Below are positions 1 to 60,161 of a stretch of DNA of 60,161 nucleotides, piece after piece; position 1 is the stretch's first letter, and each line of letters starts with the position of its first letter. The DNA lies in the IMG/VR virus record IMGVR_UViG_3300049596_000421, positions 1 through 60,161 of that record, one strand, 5' to 3'. Both the position numbers and the translations under genes were made by a program. The stretch is from a virus (Duplodnaviria > Caudoviricetes). Below the pieces are notes generated by a model. The model was not told the origin of the DNA, searched no databases, and worked only from the letters and a program-made list of their open reading frames with translations.

Positions 1-1
1 T

Positions 2-3000
2 AAAAAAGAATTGTTTGATGAGGCTCGTCGTATGACAAAAGATTTTAATATGGATGCGGTTTCATTTAAAATGAAAACATTCTATTATTCTCCGTTAACT
101 GAAGTATTAATTGATTGTTTTGCAACCGTCGCTATTAATAATTTTACTTTAAAAAATATGTTAAGGTTTAATGATTTAAGAGACTACACCTTTAATTGTA
201 CTCATATTGAAGATGGTGGTTATCACTTATCATTTTTTATGTCTCCGGAAGATATTAGAAAGAAGATTTTAAGTTTCTCACATACAGAATATAATTTACC
301 GGAATTTTCAGACTTAAATAAAATTAAACATAGAATGTTTACCGGTGTTGATATTTTTGAAAGACCTGAGTGTCCAACAATTCATTATCATAGTATTTCA
401 TCTGAATTTCCTATTGAATTTTATAGACACGAGATATTTTTTAAAAACACTTTTGACCGACTTTATTTAAAACCTGAAACCAAACGAAGAAGAAATGGTT
501 CGATGCAAATTCCTTTAGAAATTGAAAATCTACAACTTACGGTTAATAATCATCAACCTAAAATTATTGTTGAGATTGGAACCGCAAATGGAGGAACATT
601 GGCAAGATGGTTTGAAGTCCCATCATCAGAAATTGTTATTAGTATTGATTACCCAATTGGTATTCACGGAGGACAAGGATTTGAGGAAAGAACTTATGTT
701 ATTTCAGATGCTTTAGAACAGGCTAATTTAACAAACAAACAATTTTTCGCAATTAATGGAGATTCAAAACACCCTTATTTAGTTGAGAGATTACGAGAAA
801 TTTTAGATGGTAAAAAAGTAGATTTTCTTTTTATTGATGGTGACCATACATATGAAGGTGTTAAGGGAGATTTTGATTTGTACGAACAATTCTTAAATGA
901 AAATTCTATTGTTGGATTTCACGACATTATTGATAGTCAATTCCACTCTGAGAATAATTGTTTTGTTTCAACACTATGGTCAGAACTTAAACAAAAATAT
1001 GAAAGTGTTGAATTTATGTATCCCCAATTATTAGATGGAAATATTTTAGAATATTTTTATAATGCCGCCAATCACAAAGGAGGGTTTGCTGGAATAGGTT
1101 ATATAGAATACTCAAAAAAAAAAGATTTATCCAATAACATCTCATTAGTTGTTCCGATATATAACAATGTTGAAGAAACAATTATTAATGTTCAAACAAC
1201 CTTATCAACATCAAAACATATTGATGAGGTTATCTTATATTCAAATGGAACCGTAGAATCTGAAAATGACAAATTAAGATTGTTTTCAGAAACAAACCCA
1301 ATAATTAAATTGATTATTGTTGAGAAGGCGATTGGTTTTATCAAAGCGGTTAACGAATCATTTAAACTTTGTAAAAACGAATATATGCTTTGTTTAAATA
1401 GTGATGCGTCATTATATGATAATTGGGAGACACAATTACTTGATTTATGTCAAAATGAAAATAATGGGTTAGTTGGGCCTGTATTATGTGATGGGTTTAT
1501 ATTAGGTTGTTGTTTTATTGTTAAAAAATCTATTTTAAATAAAATAGGATTATTAAATGAAGGATATGGTTTAGGTTATTATGATGACAACGATATATCA
1601 AATAGAGTTAGTTCTAACGGATATGAATTAGGTTATAGTCAAATTAAATCCGGATATGATTGGGAGGACCAATTTGTTAATTTCCCAATTAATCATTCTC
1701 AAGGTAAGTCATTTAATTTAGTTGATAGTGATTTAATTACCGGTCAACAACGGACAAATAAATTAAAACTTGAAAAGTTCATTATCACAGAAAAAGTTGT
1801 TGTTTTAAAAAATTTAAGTTATGAAGATGTTAAATCATTATTAAATGAAGATGATGTTTTTATTATTGTCAATAAATCAGGTGATAATTTTGAAAAAATT
1901 AGATATGATGACGATATTGTTAGATTATCTCATATTTTTGAATGTACAAAAGAAATGGTTATTGAAGACATTGTTACTTCAACAACAAAAGGAAAAAAAG
2001 TTGAGTTTAGAACAATTAATAAACCAAAGTTTACTTGGTTAGCAAAATATGATGATTACGCATCGATGGGAATCCTATCTCAAAAGATTCTTGGAAATTT
2101 ACAAATTAGTGACGCTTCTTGTAAAGAAATTATTGGAGTCACCGAAACTAAAAATGAATTAATTCACGATTTAATTAAAAAACCAATCAATCACGATTTG
2201 GGTATTATGTTCGCATACCCTGATATGGTTGGTGAGTTAAAGGAATTTAAAACTAAAGTTATTTATACCGGAGTTGATACCACAGGTGGTTATAGTCGAT
2301 TTGTAGAAAAATCTAAAGAAATTGATTACATCCTAACCCCATCTAACCTATCAAAAGATAGAATGATTAAAATGGGTGTGACAAAACCAATTTTTGTGTT
2401 TCCTCACGGAATAGAAAAAAATGAATTCACATACAAACCAAGAGTAGTGAGTGATAAGTTTAAATTCTTATATGTTGGTGAATGTAGTGATAGAAAAGGT
2501 ATTTTCCACTTATTAAGAGCGTTTACTGAATTATATAAAAATAACCTCAATGTTGAATTACATTTAAAATCAAACACCGCAATGATATTCTATGGAGGTA
2601 ATGAAGTTCAAAAATATGTTGATGAAAATTCAAATATATTTTGGGATATATCCGATACCGGTCACGAAAAAACTTTAGAATTATATAATGAATGTCACGT
2701 CTATATTTACCCATCAAGAGCTGACACTTTTGGTATGACAGTATTAGAAGCGATGGGTTGTGGATTACCGGTCATTTCAACATCAGAACCAGGTTCAACT
2801 GAATTAGTTAGAGGGATGTATATCGATATACCGACTAATGAAGTTCCTGTAGTTGGACATCCTTGGATGACCGGAAATTGGGGTGAGCCAAGTTATCAAA
2901 TGTTAACACTTCTAATGAAGACTATACAGGAAAATTATAATGATTTTTCAAAACCTGAAAAATTAAAAGAAATTTCTGAATATGTTAATAAAAATTATTG

Positions 3001-3649
3001 TTGGGAAAAAATTACCGAAAATTTTGAGAATAATATATTACCTAATTTAGTAAAAGAAGTTAAAATTGTTACACTATTAACGTCATATAAAAGACCTCAC
3101 CATATTAAAAATATAATTAATTGTCTTAAAGATATTAGAGAAAATGGTTATAACAATGACATATATATTGTTGATAATACCAATGATGATTCAAAAGAAG
3201 AAGTTACAAAAGTAATCAATGACAATATTGACAACAAATTCACCTTATATTCCTCAAGTTTTAATTTAGGTCAACGAGGCGCTCTTCTTCAAATGTTAGA
3301 CGATATTAATATTGATGATTATGATTTTATACAATTTACCGACCAAGATAATTTATTATTAGAACCTTTAAGTACGTATTGTAATATTTTAAATGAAAAT
3401 CCGGACATATTTTTTGCAAGTGGGTATATGAGTAAAGAACACGGAGAACTTGGGTGGAGAAACACAAGGTTTGGTAATTTATGTGAAAAACGCTCATTAA
3501 GAGCGGGTCATATGTTTATGAGAGTAAGTGATTTAAAGAATATGTTACCAATTCATTTAGATAGTCAATACGGACAACCACATAATTCATCTTGGTACGC
3601 AGGGTTAGATTGGGAAGTTTCATATTGGAACCCAAAATCTCCGGCATAA
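2..3649 (+). CDS. Multidomain glycosyltransferase/methyltransferase fusion (GT17-like, class I SAM methyltransferase, GT2, GT4, GT-A-like); 5' end lies outside the window
   Basis: The frame is open from base 2. Motifs: GGYHLSFFMSPEDIRKKILSFSHTEYN (GT17-like); VEIGTANGGT and DFLFIDGDHTYEGVKGDF (Methyltransf_24-like); ISLVVPIYNN and CLNSD (GT2); FLYVGECSDRKG and YPSRADTFGMTVLEAMGCGLPVI (GT4); LLTSYKRP and FTDQD (GT-A). Confidence 0.85.
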   Translation, partial: KKELFDEARRMTKDFNMDAVSFKMKTFYYSPLTEVLIDCFATVAINNFTLKNMLRFNDLRDYTFNCTHIEDGGYHLSFFMSPEDIRKKILSFSHTEYNLPEFSDLNKIKHRMFTGVDIFERPECPTIHYHSISSEFPIEFYRHEIFFKNTFDRLYLKPETKRRRNGSMQIPLEIENLQLTVNNHQPKIIVEIGTANGGTLARWFEVPSSEIVISIDYPIGIHGGQGFEERTYVISDALEQANLTNKQFFAINGDSKHPYLVERLREILDGKKVDFLFIDGDHTYEGVKGDFDLYEQFLNENSIVGFHDIIDSQFHSENNCFVSTLWSELKQKYESVEFMYPQLLDGNILEYFYNAANHKGGFAGIGYIEYSKKKDLSNNISLVVPIYNNVEETIINVQTTLSTSKHIDEVILYSNGTVESENDKLRLFSETNPIIKLIIVEKAIGFIKAVNESFKLCKNEYMLCLNSDASLYDNWETQLLDLCQNENNGLVGPVLCDGFILGCCFIVKKSILNKIGLLNEGYGLGYYDDNDISNRVSSNGYELGYSQIKSGYDWEDQFVNFPINHSQGKSFNLVDSDLITGQQRTNKLKLEKFIITEKVVVLKNLSYEDVKSLLNEDDVFIIVNKSGDNFEKIRYDDDIVRLSHIFECTKEMVIEDIVTSTTKGKKVEFRTINKPKFTWLAKYDDYASMGILSQKILGNLQISDASCKEIIGVTETKNELIHDLIKKPINHDLGIMFAYPDMVGELKEFKTKVIYTGVDTTGGYSRFVEKSKEIDYILTPSNLSKDRMIKMGVTKPIFVFPHGIEKNEFTYKPRVVSDKFKFLYVGECSDRKGIFHLLRAFTELYKNNLNVELHLKSNTAMIFYGGNEVQKYVDENSNIFWDISDTGHEKTLELYNECHVYIYPSRADTFGMTVLEAMGCGLPVISTSEPGSTELVRGMYIDIPTNEVPVVGHPWMTGNWGEPSYQMLTLLMKTIQENYNDFSKPEKLKEISEYVNKNYCWEKITENFENNILPNLVKEVKIVTLLTSYKRPHHIKNIINCLKDIRENGYNNDIYIVDNTNDDSKEEVTKVINDNIDNKFTLYSSSFNLGQRGALLQMLDDINIDDYDFIQFTDQDNLLLEPLSTYCNILNENPDIFFASGYMSKEHGELGWRNTRFGNLCEKRSLRAGHMFMRVSDLKNMLPIHLDSQYGQPHNSSWYAGLDWEVSYWNPKSPA

Positions 3650-3658
3650 TTAACAAAC

Positions 3659-3666
3659 TATTTATA
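3659..3666 (+). promoter_or_regulatory. TATTTATA upstream motif (putative phage late promoter)
   Basis: Lies 4 nt before the ATG at 3671; the same motif precedes many genes on both strands. Confidence 0.55.
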
Positions 3667-3670
3667 CAAT

Positions 3671-3889
3671 ATGAACGAAATTAAATACCCAACAGAACTT
3701 ACTTATTTTATATCATATGATGATTATGAGACATTACCTCACTATGGTGAGGTAACGTCGGGTCAAATTATGAGAACACCAAAACCTAATATGTTTACAA
3801 CAACAATTCGTGAAGAATTTGTTCAGGAATTATTGAAATTTAAAGTTGACTATGATAAACCATCAACAAATGAGTTAACATTTAATTAA
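3671..3889 (+). CDS. Small hypothetical protein
   Basis: 72-aa ATG-start ORF packed between neighbours and preceded by TATTTATA. Confidence 0.7.
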
Positions 3890-3891
3890 AA

Positions 3892-6800
3892 ATGCAGGTA
3901 ATTCAAATCACAAGTTTAACGGGGCACTCCCCTTATGATATTACAATTTGTGATGTTACCAACACGTATTGTTATTTAGGTATTTCAGGGGCTACATCGG
4001 CACCTTTAACAATTAATATCCCAACAGAACTTACTAATGTTCAAGAAGTGTTAGTTGTTATTACTGACTCTCTTGGTTGTTCAGAGATTCAATATCATTA
4101 TTGTGATGAACCAAAACCATCACAAACACCAACCACCACACCCACACCAAGTCCGACACCCCCTTTATGTAATTGTATATCATTTGAAAATACTTCAGGG
4201 GTAACATTAAATTATAGTTATACTAATTGTAACGGAGAATTTTTTAATGGAGATATCTATTCAGCAACAACATTATTTGTTTGTGGACATAATCCATCCG
4301 CAGATAGTGGTGTGATAATTAACATATCTTCAGATATTTGTATTGATAATGTGTGTCCGGGACCAACACCAACACCAACTACCACCCCAACACCAACTCC
4401 AACATTATTACCAATTGTTGGTTATTTTGAAGATAGTTGTGACCCACTAAATCAATTTACATTAGCGAATATCCCAATATCATTTAGTCCTTTATCAGGG
4501 GATTACTATATTGAGAGTGACGGGTTTGTTGGTTGTGCAACTTATGTTGTAAGCTCATCGACTAATTATATTTATTCATTTATTTCAATGGGGTCTCAAC
4601 CGAGTATCTACCATTGTCAGAAAGCCAATTTTATTTACCCTTGTCCAAGTAGTACGCCAACACCAACACCAACATCAACACCTTGTGTTGGTTGTAAGAA
4701 TTATATCTTATATGGAGGTTCAGGTAGAGGTGGTAACTCTACATTTCAATATATACCTTGTGGGGAAGTTTCATCAATTAATATTGATATCCCAAGAAGT
4801 GATTTTGGTACTGAGTTTAGTCAAAATATATGTGCCGAATGTAATAGTGTTTATAAATTAACCACTAGTGGGAGTTACGGTATTGTGGGGGCGTGTCCAA
4901 CACCAACACCGACACCAACATATACACCAACACCAACACCAACAACACCGGTTAAATATATCTTATTCCAAGTTCAATCTTGTTGTTCTAAAAAAATTAT
5001 AAAATACATAATGTTACCATCAACATTTTTACCTGGTACGGCAATTGTTAATTCATATGGTGAATGTTTGGAAATAATTGATAAATCTCGGGGAGATGCG
5101 TGGGTAACTGATTATTGGAATCATTTAACAACATATGTGGATTGTGAGTTATGTATTAAATATCAAACTTGTGACCCAATCACACCACCACCATTTATAT
5201 CCGTTTGGACGACAACATCTCCTAACGAAACTATTGTATTACCATATGAAACTTCAGGGTTTTATTATGGGACTATTGATTGGGGTGATGGAACTATTAC
5301 TACTAATGATTATGTTAATAGGTCACACATTTATGTAACACCAGGAACTTATACGATAACAATAACCGGAACATTAATTGGTTGGTGTTTTGGGTTATAT
5401 CCCTCAAGTGCATTAAACATTGTCGAGGTATTACAATGGGGTTGTTTGCAATTAGGAAATTCAGGTTTTAATTTTGTCAATTGTCAAAATTTAACATTAA
5501 ATAATGTTAGTGATGTTTTAAATTTATCAGAAACAAATAGTTTATACTCAACATTCTCCGATTGTAATAGTTTAACTACAATAAATAATGTTAATTCTTG
5601 GGATACATCAACGATAACCAATATGGTTGACACTTTTATTTATTGTTATAATTTTAATGATGACATCAGTAATTGGGATGTTAGTAATGTTACCGATTTT
5701 GGAGGTATGTTTAATAACGCCTGGTCATTTAATCAACCAATTGGTATTTGGGACACTTCTAGTGCTCTTAGTATGGTTAATATGTTCTTTTATTCATCAA
5801 ATTTTAATCAAGATATTGGAAATTGGGATGTGTCAAATGTGACTGATATGAACGATATGTTTAATAGTGGTGTTCAATTTAATAATGGAGGTTCCCCATC
5901 TATTAATAGTTGGTTAACATCTAATGTTACAAATATGTCGGGTATGTTTCTCTCAACCCCATTTAATCAACCAATTGATAGTTGGGATACATCAAGTGTT
6001 ACTTCTACGTCATTTATGTTTTTTAATACAACCCAATTTAATCAACCATTAAATTCTTGGGATGTAAGTAATGTTATAAATATGTCGTATATGTTTAACC
6101 AAGCAATATCCTTTAATCAACCTTTAAATTCTTGGAACGTCGGTAATGTTACTACTATGTCTAGTATGTTTAACGGAGCAAATGTATTTAATCAAGACAT
6201 TGGTAATTGGGATGTTAGTAGTGTAACTGATATGGTAGCGATGTTTAGGGATGCGTCATTATTTAATCAAGATATTGGTAGTTGGGATGTTAGTAGTGTC
6301 ACTAGTATGGGTTTAATGTTTCAAAGATTTAATACCTTAGTTAGTTCATTTAATAATGGTGGGTCCCCATCTATAAGTGCGTGGACACCATCATCAGTGA
6401 CAAGTATGTTTGGTATGTTTAACGGAGCAAATGTATTTAATCAAGACATTGGTAATTGGGATGTTAGTAATGTTATAACTTTTGGAGGTATGTTTTTAAC
6501 CGGTGGGATTTTTAATAATGGAGGTTCTCCGTCAATTAGTGGATGGACAATTAACACTTCAAGTAGTGTTAGTATGTATATTATGTTTGGTTTTGGAGCG
6601 TTTAATCAACCTATAGGTTCGTGGAATGTTTCAAAGGTTACTACTATGACTGAAATGTTTAGGGGAAATTTCTCGTTTAATCAAGATATAGGTGGATGGG
6701 ATGTTAGTAGTGTTACCGATTTTACTAATTTTATGCAGGGTAAAACATTTTCGGATTATTCAACAACAAATTTAGACGCAATATACAATGGGTGGAGTTC

Positions 6801-6930
6801 ATTACCTTCACTACAACCATTTATTAATATTAATTTTAACACAATTAAATATACCGCAGCTAGTTCAGCAGGGAAATCAATACTTCAAGGAGCACCAAAT
6901 AATTGGACAATTACCGATGGTGGTATATAA
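3892..6930 (+). CDS. Pro-Thr-linker, Cys-rich modular protein with a PKD-like domain and DUF285/BspA-like repeats; probable virion surface or adhesion protein
   Basis: Several PTPTPT tracts; TIDWGDG...[15 protein letters not shown] (PKD-like); more than ten repeats of FNQ[DP]I[GS]xWDVSxVTxMxxMF. Confidence 0.8.
5590..6740 (+). repeat. DUF285-type coding tandem repeats
   Basis: About 25-aa units (some longer), recurring as tttaatcaa...tgggatgttagta; includes an identical 57-nt duplication at 6164-6220 and 6413-6469. Confidence 0.85.
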
Positions 6931-6984
6931 TTACTATTTATCTTTTTATAAAAAATATTATTTTTTATAAAAAAAAGATATTAA

Positions 6985-8232
6985 ATGAAAATATTTGTCC
7001 AAATTGCGTCCTATCGTGACCCTCAACTTATCCCAACAATTAAAAATATGTTGGAGAATGCAAAAAAACCTAAAAATTTAGTAATCGGAATTTGTCGTCA
7101 ATACCATCCTGAGGATGGATTTGATGATTTATCTGAATATGCGAAAGATAAACGATTCAGAGTTGTTGATGTTCTATATACCGAATCTAAAGGTGTATGT
7201 TGGGCAAGAAATCAAGTACAACAATTATATAAAGGTGAGGAATATACCCTTCAAATCGATTCTCATATGAGATTTGAGAAGGATTGGGATGACACTCTAA
7301 TCAAAATGATTAAACAACTTCAAAAGAAAGGGTTTAAGAAACCTTTGTTAACAGGATACGTATCTTCATTTGACCCGGACAATGACCCGGCAGGTAGAGT
7401 TAAAGAGCCTTGGAGAATGGCTTTTGATAGATTCATTCCTGAAGGGGCGGTATTCTTTTTACCTGAAACAATCCCGGGATGGGAAACACTTACCGAACCG
7501 GTGACTTCACGATTTTATTCTGCCCATATGGCGTTTACCTTAGGACAATTTAGTCTTGAGGTTCAACACGACCCTGAATTTTATTTTCACGGAGAAGAAA
7601 TATCAATTGCTGTTAGAGCATTCACTCACGGATATGATTTATTCCACCCACATAAAACTGTAATTTGGCACGAATATACTCGTAAGGGTAGAACCAAACA
7701 ATGGGATGACGATAAAGAGTGGGGTAAGAAAAATGAATTATCACATAAGAAAAATCGTCAATTATTTGGTATGGACGGTGAAGAAGTTACTTTGGATTTT
7801 AGTTATTATGGTTTTGGAACCGAAAGAACTTTAAAAGATTATGAAATATATTCAGGACTTAAATTTTCAAATAGAGCTGTTCAACAACATACATTAGATA
7901 AAAAATATCCACCAAACCCTCAAATTTTTGAGACTGAGGAAGAATGGTTGGCAAGTTATGCAAGTATTTTCAAACATTGTATTGACATTGGATTTTCTCA
8001 AGTTCCTGAAAAAGATTATGAATTTTGGGTTGTTGCTTTCCACGATGAAAAAGACGAAACACTTTTTAGAAAAGATGCGGACATCAACGAGATTAATAAT
8101 ATGTTAAGAGACCCTGATGGGTATTGTAAAGTTTGGAGAGATTTCCAAACAACTCATAAACCAAAATACTGGGTTGTTTGGCCGTTTAGTAAGTCAAAAG
8201 GTTGGTGTGATAGGATAACGGGTAACTTATAA
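6985..8232 (+). CDS. GT60-type (Pfam GlcNAc-like) polypeptide N-acetylglucosaminyltransferase
   Basis: IFVQIASYRD, GVCWAR...LYKGEEYTLQIDSHMRF...WD and FHGEEISIAVRAFTHGYDLFHP...WHEY match the Skp1-hydroxyproline/polypeptide GlcNAc transferase family signature. Confidence 0.8.
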   Translation: MKIFVQIASYRDPQLIPTIKNMLENAKKPKNLVIGICRQYHPEDGFDDLSEYAKDKRFRVVDVLYTESKGVCWARNQVQQLYKGEEYTLQIDSHMRFEKDWDDTLIKMIKQLQKKGFKKPLLTGYVSSFDPDNDPAGRVKEPWRMAFDRFIPEGAVFFLPETIPGWETLTEPVTSRFYSAHMAFTLGQFSLEVQHDPEFYFHGEEISIAVRAFTHGYDLFHPHKTVIWHEYTRKGRTKQWDDDKEWGKKNELSHKKNRQLFGMDGEEVTLDFSYYGFGTERTLKDYEIYSGLKFSNRAVQQHTLDKKYPPNPQIFETEEEWLASYASIFKHCIDIGFSQVPEKDYEFWVVAFHDEKDETLFRKDADINEINNMLRDPDGYCKVWRDFQTTHKPKYWVVWPFSKSKGWCDRITGNL

Positions 8233-8234
8233 AA

Positions 8235-9083
8235 ATGGTTAAAATTTACGATGAATACGATTCATATTTAGAGGGAGGACATTTTTCATCACCAAGAAAA
8301 AATTTGGGGAATAAGTTGTTTATATATTCCGCTTGTAGAATAATTAGTGAGATATTAGGGTATGAATTAATATCTCCCGAAAATGCGTTAGTAAGAAGAG
8401 AAGACACCGAAAATGGGCGATATAAAGAAATTATATTCCCGTTTAAAGGGGTTAAAGGAAACATTGTGGATAACCCAATTAAAGTTATTCAAGATGGTGA
8501 CATCATACATTTAGGTAGTATTGAAAATTTAATACAATCTTACCCAAATCACGGATTTATAAATCAATCATATTTTTCAAAATATGATTACATTAAACCA
8601 TATAAAACTAAAGTTAAAGAATACTTTAAAAGTATTGTTAAAGATAAAAGGGTTGGTAATGATTTAGTGATTATGTTAAGGAGTAGTAATCACGACGGGA
8701 GTTTTGTTTTACCTGACAGTTATTACCTTAATATCATATCTCAAGAAACTTTTGATAATCTATATATTTCATTTGACCATATAAACAAACATCAATCGTT
8801 AATTAGTAAATTAGAAAAATATAACCCTAAATTAATTGATGGTGATATACTTAACGTTTTTTCAGAAATTACATCATTTAACACAATAATTGCGGCTCAA
8901 GGAACATTTTCTTTTTGGGCTTGTTTTCTATCTAACGCTAATAAAATATATTGGCCAATTACTAATGATGGTCCAAATTCCGGCAAAAACTCAGATAATC
9001 CGGTATTCAACTCATACGTTAATTTAACGGTTGATGATGAATCAAGATATGAATTAATAAACGTAACAGATATATACAAATGA
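8235..9083 (+). CDS. GT11-like (alpha-1,2-fucosyltransferase family) glycosyltransferase
   Basis: N-terminal LGNKLFIY; central LVIMLRS...YY; C-terminal IIAAQGTFSFWACFLS. Confidence 0.65.
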   Translation: MVKIYDEYDSYLEGGHFSSPRKNLGNKLFIYSACRIISEILGYELISPENALVRREDTENGRYKEIIFPFKGVKGNIVDNPIKVIQDGDIIHLGSIENLIQSYPNHGFINQSYFSKYDYIKPYKTKVKEYFKSIVKDKRVGNDLVIMLRSSNHDGSFVLPDSYYLNIISQETFDNLYISFDHINKHQSLISKLEKYNPKLIDGDILNVFSEITSFNTIIAAQGTFSFWACFLSNANKIYWPITNDGPNSGKNSDNPVFNSYVNLTVDDESRYELINVTDIYK

Positions 9084-9760
9084 TAAAAACAATAGCTTTT
9101 AGTCTTTTTGGTACCGAAATGAAGTATTACGTAGGTGCTGAAAAAAATGTTATAATTAATAAAGAATTATTACCAGATTGGACAACCGTAATTTATTACC
9201 ATCCTCAAAACATAATTGAAGGTTATGTCGAAAAACTAGCGTCATTAGGAGCAACAATGGTGGATGTGTCGAATATTAAATTAGGCAATAAAGAATCGAT
9301 TCATTTCCCATATTTTTGGAGATTCCTTTCGTTTTTACAAGACAGTCCCTCAATAGTTAGAGATTTAGATAGTAGAATTTCTGATAGAGAAGTGAAATAT
9401 ATTAGAAAATGGGAAGAAACAAATGAAGATTATTTTATAATAAGAGACCATCCGTGGCACGCACCCGTACCAAGTGGGTTATTTGGTATTAAGAAAAAAA
9501 TAGAAGAGTTTGAACAACACTTTATTGAATTTGTTAATATTGATGAATTACGTTGGGGTTCCGACCAAGAAATTTTGAGAATTTATATGGAAAATATTAG
9601 TGATGATAATGTGTTTTATTGTGGTTACGATATTCAAACCAATTATATACCTAGAGACGATAAAACCTTTTTTATTGGAATGCAACTAAATGAAAATGAT
9701 GAACCAACAGTCCCAAGTGGAGTGCAGTGTTTAAATTACCTAAACGAAATAAATTTATAA
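9080..9760 (+). CDS. Putative glycosyltransferase-like protein
   Basis: IAFSLFG...YFWRF...VRDLDSR...IIRDHPWH...GSDQ; has a DxD-like motif and sits inside the GT cluster. Confidence 0.55.
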   Translation: MIKTIAFSLFGTEMKYYVGAEKNVIINKELLPDWTTVIYYHPQNIIEGYVEKLASLGATMVDVSNIKLGNKESIHFPYFWRFLSFLQDSPSIVRDLDSRISDREVKYIRKWEETNEDYFIIRDHPWHAPVPSGLFGIKKKIEEFEQHFIEFVNIDELRWGSDQEILRIYMENISDDNVFYCGYDIQTNYIPRDDKTFFIGMQLNENDEPTVPSGVQCLNYLNEINL

Positions 9761-9761
9761 A

Positions 9762-10523
9762 ATGAAGTATTGTTTTACAACTTTGGCAGTCGGTGAGCCA
9801 TATGAAGAATTAACCGCAAAGTTATACACAAGTTTAAGAGATAAAACTCAAAACTGTGAATTTTTTATAACAACAAATAATCCTAACTTTCCTGATTTAG
9901 GTGAAAAAATCCACATTAATAGAGAGTCATTACAAAGTCTACACGATTCAAGAGGTGGGTTTAGTTTTCATTTAAATTATAAGTGTTTATCAATCAAACA
10001 CGTTTTATCTAATGAAAAACAAATGTTAGCGTTAGACCCTGAATTTAAAAAATTTGATTATGTAATCTTTACTGATGGTGATTGGATTATGGAAAAAGAT
10101 TTTTCTGAAGAGAAAATTTTAAATATGTTAAATTATATGGAAACTGAAGGATTTGATTTTGTATTTGAAAGACCTGCAAGTATTGGTGACGGTAGACGAG
10201 ACCCTGAAAATAGTTTCTATAGAGATAAAATTTACGATTATGATATATTAGAATACGATAAGTGGGATGAAGCTCACGTTGTTAATGAACAATGTTTGGT
10301 ATTTAAAAATAATTATAAATTTAGATTTTTTGCCCAAAGATGGGAACAATTTTTATGGTATTCAATCCATAACGATATTCGAAATTACCCCGACGGTTTC
10401 GAGATTGGAGTATCAGCTTTAGAAGCGGGGATGAAATGGCACTACAATGGAGTGTTTAATCACTTTTTACAAGGGTGTTTTGGATTTTATACTAAACTTG
10501 GTGATTATCACATTAGATTTTAA
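9762..10523 (+). CDS. Putative GT-A fold glycosyltransferase
   Basis: YCFTTLAVGEPY start; YVIFTDGD DxD motif; cluster context. Confidence 0.5.
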   Translation: MKYCFTTLAVGEPYEELTAKLYTSLRDKTQNCEFFITTNNPNFPDLGEKIHINRESLQSLHDSRGGFSFHLNYKCLSIKHVLSNEKQMLALDPEFKKFDYVIFTDGDWIMEKDFSEEKILNMLNYMETEGFDFVFERPASIGDGRRDPENSFYRDKIYDYDILEYDKWDEAHVVNEQCLVFKNNYKFRFFAQRWEQFLWYSIHNDIRNYPDGFEIGVSALEAGMKWHYNGVFNHFLQGCFGFYTKLGDYHIRF

Positions 10524-10534
10524 TTATATATATT

Positions 10535-11071
10535 ATGTCACACAAAGAACAACAAGATTTCCTAACGTATGTTAGAGACAAATTCCCAAATAAATTTGAG
10601 AATTGTAGAGTTTTAGATATCGGCTCATTAGATATCAATGGTAATAACAGGTATTTGTTTACAAATTATGAATACATCGGACTAGATATTGGTGAAGGAA
10701 ACAACGTAGATGTTGTATGTAGAGGTCACGAATATAATGACGAAAAATTATTTGACGTAATTGTATCTTCAGAATGTTTTGAACACGATGAATTTTGGGA
10801 ATTAACAATAAAGAAAGGTATCGATTTACTTAAACCGGATGGGGTGTTTTTATTTACTTGTGCCACAACAGGTAGACCGGAACACGGAACAAAAAGAACA
10901 TCACCAAGTGATAGTCCATTTACTTCAAGTTTAGAGAACGATTATTACCGAAATTTAGAAGAAGGTGATATTCGACAATCAATTAATGTTGATGAGATAT
11001 TTTCAGAATATGAATTTCAAAGTAGACTAAATTGGCCACAAGACTTGTATTTTTGGGGTATTAAAAAATAA
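10535..11071 (+). CDS. Class I SAM-dependent methyltransferase
   Basis: VLDIGSLDING, YIGLDIGEG, FDVIVSSECFEHD, LLKPDG. Confidence 0.85.
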   Translation: MSHKEQQDFLTYVRDKFPNKFENCRVLDIGSLDINGNNRYLFTNYEYIGLDIGEGNNVDVVCRGHEYNDEKLFDVIVSSECFEHDEFWELTIKKGIDLLKPDGVFLFTCATTGRPEHGTKRTSPSDSPFTSSLENDYYRNLEEGDIRQSINVDEIFSEYEFQSRLNWPQDLYFWGIKK

Positions 11072-11074
11072 TAT

Positions 11075-11998
11075 ATGAAATCAAAAATAGTTACAGCATA
11101 TTGGATGGATGTTGAGGGGTATCCATTTCAAGGTGTACTTCCAATTAGAAAAATAAGATATCAAGGTTCTTTAATTTCTCATTGTACTGGTAGTGGACTA
11201 CCGGTTATTTGTTACACTCATAGTAAAAATTATGACGAACTTAACAATATTAAAGTGAAGTATAATTTAACTAATTTAGAGTTGAAAATATTAGAACTAT
11301 CTGATGTAAAATATCACAATGAAATTGAAAGGGTTAGAAATAATAATTTCGATACTGATTTGGATGGTAGAGGTCCTGAAATAATGTGGGGAAAATTTGA
11401 TGTGTTAGAAAGAGAACTTGATGGATTTGATAGAGTTTATTGGGTTGATGTTGGTTTACAACACCCTGGCATATTCCCTTGGATGTACTCTAAAGTTCAC
11501 AATGAGAATTCTGAAAATTTAGGTGTACCAACAAATTGGTGGGCTCATTTAGATGTGTTTAATTTTTCAAAATTAATTGATAGTGATGTGTATGATAAAT
11601 TAAATAACATCTGTGAAAATAAAATAATGTTTGTTTGTTCATATGGACCTCAAATAAGTTATCCGTTTTTAAATTATGGAATATTAGACAAATCGTTTGA
11701 ATCTCCATACCCGGTTGGTGGTATGGTTGGTGGTGATGTTCAAATATTAAAAAAATACATAAATTTATTTTGGGAATTCACTGAGAAAATTTTAGAAAAA
11801 AACATACTTTGCACAGAAGAAGTAATTATGAAACCGTCATATGATTTAATTGGTGACGATGAAAAGGTTACACTTATGTTTAACGCGTTTGCATCTGGAG
11901 AACACGATGATTATCACTACACTATGTGGAATAAAGAAAAAAATACAGCAAAACCTTTCTATATGATGTGGCACGATATAAAAAATTTTAACATATGA
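11075..11998 (+). CDS. HtrL/YibB (WlaTC)-like putative glycosyltransferase
   Basis: KIVTAYW start, VYWVDVG, VGGMVGG and TEEVIM; the pattern parallels the N-terminal domain of the 14167 ORF. Confidence 0.55.
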   Translation: MKSKIVTAYWMDVEGYPFQGVLPIRKIRYQGSLISHCTGSGLPVICYTHSKNYDELNNIKVKYNLTNLELKILELSDVKYHNEIERVRNNNFDTDLDGRGPEIMWGKFDVLERELDGFDRVYWVDVGLQHPGIFPWMYSKVHNENSENLGVPTNWWAHLDVFNFSKLIDSDVYDKLNNICENKIMFVCSYGPQISYPFLNYGILDKSFESPYPVGGMVGGDVQILKKYINLFWEFTEKILEKNILCTEEVIMKPSYDLIGDDEKVTLMFNAFASGEHDDYHYTMWNKEKNTAKPFYMMWHDIKNFNI

Positions 11999-12870
11999 AA
12001 TCAGTCATAACCGCGTCATTTAATAGTGGGTTAGGAGATATGTATACAAATCTTTATCAAATTTATTATTTACAAGAAGAATTAAAAAAAATTGGATATG
12101 AGGTTAAAACAATCATTGATTTAGGGCGTAACCCTTATAAAATGTATAGTGAAGACAGAAACATATTTAAAAGAATTTTTAAATTAGATTTGTTAGATGA
12201 GTTGGAAATTGTGATAGGTAATCTTGAAACAGTTAATGATGATTTAAGTCAAGATTTAATTAAGGTATATAACTATGAACATATTCATACAGTATTTGTT
12301 GATGAAAAAAGTGACGAATTTGATAACATTAAACACGTAAAACATTCTTGGTATTATAGAGATGATTTACCAAAAATTAACCTATTTAGTGATGAGGTAA
12401 CAAAATATTGTGAATTAAAATCTAAAGAGATAGGTGATAATTATATTGGATTACATTATAGACCATTTTCATCAGATAATGAGGATAATATTGAATCTGA
12501 TTTAGAAAATTACAAATTAGAAATAAATAATATTTTAGAAGAAAACCACGATAAAATTGTGTTTATTTCGACAAATAAATTTTTAGTAAAGGAGTATTTA
12601 AAAAATAGTAACTACACTAACTACTATATCAATGAGTTTGTTTTTCCTAACGTACACGACAGTATTAGGGAATTAAAAATTAACGATGACGATTTATTTG
12701 AAATTTTAAAAGAAACATTATGTGATATGTATTTACTGTCAAAATGTGAGAAAATATATAGGATTGCAAATTGGTTTTCCGCTTTTTTATCTTTCTCTTG
12801 TTTATATAATCAAACCAATGTTTCTAATACGTTAAGATATTACCCTGAATACCCAATATTACCACTTTAA
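11995..12870 (+). CDS. Fucosyltransferase-like GT-B glycosyltransferase (GT11/GT23/NodZ-like)
   Basis: SGLGDM; YIGLHYR; VFISTN; DMYLLSKCEKI...SAF. Confidence 0.6.
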   Translation: MKSVITASFNSGLGDMYTNLYQIYYLQEELKKIGYEVKTIIDLGRNPYKMYSEDRNIFKRIFKLDLLDELEIVIGNLETVNDDLSQDLIKVYNYEHIHTVFVDEKSDEFDNIKHVKHSWYYRDDLPKINLFSDEVTKYCELKSKEIGDNYIGLHYRPFSSDNEDNIESDLENYKLEINNILEENHDKIVFISTNKFLVKEYLKNSNYTNYYINEFVFPNVHDSIRELKINDDDLFEILKETLCDMYLLSKCEKIYRIANWFSAFLSFSCLYNQTNVSNTLRYYPEYPILPL

Positions 12871-12904
12871 AAAGTATAAAAAATTAAACTAATAATATAA
12901 TAAA

Positions 12905-13483
12905 ATGGATTTTTACTCACAAATTGGACAAGATAGACTTGTCTTAAAATATTTAAAAAATAAAATGAACGGCACCTTTGTTGATGTTGGTTGCGGATTT
13001 CCTAAACTTATCAACAATACTTATGTCTTGGAAAATAACTTTAATTGGGGTGGGATATCAATTGATATTCATATGTTCACTGAAGAAGATGGTATGGTAT
13101 GGGATGACTGTAGAAACACAAAATTAATTTTAGCAGATGCTTTAACGATTAATTATTCGTCGTTATTTAAAGAAAATAACTTACCAATAAATATAGATTA
13201 TTTAAGTATGGATTTAGAGCCACCAGATTTGTCATTGGAATGTTTGTTTAAAATACCATTTGATGAATATACTTTTAATATTATCACATTTGAGGTTGAT
13301 AACAATAGAGAGGGTGATACACGAAGAATTTCAGAAAGTAGAGAATTTTTAAAATCAAAAGGTTATACATTAATAGGTTCAATTTGTAGTGGACAAGATG
13401 ACGTATATTTACATAATTCGTTAATTGAATTGACTAACGAATTTACATTTTTTGATGAGGATATCATATGGACAAAACAATAA
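12905..13483 (+). CDS. FkbM-like SAM-dependent methyltransferase
   Basis: FYSQIGQD, GTFVDVGCG, NNTYVLE, WGGISID, IDYLSMDLE, FNIITFE. Confidence 0.75.
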   Translation: MDFYSQIGQDRLVLKYLKNKMNGTFVDVGCGFPKLINNTYVLENNFNWGGISIDIHMFTEEDGMVWDDCRNTKLILADALTINYSSLFKENNLPINIDYLSMDLEPPDLSLECLFKIPFDEYTFNIITFEVDNNREGDTRRISESREFLKSKGYTLIGSICSGQDDVYLHNSLIELTNEFTFFDEDIIWTKQ

Positions 13484-13532
13484 TTTGTTAAAAAAACTTT
13501 ATTTATAATTAACCATAACTTATATTCTTACT

Positions 13533-14165
13533 ATGAATTACGAAGATAAAATAACTAAAAAATCCGATTTAAAATGCAATGATAGTGTTTCGGTATATAA
13601 CGGCTCTTGGGGAGCTCAACAAAATCCAAATGTTTTTGAAACGTTTCATTATTTTTTAAATGATATTAAACCTAAACAAATTTTAGAAATAGGTACATCA
13701 ATAGGTGGGTTTACGTCATTCTTAAATTATACCTGTAAAAAACTTGGTATTAATTCTCACATTATCTCTTACGACATTAATGAACTTTCTTGGTATGAAG
13801 ATATGAAATCGGAAGGTGTTGATGTTAGAGTGGAAAATGTATTTACTCCTAACTATGACGAAGTTAAACAAGAGGTTATAGATTTTATCAATAATGATGG
13901 AGTAACTTTAGTTCTTTGTGATGGTGGTGATAAAATAGGTGAGTTTAATTTATTATCAAATTACATTAAACCGGGTGACTTTATAATGGCTCACGATTAT
14001 TCCCAAGACTCGGAAACATTTGAATCAAATGTTAATAATAAAATATGGAATTGGCACGAAATTTCCGATAAGGACATCGAAGATGCTTGTGTTAAAAATA
14101 ATTTAATAAGTTATAAAAAAGACGTTTTTGATAACGTTGTTTGGGTTTGTAAAACAAAAATATAA
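13533..14165 (+). CDS. CmcI/rhamnosyl O-methyltransferase-like SAM methyltransferase
   Basis: KPKQILEIGTSIGG, IISYDI, LVLCDGG, IKPGDFIMAHD. Confidence 0.7.
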   Translation: MNYEDKITKKSDLKCNDSVSVYNGSWGAQQNPNVFETFHYFLNDIKPKQILEIGTSIGGFTSFLNYTCKKLGINSHIISYDINELSWYEDMKSEGVDVRVENVFTPNYDEVKQEVIDFINNDGVTLVLCDGGDKIGEFNLLSNYIKPGDFIMAHDYSQDSETFESNVNNKIWNWHEISDKDIEDACVKNNLISYKKDVFDNVVWVCKTKI

Positions 14166-14166
14166 T

Positions 14167-15840
14167 ATGTCAGTAACTATAGTAACCGGTTTATGGGATA
14201 TAGGTCGAGGAGACCTTCAAGAAGGATGGTCGAGGTCATTCCAACATTATTTAGATAAATTTCAACAACTATTACAAGTTGATGTTAATATGATAATTTT
14301 TGGTGACGAAGAATTAGAAAAATTTGTATTAAATAATAGACGTAGTGAAAATACTCAATTTGTTCGTAGAGATTTATCTTGGTTTAAAAACAATGATTTT
14401 TTCAATAAAATACAACAAATAAGAACTAACCCTGATTGGTATAATCAAGTTGGATGGTTAAGTGAATCGACACAAGCCAAATTAGAGATGTACAACCCTT
14501 TGGTTATGTCCAAAGTATTTCTTTTGCACGATGCGAAAATTTTAGATAAGTTTGATTCAGAATATATGTTTTGGGTTGATGCTGGATTAACCAATACAAT
14601 CCATCCAGGATATTTTACGCACGACAAAGTATTAGACAAACTACCCCAATTAGTTAAGAATTTTCATTTTGTTTGTTTCCCTTATGAAACAAATAGTGAA
14701 ATCCACGGATTTAAATATTCTGAGTTATGTGAATTGGCAGGGAAACCCGTTAATATGGTTGCAAGAGCCGGATTCTTTGGGGGTAAAAAAGATGTTATAT
14801 CAGAAATTAATAGTATATATTATGGTTTAATGAATGATACATTATCTCAAGGATTGATGGGGACAGAAGAGTCATTATTTACAATTATGACGTACAAATA
14901 CCCAGATTTAATAACTTATTCTGAAATAGAAGGTAATGGTTTAATGGGTAAATTTTTTGAAGACTTAAAAGATATGACAGTTGAGATTAAATCTGAAGTG
15001 TCTGATGACGTTGTCACAAATAATTTAGACGATTCAAAAGTTGGACTTTATGTTATTACATTTAACTCACCAAAACAATTGGAGGTTTTAATAAAATCAA
15101 TGTTAGATTATGATGCTGACTTTATTAATAAACCAAAAAAATTCTTATTAGATAACTCAACGGATTTATCTACAACACCACAATATATTGAATTATGTGA
15201 AGAGTATGGATTTGAACATATTAAGAAAGATAATATTGGTATTGTTGGGGGTAGAGTATTTGTTGCCGAACATTTTGAAGAAACTGATTTAGATTTTTGT
15301 TGGTGGTTTGAGGATGATATGGCATTTCACCCTAAAAAAGATGAGGTTTGTAGAAATGGATTCCCAAGATTTGTTAACAATTTATATCAAAAATCATTAG
15401 ACATTGTAAAAAAAGAAAATTTTGATTTTTTAAAATTAAATTTTAGTGAATTTTTTGGTGATAATAGTGTTCAATGGAGTTGGTATAATGTTCCTCAGGA
15501 TTTTAGACAATCTCATTGGCCCAACAATAAAAAATTACCGGTTCAGGGGTTAGACCCAAATTCCCCAAAAACAAAATTTAACGAAATTAATATTCATAAA
15601 GGATTACCTTATGTGTCAGGAGAAATTTACTTATGTAATTGGCCAATTGTGTTAACAAAATCCGGAAATTATAAATGTTATTTAGAAACTAAATGGGCTC
15701 ACCCATTTGAACAAACTCTGATGTCTTACGCTTATCAAGAAACGGTGAAAGGTAACATTAATCCGGGGTTATTATTATTAACACCAACGGAACATAACAG
15801 ATTTGAACACTATGACGGTTCTTTAAGAAAAGAAAGCTAA
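14167..15840 (+). CDS. HtrL/YibB (WlaTC)-family glycosyltransferase fused to a C-terminal GT2-like domain
   Basis: Likely ATG at 14167 (MSVTIVTGLWDIGR); YNPLVMSK, YMFWVDAG, AGFFGG and GTEESLF; second domain LYVITFNSP...LLDNS...WWFEDD. Confidence 0.75.
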   Translation: MSVTIVTGLWDIGRGDLQEGWSRSFQHYLDKFQQLLQVDVNMIIFGDEELEKFVLNNRRSENTQFVRRDLSWFKNNDFFNKIQQIRTNPDWYNQVGWLSESTQAKLEMYNPLVMSKVFLLHDAKILDKFDSEYMFWVDAGLTNTIHPGYFTHDKVLDKLPQLVKNFHFVCFPYETNSEIHGFKYSELCELAGKPVNMVARAGFFGGKKDVISEINSIYYGLMNDTLSQGLMGTEESLFTIMTYKYPDLITYSEIEGNGLMGKFFEDLKDMTVEIKSEVSDDVVTNNLDDSKVGLYVITFNSPKQLEVLIKSMLDYDADFINKPKKFLLDNSTDLSTTPQYIELCEEYGFEHIKKDNIGIVGGRVFVAEHFEETDLDFCWWFEDDMAFHPKKDEVCRNGFPRFVNNLYQKSLDIVKKENFDFLKLNFSEFFGDNSVQWSWYNVPQDFRQSHWPNNKKLPVQGLDPNSPKTKFNEINIHKGLPYVSGEIYLCNWPIVLTKSGNYKCYLETKWAHPFEQTLMSYAYQETVKGNINPGLLLLTPTEHNRFEHYDGSLRKES

Positions 15841-15855
15841 TTCCATATTATGAAG

Positions 15856-15863
15856 TATTTATA
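15856..15863 (+). promoter_or_regulatory. TATTTATA upstream motif
   Basis: 13 nt before the ATG at 15877. Confidence 0.55.
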
Positions 15864-15876
15864 ATAAAAACTTTAG

Positions 15877-18800
15877 ATGGAATTTTTTATAAAGAAAAAC
15901 GCAACCTTACCCTTATTAAAATTACAGGTAGTTAAAGACGGTAGAAGTGATTACAATAATTTTATGGAATTATTGGAGACATCCACCATATTCTTTTCTA
16001 TGGTTAATTCTGAGACAGGGATTCCTAAGATAACTTCAAGACCGGGAGGGTTTGTTGAAAAAATATTTGACGACCCAAATGCCGAACCTGAATACTACAT
16101 TTACTATCAATTTACCAAACAAGATACAAGTATTGAAGGTAGATATGAAGGGCAATTTTTAATTAAAACATTTGAAGGTAATGTCATATTACCTATTAGA
16201 GAAAAATTATTTATATATGTTCAAGAATCGTTTATTGCTGACGATTTAGAGTATAATACTTGTTATACCTCAACATTCCCTTGTTGTGGTAATCCGGATA
16301 TTATTGAGAATCCGGATGAAAATACTATCACTATTGTTCCACAATATTATCCGGGTTCAATAGGTGTATTATACACCGTAACATCAAGATATCCGGTGGA
16401 TACTGATATCACAGTAACATTTAAAAATGTTTTAGGTGTTACTACGGGTGACCCAATAATTATTGATTCTTCAGTTTCAATCTTTACAGGTAGTAAAGAG
16501 GGTATAACTGAACTTATTATTGATGAAGATTTCGATAGATTAAATTTATACACACTATTTTCTGATATTATATTAACAGATAATGGACCTTCACAATACT
16601 TTAATGTTCCTATTATTGGAGGACCAATTGAAATTGACCCTATAAAACCAAGACCTTTTCCAAAATATATATCGGCATATGTTACAAGTTGTTGTGATGA
16701 TACTGAAAAATGTATGATAAAAATACCATCCTTCATAGATATTGTGGTTGGTAATAGTCTTTTAGGGAGTGATGGAATATGTTATACAATTCAAAAATTA
16801 AATATTGTTTGTGATATGGATATGGATAATATAGTGTCTTATGGACAATCATATTATGAAAATTGTAAATTTTGTCTTTCAAAGTATCCTTGTGAAGTTA
16901 TTAAAGAAACTCCAACACCAACTCCAACATCAACACAAAACCTTTGTTTAGTTACTCCAACACCAACACCAACAACTAAAAAAGATTGTGTTAGACCTGA
17001 ATTAAATACTGTTTTAATTAGTAGTGGGAACACATTCCTATTGTATTTTACAGTAACGGGTCCTTGTACAACAATGTTAGTTAATTGGTCGTCAGATAAT
17101 ATTACTTTTAATAGTGAATCAGGTAGTTGTTCATCACCAAGAAGTATTACAATACCAGGTTCATTACCTCCAACAATATATTTTAATATTAGTCAATTTA
17201 ATAATGAATGTCCGACATTTACATCTAATACTTTAACGTATAATGTAATACCGGTAACACCTACACCAACACAGACTAATACTGCAACTCCAACACCAAC
17301 GGGGACACCATTACCTTCTGTTGTGGTGGGGTTTGTTGATTGTTGTGATAGTTCAAATATTTTTATAATATCAGAGATGCCATCATTTGATGGTGGATAT
17401 GATGGGACGTATTTTGTTCAAAGTTCAGGTTTTAATGGTTGTGCGACAGTTATAGAATTAATTGATAGACCAAAATTTGTGTATTCTTATATTGGTTTAA
17501 TAAAACAAAAAGATTGTCAAAGTTGTTTTGATAATACAGGAACGGTTTGTTCTACTCCTACTCCAACACCTACTGTTACACCAACAGTTACACCATTAGT
17601 TTGTGATATTGATTTTGAGGTTATTTTGTTAAGCCCAACACCAACCCCAACACAAACACCTACAAATACAATAACCCCAACACAAACACCTACAAATACA
17701 ATAACACCCACACTTACGGTTACACCAACACCAACAAAACCAAGTCCACCTTGTTTTGGGTATTTATATAATTTTTATGCAATAACCGGTACAACAACTC
17801 AGTCACTTACTAGTAATGATGATTGGGTGGTACCAACAAAGGCTAATTTAGATACACTTGTTTCTTCTGTTGGTAATAATGGTAATTCATTAAAGTTAGT
17901 TGATGTTACCACATATTGGGACTCAAACAATATAAATGCGACTAATAGTTCAGGGTTTAGTGCTATTGGTAATGGAAGTAGAAATAATCTTTTCTTCACA
18001 TCTCAAAAAAGTTCATCAGTGTATCGTTCAATAACACCATATAATAGTGGTGGTTCTTATGTGATGAGTTTAAATTCTAGTCTTAGTACTGTAACTGTGG
18101 ATGGGGCACCATCACACCTTAATGGGTATGCAATTAGATTAGTAAAAAATACAACAGCATTAAATCCGGGACAAACAGGCACTTACATTGGAAACGACGG
18201 AAAAACATATAACACAATTTGTATTGGGACACAGGAATGGATGTCTCAAGATTTAAGAGAAACGTCATATAGAAATTTATCTTCAATACCAAATATTGCT
18301 AACCAAACAATTTGGAATGTGTTGAATAGTGGTGCTTATTGTATATATGATAATAATCCATATAATGTTAGTGGGTGTCAAATAACACCAACACCAACTA
18401 AGACATCAACTCAAACACCAACACAAACACCTACAAATACAACTACACCTACTCAAACTCCAACAATTTATTGTATTGAAATAGTGGGTGAATCTGGTTG
18501 TGGTTATGTTTATCCTACTCAAGGAGTAGGTTTAATGGGTGGTAAAAAATATTGGACAGGAACTACCGCAACTGGTAATCCTTTTATGATATATTGGGAT
18601 ACTACTCAATATTGTTGGGTTGTTAAAAATACTAACACAAATGAATTGTGTTCTAGATTATACATTAATTCAGAATACCCTATTGGTGATTACACCGAAT
18701 GGGTGTCTGTTGGAAATGTAACACCGAGTTGTTCGTGTTTATCAGACGATACTTATTTTGGTACAAGATTAATTACTTGTACAACACAAACTCCAACACC

Positions 18801-19578
18801 AACAAAAACTCCAACACCTACTGTTACACCAACAAAAGGAACAATAGTAGTACCTCAATGTTCGGTAATATACCAAACTTCAAGTACTTTGTTTTACTCA
18901 TATGATAAAAACACCAATGTTTCTACATTGTTAAATTTAAATACTATCCCACAATCACTTGGTGGTGATGTTGCTCACACAATTAATAAATTATGGAGAT
19001 ATAACAGTATAGGACAAATATATGAATCTAACATAACATTAAACCCATTTTCATCCACAGCTAATCGAACTATTAATATAAGTGTTAATTTAGGACCGGG
19101 GTTATGTGCCATTGATGATACTCATTTAATTTCTTCAACACAAATTAGTGGTGTTGGTAGTGATACTGTAATTAAAATCACATTAAACCCTAACAATACC
19201 TGCACAATAGAAAATTTATTTGCGCTGCCTTTAGGAAGATATATTTCAGGGGATTTTATATACACAACAAATGGTAAAATTATACTAACATCATTTAGTT
19301 CAGGTAATCCATTGTCGTATTATATTTCACAATATGTTTTAATTGGTAATATCTGGACAATTGAATTTGATAAAAATATTACAACCACAGCACCTAAACC
19401 ATTTGGTTTAGGTATAATAGACGGAGGTATTTATATTTTTAGTGAATCAAATCTAAAACAAATAAGTATAACATTTCCTTATACCGTTACACAAGTAAAT
19501 AATATTGGTAAACCGGTGGGTGGGGCATCACAAGTTCCAAGTTGTTGTAACGTAACATTTATAACATCACAATCATAA
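15877..19578 (+). CDS. Large Pro-Thr-linker modular virion protein (BppU-like Ig N-terminus, Cys-rich modules, permuted FISUMP domain)
   Basis: [18 protein letters not shown]...YQFTKQDT...GRYEGQF resembles baseplate-upper-protein Ig domains; several PT tracts; FISUMP motifs [15 protein letters not shown] and [16 protein letters not shown]. Confidence 0.7.
17643..17702 (+). repeat. 30-nt tandem duplication within a PT linker
   Basis: aaccccaacacaaacacctacaaatacaat occurs twice; a further partial copy lies near 18418. Confidence 0.85.
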
Positions 19579-19590
19579 TAATAAAACAAT

Positions 19591-21537
19591 ATGGGAACAT
19601 TTTTAGAGATAACAACAACAAATTATAACGGACAATTAGCCGAAATAACCTTTTTCCCTTGTTCGGGGGGGACTATTTTTATTGGTCAAGTCACTTTACC
19701 ATATTATTATGATAATCCTTATTATTATGGTACATATCAGATTTATATACCTAATTACAATGAATATTGTGATTTAGTAATTCCTTGTCCAACACCGTCA
19801 CCAACATCCACACCAACACTTACACCAACTCGTAAAATAAGAAATTTACCGTATAGAGTATTATCTTGTTGTAGTCGTCTTTCGGGTGTAATAATATTAC
19901 CATCAACTTTTGATATTGGTATGACAATATTAACTACCTCTAAATTATGTATGACAATTATTGATTTTGCACCAAAAGGTAGTATACCAACATTTACTTG
20001 GTCAGGTATTTCATATGATGGTTGTGAAAAATGTTTAGAAGATTATCCTTGTAATCCTAACCCAACTCCGACTCCAACCCCAACTAGTTGTAAAGGTTGT
20101 CAAAGTTATACCTTAGATGGTGGTTTAGGTAGACGTGGATACACTGAATTTAGTTACATCCCTTGTGGTGAACGAACACCTGTCACCATTTTTATAGATA
20201 GAACGGATACAATACCTGGAAATACACTTACAGTTTGTGCGGAATGTTACTATGGTATTGTAATATTATCCGGTCCGGGTAGTTATGTGATATCGGGAGA
20301 ATGTGTTAAACCAACACCAACTCCAACACCAACTAAAACTCCAACCCAAACACCGTTAACAAATTTTTGTCTTATAATAAGTCAAGAATGTGGAACGGTT
20401 TTCCCTATTGAAGAAAAAGAGTTAATAAATGGTAAAAAATCTTGGACAACCACAATAAATGGTAATCCTGCTTTAATATATTGGGATAACATACAACTTT
20501 GTTGGGTGGTTAAAAATACGGATACTGATGAAGAATGTTCTAAGTTATTTATTGATTCTGAATACCCTGTTGGGGATTACACTCAATGGGTTTCGACAAT
20601 ACCACCTACAGAAGGTTGTTCGTGTTTATCAACAGACACTTATTTTAATATACAATTAATTAATTGTCCGACACCAACACCTACACCAACAAATACTGTT
20701 ACACCAACAGTAACTCCAACAATGACATCCACACCAACACCAACAATGACACAAACTCCAACAAATACGGTGACATCGACTAGCACACCAACAAATACGG
20801 TAACATCGACTAGTACACCAACACCAACAAATACTGAAACACCTACTCAAACACCAACAAACACCTCAACGACAACACCAACACCAAGTGTAACATCTTC
20901 ACCATTACCACCAATTATTGGATATTTTCAAGATTGTTGTGATGAAACTATTAAGTTTAAAGTGGGTTCATTGGTTCAATCATTAAATATTGGAGAATCA
21001 TACTATGTTGTGACAGATGGGTATTCAGGGTGTACAATAGCTATTAATGAAACACTTGTTTCGGTTCAATACTTGGAGACATTAGTTTTAAGTCAGGAAG
21101 GTAATTGTGAAACTTGTAACGTTAAATATTCAAAAGTGTGTCCGACACCAACTCCAACCCCAACTCCAACAAATACAGAAACTCCGACACCAACTCCAAC
21201 ACCAACTGAAACCCCAACACAAACACCAACTAATACGGAAACCCCAACACAAACCCCAACACCTACTATAACAGAAACCCCAACTCAAACACCAACACCA
21301 ACAAATACAGAAACTCCGACTCAAACACCGACGAATACGTTAACATCAACACCGACACCTACTATGACACCCACAACAAGTCCTGAAGTGTGTATTGATT
21401 GTAATGTATCAGGGTATACTTATATTATATCTGATTCAGTGATTTATCCTACACCAATGCCAACAAGAACTTCAACACCGACACCAACTAAAACACCGGA
21501 TAATACAATATACACAATATGGGTACATATTGAATAA
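19591..21537 (+). CDS. Mucin-like Pro-Thr-rich, Cys-rich modular protein
   Basis: Two PT tracts of about 80 aa; Cys-rich modules paralogous to those in the 3892 and 15877 ORFs. Confidence 0.8.
   Translation: MGTFLEITTTNYNGQLAEITFFPCSGGTIFIGQVTLPYYYDNPYYYGTYQIYIPNYNEYCDLVIPCPTPSPTSTPTLTPTRKIRNLPYRVLSCCSRLSGVIILPSTFDIGMTILTTSKLCMTIIDFAPKGSIPTFTWSGISYDGCEKCLEDYPCNPNPTPTPTPTSCKGCQSYTLDGGLGRRGYTEFSYIPCGERTPVTIFIDRTDTIPGNTLTVCAECYYGIVILSGPGSYVISGECVKPTPTPTPTKTPTQTPLTNFCLIISQECGTVFPIEEKELINGKKSWTTTINGNPALIYWDNIQLCWVVKNTDTDEECSKLFIDSEYPVGDYTQWVSTIPPTEGCSCLSTDTYFNIQLINCPTPTPTPTNTVTPTVTPTMTSTPTPTMTQTPTNTVTSTSTPTNTVTSTSTPTPTNTETPTQTPTNTSTTTPTPSVTSSPLPPIIGYFQDCCDETIKFKVGSLVQSLNIGESYYVVTDGYSGCTIAINETLVSVQYLETLVLSQEGNCETCNVKYSKVCPTPTPTPTPTNTETPTPTPTPTETPTQTPTNTETPTQTPTPTITETPTQTPTPTNTETPTQTPTNTLTSTPTPTMTPTTSPEVCIDCNVSGYTYIISDSVIYPTPMPTRTSTPTPTKTPDNTIYTIWVHIE
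20668..21380 (+). repeat. Low-complexity (CCAACA)n-like coding repeats (PT linkers), interrupted by one Cys-rich module
   Basis: acaccaacacca-type arrays at about 20668-20900 and 21142-21380; near-perfect 30-nt tandem repeat at 20758-20817. Confidence 0.85.
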
Positions 21538-21555
21538 TATAAAAATTAACAAATT

Positions 21556-22815
21556 ATGTTTACACAAGAGATAAAAAATAAATTAAACGAATTATATCAA
21601 ACCACACCTGATTATGTTGGTGTTGGTTATGGTCGTAAAACAGTTCAGGGGTTTGAAACCGATGAGATGTCAATTGTTTTTACAGTCCCAAAAAAGAAAC
21701 CATTAAATGAAATTCCATTAAATGAACATTTACCTAAATTTGTTGAAATTAATGATACAATTTATAGGACAGATGTTCTTGAAATTGGGCAAGTTGTTAC
21801 AATGGCTGATTCCGTCGTTTGTAATAATCCTTTAATAAGTCCAGGTTGTTATACTTGGACACCATTAGGTTCTGTTAATCCTCCAAACAGGGCGAGTTAT
21901 AGACCATTAGTTGGTGGGATATCTTTAACTGCACAACGTTTAGCACCCGCTGTTGGAACATTAGGTTTAATCGTTGTAGATAGTTTAAGTCAAACATTAG
22001 TTGGATTAACAAATAATCACGTTGTTGTCCAAGACGCGTCATACACTAGTTATAGAAATTTAAATAGTAATATTATTGTTAATGAATATAAATCTTCAGC
22101 ATATCAAAATGGTGAAGTTGTTCCTTCAGTATCAACAAGAATTGGTGAAGTTGTTAGATATGTTCCATTAAAAAGTGAACCTGAATTAAATACTGTTGAT
22201 GGTGCGTTAGTTTCATTATGTGCTAACACTGTTAGTAACACAACATCTTTCACTCAATTAGGGATTAATTATAATCAACCTATGAAGTTTGCGACAACCG
22301 CCGAAATCAATAGTTTAACTGTAACACCAAGAACAATTTTAAGTAGTGGTAGAACATCAGGTGTAAAATCTGGTGATTGTGGATTAAAAATAAAACTTTT
22401 AGGTGGAACTGCTGTTGTTGGTTCGTATCCTTTACAGACTTCCGGCAGAACGGTTTCTTTTAATGATTTAATTGTTTTCACTAGATTAAGTGAGGGTTGT
22501 AATTTTCCAATTTATGGGGGTGATTCCGGTTCTGTCCTTATTGCAGATTTTAATGGTGAATATAAAATAATTGGATTAAATTTTGCTGGGTCATCTCAAG
22601 TTCCCGGTTCAACAACACAAATTGGTCAATTTGGTTATGCTTGTAGAATAGATAATGTCGCCTTTGAATTAGGTATTGAAGCTTGGAGTGGGAATTCTTT
22701 AAATACTGTAACAACTATTGAAAAAGTAATAACCCCTGGAGGTAGTCCTAATAAGACAATTATTGTCGATGGTAAAACATATTGGCAAGTAGGTTTATCA
22801 CCTTATTTAAACTAA
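21556..22815 (+). CDS. Trypsin-like (clan PA, Nal1-like) serine protease
   Basis: Triad motifs GTLG...GLTNNHVV (His), VDGALV (Asp) and GGDSGS (Ser); IIGLNFAGS. Confidence 0.8.
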   Translation: MFTQEIKNKLNELYQTTPDYVGVGYGRKTVQGFETDEMSIVFTVPKKKPLNEIPLNEHLPKFVEINDTIYRTDVLEIGQVVTMADSVVCNNPLISPGCYTWTPLGSVNPPNRASYRPLVGGISLTAQRLAPAVGTLGLIVVDSLSQTLVGLTNNHVVVQDASYTSYRNLNSNIIVNEYKSSAYQNGEVVPSVSTRIGEVVRYVPLKSEPELNTVDGALVSLCANTVSNTTSFTQLGINYNQPMKFATTAEINSLTVTPRTILSSGRTSGVKSGDCGLKIKLLGGTAVVGSYPLQTSGRTVSFNDLIVFTRLSEGCNFPIYGGDSGSVLIADFNGEYKIIGLNFAGSSQVPGSTTQIGQFGYACRIDNVAFELGIEAWSGNSLNTVTTIEKVITPGGSPNKTIIVDGKTYWQVGLSPYLN

Positions 22816-22840
22816 ATAAACAAAACAAACAAAATAATTT

Positions 22841-25474
22841 ATGCCATTTTCATCATCAATTTGTTTAACTAATATAGGAACATTACCATTAGGTAGTAAT
22901 GTGAATATTTATTCTAACGCAAACAATTACTCACCAGCATTTCAAACAAATATATCTCTTTCGGATTTAACATCAAATTGTCCATATATTTTAACTAATA
23001 TACCTGATGGGACAACGCAAATCAAATTTGAGGATACTGTATCTCATTGTTGTTATAATCTTATATTATCGCCAAATAACTTATGTGATTTATTTGATAT
23101 TCAAATATCAGGGTTTTCCTCAACAACTATCAGTCAAATTATTGCGGGGTTGTTAGTTGGTTCTGTTGATGCAAACATCACAGATTATGTGATTGATTGG
23201 TATGGACCTGACAATAATACAACAGTAGAATTTACATCAGGTTTTGGGACATTATTTGGTCCTTACGACCAAACACACCCATTCAATCGAATGTCTCTTC
23301 CGGGATATTATGCACCTATGATTAGACAAATACGAATTAATGGAATTAATTATTCAATAACAGGTGGTACAGGTTTTGTTCAAGCAAACATTGATTGTTT
23401 AAAAAACCAAATAGTTCAGGTATTTCCATCAAATTGTGTGGGTAATCGACAAGGTCCAAATTTGAATTGGGGTAATTATAATAATTTTTATTTTTCAGAT
23501 GGAGCGGCCTTTAATGCTGTTCCGGAATCATTGTCATTGGGGTTTGACCTTGATATTAACACCAATTATTTTGCTTGGCAATTTAAAGCCGAAAACGTTA
23601 GTGACACAATTAAACTAAGATTTGTTAGTGATAACTATCCACTACCAGGAATTGTTTTAGAATATTGGACTGTTGGTGATGAATATACTGAAACAAATTT
23701 TACAACACAACCAAAAGTGATGAAAGTTTACCCACAATCATTTTTTAAAAAAATAACAAATCTCACTAAGTTTTTACGAAGTGAAAATGATAAAATATTT
23801 ATTGAAATAACTCCAAACGCCTCAATAAGTAGAACAAATTGGGAATTATATTTTAATTGTTTAGATACTTTTGATTGTGAAACTTGTTTGGATACTACAT
23901 CACTTCCATATAAATTAATGTCAAACTCTGTATCTTTTAATGAGGGGTCTTGTGGTATATATGAATTTAGTGCCGCAGTATCAGGATGTACTTGTAATTC
24001 TATCTTTAATACGGACCTATATAGGTATATAATAGAGGGGAGTGGACTTCAACAAATTAATGGACCTTCATTGAATGGAAATATTTGTAGTACTAATTCT
24101 TTAGGAACTATAGTTTGGGGGGGTACAGTTTTTAGAAGTGCAATAGTTTGTTATCTATACCCAATATACCCTGTGAGATATGTTTGTGACCCTACACCAG
24201 GAGGTGTTACAACATTTGTTAAAAACAATAGTGGTGTTGGTGGTATTGGTAATATTTATATGACTTTTGAATTATTATCAGATTTAGAAGTGTATTTTAA
24301 TTCATATCAAAATAATGTTGTGGCGCAGGGATTAGGAACACCATTTGATAATACCAATATTAATTATTATCGTTATTTTTATTTAGATGTTCCTGTAATA
24401 CCATCAAACGACACATTTAGAACTTGTGCTTCTGATGCGAATTTAGTGCAAAGTTATCAAATACATACGTCAAGTGTGGTAACTACAGGATTTACAGAAA
24501 CTGTTTTTTGGATGAATGTTACAATGCCCACAACCACTTATAATATGAATTTTGATTCCTGTGATTTAGGTTGTGTGAATAGCGCATCTGGGGCAACAAT
24601 AGATATTAATCAAAATTCTTTAAGTCAATTTAATCAACAAAACTTTACTAGTTCTATTTCCGCAAAAAAACTTGAACCATTTAGTGGTTATTTTACCGTG
24701 TCACAAGTTAATAGCACAAATACTCCAGCAACAAGTGGTTCAATATGGTTAAATAATGTTATAAATGAAACCATACCAACATCGGGAAATACTTACACAC
24801 CAATACCGTCTTTATCGGCAACCACTTGTGATTTATCATCATATACTTCAGAATATTATCCAATACCATTATATCCATATATGGTATATAAAAAATCGTC
24901 TGGAGCTTATTATGCTAGAATAACTATATCAAACACTATTGATATAGTTTACAATTCAAGTAATCCACCTGTCTTAGTTTATTCGTATAATTTAACTACA
25001 CAAACTTTAGACTATATTAATAACTCTTATTTTACGGGGCCAAACATAATATTAACTAGCTCGTCATTTAATAATGGTAATTTTATAGCGGTCGGATTTA
25101 AAAATAACACCTACTGTTCTCAATTAAATAATTCACCTCAAATGAGTTGGAATGTAAATACTGAAACCTTACTACCAACTCAAACTATAACAAGTTATGA
25201 AATACTTTGTGAAGATTTAGATGCTTCAAACTTTATTCATTGGAAAGTAACGGGTATTAATCCAAACCAAACTAGTATTACTCAAAACGGTACTTGGATT
25301 AGTAATCCATCATTAGTTATTCACCCAACAGGATACCCTTCAGGTGATAGAGTAAATGGATGGAACGGACCTTGTCCACCTTCAGGGACTCATAATTATA
25401 GAGTTCAAGTGACTGCGAGATTATCTGATAATACCTCAATTATAAGTAATTATTTAACATTTAAATCAACATAA
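22841..25474 (+). CDS. Cys-rich putative structural protein with a C-terminal PEBP (YbhB/YbcL-like) domain
   Basis: C-terminus LTSSSFNNG...NSPQMSW...SYEILCEDLDA...FIHW...GWNGPCPPSGTHNY. Confidence 0.7.
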   Translation: MPFSSSICLTNIGTLPLGSNVNIYSNANNYSPAFQTNISLSDLTSNCPYILTNIPDGTTQIKFEDTVSHCCYNLILSPNNLCDLFDIQISGFSSTTISQIIAGLLVGSVDANITDYVIDWYGPDNNTTVEFTSGFGTLFGPYDQTHPFNRMSLPGYYAPMIRQIRINGINYSITGGTGFVQANIDCLKNQIVQVFPSNCVGNRQGPNLNWGNYNNFYFSDGAAFNAVPESLSLGFDLDINTNYFAWQFKAENVSDTIKLRFVSDNYPLPGIVLEYWTVGDEYTETNFTTQPKVMKVYPQSFFKKITNLTKFLRSENDKIFIEITPNASISRTNWELYFNCLDTFDCETCLDTTSLPYKLMSNSVSFNEGSCGIYEFSAAVSGCTCNSIFNTDLYRYIIEGSGLQQINGPSLNGNICSTNSLGTIVWGGTVFRSAIVCYLYPIYPVRYVCDPTPGGVTTFVKNNSGVGGIGNIYMTFELLSDLEVYFNSYQNNVVAQGLGTPFDNTNINYYRYFYLDVPVIPSNDTFRTCASDANLVQSYQIHTSSVVTTGFTETVFWMNVTMPTTTYNMNFDSCDLGCVNSASGATIDINQNSLSQFNQQNFTSSISAKKLEPFSGYFTVSQVNSTNTPATSGSIWLNNVINETIPTSGNTYTPIPSLSATTCDLSSYTSEYYPIPLYPYMVYKKSSGAYYARITISNTIDIVYNSSNPPVLVYSYNLTTQTLDYINNSYFTGPNIILTSSSFNNGNFIAVGFKNNTYCSQLNNSPQMSWNVNTETLLPTQTITSYEILCEDLDASNFIHWKVTGINPNQTSITQNGTWISNPSLVIHPTGYPSGDRVNGWNGPCPPSGTHNYRVQVTARLSDNTSIISNYLTFKST

Positions 25475-25484
25475 TAAAAAAACA

Positions 25485-25512
25485 CCCTCCCCTAAAAAGG
25501 AGGGATTTTTTT
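25485..25512 (+). terminator. Rho-independent terminator closing the accessory island
   Basis: ccctcc-cctaaaaa-ggaggg stem followed by a T7 run. Confidence 0.7.
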
Positions 25513-25518
25513 ACCTAT

Positions 25519-25551
25519 TTGACTTACTCAAAGATTTCCAATATATTTATA
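25519..25551 (+). promoter_or_regulatory. Sigma70-like promoter (TTGACT-N17-TATATT) overlapping a TATTTATA motif, upstream of the DNA polymerase
   Basis: TTGACT 25519-25524; TATATT 25542-25547; TATTTATA 25544-25551. Confidence 0.65.
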
Positions 25552-25609
25552 GAAACAAGACAAACCTGACGTAAGTCGGAGCCAATATGTCATTCTAAAA
25601 AATATATTT

Positions 25610-28399
25610 ATGGTAACACAAGAAGAAATTAAGGCATTCCTTGAAGGGAATGACCCCGAAGAGCACATAGTTGCTATCGAGTATGATTACGTCACCGACG
25701 CAATCTACAAAATTAAAGAAATCCCTGGTCAGGGAAAGATAATCAAAAAAGATACATTTACGGCATTTGCTTGGGTTGGAGACTTGAGAGATTTGAATTT
25801 TTATTCAAAATCTAAAGACTTACAAAAAGAGGCAATGAAAAAACACGGAATCATCATTGATAAGTTAGAAACCAAAGGTAATGAGAGATTAGAAAAAGGT
25901 CTTAAATTTATGGTTAAATCAATGAAAGGTTATCGTTCACTCATTCAATTTTTTAAAGAGGGTGGTGTCGACCCGTGGGGTGAAAAAACAAAAGGAAAAT
26001 TAACGGTACTTCCACCGGTTGAGCAGTTCCTTATCTCAAGAGAGAAAAGATTATTCAAAGGATATGAAGAATACAACGACATCACGAGACTCGGATTTGA
26101 CTTGGAGACGACTGCTCTTGAACCTAAAGACGGTCGTATATTTATGATTGGAATTAAAACCAACAAAGGATACCAAAAAGTTATTGAATGTGCTGACGAA
26201 GACCAAGAAAGAAGAGGGTTGGTGGAATTCTTTAACATCATTGATGAACTTAAACCATCAATCATTGGTGGATACAATTCTGCAAACTTTGACTGGTTTT
26301 GGATATTTGAGAGATGTAAAGCTCTTAACTTAGACATCAAAAAGATTGCAAAATCTTTAAACCCGGCAAGACCCATCTCTCAAAAGGATGGTATGTTAAA
26401 ACTTGCCAACGAGGTAGAAAGATTTTCACAAACTCAATTGTGGGGTTATAACATTATTGATATTATCCACTCAGTTCGTAGAGCTCAGGCAATTAACTCA
26501 AGTATTAAATCCGCCGGGTTAAAATACATTACTCAATACATTAAGGCTGAAGCTCCCGACCGAGTTTATATTGACCACTTAGAGATTGGACCGATGTATG
26601 CCAAAAAAGAGGAGTATTGGTTAAACGTTGAGAACGGAAAATATAAAAGAGCGGATAATCCGGACTTCAATAATTTAGACACAAGATTTCCGGGTAAATA
26701 CCTAAAGGTTACCGGAGATAACATTGTGGAGAGATATCTTGACGATGACTTAGAGGAAACGTTGACAGTGGATGATGAATTCAACCAAGGAACGTTTCTA
26801 TTAGCATCGATGGTACCAACAACATATGAGAGAGTTTCCACAATGGGAACCGCAACACTATGGAGAATGATTATGTTGGCTTGGTCATTCAAGAACAATT
26901 TGGCTATTCCTGCAAAAGAAGAGAAGACAGACTTCGTAGGAGGACTTTCAAGACTACTTAAGGTGGGTTACTCTACCAACGTACTAAAACTCGATTACTC
27001 TTCTCTATATCCATCTATTCAGTTAGTTCACGACGTGTTCCCTGAGTGTGATGTAATGGGTGGGATGAAAGGAATGTTAACATACTTCCGTAACGCTCGT
27101 ATTATGTATAAAAACTTGGCGTCCGAGTATAAGTCAACAGATTCTAAAAAATCACTATCATACGATAGAAAACAATTACCATTAAAAATCTTTATCAACT
27201 CGATGTTTGGTGGGTTATCCGCTCCACACGTTTATGAGTGGGGGGAGATGAATAGTGGGGAAAGAATTACCTGTACCGGAAGACAATATCTTCGTCAAAT
27301 GGTAAAATACTTTGTTAAGAGAGGATATACACCTTTGGTACTTGATACCGATGGGGTTAACTTTAGTTTACCTGAAGGTGGTGTTGACGATAGAGTTTAT
27401 ATCGGAAAAGGATTGAATTGGTTGGTTGAAGAAGGTAAAGAATATAGAGGATATTACGCCGACACCGCAGAATACAATGATTTGTTTATGAAAGGCGAGA
27501 TGGGGTTAGATTGTGATGGGACTTGGGATTCTTGTATTAACTTGAGTAGAAAAAATTACGCAACTATGGAATCTAATGGTAAAATTAAATTAACCGGGAA
27601 TTCAATTAAGTCTAAAAAATTACCATTATACATTGAGGTGTTTTTAGATAAAGGTGTGAAATTGTTATTGGAAGGAAAAGGACAAGAATTTATTGAGTGG
27701 TATTTTGAATATCACCAAAGGATATACAACCAACAAATACCATTAAAACAAATTGCCCAAAGAGCAAGAGTTAAACTATCTGTTGAAGATTATAAAAAGA
27801 GATGTGGTATGAAAACTAAAGCTGGTTCATTAATGAGTAGAATGGCTCATATGGAATTAGCAATCAAACACAATTTAAAAGTATCGTTAGGTGATGTAAT
27901 TAGTTATGTCAATAATGGATTAAAAGCGTCTCACGGAGATGTTCAAAAAATTACCAAAAATAATTACACTAAAAAAGCGTTAGATTTGTTCACATCAGTA
28001 AATGGTGTAGAACCTGAAGATAAATCTACCTCAACAATACAATTAAATTGTTATATGTTAGACCAAACTGAGATTGAGAATAACCCCGATTTAACAGGCG
28101 ACTACAATGTTGCAAGAGCAATCTCAACATTTAATAAAAAAGTCGAACCATTATTAATTGTTTTTAACAAGGAGTTAAGAGAAAGTTTATTAATTGCAAA
28201 CCCTGAAGATAGAGGGTTCTTTACTAAAACTCAGTGTGAATTAATTGGTGGTATTCCAAATAAAGAAGCCGACCAAGATACTATTGAGGATTTATTAACA
28301 ATTACTGATTTGGAATTAAAGTTTTGGGATAGAGTTGGAGTTAGCTCTGAATACATTTATGAACTGGCAGAACCGGGTTGGGAAGAACATATTAATTAA
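25610..28399 (+). CDS. Family B DNA polymerase with 3'-5' exonuclease domain
   Basis: ExoI FDLETT; ExoII GYNSANFDW; motif A LDYSSLYPS; motif B KIFINSMFG; motif C LDTDG. Confidence 0.95.
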   Translation: MVTQEEIKAFLEGNDPEEHIVAIEYDYVTDAIYKIKEIPGQGKIIKKDTFTAFAWVGDLRDLNFYSKSKDLQKEAMKKHGIIIDKLETKGNERLEKGLKFMVKSMKGYRSLIQFFKEGGVDPWGEKTKGKLTVLPPVEQFLISREKRLFKGYEEYNDITRLGFDLETTALEPKDGRIFMIGIKTNKGYQKVIECADEDQERRGLVEFFNIIDELKPSIIGGYNSANFDWFWIFERCKALNLDIKKIAKSLNPARPISQKDGMLKLANEVERFSQTQLWGYNIIDIIHSVRRAQAINSSIKSAGLKYITQYIKAEAPDRVYIDHLEIGPMYAKKEEYWLNVENGKYKRADNPDFNNLDTRFPGKYLKVTGDNIVERYLDDDLEETLTVDDEFNQGTFLLASMVPTTYERVSTMGTATLWRMIMLAWSFKNNLAIPAKEEKTDFVGGLSRLLKVGYSTNVLKLDYSSLYPSIQLVHDVFPECDVMGGMKGMLTYFRNARIMYKNLASEYKSTDSKKSLSYDRKQLPLKIFINSMFGGLSAPHVYEWGEMNSGERITCTGRQYLRQMVKYFVKRGYTPLVLDTDGVNFSLPEGGVDDRVYIGKGLNWLVEEGKEYRGYYADTAEYNDLFMKGEMGLDCDGTWDSCINLSRKNYATMESNGKIKLTGNSIKSKKLPLYIEVFLDKGVKLLLEGKGQEFIEWYFEYHQRIYNQQIPLKQIAQRARVKLSVEDYKKRCGMKTKAGSLMSRMAHMELAIKHNLKVSLGDVISYVNNGLKASHGDVQKITKNNYTKKALDLFTSVNGVEPEDKSTSTIQLNCYMLDQTEIENNPDLTGDYNVARAISTFNKKVEPLLIVFNKELRESLLIANPEDRGFFTKTQCELIGGIPNKEADQDTIEDLLTITDLELKFWDRVGVSSEYIYELAEPGWEEHIN

Positions 28400-28404
28400 A
28401 ACAG

Positions 28405-28433
28405 AAAAGGTGTCATATTCGACACCTTTTTTT
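28405..28433. terminator. Bidirectional terminator between convergent genes
   Basis: aaaaggtgtc-atattc-gacacctttt perfect stem, with a T run on one side and an A run on the other. Confidence 0.85.
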
Positions 28434-28776
28434 ATTCTAATTTTAATCCATCTGAACTCAGAATGTACCAGTTACCTTCAACTCTAAAGAACTCAACGGC
28501 AGCACCTCTATCAATAAGTATTTCGTCATATTGTTCATCAATTTGACCCATCATTGGTAAAATTAAGACTTTTGTTAAAGTTTTAATCACAATATGTTCT
28601 GTTGTGTTTTGGTCTAAAATTATTTTACAATAATCAATATCTTTAACTAAAATAAATTCTTCACCATTTGTTCTATGTTCCGGAATAGTAATTGTTTTAA
28701 TTGCCGTTCTATTCGGTAAATCAGACATTGCTCCGAATAATTTGTTACCAATTTTTGTTCTTGTTATAAAAGTCAT
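28432..28776 (-). CDS. Hypothetical protein (possibly structural)
   Basis: 114-aa ORF directly downstream of the neck gene on the same strand. Confidence 0.7.
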   Translation of the reverse strand: MTFITRTKIGNKLFGAMSDLPNRTAIKTITIPEHRTNGEEFILVKDIDYCKIILDQNTTEHIVIKTLTKVLILPMMGQIDEQYDEILIDRGAAVEFFRVEGNWYILSSDGLKLE

Positions 28777-28781
28777 ATAAA

Positions 28782-29903
28782 TTAAATTACGTATATTTGT
28801 CGTGGCATCGCTCTAAACTTTAATTGTTTGTTAAGGTTTTCCGCAATATTTGCTTCACGTTCCATAACCTTTTCAGGTTTTAATCTGGTTAATCTCCCCT
28901 CGGTACCAATTAATTCTTCAATTAGTTTTGTTTTTTCGTCTTTAGCTTCAGTTGCCAATGATGTATAATCCATTGTTAATTCACTGTCAGGTGTTTTAAC
29001 GTTACCACTAAATTTACCACGGACTCTTGCTAAAGTTTCTTTAACGTATGCGGTAAACCAACGACGAACCCAAACTTGAGCCGGATTATTTAAATCAATC
29101 CAATCAATTTCTTCAAATGGAACGTCTGATGGTAATGTAATAATATCAGGATTTGATTTAAGACATTTGTCTCTATCGGCAGGACCAACATCATAATACC
29201 AATACCATACTTTACCTCGTTTCATTGTTGCTTGTCCAAAGTCAAATTTACCTCCGGGTACTTGCATTAAATGTAACGCCTTTTTACCCTCAGGTAAAGC
29301 GGTAATTCTATATGTTAAATCACCAGCAATTATTCTTCTTTGGATATTGTTTTCTTGTAACCTTAATAGCATATCAAAGGCTGGCATCATAAACATAGAA
29401 CCTGACATACCCATTTGTGCAAAACCACCGGGACCCCCCATTCCGGCAGCACCTAACGAACCAAAAGACCAAGGGTCTAATAATATACTATTAAGTTCTG
29501 CGGGTGTGTACCACATAATTTCGTTAATTTCTCTATTTGCGGGAATTTCGTAAATTTGTTGTCCGGGAACTAAATCTATAAAATCTTTTTTAAGTTCCCA
29601 ATCACCACCGGCTTGTAGTCCAACAATTTTTGAATAAGCGTAGGTATATCGAGTTTCATAATCTAAACTTTTAGTTATGAATGCTCGTGATAATGATTGT
29701 GTATCTAAATTTAGATTATATAATGATGTCCATTGAGATTCAATTAACCAATCTTGAACATATTGTGAATAATCGCTAATTGATAGTTCCAGTAAACTAT
29801 CCATCATTTCGTCTTCAATTTCTACTGAACGAAGTGGTGCTCCAAGTAAGTGTTTAATTCTTGTATAGAGTTTGGTTCTTTCCGGTTCTGATATAATCGC
29901 CAT
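28782..29903 (-). CDS. Neck / head-tail adaptor protein (T4 gp13-like)
   Basis: RIKHLLGAPLRSVEIEDE resembles the gp13-like N-terminus; WVRRWFTAYVKETLARVRGKF...LTMD in the C-terminal part. Confidence 0.7.
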   Translation of the reverse strand: MAIISEPERTKLYTRIKHLLGAPLRSVEIEDEMMDSLLELSISDYSQYVQDWLIESQWTSLYNLNLDTQSLSRAFITKSLDYETRYTYAYSKIVGLQAGGDWELKKDFIDLVPGQQIYEIPANREINEIMWYTPAELNSILLDPWSFGSLGAAGMGGPGGFAQMGMSGSMFMMPAFDMLLRLQENNIQRRIIAGDLTYRITALPEGKKALHLMQVPGGKFDFGQATMKRGKVWYWYYDVGPADRDKCLKSNPDIITLPSDVPFEEIDWIDLNNPAQVWVRRWFTAYVKETLARVRGKFSGNVKTPDSELTMDYTSLATEAKDEKTKLIEELIGTEGRLTRLKPEKVMEREANIAENLNKQLKFRAMPRQIYVI

Positions 29904-29920
29904 ATAGGTTTGTTTTTCTA

Positions 29921-29928
29921 TATAAATA
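29921..29928 (-). promoter_or_regulatory. TATTTATA motif on the minus strand upstream of the neck gene
   Basis: Reads tataaata on the plus strand, 17 nt from the ATG at 29903. Confidence 0.55.
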
Positions 29929-30813
29929 TCAGCTAAGAGTATAAATTAAATTTTCTTCGGGGAAAACAAAGTTACCATCTTTAATTTTACTATTTTTATT
30001 ATCAAATATTAAAACTTCTTTATTGTTTTTGGCAAATATTATCCAATCTGTGTGATATTTTTTAACATTCCCTGAACCCATTACTATAGAGTATTTATTA
30101 TCTGTTACAAAATGAGTAAATGGTTTAATTTGTGCGGTTTTTAATTCACCATCAATTTTTATTTCACAATCAATTCCGTCAATCATATCCTCTTTACTAC
30201 CAAGTTTCCCAACGGCTTTAACGTTATCATTACCAAATTGTTTTTTAAGGATTTCAATTGTTGTGTCTTCACGTTTTTGACCCCAAGCGTGAGTTTGTCC
30301 TAAAACCATCATAAGAGATTGAAACGTTGTTGAGTTTGTGTCAAATATCCTATCTTTATACTCATCAATAACATCAACAAATCGTTTAGTTTCTTTTAGT
30401 TGTTCAAACACACTAGGATTATGGAATGAAATTGGTTGTTGTTTTGTGTGTAATAAAACTTTATTAACATCTCTAAGAAGAACACAAAAACAACTATAGT
30501 TTGTATTCAATTTGTTAATTACTGAACGTCCTTCTTGTTCTAAATCATATATTCCGGACATTTCACCTTCACCATATTTACCCCAACCATAGTAATTATT
30601 AGGGAAAACATCTTTTAGTATAAGATTAATTGAGTTTTTAAATAAATTCTTAACACCGGGGTTTATGTTAAATATTTGTCTAATTTCCTCAACTTTTGAT
30701 GAGGTACATTTTTCAGCTTTGGATTCCGATAACACTAAAGTTATTTTTCTATCCGTTTCATTTTTTTTAATCTCTTTAATTAATAGATTAACTTTGTTTT
30801 CTGTATTTTTCAT
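29929..30813 (-). CDS. Hypothetical protein with a possible C-terminal PD-(D/E)xK-like nuclease domain
   Basis: WGQKRE...EDMIDGIDCEI...TAQIKP pattern. Confidence 0.45.
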   Translation of the reverse strand: MKNTENKVNLLIKEIKKNETDRKITLVLSESKAEKCTSSKVEEIRQIFNINPGVKNLFKNSINLILKDVFPNNYYGWGKYGEGEMSGIYDLEQEGRSVINKLNTNYSCFCVLLRDVNKVLLHTKQQPISFHNPSVFEQLKETKRFVDVIDEYKDRIFDTNSTTFQSLMMVLGQTHAWGQKREDTTIEILKKQFGNDNVKAVGKLGSKEDMIDGIDCEIKIDGELKTAQIKPFTHFVTDNKYSIVMGSGNVKKYHTDWIIFAKNNKEVLIFDNKNSKIKDGNFVFPEENLIYTLS

Positions 30814-30850
30814 AAAGGCTTGTTTTAATATAAATATCTAAACAACCGAA

Positions 30851-32626
30851 TTAACCTCGATTGTTTATTCTATTCATAATATCTGAGATGAAATCACCCT
30901 TTTCATCTATGTTGTCACCCATTACGGTTCCAATGTTTTGTTTCTTTTGATTTACCATATCATAGATGATTCCTTCTATTGAGTTATCAAATATTGGGTA
31001 GTAAACCGATACTGAATTTTTTTGTCCGTATCTATATGCTCTATCTTCCGCTTGAGCCAAATCACCCGGAACAAATGATAAGTCATTAATGATTACTGCC
31101 TCTGCGGCGGTTAATGTGATTCCCACACCGGCTGCTTTAACATTCCCAACAAATACTTTAATCTTTTCATTATCTTGAAATTGGTCAACAGCATATTGTC
31201 GTTGAGGTTTTGATGTTGAACCATCTAATCTCACAGCTTGTTTCCCAAAATGGTCGGCAATTCTGTTTAATGTTTCAGTAAAGTTGGTAAAGATAATAAC
31301 TTTTTTGTCTTGTTCCAAAATATTTTCAGCTAATTCTATCGTATCTTTGATTTTTTCTTCGGCAATCACTTGACGAACCTTCATTAACTTACTGAATTGA
31401 ACTGTTAAAGATGTTGATTCGTCCGGATTCTTATTATACCAATCATAGTATTCACCCATCAATCCTTCGTAAAGTTTTGACTTTAATCTTAGATAGACAG
31501 GTGTAATAATTTTCTCGGGTAAATCTAAGACTTCAGTTTTTAATCTTCTTAAAACTTGTCGAGATGTTCTATCTCTTAACTCTTCCAAATTTGATGCTCC
31601 GGTAACATTCCATATCTTACGAGTTCCTGCTGTAAATTGATAACCTTGACAATATCTAATAGCGTAAGCCATCCAATTTTGAGAAACCGGACTTTCAATT
31701 AATGATAATAAATTGAAATAGTTCATTGGTCGGTTAGTCATTGGTGTTCCCGTTAATAACCATACTCTCTCACATTTTTTAGAGAAACTATTAACCAATT
31801 TTGTTCTCGCCGCTTGTCCATTACTAACATAGTGTGCCTCATCCAAAATAATTAAATCAAAATTTCCTTGGGTTATTAAGGAGTTTTCTTTATCTTTTAA
31901 GTCGTAAAAGTTTTTAAGAATATCGTAATTAACAATTACAAAATCGTGTTCTATTGAGAAATTTTTACCTTCAGAAATATAAACACTCCTATCGGTATAG
32001 TTCTCAATCTCTCTTTGCCAGTTAATCTTTAACGATGCCGGACAAACAATCAATATTTTCTTTGCACCGGTTTCTAATGCCGCTATAATAGTTGCGGTGG
32101 TTTTACCTAATCCCATATCATCGGCAAGAATAAACCTTTTAGACCCGGCAAGTTTTTCAATTGCCTCTTTTTGATGTTCCAATGGTGGACGATTAGAGTA
32201 TTTTGAATAATCCACAACAATATTCTTAATTGTGTGTGTTTTAATCAAAGCACCTTTTGGTAGCCAAAAATCGTGGATAGTTTCAGAATCTAATACTTTT
32301 CCCCAAACGTGGTAGGATTTTTCTTTCTCAACTAATAGCTTTTCCACCCATACCTGTTCGGGGATTTTAAGTAATAATTTTTCATCAGCAATTTTTTTGG
32401 CAAAGTAGGGGTCTAAATCAACCCATCGTTTGGCTACCTTAGGTGTAACTTCGTAATAATTTATAATGTAATCACATTGAGCTCTTGTAGGAAAAAATCT
32501 TTTGTTAGTTTCCTTTTGATGTTTTAATTTTAGGATATAGTTATTCGCCCCCTGATAAGTTTCAAGGAGAGATATTGCTCGTTGTTCTATTGTTAAATTA
32601 GAATTTTCAGATGTATTGTTTTCCAA
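30851..32626 (-). CDS. SNF2-family (SMARCAL1/HARP-like) helicase/translocase
   Basis: ILADDMGLGKT, CPASL, DEAH, LTGTP, RRLKTEVL and GVGITLT...QAEDRAYRYGQ; likely TTG start at 32626, since the longer start overlaps the promoter. Confidence 0.9.
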   Translation of the reverse strand: MENNTSENSNLTIEQRAISLLETYQGANNYILKLKHQKETNKRFFPTRAQCDYIINYYEVTPKVAKRWVDLDPYFAKKIADEKLLLKIPEQVWVEKLLVEKEKSYHVWGKVLDSETIHDFWLPKGALIKTHTIKNIVVDYSKYSNRPPLEHQKEAIEKLAGSKRFILADDMGLGKTTATIIAALETGAKKILIVCPASLKINWQREIENYTDRSVYISEGKNFSIEHDFVIVNYDILKNFYDLKDKENSLITQGNFDLIILDEAHYVSNGQAARTKLVNSFSKKCERVWLLTGTPMTNRPMNYFNLLSLIESPVSQNWMAYAIRYCQGYQFTAGTRKIWNVTGASNLEELRDRTSRQVLRRLKTEVLDLPEKIITPVYLRLKSKLYEGLMGEYYDWYNKNPDESTSLTVQFSKLMKVRQVIAEEKIKDTIELAENILEQDKKVIIFTNFTETLNRIADHFGKQAVRLDGSTSKPQRQYAVDQFQDNEKIKVFVGNVKAAGVGITLTAAEAVIINDLSFVPGDLAQAEDRAYRYGQKNSVSVYYPIFDNSIEGIIYDMVNQKKQNIGTVMGDNIDEKGDFISDIMNRINNRG

Positions 32627-32644
32627 ATTTAATCTTTTAATAGA

Positions 32645-32673
32645 AATATAACACATTTTATAATATTTATCAA
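32645..32673 (-). promoter_or_regulatory. Sigma70-like promoter for the SNF2 gene (TTGATA-N17-TATATT, extended TG), overlapping a divergent TATTTAT motif
   Basis: Minus strand TTGATA 32673-32668 and TATATT 32650-32645; plus-strand TATTTAT at 32664-32670 precedes the ATG at 32675. Confidence 0.55.
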
Positions 32674-32674
32674 T

Positions 32675-33187
32675 ATGAATAATAAAGTACCAATTACAAG
32701 GATAGGTAAGTTCTTCGGAGCGGAGGATTTCAAGTTAGAACAGGACTTCGGAACCGAATGGTTACACGGGGATATGAACTTTACATTAGTTTTATATCGT
32801 GTAGATAGATATAAAACAAAAGCCGACGACGTGTATGGAGAAACATCTGTTGATGGTATTAAATTTTTACCACCGGTTGAATTCAAAGGGTATGTTCAAA
32901 TTATGGCACCCGAGAACAAATATTTAGGTACTTCTAAAATTGACCAAATGGAACCGGGTAACCTTAAAGTGTCGGTTTATCAAAGAGATTTGGATAGTTT
33001 AGAGGTGGAAATTAGTTATGGTGATTACATTGGATACTACGAAACAGAAGATAAAGTAAGGTATTATACGGTTAATAACGATGGAAGGGTAACTTCTGAC
33101 AACAAACATACAATTGGGGGTTACAAACCGTTTTATAGAACTATTATGGCATCTCCGGTTACAAATAACGAATTTAGAGGTCTATAA
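32675..33187 (+). CDS. Head-closure / neck protein (T4 gp14-like)
   Basis: VLYRVD...DDVYGE...FLPPVEF and GDYI pattern; context among neck and tail genes. Confidence 0.55.
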   Translation: MNNKVPITRIGKFFGAEDFKLEQDFGTEWLHGDMNFTLVLYRVDRYKTKADDVYGETSVDGIKFLPPVEFKGYVQIMAPENKYLGTSKIDQMEPGNLKVSVYQRDLDSLEVEISYGDYIGYYETEDKVRYYTVNNDGRVTSDNKHTIGGYKPFYRTIMASPVTNNEFRGL

Positions 33188-33609
33188 TGAAAGTAGTAAT
33201 AACAGAAAATAGATTATTTAATTCAATCTACAAATATATTGATGAAACCTTTAACTCAAATGATATGGATTGGGTTTATGGTCTTGGTGTAGATGATGAT
33301 GGATATGTTGATATTGATATGGAAAATGAAAACTTTTTAATTTTCTTTAAAGGTGAGTGGGAAGGTGAAGAAGATTCTGATTCTGTTTTTCATTATTTTG
33401 ATGTTGACTACTATGATAAAAATGACCCTTCACATAAACCTTTTAGAGACAAATCACCAACTTTAGAAGTTTTGGGTGAGTATGGAAGACACTTAGACTC
33501 TATGTTTGATAACCATTGGCACGAACCAATGAAAAAATGGTTCCAAGATAATTTTCATTTACCGGTTAAAACATTATCAACATATTACAATTATGAAAAT
33601 TATAATTAA
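33187..33609 (+). CDS. Hypothetical acidic protein
   Basis: 140-aa ORF overlapping both neighbours; MKVVITEN leader. Confidence 0.7.
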   Translation: MKVVITENRLFNSIYKYIDETFNSNDMDWVYGLGVDDDGYVDIDMENENFLIFFKGEWEGEEDSDSVFHYFDVDYYDKNDPSHKPFRDKSPTLEVLGEYGRHLDSMFDNHWHEPMKKWFQDNFHLPVKTLSTYYNYENYN

Positions 33610-34039
33610 AGAAAATCAATATAAAAAATTATTAGAAACTGTTACCAATAATGAAGAAAAACAACATATTGGTGATAAAGTTATGGTTTATTATAATTTA
33701 CATAAACACACTTTTTCAGTAACCTATAACGGAAGAGTAATCACTCACGCCGACTATGTTAAATTGGTTGATGTTGAATTTAGAGTTAGACAAGGTGGAA
33801 GAGAAAAAGTTATAAACGACAAAAGAAAAAATGTTCATTCATTTGTTATTGGTTATTTAGTTGATTATTGTAGTTACCCTTGTAAAGATATACCAAGTGA
33901 ACCTAATAACAATATTGTGACTTATAACCCATATAAGTACAATTCATTTGTTATGAAAGATACTGAAGAACCAATATACCAAGCAAGTGTGGTACAAATG
34001 ATAAATTCAAGAAACAAAATATTTATAACAAAACAATAA
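33593..34039 (+). CDS. Conserved phage hypothetical protein
   Basis: VYYNLHK...FRVRQGGREKV...KRKNVHSFVIG, a pattern I recognise from phage hypothetical proteins; MKIIIKENQ leader. Confidence 0.7.
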   Translation: MKIIIKENQYKKLLETVTNNEEKQHIGDKVMVYYNLHKHTFSVTYNGRVITHADYVKLVDVEFRVRQGGREKVINDKRKNVHSFVIGYLVDYCSYPCKDIPSEPNNNIVTYNPYKYNSFVMKDTEEPIYQASVVQMINSRNKIFITKQ

Positions 34040-34040
34040 A

Positions 34041-35075
34041 ATGGGTTTACCAAGTAAAATAAAGAAAAATATACCATTAACGGAGTCCAAAACACTTCTA
34101 CCAAGAAGACACGAACTTTTGGATAAAATCAATAAAGACGGAACTTATCTTCCAAAATCTTTATTGCACGCTGACTTAGATAGAGGATTTTTAGATTTTG
34201 TTCGAGATGACTTAAAAGTTGTTGTTGAAGGTAAGACAATTCCTACAGTCGATATTTTAGTTACGACACAGAATTGGGCTCAATTTACGGAAACTTGGAA
34301 TTTTCAAAATATTGATAAAAATGTTGAACCTCCATTTATAACTGTTGTTAGAACACCTGAAGTTAAATTTGGTAGCAACCCCGCTCTTGTATACAATATT
34401 CCTAATAGACGACAATATTTTTATGCTCAAGTACCTACTTGGGATGGACAACGAAATGGGATGGATATTTACACAATACCCCAACCAGTACCGGTAGACA
34501 TTACTTATTCTGTTAAGATTATTTGTAATAGAATGAGAGAGTTAAATAAACTTAACCAAATCATTTTAGAAAAATTTGCATCGAGACAATCTTATGCGGT
34601 TATAAAGGGACATTATATTCCAATCGTTATGAATGGTATTACTGATGAGTCAGTATTTGATGTTGAAAAAAGAAAATATTATATCCAAACATATGATTTT
34701 ACTATGTTGGGGTTTTTAATTGATGAGGATGAATTTGAGGTTTCTCCAGCAATTACAAGAGTATTACAGGTTGTCGAGTTTGAAAAAAAGACAACAAGAC
34801 GTAATAAGAAAAAACCAATCGAGGAAGGTCCCGGAAGTCAGGCGTTGTTTTTAGTTGATAATACGACATTAACTCAAGTCTTTAATTATGTTGTTGATAT
34901 TAAGATTGGTGAAACAACTAATGTTTATTCATTTGACGTTTACATCAATGATGATTATTATGGGTCTGATTTGGATTTAATACAAATTAATTCAGGTGAT
35001 GTTTTAAGATTAGAAATTGTTAAAAACAATGAACTAATAGAATCAACAATTCAATTTATTGATAAGATATTTTAA
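34041..35075 (+). CDS. Tail terminator / sheath stabiliser (T4 gp15-like)
   Basis: PQPVPVDITYSVKII...LNQIILEKF resembles the gp15 core; located just upstream of the sheath gene. Confidence 0.55.
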   Translation: MGLPSKIKKNIPLTESKTLLPRRHELLDKINKDGTYLPKSLLHADLDRGFLDFVRDDLKVVVEGKTIPTVDILVTTQNWAQFTETWNFQNIDKNVEPPFITVVRTPEVKFGSNPALVYNIPNRRQYFYAQVPTWDGQRNGMDIYTIPQPVPVDITYSVKIICNRMRELNKLNQIILEKFASRQSYAVIKGHYIPIVMNGITDESVFDVEKRKYYIQTYDFTMLGFLIDEDEFEVSPAITRVLQVVEFEKKTTRRNKKKPIEEGPGSQALFLVDNTTLTQVFNYVVDIKIGETTNVYSFDVYINDDYYGSDLDLIQINSGDVLRLEIVKNNELIESTIQFIDKIF

Positions 35076-35236
35076 TCTTCACCATAGATGTCTTTTGTTG
35101 GTTTACATTTCTCAACAATTAGTCGTTCTAAAAAACGATACATTTTAATTCCCTTCTTATCACAGTAGGTTTTAAGAATCTCGTGTGTCTCCACCGATAT
35201 CTTTAAATTTTTAATCTTTTTAACGTCTTTATCCAT
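35072..35236 (-). CDS. Small ribbon-helix-helix-like DNA-binding protein (54 aa, absent from the ORF track)
   Basis: MDKDVKKIKNLKISVETHEILKTYCDKKGIKMYRFLERLIVEKCKPTKDIYGED; has its own minus-strand TATTTATA at 35272-35279. Confidence 0.65.
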   Translation of the reverse strand: MDKDVKKIKNLKISVETHEILKTYCDKKGIKMYRFLERLIVEKCKPTKDIYGED

Positions 35237-35315
35237 AAGTAGAAAAAAGGCAGAAAATAATCTCCCTAAAATATAAATAGTTGCTACGAAGTAAAGTATT
35301 TTGATTTTTTTTTAA

Positions 35316-35323
35316 TATTTATA
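35316..35323 (+). promoter_or_regulatory. TATTTATA motif upstream of the tail sheath gene
   Basis: 30 nt before the ATG at 35354. Confidence 0.55.
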
Positions 35324-35353
35324 TATAAATAAAATTATAAACAAGACAAACTA

Positions 35354-38300
35354 ATGGCAACAAACAGCAAAGTATTCGTATCTCCTGGGGTATATACTTC
35401 CGAAGTTGATTTAAGTTTCGTAGCACAGAGTGTGGGTGTAACCACATTAGGTATCGTAGGTGAGACACAAAAAGGTCCTGCTTTTGAACCAATCTTTATA
35501 CGTAACTTTGATGAATTTTCAACTTTTTTTGGAGGTACATCACCTGAAAAATTTATTAATACACAAATACCGAAGTATGAGGCTTCGTATATCGCAAAAT
35601 CTTATTTACAACAATCTAATCAGTTGTTTGTTACAAGAATTTTGGGATTGTCAGGATATGACGCGGGACCTTCTTGGTCTTTTAGAACAATAGCGAACGT
35701 AGATAAATCAACAGTCGATTTCGATTGTTCAGGTAGTACATATGATATACCAACGTGTTCAACAATTTGTACAGGCTATACTGAATATTTATTTACACTA
35801 CCTTTCACAGGATGTAATGACGATATAAGTTCAGTTGTATTTGGACCTATAGTTGGTGACCAATCTATTATAACTAACAAATTTAACGAAAGTTATCAAA
35901 ATTTTAATGGGACAACATCAACAATTGCATCTAATTTCCAACAACAAATTTTCAATGTTATTGTATCTTCAACAACTCTATCAACATCCGCAACATCATT
36001 ATATTGTTACGGAACAATATTAGGTAGTGATTATGACATATTATATTCAAGTGGTTTCAGTGGTGTTACTAATGTTTTTGGAGTAAATAACGTTGATTCA
36101 CATTTAGCTGATTACACAGCACCTGAAAATGACCCTTGGTATTACGCATTATTTGATAATAATAATGGTAGTTATTCGGGTAGTTCATATTCATCTATAA
36201 TTGGAACTCTTGTTCAAAGTTCATCATCATCAAATTGTGCGTCATTTACGTCATTTAATGTTAGTGGTGTAACAGGAAGTATAAACTACGATAATAATAC
36301 TATTAGTGTTGTTTTACCATATAACGCAACTTTTTCAGGAACAAATTTATCAACAGTTGTTGCAGGATTTGATGCTTGTTGTACGGGGGTAACGGTTAGT
36401 AGTGTTCCACAAGTAAGTGGTGTTACATCTAATAATTTTACAACACCAGTTAGTTATCTTTTAACACCAAATGATGGAATATCACAACCTGAGACTTGGA
36501 TAGTGTCAGTTACAATACAAAATCCTTGTAATCCAATTACATCAGGAAATACAGGTTCACAAAACACAGGAACAATTAAGACTTGTTATACAGGTAGTGT
36601 TGTAGGTAGTGTTTATGTTTATACAGGGACATCATACACTGATTTTGACGATTTAGTTATAGCAACTCTTCGTTCAAGAGGTATCGCAACATATGGTACA
36701 GATAGTGATGGTCCTGAGTATCAAGTTTCAGGATTAACTGATGTTACAATGAATTGTACCGGAGGATATTCAACTATTGGTAAAAACCCATATTCTGAAT
36801 TTGGATTAAACATAACTGATAAAGATAATAACACATTTTTCTTTGAAACATCATTTAGTGAGTCGGATTCTAAATACATATCTAAAGTGTTTGGTTCATC
36901 TAACTTTTCAAAACCAAGAACTACGGTTCCATTATTTGTTGAAGAAAGATTCCAAACATTATTAAACTATGGTTATAATAAAGGGTATATTAGAGGTATT
37001 AATTGTGATTTAATAGCGTTACCAAGAGCAAAAGGTAATAACCCATCAAGTATAGCGTTTTATTTAGAAAAATATCAAACACCTTCTTCTCCTTGGGTTG
37101 TTTCTGAAGTAAGAGGTAGTAAAGTATATAATTTATTTAGATTTACAACAATTTCTGATGGTGATGATGCAAATACCGAAGTTAAAATTTCTATCGCAAA
37201 TATGTCATTTGGTAATTTAACTTTTGATATTTTGGTTAGAGATTTTTACGATACAGATAATAATCCGGTAGTTATTGAGAAATTTACAAATTGTTCTATG
37301 AATCCTCAAGACAATTCGTTTATAGCACAAAAAATCGGAACAACTGATGGTGAATACGCATTAAACTCTAAATATATTATGGTTGAAATGAATGAGGACG
37401 CACCAATAGATGCGTTACCTTGTGGATTCCAAGGTTTTAATTTTAGAAGTTATGGAACATCCAAATCACCATTCCCAATATATAAAACTAATTATGATTA
37501 TCCTGGTGAAGTAGTGTTTGACCCTCCTTTTGGATTAAGTTCAGGAGGTAACTTGGTAACTCAAAGCCCTGGTGATAATGTTCGTAGAACTTATTTAGGG
37601 ATTTCAACAGGATACGGTGCGGGTTATGATTCAGATTTTTTCCAATATAAAGGAAAACAACTACCAGGAAATTTATGTAGAGACACTGAAGGTGCTAATT
37701 GGGCTTTCAGAACAAAAGGTTTCCATATGGATATTAACGCATCAACAATTGTTTACCCGGGAACATCTGTTCCGGAATTTTATGTTGGTTCAGCTCCGTT
37801 TACATCTGACCCTAGTAGTGAGGCAAGTCCTTATTACAGAATTTACTCACGTAAGTTCTCATTATTAGTTCAAGGTGGGTTTGACGGTTGGGATATTTAT
37901 AGAGAATCGAGAACTAATACCGACACATTTAAAGTGGGTAATAGAGGTTATTTAAACGGAGCTTGTTCGGATATTAAATATCCAACAGCTACAGGTTGGG
38001 GTTCATTTAAACAAATTACCGTTGGAAACAATAGTGTTGATTGGGGTAATACTGATTATTACGCTTATTTATTAGGACAACAAACATTTTCTAATCCTGA
38101 AGCAGTAAATATTAATTTATTTGTTACACCAGGTATTGATTATATAAATAACAGTAATCTAGTTGAAGATGCTATTGAAATGATTGAATTTAATAGAGCG
38201 GATTCGTTGTATATTTGTACAACACCTGATATTGATTTATTCACACCAACAGTTGATTTAGCAACTGATTTAATTTATCCACAAGAGTCTGTAAATGGAT

Positions 38301-38941
38301 TAGAAGATAGTGGTATTGACTCTAACTACACGGCAACTTACTACCCTTGGGTATTAACTAGAGATAGTGTTAATAATACACAAATCTACTTACCACCTAC
38401 GGCTGAGGTTACAAGAAACTTGGCGTTAACAGATAACATCGCATTCCCTTGGTTCGCGGCGGCAGGTTACACAAGAGGTATTGTAAACGCTATCAAAGCG
38501 AGAAAGAAACTTACTCAAGAAGATAGAGATACTCTTTACCAAGGACGTATCAATCCAATTGCTACTTTCTCTGATGTTGGAACGGTAATTTGGGGTAACA
38601 AAACTTTACAAGTTGCTCAATCTGCTCTTGATAGAATAAATGTTAGAAGATTATTACTTCAAGCTCGTAAATTGATTTCAGCGGTATCTGTAAGATTATT
38701 GTTTGAACAAAACGACCAAAAAGTAAGACAAGACTTCTTAGACGCGGTTAACCCTATCTTGGATGCTATCAGAAGAGACAGAGGTTTATATGATTTCCGA
38801 GTTACAGTATCGTCAGACGCTGCTGATTTAGACAGAAATCAAATGACAGGTAAGATTTATATCAAACCAACCAAATCGTTAGAATTTATAGACATTACGT
38901 TCTATATAACTCCAACCGGAGCTTCTTTCGAGAATATATAA
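35354..38941 (+). CDS. Tail sheath protein with a large insertion
   Basis: SPGVYTSEVDLS and GETQKGPAFEP at the N-terminus; PWFAAAGYTRG, RINPI, WGNKTLQ, LDRINVRRLL and IKPTKSLEFI at the C-terminus. Confidence 0.95.
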   Translation: MATNSKVFVSPGVYTSEVDLSFVAQSVGVTTLGIVGETQKGPAFEPIFIRNFDEFSTFFGGTSPEKFINTQIPKYEASYIAKSYLQQSNQLFVTRILGLSGYDAGPSWSFRTIANVDKSTVDFDCSGSTYDIPTCSTICTGYTEYLFTLPFTGCNDDISSVVFGPIVGDQSIITNKFNESYQNFNGTTSTIASNFQQQIFNVIVSSTTLSTSATSLYCYGTILGSDYDILYSSGFSGVTNVFGVNNVDSHLADYTAPENDPWYYALFDNNNGSYSGSSYSSIIGTLVQSSSSSNCASFTSFNVSGVTGSINYDNNTISVVLPYNATFSGTNLSTVVAGFDACCTGVTVSSVPQVSGVTSNNFTTPVSYLLTPNDGISQPETWIVSVTIQNPCNPITSGNTGSQNTGTIKTCYTGSVVGSVYVYTGTSYTDFDDLVIATLRSRGIATYGTDSDGPEYQVSGLTDVTMNCTGGYSTIGKNPYSEFGLNITDKDNNTFFFETSFSESDSKYISKVFGSSNFSKPRTTVPLFVEERFQTLLNYGYNKGYIRGINCDLIALPRAKGNNPSSIAFYLEKYQTPSSPWVVSEVRGSKVYNLFRFTTISDGDDANTEVKISIANMSFGNLTFDILVRDFYDTDNNPVVIEKFTNCSMNPQDNSFIAQKIGTTDGEYALNSKYIMVEMNEDAPIDALPCGFQGFNFRSYGTSKSPFPIYKTNYDYPGEVVFDPPFGLSSGGNLVTQSPGDNVRRTYLGISTGYGAGYDSDFFQYKGKQLPGNLCRDTEGANWAFRTKGFHMDINASTIVYPGTSVPEFYVGSAPFTSDPSSEASPYYRIYSRKFSLLVQGGFDGWDIYRESRTNTDTFKVGNRGYLNGACSDIKYPTATGWGSFKQITVGNNSVDWGNTDYYAYLLGQQTFSNPEAVNINLFVTPGIDYINNSNLVEDAIEMIEFNRADSLYICTTPDIDLFTPTVDLATDLIYPQESVNGLEDSGIDSNYTATYYPWVLTRDSVNNTQIYLPPTAEVTRNLALTDNIAFPWFAAAGYTRGIVNAIKARKKLTQEDRDTLYQGRINPIATFSDVGTVIWGNKTLQVAQSALDRINVRRLLLQARKLISAVSVRLLFEQNDQKVRQDFLDAVNPILDAIRRDRGLYDFRVTVSSDAADLDRNQMTGKIYIKPTKSLEFIDITFYITPTGASFENI

Positions 38942-38949
38942 TAAATAAA

Positions 38950-38980
38950 ATTATGACTCATCGTAATGGTGAGTCATAAT
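38950..38980. other. Long intergenic hairpin after the sheath gene
   Basis: attatgactcatc-gtaat-ggtgagtcataat; 13-bp stem with one G.U pair and no U-tract. Confidence 0.7.
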
Positions 38981-38998
38981 AAGCCTTAATATAAAGAT

Positions 38999-39817
38999 AT
39001 GTTAAAAAATGAAATAAATGAAGGTATTGACGAGTTTGGTGCCCCCGATGAGAAGTATTACGCATTTGATTGGGATGACAACATAGTATCAATGCCGACA
39101 AAGATTATCTTAAAAGATGAAGATGGTGATGAAGTAGGGATGTCTACTGAAGATTTTGCAACTTATAGAGAAGAAATTGGTAAGGAACCATTTGATTTTG
39201 ACGGACATACTATTGTTGGGTTTGGAGAAGAACCTTTCAGATATTTTGGTGTTAAAGGGGACAAACAATTTATTGTGGATTCTATGACAGCAAAACCTGG
39301 ACCGGCTTGGGAAGATTTTGTTGAGGCAATTAACAATGGTTCAATATTTTCAATAGTGACAGCTAGAGGACACACACCATCAATATTAAAAGAAGCTTGT
39401 TATAACTACATTGTGTCAAACATTAATGGTATTGACTCAAATGAGTTAGTTAAAAATTTAGAGAAATATCGTGATTTGGCGGATGAAGAAAACGTTTCTA
39501 AAAGAGAAATGATTAGAGAATATTTAGATTTATGTAAATTTTATCCTGTAAGTTACGGGGAAGGTTCTGCAACAAATCCGGAAGAAGGTAAAATCAAAGC
39601 ATTAAAAGAATTTGTTAATTATGTTAAGGAAATGTCACAACATATTCAAAAAAAGGCATTTTTAAAAAATAAAATAAATAATTACTTTGTCCCTAAGATA
39701 GGTTTTTCAGATGACGACTTAAAAAATGTGGATGTTGTAAAAAAACATTTTGAGCAAGACCCAGAGAATATAATTAAAACATATTCAACAGCTGGAGGAA
39801 TTAAAAAAGAATATTAA
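38999..39817 (+). CDS. HAD-superfamily protein (putative phosphatase/nucleotidase)
   Basis: YAFDWDDNI (motif I), IVTARGH (motif II), GFSDDD (motif IV). Confidence 0.7.
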   Translation: MLKNEINEGIDEFGAPDEKYYAFDWDDNIVSMPTKIILKDEDGDEVGMSTEDFATYREEIGKEPFDFDGHTIVGFGEEPFRYFGVKGDKQFIVDSMTAKPGPAWEDFVEAINNGSIFSIVTARGHTPSILKEACYNYIVSNINGIDSNELVKNLEKYRDLADEENVSKREMIREYLDLCKFYPVSYGEGSATNPEEGKIKALKEFVNYVKEMSQHIQKKAFLKNKINNYFVPKIGFSDDDLKNVDVVKKHFEQDPENIIKTYSTAGGIKKEY

Positions 39818-39891
39818 AATATTTATTATTAATAACTAATAAATAAAAAATAATTAAATAAACTATTAATATAAAAACTAGGATTTCTAGA

Positions 39892-39920
39892 ATGATAGAT
39901 TTTTTAATTCTAAAAGTCAA
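39892..39920 (-). promoter_or_regulatory. Sigma70-like promoter on the minus strand with no downstream ORF (TTGACT-N17-TATCAT)
   Basis: Minus strand TTGACT 39920-39915 and TATCAT 39897-39892. Confidence 0.5.
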
Positions 39921-39942
39921 GAGAAAAAAATTAAATAGGTTA

Positions 39943-39950
39943 TATTTATA
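39943..39950 (+). promoter_or_regulatory. TATTTATA motif upstream of the tail tube gene
   Basis: 42 nt before the ATG at 39993. Confidence 0.55.
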
Positions 39951-39992
39951 ATAAACAAGATAAAAAAATAAAAATTAAAAAACAAATAGAAA

Positions 39993-40481
39993 ATGGCTGA
40001 TTTATTAATGAAAATGCCCATACCGTATGAACCAAAAAGACAAAATAGGTTTATTGTACGATTCCCTTCTACATTAGGGATTAACGAATGGTTTGTAGAG
40101 TCGGCTGCTAGACCACATATCACTATTAAAGACGTTGAAATACCCTTTTTAAATACTTCAACATATGTTGCGGGTAGATTTACTTGGGGGACAATTAATG
40201 TTAAATTTAGAGACCCAATTGGACCTTCTGCGTCACAAGCTCTTATGGAGTGGGTTCGTTTATGTGCTGAGTCAGTTACAGGTCGTATGGGGTATGCTGC
40301 GGGATATAAGAAAAACATTGACCTTGAGATGTTAGACCCAACAGGGGTTGTTGTCGAAAAATGGATATTAGAAGGAACTTTTTTAAGTGATGTTAACTTT
40401 GATACTTTAGCTTATAGTTCAGACGCGTTGGCAACAATTTCAGCAACACTTCGTATGGATAGATGTGTATTAGTTTACTAA
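39993..40481 (+). CDS. Tail tube protein (T4 gp19-like)
   Basis: EPKRQNRF, YVAGRFTWGTINVKFRD, YKKNIDLEMLDPTGVVVEKWILEG, ISATLRMD. Confidence 0.9.
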   Translation: MADLLMKMPIPYEPKRQNRFIVRFPSTLGINEWFVESAARPHITIKDVEIPFLNTSTYVAGRFTWGTINVKFRDPIGPSASQALMEWVRLCAESVTGRMGYAAGYKKNIDLEMLDPTGVVVEKWILEGTFLSDVNFDTLAYSSDALATISATLRMDRCVLVY

Positions 40482-40482
40482 A

Positions 40483-40689
40483 ATGATTAGAGAATTAACA
40501 ATAGAAAAAATTCGTAATTCTCCAACATTAAGTGATGAAAAATGGGTTTCCGTTAATCTACCAGATGTATATTCTAAAATACTTAAATTAACAAAACATA
40601 TGAATAGTGATTGTGAGTTTATGGTTCGATTAGAATTTATTAATAAATTACTTTCTGAAAAAAAAATATGTTTATTACATTTTAAATAA
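40483..40689 (+). CDS. Small hypothetical protein
   Basis: 68-aa ORF between the tube gene and its terminator. Confidence 0.5.
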   Translation: MIRELTIEKIRNSPTLSDEKWVSVNLPDVYSKILKLTKHMNSDCEFMVRLEFINKLLSEKKICLLHFK

Positions 40690-40713
40690 AACCCACATTA
40701 CGTGGGTTTTTTT
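40688..40713 (+). terminator. Rho-independent terminator
   Basis: aaaacccac-attac-gtgggtttt stem followed by a T run. Confidence 0.8.
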
Positions 40714-40772
40714 GTTTTTAAACTTTATATAAAAAAAACATATCCTATTATTTATAATAAAAACAAAACTAT

Positions 40773-41528
40773 ATGGAACAAAATTTAATAGATGCTGCAA
40801 CACAAAACTTCAGTTTACCACACGATGTGGTTCAATTACCAACGGGTGGTATTTTTTATAAATCAAAAAAGAAATCGGTTAAAATTGGTTATTTAACAGC
40901 AAATGACGAAAATTATTTAATTGGAGCTAGTCGTAGTAGTGAAAATATTATATTAAAATTATTACGAAATAAAATGTATGAACACGATTTACGTCCTGAA
41001 GAACTTTTAGATGGGGATGTTGAGGCGATTTTAATATTTTTAAGAAATACGTCATTTGGTTCTGATTATAGTATTAACTTAATTGACCCTGGTACAGATA
41101 AACCATTTGTTGGTACTGTTGTATTAGATGAATTAAATATTAAAAAAACTGAATCTAAACCTGATGAAGATGGTACATTTACAACTAAATTACCAAAAAC
41201 AGGAATTACTGTAAAATTAAGACCAACAACCTTCTATGATACTATTGAATTAGATAAACAGGAAGCACAATACCCTATTGGTAGACAAGCACCAAAAATT
41301 ACTTGGAAATTATTAAAACATATTGTTGAGATTGACGGTGATTCAGACAGGTCAAAAATTAGTTTATTTGTCGATTCAATGCCAATTATGGATTCTAAGT
41401 ACATAAGAAGTTTTTTAAGAGAAAATGAACCGTCATTGGACTTAAAAAGAAGTGTAATCGCCCCTTCAGGAGAATTGGTATCTTTCGAGATAACCTTTGG
41501 GGTGGACTTTTTTCGACCTTTCTTCTAA
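40773..41528 (+). CDS. Baseplate hub / tail assembly chaperone (T4 gp26-like)
   Basis: VQLPTGGIFY, LTANDE, LLDGDVEAILIFLRNTSFG and a FGVDFFRPFF end; located between tube and tape measure genes. Confidence 0.75.
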   Translation: MEQNLIDAATQNFSLPHDVVQLPTGGIFYKSKKKSVKIGYLTANDENYLIGASRSSENIILKLLRNKMYEHDLRPEELLDGDVEAILIFLRNTSFGSDYSINLIDPGTDKPFVGTVVLDELNIKKTESKPDEDGTFTTKLPKTGITVKLRPTTFYDTIELDKQEAQYPIGRQAPKITWKLLKHIVEIDGDSDRSKISLFVDSMPIMDSKYIRSFLRENEPSLDLKRSVIAPSGELVSFEITFGVDFFRPFF

Positions 41529-41667
41529 TCATAAACAATTATTAATTGAGGAGTATCTATATTTGGCTCAATCAATACACGTATCATATTCGGATTTTCA
41601 TTCAATGCCGACATATGTTAGAAAATACTTAATAAATCGAGTAATCGAGAATAACACACCAAACTAG
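41497..41667 (+). CDS. Short gp51-like / tail chaperone extension ORF in the +1 frame (TTG start or frameshift product; absent from the ORF track)
   Basis: Reads ...DLSSNHKQLLIEEYLYLAQSIHVSYSDFHSMPTYVRKYLINRVIENNTPN; the SYSDF..MP.Y.R motif is typical of these chaperones. Confidence 0.65.
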   Translation: MGWTFFDLSSNHKQLLIEEYLYLAQSIHVSYSDFHSMPTYVRKYLINRVIENNTPN

Positions 41668-41715
41668 TGATTTAAAAACTATGTTTGGTGTATTTATTTA
41701 TAAACACATTTAATT

Positions 41716-43488
41716 ATGGCAGGAGAAGGAACACCGGTAACACCAGCACCCGGAGACGCGACAAGAGGATTAGGAGAAGCAATTGGTTCTAATTTTAACC
41801 CTGAGGCGATTGCTAAAGTAGTATTGACACTTGATAAGGCGTCAAGCGAAATGCTTAAATCGTTTGGTAGAGGTCAAGAGATGGCGGACATATTACGTAT
41901 TAGTATGTCAAATTCTGTTACTGAAGTTAGAAAATTAGGTGGTGATATTGCCGATGTTCTTGCAACCCAAAAAGCCGCTTCTGAGGCGTTAGGGAGAAAT
42001 GTGATATTATCTGAAAAAACAACTAAAGATTTATACGCCACGATGAAAGTAACTGGTGTTGAAGTTGGTAAAATTGTTACAGGTATGGCGGATGTTGGTA
42101 TTTCGTCAGTTAGAGCGACTAACGAAATGTTAAAAGTTGTTAATATTGCAAGAGAATCGGGGGCAAATGCTCAGGCTGTTTCGGCTAAGGTTATTGATAA
42201 TATGAACGCACTTAACAAATATAATTTTGCTGGTGGTGTTGAAGGGTTGGCTAAAATGGCGGCTCAAGCGACATCATTAAGAATTGATATGTCTCAAACA
42301 TTAGGGTTTGCTGAAAAAGTGTTTAATCCTGAAGGGGCGATTGAGGTTGCCGCTGCGATGCAGAGATTAGGTGTGTCTCAAAGTTCTTTATTAGACCCAT
42401 TAAAATTAATGGATTTATCTCAAAATGACCCCGCTGAATTACAAAATCAAATTGCTCAAATGAGTAAACAATTTGTTCAGTTAGGTAAAGATGGTAATTT
42501 TGAAATTATGCCGGGAGCAAAAAGACAATTGAGAGAAATTTCAACCGCTATGGGTATTCCTTACGACCAACTTACCAAAATGGCGTTAGGTGGTGCGGAT
42601 TTAGATAAGAAGTTAAAAGAAATTACATTCCCAAGTGCAACTGAAGACCAAAAGAAAATGATTGCCAATATGGCTGAAATGGGTGAAGGTGGAACTTATG
42701 AAATCAAAACAGCTGCGGGAGACACAAAAAAAGTTAGTGATTTAACACCTGAAGAAATAAAGGCTCTCGAAAAAATGGCTAACGCCAAACCGGAGTCAAT
42801 GGAAGATTTGGCAAAACAACAATTATCTGCAACTCAATCTATTGCCGCGGCAATTAATAGTTTAGGGGATAGAACAGGTTTAGGTTTGGCTAGTAGTAAA
42901 ACTGCGGGGGGAATATTAAAAGGAACAAGGGCTGTTGCTACGGCAGGTTCTGAAATAATGGGTGAGGGATTATCGGCAAAAAATATTGGAAAAGGGATTG
43001 ATAAAGCGGCGGACACATTAACCGGAGCTGTTGCAGAATATGCCAATACAGGAAAAATATCCGCTAATTTAGGAACAATTATGAGTGATTTTGGTAGTTT
43101 TATTAGTAAAGAAATGAAAGAATCATTTTCAAATGTTAAAGCTCAAGCAGATAAACTAGATAAAGAATTTCCATTATTTGGTGATATTGCTAGAGCGGCA
43201 CAAGTTGCGACTGGAACTGCTCTTCCTAGAAATGCAACATCAAATATACCAACAGGTGGTGTGGGAACAAATAGTATGAATGGTACACAATCATCGACTC
43301 AGAAATCAACGGTTGATGTTAACGTAAATCACACAATTAATATTACAGCACCTGCCGGTATAGATACAAAAACACTTCAGAACGCATTAAACGAACCTGA
43401 TGTTAAACAACAAATAGTTAAAATGTATCAAGATACGGTGTCAGATACTATTGGTAGACCTATCCCTAGTAAAAATGAACCTCGTTAA
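41716..43488 (+). CDS. Tape measure protein
   Basis: Ala/Gly/Met/Lys-rich helical composition; position after the chaperone genes and before the baseplate genes; TATTTATA at 41695-41702. Confidence 0.7.
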   Translation: MAGEGTPVTPAPGDATRGLGEAIGSNFNPEAIAKVVLTLDKASSEMLKSFGRGQEMADILRISMSNSVTEVRKLGGDIADVLATQKAASEALGRNVILSEKTTKDLYATMKVTGVEVGKIVTGMADVGISSVRATNEMLKVVNIARESGANAQAVSAKVIDNMNALNKYNFAGGVEGLAKMAAQATSLRIDMSQTLGFAEKVFNPEGAIEVAAAMQRLGVSQSSLLDPLKLMDLSQNDPAELQNQIAQMSKQFVQLGKDGNFEIMPGAKRQLREISTAMGIPYDQLTKMALGGADLDKKLKEITFPSATEDQKKMIANMAEMGEGGTYEIKTAAGDTKKVSDLTPEEIKALEKMANAKPESMEDLAKQQLSATQSIAAAINSLGDRTGLGLASSKTAGGILKGTRAVATAGSEIMGEGLSAKNIGKGIDKAADTLTGAVAEYANTGKISANLGTIMSDFGSFISKEMKESFSNVKAQADKLDKEFPLFGDIARAAQVATGTALPRNATSNIPTGGVGTNSMNGTQSSTQKSTVDVNVNHTINITAPAGIDTKTLQNALNEPDVKQQIVKMYQDTVSDTIGRPIPSKNEPR

Positions 43489-43528
43489 AAATAGGTTATT
43501 AATCTATTTATTATAAAAGAAAAAAAAT

Positions 43529-46500
43529 ATGCCAAATAGTACATTATCATTTGCTTCATCATCTTCATTTAGAGATATTTTATTGGCTAAAAATTTAGTC
43601 CCATATAGTGTTATTGGAGTATATACTCCTGCAACGGGAAATATTAATACTGAAGTGACTTTAAATAACTTTAATGTAATTGATTCTCCAAATGATTTAA
43701 TTGCTAATGACCCATTTGCTCAATTATTATATCCATTAAACGAATATGGACCTAATGGTGGTTATAACTTAAATATTAATTTTAATGGACCTCTACTTCC
43801 GGTTAACCCAAATCAAGGGGAATACGGACCAAATGATACCGTATTAGATTTAGTAAATGAGTTTTTCATTGATGCGGCGTATATCGATAATTACTATGGA
43901 CCTGTTGGTGGGTTTAATGATATGTATGGGGTTACAACTCAGATATTGGGTCAACCCATACATCAACCTTATTTACCAATAAATTTTGTTGCTTCTTCGT
44001 ATTCTCCTTATGCGATTTTATTATCGACAAATCCAACAGGGAACAATGGTTCATTATCTCAGGATTCTTATTTGGCGAGATTAGGGGCGACATATCTTAA
44101 TCAATTATTTCAAGATAGAATTAATAGACAAATTTTTATTAACACTGTTGGTCAAGTAAATTTAGAATCATTATCCGACCCTTTTGAGGCTAGTTTAATT
44201 ATATCAGGACAAGAACCTTTAGTTTATAGAAATTGGAAGATTACATCACCGGAAGACCCTATTACAGCGGCGGCAGATTTAATTACAAGATTAGGTGGTG
44301 CGTATTGGCCGGTTTCATTAATACCGGGTGATTATTTTAGTGATAATACAAGAAATGGACAAACACAACAAACATCAAATGCTTTAAACGTTGTTAATCA
44401 ATTAACCGGTGGTTTTTTAGGTCCTATTTTAAATATTAAAAGAAATCCTTCTGAAATATTCTTAGCAAATACCGGAAACGGACAAAGGTCTGTTTTATTC
44501 AGAAATCTTAATTATAACCGTTATCAACCAAGTTATGATAAAAATTTTGGAGGATTATTAGGTGTTGGACAAGCAATTGTTAGTTTAATCAATCCTGACA
44601 ATGGAACGTTAGTTGGAGGTTATTATGTTGGTAGTAGAAATTCTGAACCATCAACAATAACTTCTCCACCAAATCAAGTACCTGTTAATGCTTTTGGACA
44701 ACAGGAAGATGTTCCAGTGTATGGACCATCAGAATTAGGTATTTTATATGAAGGTAACCAAGATACTCTTAATTTTGGACTCGCGGCTAAATCATTAAGT
44801 GATGGTGGTGGTATTGATGGTCAATTTGTTTGGACATCACCAAAATACAAACCAAACGCGGGGTTTAAAGCAACACCGGGTGGGGGTTCAGGTTCTGCCG
44901 ACCCTGATTATAATTTAATTAGTAGTAACTATACTCGTGATGAGTCAACTAATTTTACATTTAAGAAAACATCTATTTTAGACCAAACGCAAAGATTGGT
45001 TGATTCTGCGGATAATGTACAAGGGATTACAAGATTAAAACACGTTGGTAACGCAATTAATCAAGTTAGTAAAGTATTTCACGATGGGTATAAGGAAATG
45101 ACAAAAGGTTCTCAAGTTGTTTCATATACTGACCAAACAACAGGTGGTGACGCAGGTATTGAGTATTGTAGAGTTTTTACTAAAGACACGCCATACTACA
45201 CTTATAATGATTTACAAAAAGTTGATGGTATTACAACATCCGGAAGAAAGTTTGCTGGCTCAGTGTTTGATAACACATTCAATTTAAACATTTCACCAAC
45301 AAGAAATCCGGGTTCAACAAATATTATTGCGGATGGACCTAATGGGGTTGGGGGGTATGCTAAAAAATATATGTTCTCAATTGAAAATTTGGCTTGGAGA
45401 ACATCAAGTAAACAAGGTTTTACTTACGATGAATTACCTGTTTGTGAAAAAGGACCAAATGGTGGTAGAGTAATGTGGTTTCCACCGTATGATATAAGAT
45501 TTACAGATACAAGTAACGCTAACTGGACAGAAACTTCTTTCTTAGGTAGACCTGAACCAATATATACATATAAGGATACTCGAAGAACAGGAACGTTAAG
45601 TTGGAAAATTATTGTCGACCATCCTTCTGTTATGAATGTTCTTGTTGAAAAACAATTAAAAGGACAAAATAAGGAAAGAATAAATTCTATTATTGATTCG
45701 TTTTTCGCGGGTTGTGTTAAATATGATATATATGAGTTGGCTAAAAAGTTCAATACGGTTCCAACAAAAGATTTATACACTTATCAACAAATCTTAAACA
45801 ACCCAAATTTGGATACTAATACTGCTAAAGAAGTTATTAGTAGTGTTCAGGGGAATCCGTCTGTTGGTACTGTTACAACAGGTAATGGGCCGGGGAAATT
45901 AAACCCTGAGTTATCTGTTGCTGATTTAGATTCAAAATATAATAATTTTGGGTTTTATTTTGATAATGATATTCCGGGGCCTAATAATAGAACAGCAACA
46001 ACACCTAGTTCAACGTACAAGTCGGATTATGATAATTATACCTATAGTATGAATCAAGACCAATATGTTGCAATATCAAGTAAAACATTTGCACCTCCTA
46101 GTACTAATTTAAATGTTAAAGAATTTTTTGAAAATGTTGTTATTGATAATTTTAATTATATAAATACGGGGTTTGTTGAAGACGCTTTTAAAATATTAAG
46201 TGAGAAGACAGGGACAATTAAAGTATCTTTAAGAGCCGCGGCGTCTGCTCCGGCAAGTAAAACATATAATGTGGCGTTATCAAAAAGAAGAGCTAATTCT
46301 GTTATTGATTATTTAAAAACAACTAAATTAGGTAAATTTATTACTGAAGATAAAACATTAACATTTACTAGTATTGAAACTTTAGGTGAGGATGATACTG
46401 CGATACCAAAAACTTCAAAAGGTTCTTTTGGGGCTGCGGTAACTTGTACCAATGATATTAAAGATAAAAATGGAAAATCAACACACGATTCTCAATGGTA

Positions 46501-48454
46501 TTCTGTGGCGGCAATGGCTTGTAGACGGGTTGTAATTACGGATATAACTGTAACGGCAACACCATCAGACAAACCTGTTGAACCTGTTGAAAAACCTGTT
46601 ATTGTAAATGTGCCAACTGAATCGACAACTCCAAAACCAAAACCAAAACCAACATATAGAACTGAAAAAACAATAAAAGAAGGGATTAGTAAATTAATTT
46701 TGAGAAGATTACTTTCCGAATGTGATTATTTCGATGTTATTAAAAAAGAGGTTCCTATGTTATATGATTCTATTCAGGAAAAAATTAAATATTTTAATCC
46801 TGCGTTTCACTCTATGACACCGGAAGGATTAAACTCTCGTTTAACTTTCTTAAACCAATGCGTTCGTCCTGGTGAATCAATTCCTGTAATTGGGGATAAT
46901 GGACAGATAGTTGCAAATGACGCCTTAAACACCTCCTTTGGAGCACCACCGGTTTTAGTTTTAAGGATTGGTGATTTTTATAATTGTAAGATAATACCTA
47001 AAACGATTGGGTTTACTTATGAACCTTTGGTTTTTGATTTAAATCCGGAAGGTATTGGTATTCAACCAATGATTGCTAATGTTACAATGAATTTTGATAT
47101 TATTGGTGGTATGGGTCTTGAAAAACCTGTTGAAGAATTACAAAACGCTTTATCGTTTAACTACTATGCAAATACTGAAATTTATGATGAAAGAGCTAAG
47201 TGGACTGACGATAGTTGGAAAAAATTAGATAAACAATATTTCCAATCTTTAATTGACGAACAACCAACTGTAACTCAAGTTGATAATCAACAAACAAACT
47301 CTGCGGGAGAAACTATTGGACAAATTCAAACAACTGTTGACGGTGCTAGTGGTCAAACAGGTGATATTACCTATATGAAAATTATGGATAGTTTATTAGA
47401 TGTTAGTAAAGAATATATTGTAAATCTTGTAAACCAATATGAAAGTACGATTAAATCGTATAATGGTGGTATTTGGGAATTAATGTCTAAGGAAAGACAA
47501 TACATTGATGGGGAATTTAATATGGGAACATCAAGTAATTTAGTACCAATCTATGGTAAATCAGTTTATGAACAAAATGTTAATGAATTGTTTTCGGAAT
47601 TACTTAATGATATTTCAGGAGCAACTAATTTTATTATTGTTGGGTTAAATTCTGTTTTTACAGACACTAAAGCGGTTAGAAGTGTGACGACTAATTTAAC
47701 TAATTATATAAATGCTATGAAAGTTGATTTTAGTAATGGTATTGAGGAACTCAGCAATAAAATTGTTGAGCAAGAACAAAATATGGTACAAGTTTTTAGA
47801 AAAATTAATTATGTGACAACATTATCCGATGGTGTATTAATTGATAGTAAGGCAAAAATTTATACTATAACGGCAACTGAAGAAGTTAATAGAGCTGATA
47901 GTAGAGAACAGGCGGATACATTCCAAGAGATGTTATTTGACTATCATTTAGTTGATGATAGAATGAATGATTATAATGAAGTTTTAAGTAGTAGTGATTA
48001 TAATATTATAAGTAATAAGTATACAGAACCCGGTGGATTTACCTCGGCAATATTTTCTGACATAACAGATAAAAGATTTTTTATGGTTATGGCACAAGTG
48101 TTTAATAACCGTAGTAATTTTAACACATTTAAATCGGCAATTATTACTAATGAGTTAGATAATACATATGATGGGTTATCTAAACAATTTAATAAAATTG
48201 TTGATAAATTTAGAGATAATGTGATAAAAGAGTTAGAAAGTGAAGAAAAAAATGTGAAATCTATTAAAAAATCGACATCATATATTACTTGGGTTAAAGA
48301 AAATGTTTATAATAAAGGAAAAACACGTAAGTTTACTTATACTACAGAACCTTCACCAACAAACGATGAGCAAACTAAAAACTTAATATTATTGTATAAA
48401 GGTGAGAATAATGGTGATAAAACAATATGGACGGATAAAACTCAATTTAATTAA
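43529..48454 (+). CDS. Large baseplate / tail-tube-initiator protein with an inserted OmpA-like domain
   Basis: FPPYD..FTD...ANW....FLGRPEPIYTY and GAPPVLVLRIGDF (tube-initiator-like); AAASAP...YNVALSKRRANSV...RRV (OmpA C-terminal-like). Confidence 0.65.
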   Translation: MPNSTLSFASSSSFRDILLAKNLVPYSVIGVYTPATGNINTEVTLNNFNVIDSPNDLIANDPFAQLLYPLNEYGPNGGYNLNINFNGPLLPVNPNQGEYGPNDTVLDLVNEFFIDAAYIDNYYGPVGGFNDMYGVTTQILGQPIHQPYLPINFVASSYSPYAILLSTNPTGNNGSLSQDSYLARLGATYLNQLFQDRINRQIFINTVGQVNLESLSDPFEASLIISGQEPLVYRNWKITSPEDPITAAADLITRLGGAYWPVSLIPGDYFSDNTRNGQTQQTSNALNVVNQLTGGFLGPILNIKRNPSEIFLANTGNGQRSVLFRNLNYNRYQPSYDKNFGGLLGVGQAIVSLINPDNGTLVGGYYVGSRNSEPSTITSPPNQVPVNAFGQQEDVPVYGPSELGILYEGNQDTLNFGLAAKSLSDGGGIDGQFVWTSPKYKPNAGFKATPGGGSGSADPDYNLISSNYTRDESTNFTFKKTSILDQTQRLVDSADNVQGITRLKHVGNAINQVSKVFHDGYKEMTKGSQVVSYTDQTTGGDAGIEYCRVFTKDTPYYTYNDLQKVDGITTSGRKFAGSVFDNTFNLNISPTRNPGSTNIIADGPNGVGGYAKKYMFSIENLAWRTSSKQGFTYDELPVCEKGPNGGRVMWFPPYDIRFTDTSNANWTETSFLGRPEPIYTYKDTRRTGTLSWKIIVDHPSVMNVLVEKQLKGQNKERINSIIDSFFAGCVKYDIYELAKKFNTVPTKDLYTYQQILNNPNLDTNTAKEVISSVQGNPSVGTVTTGNGPGKLNPELSVADLDSKYNNFGFYFDNDIPGPNNRTATTPSSTYKSDYDNYTYSMNQDQYVAISSKTFAPPSTNLNVKEFFENVVIDNFNYINTGFVEDAFKILSEKTGTIKVSLRAAASAPASKTYNVALSKRRANSVIDYLKTTKLGKFITEDKTLTFTSIETLGEDDTAIPKTSKGSFGAAVTCTNDIKDKNGKSTHDSQWYSVAAMACRRVVITDITVTATPSDKPVEPVEKPVIVNVPTESTTPKPKPKPTYRTEKTIKEGISKLILRRLLSECDYFDVIKKEVPMLYDSIQEKIKYFNPAFHSMTPEGLNSRLTFLNQCVRPGESIPVIGDNGQIVANDALNTSFGAPPVLVLRIGDFYNCKIIPKTIGFTYEPLVFDLNPEGIGIQPMIANVTMNFDIIGGMGLEKPVEELQNALSFNYYANTEIYDERAKWTDDSWKKLDKQYFQSLIDEQPTVTQVDNQQTNSAGETIGQIQTTVDGASGQTGDITYMKIMDSLLDVSKEYIVNLVNQYESTIKSYNGGIWELMSKERQYIDGEFNMGTSSNLVPIYGKSVYEQNVNELFSELLNDISGATNFIIVGLNSVFTDTKAVRSVTTNLTNYINAMKVDFSNGIEELSNKIVEQEQNMVQVFRKINYVTTLSDGVLIDSKAKIYTITATEEVNRADSREQADTFQEMLFDYHLVDDRMNDYNEVLSSSDYNIISNKYTEPGGFTSAIFSDITDKRFFMVMAQVFNNRSNFNTFKSAIITNELDNTYDGLSKQFNKIVDKFRDNVIKELESEEKNVKSIKKSTSYITWVKENVYNKGKTRKFTYTTEPSPTNDEQTKNLILLYKGENNGDKTIWTDKTQFN

Positions 48455-48456
48455 AA

Positions 48457-48783
48457 ATGAATAATAAACAAAATTATAATAGATATAATGAATTTTTATT
48501 AAATGGTGAACAAAGTATTGTGCCATATATCTCCATTTCAAGTAAATCGTCCGATAAAAGATTAATTTATAAAATTGGGCAATCTAGATTAGATAAGATA
48601 TCTCAGCAATATTATGGTACACCTACATTTGGTTGGTTAATACTTGCGGCAAATCCAATTTTTGGAGGTCAAGAATGGAACATCCCAGATGCTGCTATAT
48701 TGACAATCCCATTTCCTTTAGTATCATCATTACAAGAATATAAATCACAATTAGACAATCATTTCTATTATTATGGTAGGTAA
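48457..48783 (+). CDS. Baseplate wedge protein, LysM-like (gp53/gpX-like)
   Basis: RLDKISQQYYGTPTFGWLILAANP...LTIP. Confidence 0.75.
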   Translation: MNNKQNYNRYNEFLLNGEQSIVPYISISSKSSDKRLIYKIGQSRLDKISQQYYGTPTFGWLILAANPIFGGQEWNIPDAAILTIPFPLVSSLQEYKSQLDNHFYYYGR

Positions 48784-51700
48784 ACCCGAAAATATATTGG
48801 TCGAATTCGACTACAACAATATTACAATTATTGACCCAAACAAAGTTGTTGATAGTGATAATAAAGTGATGGATAGATTTGTTAAGCAAGAAGATTTAGT
48901 TATGTATGCCAATCTTGAATGTAGTGTTTTACCGAGAACTAAATTGGCTCTTGGTACTGCAAACAACGATTCTATTAGAACAGTCTCAATTGCTAAAATT
49001 AATTTTTTAAAACCTGGTGATAAGGCTTATTTGGATAATTCATATACTGATGAATTAACCGGTAAGGGGGCTATTAAAGGAGAAGGAGTTAATCAACCAA
49101 CATTTAACGGGGTTGTTAATCCAAACAATAGTGATGATTTTTATATTAAACAAACCATTAGTTCTAATGGTAAACCAGGGGCAACCGATAATGGTTTACT
49201 TGGAATCACATCGATTAATATTAGACAAGGGTTAGATTTCTTACCAACATTTGATATTAGATTAATTGATGTCAAAGGTCGAGCCTTATTTGAAGCGGGG
49301 GATAATTCACCATACGCAGCCTTTTTTAATTTACCGTATCCATTGTTTCATTTAACTATTAAAGGTTTTTTTGGTAAAGCTGTTAGGTTGGGATTAATGT
49401 TACAAAATTTTACAACAACATATGATGCAAATACGTCTAACTTTACTATTGATTTAAAGTTTTACACATACAAATATACAGTATTAAGTGATGTAACTAT
49501 GGGAGCTCTTTTAGCAACTCCACATATGTACCAATCAAGGTTTAATATAAGTAAAACTAGTGGAGGTCCAAGTACAACAACTAAAACTGAAAATGTTGTT
49601 GTTGAGAGAGGTTATCAGAAAATTAGGGAAATGTATAGTGAGTATAAATCAAAAGGGTTAATACCTAATGATTTTCCTGAAATTACTTTAATGCAAATGA
49701 AGGATAGAATTGAAAATTTTATTAAAAATATTCTTGATTCATTTACTAAACAAAATTTAGACCCACTTACTAATTTAGATACCTACGGAATTCATTTAAC
49801 AGATTATCAAAAAGAAGTTTTTTATAATGTAAAAACTTCGTGGTTAAATGAATTTATGGATACTGAGAATTATTATATTTTAAAAAAAACCGGAACAAAA
49901 GTTTACACTTTTAAGAAAAATTTAGATGGACAAAAGAAAATTGATGCAGTTTCAAAATTAAAAGGTTTAATTGAAAAATATAATAAATTATTAAATGAAA
50001 ATGTAACCTGTGGTTCAAAAGGTAGTTACACTATTAATGGTAAAAAAACACAATGTGTTATACCAAATAATATTGAATACAAAATTTTCCCAAAAAATTT
50101 TAATGCCAACGATATTAATTTAGAGGAGACATATAAGTTACAACGAAAAAACAGTCAACCAACACCACAAGATTTAACAAATTTCCAAGCTGATTTAGTA
50201 AATTCAAACACATTTAATAATGTTGAAATAACTCTTAAAAACGGAAGTAAAGAAGTTGTTTCCCAATATTTTGTGTTTGAAGGGGTAAACTCTTTTATTG
50301 ATTTTACGGATAAAATGGGTAAAGATTTAAAAACTAAAAGAGGGTTAATTGAGGATGAGTTAACCAAAGCTCTTTCTGAGTTATTAGAAAATAAAGATAA
50401 TGGTATTGGGTTTGTCCCAACAATTAGAAACGTATTGGCGGTTGTGTTTGCTAATGGTGAGGCTTTCCTACGTTTATTAGACGATGTTCACACAAAGGCT
50501 TGGGAACAAAGAGATTCTAAAATAAGAAAAGGTGTTATTTTTGATAAACAAATCGCTAACGCTAGTGCGGATAATAAAAGTTCGGGGGATGATAAAAATC
50601 AACCGGTTTATCCTTGGCCTCAAGTAATTAAAGAAACAACAGGGGAAAAAGGACAGGAAAAATATGAATTAAGATATCCTGGTGATAGTGATATTATTGG
50701 AGAAACTAAAGGTTATTTATATGATGTGTGGCCGGAAATAGAATTTGTTGAAGAATTTATTAGTGGTTTGACACAAAAAACACCACCACCACCCCCACCA
50801 ACAAAAACTTCAAACTCGACAAAAGAACCAAATAGGGTTTCGTTAGGGGCTATTGAATTCCCAATTAGTAATGAGGTTTATGAGAATAAAGTGGTTAGTA
50901 AGTACCTATATGAGATATACGAAAGAACATTATTAACTTCTCATTATTCTAAATTAGATAGAACTAACAATTTAACATCTGAGGCTGATAAAGTTTCAAA
51001 TGTGGTTAGTGAAGGGGAAAAAATTAACATAACTCAGAGTTTGTCAGATAACAGTGATGTAGAATTAATAAAAAATTTAAAAGAATATAATCTTAATTCA
51101 TCCAATTTTGAAAGTGTGTTAAAACATATCTCAAATGAAGGGGTAGCACTTAGCTGGCAGAATTATATACGAGGAATTTTCAACACAGGGTACATTAAAA
51201 ATACTGTAGAAAACGCTTCATTTGAGTTTATTACTAATGATGTGATAAACGATTCAAAGGCTCAACCCTTAGTTTCATTAACTAATGAAAAAGATATTTC
51301 GGATTATATTTCAACATCAACAACCTCTAATAAATATGATTTTGCGGATACCTATCCATTTACAGATAAAGATTGGGTAAAAGGTAATTTGGCGGATGGA
51401 GTGTCTACAGATGAAAAATTGGCGTTTAATACGACAAAAACATTAATATATAACCCTAATAAAAAAGTAGTTTCAAATTTTAGTGATACTCAATCAGAAG
51501 ATGTTAAAAAACCAATAACTAATTTTGTTTATAAAAATATTGTAATGCCAACAATATTTGATAATGATTTAAGAAATTTCTATAGTGATAGAACATATAC
51601 AAATCAATTACCGACTGAAGGGGACGTAAAATATTTAAATTATTCGGGGCTTGTTAGCAGTTATCAAACAACATCAATTTTTAATACACCGTATTTTATA

Positions 51701-54700
51701 AATTCGATTCAAGAGGGGGTTGAAAATTCTATAAATTCGGTAAAAAACCCTTATGTTAGTTCTGCGTATTTGTTTATTAATAGCTTACCTTTATCGACAT
51801 TAAGAGAAAAATATAAAACCTACACAGGAAACGAAACAAATTATTCTGACGAAAATTTAGATTATATTTTTGCGTCTATGAAAAAGTTTGCTGCGTTACA
51901 TAAAGTTCCATATGCTTGGGTATTAAAAATAGGTTCCATTTGGCATCGATATAAAACATATGTTAATACTAATGTTGATATTTTAAATAATTCTTGGAAA
52001 AATTTTGACGCTAAAAAGAATTATGACCCTGTTAACAATAGTGCAACAACTGTTTATAATTTTACAATTCCGGGTCAAGTGTCGGCAACGACAATGGTTT
52101 TAGAAACAACAAATGTGATACCAACATTCCCAATGGGGGCTAATAGTGTTCAAACAATAATTAATACGGGGTTTTATCCTAAATTAATTAATGATTTTAA
52201 TGTTTTTTATCAAGGATATAATGTTTATACAGGGTACACTAGTTCGGATATTCAAAATGGGTTTAATGAGGGTATAGTATTAAATTACGTACCTGAATCG
52301 GTTATAAATAATGTTACAGGTACCACAACCGGAAATAGTAGAACAATCTCGGTTATTCCTTGGTCCGTATCTATTGTTGCTGATTATGGTCAATATATTT
52401 ATGTTTTACCTTCTCACGGGGCATTAATTAATCAAACAAAAGATGAATGTTTTGATAAGACGGATAATTTAGTTTATCCGGTTACTGGCAATACGTCAAT
52501 GTATAATGGTTCTGTTAGATTATTTTGGGCGTCACCTAATTATGGGTATTTTGATAATAGTAAGGTTTCAAAACCTGAACCAATTCATTATTTAAAACAA
52601 GTGTTTTCAGGTCAGAGTTCTCAAGAAAATTTCTCAATTAATGGTATTACAAATGATTATACAAAAATGAGTGAAATCTTTTCAGTTTTTGATAGAGATG
52701 CTTTAGATGAGTTTGAAAAAGAGTTTTTAAATTTCACAATATCTGTTTACGATTATGAAACAGATAAAAACTCAACAGATACTGACACAGAAAAATCGTT
52801 CAAAAATTTTCAATCATTAATGAGGAATATGATGAAAATCCCAAATACATCGACAAATAATTTGGAATGGGTTGAGAATGTTCAAGAGAAACAATTAACA
52901 AACATTTCTAATATAATTTCACAATTTTTAAATTATGACATTTATTTTAAATTAGGTAATCCATCATCATTTAATAAACAATTGTTCTACACATTTTCAA
53001 ATAATCATAGAATAGAGACACCAATTACGTGGGATTACTATAATTATACAACACCAAATTGGTTACCAACGGGAACTACATTAAATAATTCAATTATCTC
53101 ACACCCATTAGAGTGGGCGGCTTTAGAGACATATGTTGGTTTTTCTGAGATACCTAAATTAACGTATAAAGATGGTGGGTCATACATTACAGATTTTTTT
53201 ATTGATTGTAATGTTGCTTTTGATGTGTATAACATTGAAAAATTAGCACCAATTATTAAAATATATGCAACTCAAAAATTAAAAGATAATACATTAAATT
53301 ACGAAAAGTTTGTTAAATTAATGAATGGGTATTTAGATAATTTAGATTCATTCACTGATAGGGTTATAAATAGCACTATGATTAAATTACAAAAAACGTT
53401 ACCTAACGTTAACTTTACACCACAAACTAAACCCGAAACAGTATTAGATAGTAAACAAACTAAATTAGAATTGTGGGAATCATTTAAAGCAACAAACGAT
53501 AAGTGGATTTCGGGTATAGATTTTAAAGAAAAAACATTATTTGAAGATGTTTTATTATTAGATAGGGCGAGTAGAGATGTTGGTAATTTAATTCTTGTGG
53601 ATATTGAAAAATTAAAAGATGATTTAAACGGTATTAATGTGACATCAACAATGTTAAATTATATTCAAACTATATTAGTTAGAAATAACTTTGTTGTTAT
53701 GAACATACCTTCATATGTTAATTTTTATAACGTTCAAGATGCGGTTAAAAACCCAAAACCTAAGGCTGAGGGAACGTTAGAATTTGCTAACACCTTATTT
53801 GGTACATTTATGAATGTTGACTATAGAAATTCTTCCGCAAAAATGGTTTGTTTTTACGCAGGAAAACCAAGTGAACAATTGGACTTAAAAGAAAATGTTG
53901 ATTACCGTTATAGAAACGATGCGTTTGATTTAAGACGTGAGGATAATCCATTAGTTGAAAATCAAATAGGGAAAAACGATTGGGATAAATCAAATAAAGT
54001 TGTCGGGTTTAATGTTGATTTTGGACCACAAAATCAATCAATATTTCAAGGATTTAATATTAGTCAAAATCCGGGATTAGCAACAGCTGAATCATTAGAG
54101 GTTTTAAATCAAATGGCGAACCAATCAAATAATAGAGGTGGAGCAACTCAAAATACGTCATTATATAATTTGTATAAAAATAGAAGTTATTCTTGTCAAG
54201 TGACTATGATGGGTAATGCTATGATACAACCAACAATGTATTTTAATTTAAGATATGTTCCGATGTTCAGTGGTCCTTATATGATACAAAAAGTTAATCA
54301 TTCAATTACTCCAGGACATTTTGAAACAACGTTTGAGGGTATAAGACAACCAACGGCATCTTTACCTAAGATTGACAATTATATTCAATCTTTAAAAACA
54401 ACATTATTACAATCAATTATTGAGAAAAATAAAAAAGATAAACAAGAAAAAGAAAAGGCAGCAATCTCCGCAACAACTTCTAATATTATTAATCAAAAAG
54501 ATGCTAAAGTTAGTGATAGTATTGACCAAGATGGGACAACTCAAAGTAATAGTCAAAAATGTCCACCAACTAAGGTTAAAAACGACAAATATGGTAACTT
54601 TACCGTTACTGATGATAAATTAGCAACTAGTTCAACATATAAAGAAGTTGTAGATTTAATATCTTCAAAAACAACCGACCAAAAACTTCGTTATGCAGTT

Positions 54701-55459
54701 TTTGCTAAAATGTATTTGAGTTCATCTCAAGGTGGTATGTTACAGTCAAATTCATTTAATTATAGTAATACTGATTTATTACAAGATTGGGGTCCATCAG
54801 TTGAAAGTTTCTTTAAAACAAAAAAATACTATTGTAGTAATTCAAATATTCCATATGTAACTTTTAGTAGTTTAAATCAAAATGTGGATTTCTTAATTTC
54901 TAGATATGAAAAAAGAGTTGATAACGTTAAAACTATAACCGCAAAAGATATTACAAAATTCTTAATATTATACGGAGAAAGTGGTATTGAACCGGACTCG
55001 GTTTATACGTCTGTAAGTTCAACAGATATTACAACAATTGAAAGTAATGTTCAAAACGCTATTAATATTTATAACCCAACAAGTGGAAATGTTACAGGGG
55101 TGGTACCACCAGCGAATGTTCCGGCACCACCGTCATACCTTAAAATAGTTAATTTAGGTGTGTTTACTAGTTTACAAGGGAATGATTATAGTTATCGTAA
55201 TATTCTACAATCTAACGGAAAATACATTGTGTTAAAAATTGAAGACCCTAATTTCACCTTTGATAAGTTAGGTTCAACAACATTTGTTGATGCTAATAAT
55301 CAATCGGTTGGGTATAGTTGTTCAGGTGGTTCAGGAGCATTAACTTGTACAGTTAATGGTAAATCTCCCGGTTTATATACTATGGTTCAGGAGTATTATC
55401 CGTATAAACCACAAAATTGGGATAAGTTTGAAATACGTAGTTCTCAATTTACTCAGTAA
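48773..55459 (+). CDS. Very large baseplate hub-like protein (gp27/gpD-like elements)
   Basis: LGITSINI...PTFDIRLIDVKG near the N-terminus; YSCQVTMMGNAMIQPTMYF...FSGPYMIQKVNHSITPGHFETTFEG hub-like motif. Confidence 0.65.
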   Translation: MVGKPENILVEFDYNNITIIDPNKVVDSDNKVMDRFVKQEDLVMYANLECSVLPRTKLALGTANNDSIRTVSIAKINFLKPGDKAYLDNSYTDELTGKGAIKGEGVNQPTFNGVVNPNNSDDFYIKQTISSNGKPGATDNGLLGITSINIRQGLDFLPTFDIRLIDVKGRALFEAGDNSPYAAFFNLPYPLFHLTIKGFFGKAVRLGLMLQNFTTTYDANTSNFTIDLKFYTYKYTVLSDVTMGALLATPHMYQSRFNISKTSGGPSTTTKTENVVVERGYQKIREMYSEYKSKGLIPNDFPEITLMQMKDRIENFIKNILDSFTKQNLDPLTNLDTYGIHLTDYQKEVFYNVKTSWLNEFMDTENYYILKKTGTKVYTFKKNLDGQKKIDAVSKLKGLIEKYNKLLNENVTCGSKGSYTINGKKTQCVIPNNIEYKIFPKNFNANDINLEETYKLQRKNSQPTPQDLTNFQADLVNSNTFNNVEITLKNGSKEVVSQYFVFEGVNSFIDFTDKMGKDLKTKRGLIEDELTKALSELLENKDNGIGFVPTIRNVLAVVFANGEAFLRLLDDVHTKAWEQRDSKIRKGVIFDKQIANASADNKSSGDDKNQPVYPWPQVIKETTGEKGQEKYELRYPGDSDIIGETKGYLYDVWPEIEFVEEFISGLTQKTPPPPPPTKTSNSTKEPNRVSLGAIEFPISNEVYENKVVSKYLYEIYERTLLTSHYSKLDRTNNLTSEADKVSNVVSEGEKINITQSLSDNSDVELIKNLKEYNLNSSNFESVLKHISNEGVALSWQNYIRGIFNTGYIKNTVENASFEFITNDVINDSKAQPLVSLTNEKDISDYISTSTTSNKYDFADTYPFTDKDWVKGNLADGVSTDEKLAFNTTKTLIYNPNKKVVSNFSDTQSEDVKKPITNFVYKNIVMPTIFDNDLRNFYSDRTYTNQLPTEGDVKYLNYSGLVSSYQTTSIFNTPYFINSIQEGVENSINSVKNPYVSSAYLFINSLPLSTLREKYKTYTGNETNYSDENLDYIFASMKKFAALHKVPYAWVLKIGSIWHRYKTYVNTNVDILNNSWKNFDAKKNYDPVNNSATTVYNFTIPGQVSATTMVLETTNVIPTFPMGANSVQTIINTGFYPKLINDFNVFYQGYNVYTGYTSSDIQNGFNEGIVLNYVPESVINNVTGTTTGNSRTISVIPWSVSIVADYGQYIYVLPSHGALINQTKDECFDKTDNLVYPVTGNTSMYNGSVRLFWASPNYGYFDNSKVSKPEPIHYLKQVFSGQSSQENFSINGITNDYTKMSEIFSVFDRDALDEFEKEFLNFTISVYDYETDKNSTDTDTEKSFKNFQSLMRNMMKIPNTSTNNLEWVENVQEKQLTNISNIISQFLNYDIYFKLGNPSSFNKQLFYTFSNNHRIETPITWDYYNYTTPNWLPTGTTLNNSIISHPLEWAALETYVGFSEIPKLTYKDGGSYITDFFIDCNVAFDVYNIEKLAPIIKIYATQKLKDNTLNYEKFVKLMNGYLDNLDSFTDRVINSTMIKLQKTLPNVNFTPQTKPETVLDSKQTKLELWESFKATNDKWISGIDFKEKTLFEDVLLLDRASRDVGNLILVDIEKLKDDLNGINVTSTMLNYIQTILVRNNFVVMNIPSYVNFYNVQDAVKNPKPKAEGTLEFANTLFGTFMNVDYRNSSAKMVCFYAGKPSEQLDLKENVDYRYRNDAFDLRREDNPLVENQIGKNDWDKSNKVVGFNVDFGPQNQSIFQGFNISQNPGLATAESLEVLNQMANQSNNRGGATQNTSLYNLYKNRSYSCQVTMMGNAMIQPTMYFNLRYVPMFSGPYMIQKVNHSITPGHFETTFEGIRQPTASLPKIDNYIQSLKTTLLQSIIEKNKKDKQEKEKAAISATTSNIINQKDAKVSDSIDQDGTTQSNSQKCPPTKVKNDKYGNFTVTDDKLATSSTYKEVVDLISSKTTDQKLRYAVFAKMYLSSSQGGMLQSNSFNYSNTDLLQDWGPSVESFFKTKKYYCSNSNIPYVTFSSLNQNVDFLISRYEKRVDNVKTITAKDITKFLILYGESGIEPDSVYTSVSSTDITTIESNVQNAINIYNPTSGNVTGVVPPANVPAPPSYLKIVNLGVFTSLQGNDYSYRNILQSNGKYIVLKIEDPNFTFDKLGSTTFVDANNQSVGYSCSGGSGALTCTVNGKSPGLYTMVQEYYPYKPQNWDKFEIRSSQFTQ

Positions 55460-55477
55460 CATTTACAAATAAACAGA

Positions 55478-55485
55478 TATTTATA
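55478..55485 (+). promoter_or_regulatory. TATTTATA motif
   Basis: 13 nt before the ATG at 55499. Confidence 0.55.
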
Positions 55486-55498
55486 TATAAAAAAGATT

Positions 55499-55723
55499 AT
55501 GGATACAAAATCATTATTAGAAAATTACTTAGGTAAAAAAACCCGTACAACTGAAAAAGATATGGGTAACGGTTCAAAACAAGTATGTGATTTAGATTCA
55601 GGAGATTGTTACACAATTAGAATGAAAGACGGTCTAATCGAAAGAGTTGACAATACAATGAGTCAAAATAGAAAAATACAAGTTGAAACAACAACTGGTG
55701 TAAAACAATTATTAAACGGATAA
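55499..55723 (+). CDS. Hypothetical protein
   Basis: 74-aa ORF with the upstream TATTTATA motif. Confidence 0.7.
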   Translation: MDTKSLLENYLGKKTRTTEKDMGNGSKQVCDLDSGDCYTIRMKDGLIERVDNTMSQNRKIQVETTTGVKQLLNG

Positions 55724-55724
55724 A

Positions 55725-56387
55725 ATGAAAAAAATAGACAATAGAATTTTAGAAGAAATTGCTAGATATAATTCAATTAATAGTTATATTGTAGAACAAG
55801 ACGCTACATTACCTCCACCTCCGGGTGAAGACCCAAATGCTTTACCACCTGCTGGTGGAGCTCCGGCACCTATTGACCCAAATGTGGCACCATCATCACC
55901 TGCGGCTCCGGAAGGACCTCAACCTATTGATGTTGCGACAGACCCTGATGTGGAAAAAGTTGGTGATGAGGCGAAAAGTGGTAACACGGAAGAAATGGAT
56001 ATTACTGATTTAGTAAAATCTCAAAAAAACGTTGAACAAAAACAAGAAGAATATTTTGACAATCTATTTCAACATTTGGATAACTTAGAATCTAAGTTAG
56101 GTGAGATGGATGGTATTATGACTAAATTAAACGATTTAGAAATGAAGATTGAAAAATATAGAGAAAAAACACCTCAAGAAAAATTAGAACTTAGAACATT
56201 AGATTCGGGTCCGTTCAATCAAAAATTAAGTCAATTTTTTGACGATAAAGAAGAGGATATGGAAAAATCAGGAAAAAATGAGTATATTTTAACTCAAGAT
56301 GAGGTGGAAGATTATTCACCAAACGAAATTAAAAAAACATTTAGAAATTTTGATGATTCAACATCAGGGTTCCAACAAGTAAGATAA
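55725..56387 (+). CDS. Hypothetical acidic protein with a Pro-rich region and coiled coil
   Basis: 220 aa; PPPPGEDP...PAAP tract followed by a heptad-like segment. Confidence 0.75.
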   Translation: MKKIDNRILEEIARYNSINSYIVEQDATLPPPPGEDPNALPPAGGAPAPIDPNVAPSSPAAPEGPQPIDVATDPDVEKVGDEAKSGNTEEMDITDLVKSQKNVEQKQEEYFDNLFQHLDNLESKLGEMDGIMTKLNDLEMKIEKYREKTPQEKLELRTLDSGPFNQKLSQFFDDKEEDMEKSGKNEYILTQDEVEDYSPNEIKKTFRNFDDSTSGFQQVR

Positions 56388-56393
56388 TTAAAT

Positions 56394-56416
56394 GGGTCTT
56401 CGGACCCTTTTTTTTT
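56394..56416 (+). terminator. Rho-independent terminator with a cUUCGg tetraloop
   Basis: gggtc-ttcg-gaccc followed by T9. Confidence 0.9.
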
Positions 56417-56426
56417 ACAAAACAAT

Positions 56427-56455
56427 TTGACAAACACACGGCTGACACTTATACT
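56427..56455 (+). promoter_or_regulatory. Near-consensus sigma70-like promoter (TTGACA-N17-TATACT) for the replication operon
   Basis: TTGACA 56427-56432 and TATACT 56450-56455, directly after the terminator. Confidence 0.75.
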
Positions 56456-56484
56456 TTTATAAACCTTTAAATATTTTAAACACT

Positions 56485-57339
56485 ATGGCGACAAATTCAT
56501 TAGACGCAGTTTTGGCTCAATACGAGAAAGCAAAACAAGGTAGTACTTCTTCTACCTCAAAATTTACACAAGAAGAAAGAATGAAAAAATACTTCGCGGC
56601 AATCCTTTCAGATAAGGAAACTCAAGGCCAAAGAAGATTAAGAATCTTACCAACAACAGATGGTTCTTCACCATTTAAGGAAGTTTGGTACCACGAGATT
56701 CAAGTTGATGGAAAATTCCAAAAATTTTATGACCCGGGAAAAAATGACAGTGAACGTTCACCTTTAACTGAGGTTTACGAAGAACTTCGTTCGACAGGAA
56801 ATGAAAATGACAAAAAATTGGCGTCAAATTACTTGGCACGTAAATTTTACATCGTTAAAGTTATTGATAGAGATAACGAAGAAGATGGTGTTAAATTTTG
56901 GAGATTCAAATCTAACTACAAAAATGAAGGTATCTATGATAAAATCATACCTATCTACAGAAACAAAGGTGATATTGCTGACCCTGAAAAAGGAAGAGAC
57001 CTTATCCTTGAATTAACTAAAGCTAAAACTCCAAAAGGAGCGGTTTACACGGTAATTCAAACAGTTATGTATGATGATGCAGCTCCAATTCACGAAGACA
57101 CAAAACTTGCTGAAAGTTGGGTTAACGATGAATTAACTTGGGAAGATGTTTACTCTAAAAAACCGGTTGAATACTTAGAAGCTATTGCAAGAGGTGAATC
57201 TCCAAAATGGAATTCTGACAAAGGTGGTTATGATTATGGTAACTCTGATGAAAGTGAAACTTCATTTGGTGGTTCTAAACCATCGGCTCCGATTGACCCA
57301 CAAGCGGGTGCTGAAGAGGATTCAGATATGCCGTTCTAA
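56485..57339 (+). CDS. Single-stranded DNA-binding protein (T4 gp32-like)
   Basis: RLRILP...PF..VWYH, GVKFWRF, DIADPEKGRDLIL; acidic tail ending EEDSDMPF. Confidence 0.8.
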   Translation: MATNSLDAVLAQYEKAKQGSTSSTSKFTQEERMKKYFAAILSDKETQGQRRLRILPTTDGSSPFKEVWYHEIQVDGKFQKFYDPGKNDSERSPLTEVYEELRSTGNENDKKLASNYLARKFYIVKVIDRDNEEDGVKFWRFKSNYKNEGIYDKIIPIYRNKGDIADPEKGRDLILELTKAKTPKGAVYTVIQTVMYDDAAPIHEDTKLAESWVNDELTWEDVYSKKPVEYLEAIARGESPKWNSDKGGYDYGNSDESETSFGGSKPSAPIDPQAGAEEDSDMPF

Positions 57340-57350
57340 TCAAACAAAAC

Positions 57351-57400
57351 TTAGACACATAATTTGGACACTAAGATTACTTGGTGTCCAACTTGTCTAA
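57351..57400. other. Extended intergenic hairpin upstream of the recombinase gene
   Basis: Outer stem ttagaca/tgtctaa plus inner stem ttggacactaag-atta-cttggtgtccaa (one G.U pair). Confidence 0.75.
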
Positions 57401-57431
57401 ACAAATTAAAAAATTAAATTAACATATACAT

Positions 57432-58436
57432 ATGGCGATTAAAAAACACGATTTTAAGTCCATTAAGGACAAATTCTCGACATCTGCAAAATACAAACCA
57501 CAAAGGTTTTTCGACTTAGGTCCTGACTTTTTGGACGCTGTTGGTATTCCGGGACCGGCTATAGGACACTTAAATATGTTCTTGGGTCACTCAGATACAG
57601 GTAAAACAACTGCGTTGGTGAAATGTGCTGTTGATGCTCAGAAAAAACAAATATTACCGGTATTCATTATTACCGAACAAAAGTGGTCATTTGAACACGC
57701 AAAACTTATGGGTTTTGATTGTGAAGAAATGGTTGATGAAGAAACGGGAGAATTAGAATGGGACGGGTTTTACATCTTCAATAATAACTTTAGTTATATT
57801 GAACAAATTACTGACTATATTAATAGTTTACTTGATGCTCAAGAAAAAGGTGAGTTAGATTATAGTTTGTTATTCTTATGGGATTCTGTAGGTTCAGTTC
57901 CTTGTAAAATGACTTTTGAAGGCAAGGGCGGCAAGCAACATAATGCGGCTGCGTTGGCCGATAAAATTGGTATGGGTATCAATCAAAGAATTTCAGGAAG
58001 TCGTAAAGCGGATTCTAAATATGAGAATACTTTGGTTATTGTTAACCAACCTTGGGTTGAACTTCCGGATAATCCATTTGGACAACCTAAAATCAAAGCT
58101 AAAGGTGGTGAGGCGATTTGGTTGAACTCTTCTTTAGTTTTTCGTTTTGGAAATGAGAAAGGTGCGGGAACAACAAAAATTACTGCGACTAAAGATAAAA
58201 GAACTATCAAATTTGCAGTGAGAACTAAAATCTCAGTAATGAAGAACCACATCAACGGATTGGGTTATGAAGATGGTAAGATTATTGTAACACCTCACGG
58301 ATTCTTGGCAGGTAAAGAAACTACCGAAGAAAAAGCGTCTATTGAGAAGTACAAAAAAGAATACTCTGAATATTGGAAGAATATCATCGGAACAGATGGT
58401 GATTTTGATTTGAAAGAGGTAGAAGAAAAAGACTAG
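57432..58436 (+). CDS. uvsX: RecA/UvsX-like recombinase
   Basis: Walker A GHSDTGKTT; Walker B FLWDSVGS; IVNQ; KGGEAI; KNHING. Confidence 0.85.
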   Translation: MAIKKHDFKSIKDKFSTSAKYKPQRFFDLGPDFLDAVGIPGPAIGHLNMFLGHSDTGKTTALVKCAVDAQKKQILPVFIITEQKWSFEHAKLMGFDCEEMVDEETGELEWDGFYIFNNNFSYIEQITDYINSLLDAQEKGELDYSLLFLWDSVGSVPCKMTFEGKGGKQHNAAALADKIGMGINQRISGSRKADSKYENTLVIVNQPWVELPDNPFGQPKIKAKGGEAIWLNSSLVFRFGNEKGAGTTKITATKDKRTIKFAVRTKISVMKNHINGLGYEDGKIIVTPHGFLAGKETTEEKASIEKYKKEYSEYWKNIIGTDGDFDLKEVEEKD

Positions 58437-58458
58437 TAACGAATACAAACAAAAACAA

Positions 58459-59463
58459 GTGACTAAAACACTTTTGGTTGACGGAAACAATTTAGTAAAA
58501 ATTGGTTTCCACGGGGTTAAAGATTATTATCACAATGGAAAACACATAGGTGCCATCTGGCACTTTGTGAATACCATTAGACGTTTCATAGATGAACAAA
58601 ACTTTGATAAGGTTGTTGTTATGTGGGACGGTGATGATAACTCTTCTGCCCGAAAACTTATTTACCCCCAATATAAAGAACAACGTAGAGACAGAGACAA
58701 CGAGTATAAGTTAGATTCTTTCACTGAGCAGAAAGAAAGAATCAAACAATACTTGGAGGACTGTTATATAAGACAAATCAACATCGATAATAACGAGGCG
58801 GATGATTTGATTGCTTACTATTGTCAAATCTCTGAGAACGAACAAAAGACTATCTATTCGGGGGATAAAGACCTTACACAACTTATTTCAGATAAGGTAT
58901 CTGTATATTATCCGAGAACTAAAGAAACTTATCATATAGGGAGTAAAATCAAATGTGATTTTTACGAATTTCCACACGAAAACATTAGAACTTATAAGAT
59001 ATTATCTGGTGATAAATCAGATAATATTGATGGGATATATGGGTTGGGTGAGAAAACTCTTATTAAGTTTTTTCCTGAGCTACTTGAGAAACCGGTTTCA
59101 ATTACCGATATTTTAGAAAAGGCGGAAATCCTTCTGAAGGAGAATAAGGATAACAAGACGTTACAAAATTTGTTATCAGGTAAAACTAAAAGTGGTGTTT
59201 ATGGGGATGAGTATTTTGTAATTAACGAAAAAATCATAAATTTGTCCTCACCTCTAATTAGTGAGGATGCTAAGGAACTTGTTGAATTATATTATAAGGA
59301 AAGTTTAGACCCTGATGGTAGGGGACATCGAGGACTTATTAAGATGATGATGGAAGATGGGTTTTTTAAGTATCTACCGAAGGGGGATGATGCGTGGGTA
59401 AATTTTGTTAGACCTTTTATGAAATTAACAAGAAAAGAAAAAAGAAATTATAACAACAATTAA
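58459..59463 (+). CDS. 5'-3' exonuclease / flap endonuclease (T4 RNase H / PolI N-terminal-like)
   Basis: LLVDGNNL, WDG, YKEQR, EADDLIA, SGDKDLTQL, GDKSDNIDGIYGLGEKT; GTG start. Confidence 0.92.
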   Translation: MTKTLLVDGNNLVKIGFHGVKDYYHNGKHIGAIWHFVNTIRRFIDEQNFDKVVVMWDGDDNSSARKLIYPQYKEQRRDRDNEYKLDSFTEQKERIKQYLEDCYIRQINIDNNEADDLIAYYCQISENEQKTIYSGDKDLTQLISDKVSVYYPRTKETYHIGSKIKCDFYEFPHENIRTYKILSGDKSDNIDGIYGLGEKTLIKFFPELLEKPVSITDILEKAEILLKENKDNKTLQNLLSGKTKSGVYGDEYFVINEKIINLSSPLISEDAKELVELYYKESLDPDGRGHRGLIKMMMEDGFFKYLPKGDDAWVNFVRPFMKLTRKEKRNYNNN

Positions 59464-59471
59464 TTAAAACT

Positions 59472-59924
59472 ATGAAAGACCAAGAATCGGTAAAATTAGA
59501 ATTCTTAATGATGGTAAACGATAACATCATTGTACAGAGATTTTTTAACGTGAGAGAGTTCAACAATGAGGGGAAAAACTCATTAGAACTTTATGAATTA
59601 CTTCGTGAATTTAAAGACGATATTCAAACACAATTATCATTAAAAACCGTAACGTATATGACGGATAATATGTACGAAATTATTAACAATCCTGCTATTT
59701 TGGAAACGTCTTATACAGATGGTCCGGAGTACTTTAACATCTTCATCAAACAAAATGATGTGACAATTTGTCATAGACAGGTGGACGCTAAAGTGTACCC
59801 TCCAAAGATAAGATATACTGTAGATGTACGCCCACACCTAAAAAACCTATTGATGAACTTAACTGACATCTTTTCATCTAAAAATTTAACAAAAAAATAT
59901 ATAGATGTTACCCTAAGTGTGTAG
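59472..59924 (+). CDS. Hypothetical protein in the replication operon
   Basis: 150-aa ATG-start ORF packed between the exonuclease and helicase genes. Confidence 0.75.
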   Translation: MKDQESVKLEFLMMVNDNIIVQRFFNVREFNNEGKNSLELYELLREFKDDIQTQLSLKTVTYMTDNMYEIINNPAILETSYTDGPEYFNIFIKQNDVTICHRQVDAKVYPPKIRYTVDVRPHLKNLLMNLTDIFSSKNLTKKYIDVTLSV

Positions 59925-59954
59925 TATTTATTATTACACTAAAAGAAAAAATAT

Positions 59955-60161
59955 ATGGCGTCAAACAAAAATTTCGAGTATCTAGGTAGTACCTTTCAGA
60001 TACAATTATTAAACCAAATCATTATCGACAAAGATTTCTCAAGGTCTATTATAGATGTGATTGAAACAAGTTATTTTGAGAATAAATACTTCAAATTAAT
60101 CATCCAAATGATTAAGGAATATTATACAAAATACGAACACACACCAACCTTTGACACATTA
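59955..60161 (+). CDS. Probable replicative DNA helicase (DnaB/gp41-like), N-terminal fragment cut by the window edge
   Basis: MASNKNFEYLGSTFQIQLLNQIIIDKDFSRSIIDVIETSYFENKYF...EYYTKYEHTPTFDTL resembles phage DnaB N-termini; open to the window end; no ATPase motifs visible. Confidence 0.6.
   Translation, partial: MASNKNFEYLGSTFQIQLLNQIIIDKDFSRSIIDVIETSYFENKYFKLIIQMIKEYYTKYEHTPTFDTL

Follow-up and report, generated by a model that had tools for sequence, protein, structure and literature searches.

The genes carried on the DNA analyzed here predict that an uncultured phage probably glycosylates fibre-like proteins of its own that are built on Pro-Thr (PT) linkers. The window, by which we mean the entire stretch of 60,161 nucleotides under study (positions 1 to 60,161 of the IMG/VR record IMGVR_UViG_3300049596_000421), represents about 20% of the genome of a low-GC (about 31%), T4-like, aquatic jumbo myophage. 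Its phage origin, already assumed in an earlier interpretation of the letters alone (the sequence-only reading), is evident from the genes for tail sheath, tail tube, baseplate, PolB and gp32, and from the IMG/VR record itself. The open reading frames of the island lie where that reading had placed them, all on the plus strand, with the enzyme genes positioned between three PT proteins. Since a GT60 glycosyltransferase and other sugar enzymes are thus wedged between the phage's own PT proteins, self-coating of the fibre-like proteins is probable. A literature search retrieved no published description of this phage GT60/PT-protein system.

The Pro-Thr-rich character of the three large proteins, remarked upon from the outset, is borne out by counting. 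ORFs 3892, 15877 and 19591 contain 29, 47 and 71 TPT or PTP triplets, respectively, and thus 147 of the 152 present in the window; the remaining 35 examined ORFs contribute five together. Shuffling each protein 1000 times yielded means of 1.3, 2.9 and 6.5 triplets and maxima of 7, 10 and 15. At the DNA level, the PT tracts are encoded by A-rich tandem repeats with periods of 6 to 36. The first PT protein (3892..6930, plus strand; 1012 amino acids) begins with a conserved N-terminal segment of about 160 amino acids, continues with small Cys-rich modules that are set apart by four PT tracts, and ends with five DUF285 (BspA-like) repeats (E 9e-111); a hydropathy scan of this protein revealed neither a signal peptide nor a membrane segment. 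Its residues 1-160 are matched in 46 of 80 related viral loci, and the rest of the protein in far fewer. The third PT protein (19591..21537, plus strand; 648 amino acids) consists to 35% of Pro and Thr (P 0.128, T 0.225), contains ten PT tracts, and has Cys-rich modules in common with both other PT proteins (blastp E 6e-30 to 15877, E 7e-13 to 3892).

The second PT protein (15877..19578, plus strand; 1233 amino acids) carries a conserved Ig-like N-domain (amino acids 1 to about 123), followed by a variable body in which Cys-rich modules are set on PT linkers along with a Fib_succ_major domain (PF09603, E 1.4e-11). Its residues 1-160 are found in 68 of the 80 loci directly 3' of the HtrL/GT2 gene, and the proteins carrying an N-domain of this type span 122 to 1233 amino acids, with variable and often PT-rich tails. 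This placement of a conserved N-domain before variable tails suggests that 15877 may have a fibre-like architecture. Among the best fold matches of the modelled N-domain is BppU from the baseplate of phage TP901-1 (Z 8.1, 19% identity), a weak match on a par with those to antibody V domains (Z 7.7); taken together with the conserved N-domain architecture, it leads us to infer that the PT proteins may be parts of the virion.

Directly behind the first PT protein follows the gene for the predicted initiator of glycan synthesis (6985..8232, plus strand). The sequence-only reading had assigned this enzyme to GT60, and correctly so: 6985 is a genuine member of the GT60/PF11397 family (E 4.4e-70; score of 237 bits, where the cut-off is 21), also matches PHROG 24687 (E 2.9e-170), and is predicted to adopt a fold like that of the polypeptide GalNAc-transferases (ppGalNAc-T). 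The AlphaFold model (pLDDT 95.3) comprises a GT-A catalytic domain (amino acids 1 to about 328) and a small C-terminal beta domain (about 329-415). Foldseek gave only polypeptide GalNAc-transferases as its best matches (E 2e-10 and weaker), and the same holds for the 29 top PDB entries found with VIA-align (Z 19.4-22.8; rmsd 3.3-4.1 Å over 265-284 residues, and 6.8 Å over 306 for the 29th entry), with the next GT-A enzymes following at Z ≤18.0. The nearest solved structures to model residues 1 to about 328 are therefore GT27 enzymes from animals and Toxoplasma (GalNAc-T1, T2, T4, T7, T10 and T12; PGANT9; TgGalNAc-T3), although the structural alignments show only 11-15% identity and a PDB sequence search gave no sequence-level match. 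Like GT27, the phage family conserves a DxH motif and a distal His; D92, H94 (D92-x-H94) and H229 are invariant across 44 homologues of 6985 with identities down to 34%, and we take these residues to be the equivalents of the GT27 Mn ligands. Unlike GT27, 6985 lacks a ricin-type lectin domain of the usual size and a membrane anchor.

The GT60 alpha-GlcNAc-transferases of the protists Dictyostelium and Trypanosoma cruzi belong to the same Pfam family as 6985 and, according to the relevant sections of PMC8724618, initiate mucin-type O-glycans on Thr/Ser-rich domains, with the Skp1-type enzyme being soluble and cytosolic. The phage enzyme resembles this cytosolic Skp1 Gnt1 in being predicted to be soluble (hydropathy maximum 0.79) and free of a membrane anchor, and its gene lies beside those of Thr/Pro-rich repeat proteins reminiscent of the mucin-type domains that protist GT60 enzymes modify. 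It differs from the protist enzymes in being encoded by a phage, in that it would act in the bacterial cytoplasm, and in its extra C-terminal beta domain of about 85 residues. A prolyl hydroxylase (PF13640) was found in none of four related records, and a Skp1-type hydroxyproline route is therefore unlikely here.

The other enzymes of the island are supported to different degrees. A multi-domain glycan-building enzyme, whose 5' end is cut by the contig end (2..3649, plus strand), combines a CmcI/Methyltransf_24 methyltransferase (amino acids 168-313; PF13578, 7.8e-11), a GT2 domain (381-492; PF00535, 7.8e-16), a GT4/GT1 domain (812-943; PF00534, 1.2e-21) and a weakly GT2-like C-terminus (GT2_3, E 0.15); it also matches a PHROG glycosyltransferase (E 5.4e-38) and is present in 5/80 related loci. 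The GT17 label formerly attached to its start received no profile support, and the control genomes in one search likewise gave no match. Behind the GT60 gene lies a cassette, all on the plus strand, that opens with 8235..9083 (6/80 loci), in which a weak GT11-type motif stays below threshold (PF01531, E 0.013, 15.2 bits; cut-off 23.9), leaving the proposed GT11 label unconfirmed. This protein matches the glycosyltransferase family phrog_2644 (E 9e-5); its 170 homologues carry no Pfam domain, and a profile search of the PDB returned nothing useful. The next two variable genes, 9080..9760 (7/80) and 9762..10523 (12/80), gave no match and no credible match, respectively, in Pfam and PHROG searches. 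A SAM-dependent methyltransferase (10535..11071; PF13489, E 1e-7; phrog_32762, E 1.4e-53; 3/80) precedes a putative HtrL_YibB-like glycosyltransferase (11075..11998; 24/80) that aligns by hhalign with the HtrL domain of 14128 (probability 97.6%, E 3.4e-12) and is related to ORF332 of phage XacN1.

A possible GT-B enzyme of the fucosyltransferase superfamily (NodZ/FUT8/O-FucT-like) is encoded at 11995..12870 (1/80), a lead from ESM Atlas feature scores of 0.95-0.97 to clusters with PF05830, PF19745 or PF10250; HMM and PDB sequence searches with it gave no match. It is followed by a possible FkbM-type methyltransferase with a weak match (12905..13483; PF05050, E 0.11; 0/80) and by an FtsJ/CmcI-like methyltransferase (13533..14165; PF01728, E 9.6e-8; PF04989, E 7.8e-5; 15/80). 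The cassette is closed by a two-domain enzyme (14128..15840; 74/80) with an N-terminal HtrL_YibB domain (PF09612, E 1.2e-19) and a GT2-like C-terminus (E 0.14), for which the ATG at 14167 is the probable start codon. Of the roughly ten enzyme genes counted in the sequence-only reading, family-level domains are hence present in 2-3649, 6985, 10535, 13533 and 14128, support for the others stays at the level of profiles or leads, and 9080 and 9762 are left without assignment. The methylation suggested in that reading is supported by sugar O-methyltransferase-type domains detected by Pfam. The suggested fucosylation fares less uniformly: a GT10 fucosyltransferase is encoded in the same island of the complete relative G001, but the GT11 motif in the window is sub-threshold.

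When the island is compared across the 80 related loci, which contain GT60 by construction, a conserved order emerges: PT gene, GT60, variable cassette, HtrL/GT2, N-domain protein. GT60 (80/80) and HtrL/GT2 (74/80) bracket an inner cassette of enzymes, each present in 0 to 24 of the loci, that is swapped between relatives. These loci stem from close relatives (75-96% identity), and the shared layout therefore partly reflects shared descent. A PT-rich ORF lies within 10 kb in 78/80 loci, and among the 79 loci having an upstream ORF, the one directly 5' of GT60 contains at least eight TPT/PTP triplets in 66 cases and is a non-PT gene in 12. The PT-rich ORFs in this position range from 171 to 3315 amino acids and, by length and triplet count, form 54 distinct classes. 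In a sample of 127 viral loci chosen only for a (PT)6 tract, GT60 (31-73% identity) is encoded in the retrieved flanks of seven, on six contigs, which we read as an enrichment; the retrieved flanks of the other 120 have none, and PT linkers therefore do not require GT60. Among the relatives, the PT gene and GT60 remain neighbours, as the sequence-only reading would have it. In a Rickettsiales MAG, a distant GT60 pair (35% identity) occurs with no PT protein within 10 kb.

Neither a signal peptide (0/17) nor, in 16/17 cases, a membrane-like segment was detected by hydropathy scanning in the 17 island and flanking proteins; the single hydrophobic stretch lies within a GT2 core, and the island proteins are all predicted to be soluble. 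The enzymes would consequently act in the host cytoplasm, where the soluble GT60 may attach the initial HexNAc (alpha-GlcNAc being the likeliest, drawn from the host UDP-GlcNAc pool) to Thr (or Ser) in the PT linkers of 3892, 15877 and 19591; from gene context these tracts may be the acceptors, and the donor sugar and the order of steps are likewise inferred. The acceptor proteins would be modular proteins of the phage itself that resemble fibres or adhesins. The chain might then be extended and capped by the HtrL-like enzymes 11075 and 14128, the GT2/GT4 enzyme 2-3649, and the swappable transferases and methyltransferases, the cap probably consisting of O-methyl groups and, in some relatives, of fucose. 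Such a coat could stiffen and protect the linkers and alter fibre adhesion or recognition. If this is true, cassette exchange would provide close relatives with different glycans. We regard this reading as a whole, a phage-encoded cytoplasmic O-glycosylation of its own PT-linker proteins, as moderately probable; it would require that disulfides in the many Cys-rich modules form only after lysis, which counts against it.

The island might instead glycosylate other virion proteins (capsid, tail sheath, decoration), as in mycobacteriophages and chloroviruses, with the PT tracts serving as plain flexible linkers in the same hypervariable region. PT-rich genes are indeed scattered in G001, mostly far from glycosyltransferases: 11 of its 371 frames of at least 100 amino acids are PT-rich, eight of these are separated from the GT60 island by more than 15 kb, and the first 160 kb yielded no glycosyltransferase. 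Two of the eight, at 210-215 kb, nevertheless have a second glycosyltransferase cluster (220-226 kb) no further than about 9 kb away. This alternative also accords with the 120 PT loci that have no GT60 nearby, with the unusually long tail sheath of the window (1195 amino acids), and with the targets known from mycobacteriophages. There, as citations of Freeman et al. 2023 have it, glycosyltransferases encoded by the phage modify its structural proteins within the host cell, much as we propose for the window phage, and the targets cited in PMC12619734 are capsid and tail tube C-termini, with GT60 and PT-linker proteins not mentioned in the part concerned. Yet a PT-rich gene is kept directly 5' of GT60 in 66/79 loci despite its changing sequence and size, GT60 and the structurally neighbouring GT27 enzymes act on unfolded Thr/Ser-rich stretches (relevant sections of PMC8724618), and no examined window ORF besides the three PT proteins has such stretches; we consider such other targets unlikely.

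Remodelling of glycans on the host envelope (LPS, capsule or a glycoprotein of the host), for instance to block superinfection or to aid progeny release, would suit HtrL_YibB, GT2, GT4 and sugar methyltransferases, all typical of LPS/O-antigen loci, as well as a weak GtrB-like PHROG match (E 1e-4) and the JGI naming of homologues as 'glycosyltransferase involved in cell wall biosynthesis'. The island, however, encodes no flippase, polymerase or polyprenyl-phosphate transferase and its proteins are without membrane segments, the lead enzyme 6985 is structurally nearest to polypeptide transferases, and the genome resembles that of a lytic T4-like phage. Moreover, only one of 401 sampled Bacteroidota genomes gave a strong PF11397 match, namely the MAG on which the search was centred, where it lies on a 230 kb contig. 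We judge a role at the host envelope to be quite improbable. Glycosylation of hypermodified phage DNA as an escape from restriction seems very improbable indeed: phage glycosyltransferases of this kind exist (cited in sections of PMC12619734) and the island adjoins PolB and replication genes, but the GT60 fold is a polypeptide-transferase fold, the window has no base hydroxymethylase-type gene, the thymidylate-synthase-family ORFs of G001 are 170 kb distant, and the many O-methyltransferases, together with an enzyme of the fucosyltransferase type, are more readily explained by a complex glycan than by a sugar on DNA.

The proposed glycosylation of PT-linker proteins by the phage itself may have a partial counterpart in cultured phages. 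The Xanthomonas jumbo phage XacN1 (ORF334-ORF330) and its relatives Xoo-sp13, RAS14 and CM1 possess, as here, GT60, HtrL-like and HtrL/GT2 genes in one cluster near PolB; in XacN1 and RAS14, identities to the window proteins are 45-48% for GT60, 27% for the 11075-like gene and 40-42% for HtrL/GT2 (full length; XacN1 ORF330 and a RAS14 ORF). The inner genes of this group encode a carbamoyltransferase and a GT9 enzyme, whereas the window phage has methyltransferases and other enzymes. The PT gene, adjacent to GT60 in the window, is not directly so in the XacN1 group; PT tracts of XacN1 and RAS14 are carried by a giant ORF at a distance of about 10 kb, following baseplate wedge genes, and the XacN1 genome holds 31 dispersed (PT)3-coding sites. 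The hosts of this group are Gammaproteobacteria and its GC content is 43-49%, well above that of the window. XacN1 virions are reported to exhibit at least two Schiff-stained glycoprotein bands (PMC5852040); the passages of that paper on the bands name no protein for them and draw no link to the ORF334 GT60 or to PT tracts. The enzyme core is thus common to a cultured phage with reported glycoprotein-bearing virions.

Folded modules on Pro/Thr-rich linkers, as in the window PT proteins, are also known from modular bacterial and fungal cellulases, whose linkers are glycosylated (abstract of PMC3490864); cellulases, however, are secreted and receive their glycans from the host machinery beyond the cytoplasm, whereas the enzymes studied here are viral and soluble. 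The sugar tailoring genes of G001 comprise TylF and Methyltransf_24 methyltransferases, a GDP-mannose-dehydratase-like epimerase and a sugar C-methyltransferase. The 'Moraphages', aquatic jumbo phages of Bacteroidota described in PMC12619734, the relevant part of which contains no analysis of GT60 or PT proteins, have genomes of about 300 kb with DnaK/DnaJ and several core glycosyltransferase groups, and G001 likewise encodes Hsp70 and DnaJ.

The protein encoded by ORF 6985 (ORFs are named by their start coordinates and all lie on the plus strand) matches PF11397 with an E-value of 4.4e-70 (237.3 bits against a curated cut-off of 21), a result with which a six-frame search agrees, and it matches a phage protein family at an E-value of 2.9e-170. 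Neither a single-sequence nor a profile search of the PDB returned a sequence match. The AlphaFold model of the protein (pLDDT 95.3, pTM 0.89) adopts a GT-A fold; its best PDB matches in Foldseek are all polypeptide GalNAc-transferases (ppGalNAc-Ts; from E 2.4e-10), and the first 29 PDB entries in VIA-align are likewise all ppGalNAc-Ts (Z 19.4-22.8), mostly with an rmsd of 3.3-3.7 Å over 265-284 residues within model residues 1 to about 328, while other GT-A enzymes reach Z-scores of 18.0 or less. The assignment of this enzyme to GT60, made in the sequence-only reading, is therefore well founded, as it is carried by both the PF11397 match and the ppGalNAc-T-like fold. In an alignment of 44 family members with identities down to 34%, the residues D92, H94, H229, E204, E205 and R211 are invariant; they include a DxH motif (D92/H94) and a distal histidine (H229), and these three residues we take to be the equivalents of the manganese ligands of GT27 enzymes.

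GT60 comprises polypeptide α-GlcNAc-transferases that initiate mucin-type O-glycans in Dictyostelium and Trypanosoma cruzi; according to the same source, its members are set apart from GT27 mainly by the absence of a ricin-like domain, and the Skp1 enzyme of the family is soluble and cytosolic (PMC8724618). The phage enzyme is predicted to lack a membrane anchor, and its model contains a small, extra β-rich domain at the C-terminus (residues ~329-415; window positions 7969-8232) with a nearly invariant Trp407, which occupies the position of the GT27 lectin domain and is spanned by few of the structural matches. Some GT60 homologues (P0122-P0134 and others) are proteins of 1300-2461 amino acids with up to four GT60-matching stretches each. 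The Skp1-type pathway modifies hydroxyproline and would call for a prolyl 4-hydroxylase alongside GT60; a search for 2-oxoglutarate-dependent oxygenases with the prolyl hydroxylase family PF13640 found it neither in the window nor in any of three relatives of 91-100% completeness (0 of 4 records). Thr or Ser is hence a more likely acceptor than hydroxyproline in this phage lineage.

The candidate substrates are the three large proteins encoded by ORFs 3892, 15877 and 19591, all of which were found at the positions initially assigned to them. Their mucin-like Pro-Thr (PT) tracts are evident from the number of TPT/PTP triplets, which is 29, 47 and 71, respectively, against per-protein shuffle means of 1.3, 2.9 and 6.5 and a total of five in the other 35 ORFs examined. 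The tracts are encoded in A-rich tandem DNA repeats. Cysteine makes up 3.1-4.6% of the three proteins, which have small Cys-containing modules in common (blastp E-values from 6e-30 to 1e-4). Because PT tracts and shared Cys-containing modules are found in all three, these proteins are built as beads on a string, with the PT tracts being the string. The order of the small Cys-rich modules differs among the three proteins. Synthesis of the three proteins would take place in a reducing cytoplasm, and the complete related IMG/VR genome G001 encodes a thioredoxin and a glutaredoxin.

In its model, the N-terminal domain of the 15877 protein forms an Ig-like sandwich, with a pLDDT of about 90 over residues 1-123. 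Its best Foldseek match is a baseplate chain of phage NF5 (E 9e-4), the ESM Atlas points to BppU_N with a score of 0.83, and structural comparison gives Z-scores of 8.1 with the TP901-1 protein BppU (4v96_AA; rmsd 3.3 Å over 97 residues, 19% identity) and of 7.4 with 3uh8. Since antibody V domains score almost equally (Z 7.7 vs 8.1), the possible kinship of this domain with BppU-like baseplate proteins is to be taken only as a lead.

At least 429 relatives of the GT60 gene are present in IMG/VR, and the best 80 of them (75-96% identity) define the viral loci analyzed here. An ORF with eight or more TPT/PTP triplets lies within 10 kb of the GT60 gene in 78 of the 80 loci. In 79 loci an ORF ends within 500 nt upstream of GT60; it is PT-rich in 66 of these and has zero or one triplet in 12, and these upstream ORFs, which fall into 54 length/count classes, code for between 171 and 3315 amino acids. 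The HtrL/GT2 gene (14128 in the window) is found in 74 of the 80 loci, while each of the genes between GT60 and HtrL/GT2 recurs in 0 to 24 of them. The first ~146 residues of the 15877 protein are present in 68 of the 80 loci, directly after the HtrL/GT2 gene, where they head proteins of 122 to 1233 amino acids; the first ~160 residues of the 3892 protein recur in 46. It follows from the PT-rich upstream ORFs, the fixed HtrL/GT2 gene, the variable inner genes and the recurring N-terminal domain that the unit consists of a PT gene, GT60, a swappable cassette (ORFs 8235 to 13533 in the window), HtrL/GT2 and a protein in which this N-domain is joined to a variable, often PT-rich tail. As the 80 loci are close kin, their shared layout does not amount to 80 independent observations. 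Phage fibres and receptor-binding proteins usually combine a conserved head with a tail that varies, and the 15877-type proteins may belong among them. The enzyme island lies between the PT proteins and precedes the genes for the tail sheath, tail tube and baseplate by about 13 kb, and likewise in G001; in both the window and G001, glycosyltransferase genes are situated among structural or fibre-like genes, an arrangement expected of phage-encoded virion glycosylation.

The array of enzymes in and next to the island has family-level support in five genes: 2-3649, with CmcI/Methyltransf_24, GT2 and GT4 domains; the GT60 gene 6985; the methyltransferase genes 10535 and 13533; and 14128, whose product matches HtrL_YibB (PF09612) with 71.4 bits against a cut-off of 24.1. 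The 11075 protein is HtrL-like, a relationship tied to 14128 by hhalign only (probability 97.6%, E 3.4e-12), and 12905 shows a weak FkbM match; for 9080 and 9762 no family assignment was obtained. A GT17 label initially given to the start of 2-3649 could not be reproduced, as residues 1-163 of this ORF, which is cut at the contig end, have no Pfam match up to an E-value of 5. A six-frame search with PF04724 gave no match, but the control genomes gave none either. The GT11 label was not confirmed: the motif in 8235 remains below threshold (PF01531, E 0.013, 15.2 bits against 23.9, over 38 residues) and a profile search of the PDB with this protein was empty, while 11995 has no GT11 match and finds no support from HMMs or from the PDB, including a profile search of the latter. 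The look-alikes of 11995 in the ESM Atlas are clusters with NodZ, FUT8 and O-FucT members (scores 0.95-0.97); because the FUT8_N_cat HMM has no match in the window, these look-alikes are the sole basis for reading 11995 as a fucosyltransferase, which makes this reading a lead only. No relatedness between 8235 and 11995 was detected by hhalign.

Glycosyltransferase clusters in phages may also serve the conversion of the host's O-antigen or LPS. Such clusters would be expected to encode a membrane-embedded flippase, polymerase or polyprenyl-phosphate transferase, and none was found in the island: no Pfam family of these three kinds was matched, the GtrB-like PHROG match reaches an E-value of just 1e-4, and 16 of the 17 island and flanking proteins lack a membrane-like segment, the single hydrophobic stretch being located inside a GT2 core. 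Since the island proteins are all predicted to be soluble and the lipid-carrier machinery is absent, glycosylation would proceed directly and stepwise in the cytoplasm, using the nucleotide sugars of the host. In such a pathway the GT60 enzyme 6985 would act first, the HtrL-like enzymes together with the GT2 and GT4 domains would lengthen the chain, and capping would fall to methyltransferases of the CmcI, TylF and FtsJ types. The corresponding island of G001 contains a GT10 fucosyltransferase, and elsewhere this genome encodes a GDP-mannose-dehydratase-like epimerase and a sugar C-methyltransferase, as well as an APS kinase and a sulfotransferase (200191-201451) that adjoin genes for BspA-LRR, collagen-repeat (1856 aa) and PT proteins. 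These sugar-tailoring genes would be in keeping with a broader programme by which fibrous proteins are decorated. The APS kinase/sulfotransferase pair suggests that this phage may sulfate glycans or proteins.

Beyond the close relatives, a GT60 homologue (E up to 1e-5) is found in four of 50,697 phage records, with 45-48% identity; these are the Xanthomonas phages XacN1 and Xoo-sp13 and the Stenotrophomonas phages RAS14 and CM1. In XacN1 and RAS14, an 11075-like gene (27%) and a full-length HtrL/GT2 gene (40-42%) are present in one cluster near PolB, and about 10 kb from the GT60 cluster a giant ORF bears PT tracts at its C-terminal end; in XacN1 this is ORF325 (3313 aa), directly after the baseplate wedge genes. 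Virions of XacN1 are reported to contain at least two glycoprotein bands, as detected by Schiff staining, and the authors of that report suggest that phage glycosyltransferases make the virion glycoproteins (PMC5852040). Through this distant relative, the Schiff-positive bands may bear indirectly on virion glycosylation by the phage of the window.

PT tracts and GT60 do not always go together. A scan of IMG/VR for DNA encoding (PT)6 yielded 127 loci, of an estimated 3300 such stretches in the collection; GT60 (31-73% identity) is present within the fetched flanks of seven loci, on six contigs, and absent from those of the other 120, and in four of the six contigs a PT ORF is found no more than about 1 kb from GT60. 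Because these loci were picked for their PT tracts, the scan shows that GT60 is enriched near such tracts and says nothing of the converse. The 11 PT-rich frames of G001 are scattered (at about 67, 108-115, 180-194, 210-215, 248 and 271-278 kb), and its recognizable glycosyltransferases all map between about 172 and 226 kb, with none found in the first 160 kb; in XacN1 and RAS14, too, sites encoding (PT)3 are spread over the whole genome (31 and 11, respectively, against none in a reversed-pattern control). Such scattering poses no problem if the system acts in trans. A Rickettsiales MAG carries a distant tandem pair of GT60 genes (35% identity) with no PT protein within 10 kb, and a strong PF11397 match was found in one of 401 sampled Bacteroidota genomes, namely the MAG used as the search centre. 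Adjacency alone cannot prove that the PT proteins are the substrate of GT60.

What the sequence-only reading had observed is confirmed overall. Its interpretation as a mucin-type O-glycosylation of the PT proteins is supported in part: the identity of GT60 and the layout of the PT genes are upheld, the GT17 and GT11 labels are not. We put forward, as a tentative reading that stands somewhat short of an even chance, that a widespread group of aquatic jumbo phages and the jumbo phages of Xanthomonas and Stenotrophomonas run a GT60-started mucin-type O-glycosylation inside bacteria that coats the Pro-Thr linkers in the phages' modular fibres, with a tailoring cassette swapped between two fixed genes, so that the glycan would evolve fast for host range or evasion. 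To our knowledge, GT60-started mucin-type protein O-glycosylation has been described in eukaryotes only, and very few phages have so far been shown to glycosylate their virions with enzymes of their own. The two are already known separately, and full-text searches found no literature joining them; the 'moraphage' study, in its relevant passages, mentions core glycosyltransferases of jumbo phages from aquatic habitats but does not analyse them further (PMC12619734). If the proposed reading is true, an initiator family of mucin-type glycosylation supposed to be eukaryotic modifies phage proteins within the cytoplasm of bacteria, the phages concerned are so abundant that they leave thousands of metagenomic homologues (7442 at E up to 1e-5 among 7999 candidates scored; 4693 clusters of 50% identity at E up to 0.001), and exchange of the cassette diversifies the glycan. 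This would have a bearing on the sticking of large phages to cells and particles and on their resistance to proteases, and would provide soluble enzymes independent of a lipid carrier for glyco-engineering in E. coli. The 19591 and 6985 proteins form a candidate substrate-enzyme pair that is directly testable.

The window, which spans an entire IMG/VR virus record of 60,161 bases, with a GC content of ~0.31 and a completeness of ~20% according to CheckV, encodes a tail sheath, a tail tube, a T4-type baseplate protein, PolB, gp32-like and UvsX-like proteins, an SNF2 helicase and a 5'-3' exonuclease; no tRNA genes were found in it, and megablast gave no match of its first 22 kb to a known phage. 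Related records are 272-322 kb long and 91-100% complete, and G001 encodes a T4-like portal, prohead protease, terminase, Hsp70, DnaJ, ClpB, SmpB and a sigma factor. On the strength of this gene content and of the sizes and completeness of its relatives, the window is a piece of the genome of a T4-like jumbo myophage that is uncultured. MAG contigs with GT60 genes that are 68-84% identical (six loci, from a single-protein search of genome contigs) carry the labels Bacteroidetes or Saprospiraceae, which hints at a host from the Bacteroidota. One PT-rich protein of G001 (112198-114858) contains SprB repeats, a type found in gliding adhesins of Bacteroidota, and fits such a host.

A scan for sigma-70 promoters and terminators gave 98 sites against a shuffle mean of 117 and was thus no better than shuffles; the site in the region that comes closest to a sigma-70 promoter (11 of 12 positions), together with a 19-nt AT-rich tandem repeat (6904-6974), is placed at the 54-nt gap between the PT gene 3892 and the GT60 gene. 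Directly past the PT genes follow a 419-aa protein that matches a phage protease family (21556-22815; phrog_20754, E 2.5e-16) and an 877-aa protein with a PEBP domain at its C-terminus (22841-25474; PF01161, E 1.2e-12). The tail sheath protein (35354-38941) is unusually long (1195 aa), and its match to sheath families is confined to the last ~315 residues; two proteins of the baseplate region, of 1641 and 2228 amino acids (43529-48454 and 48773-55459), are without a family match. G001 also encodes Acb1-like (anti-CBASS) and Tad6-like (anti-Thoeris) proteins, ClpP, and a superoxide dismutase fused within a 512-aa protein. Its thymidylate synthase (5326-7631) is split: each half of the family is matched by an ORF of its own, and a 231-aa ORF separates the two, an arrangement that may reflect an intron or a homing element.
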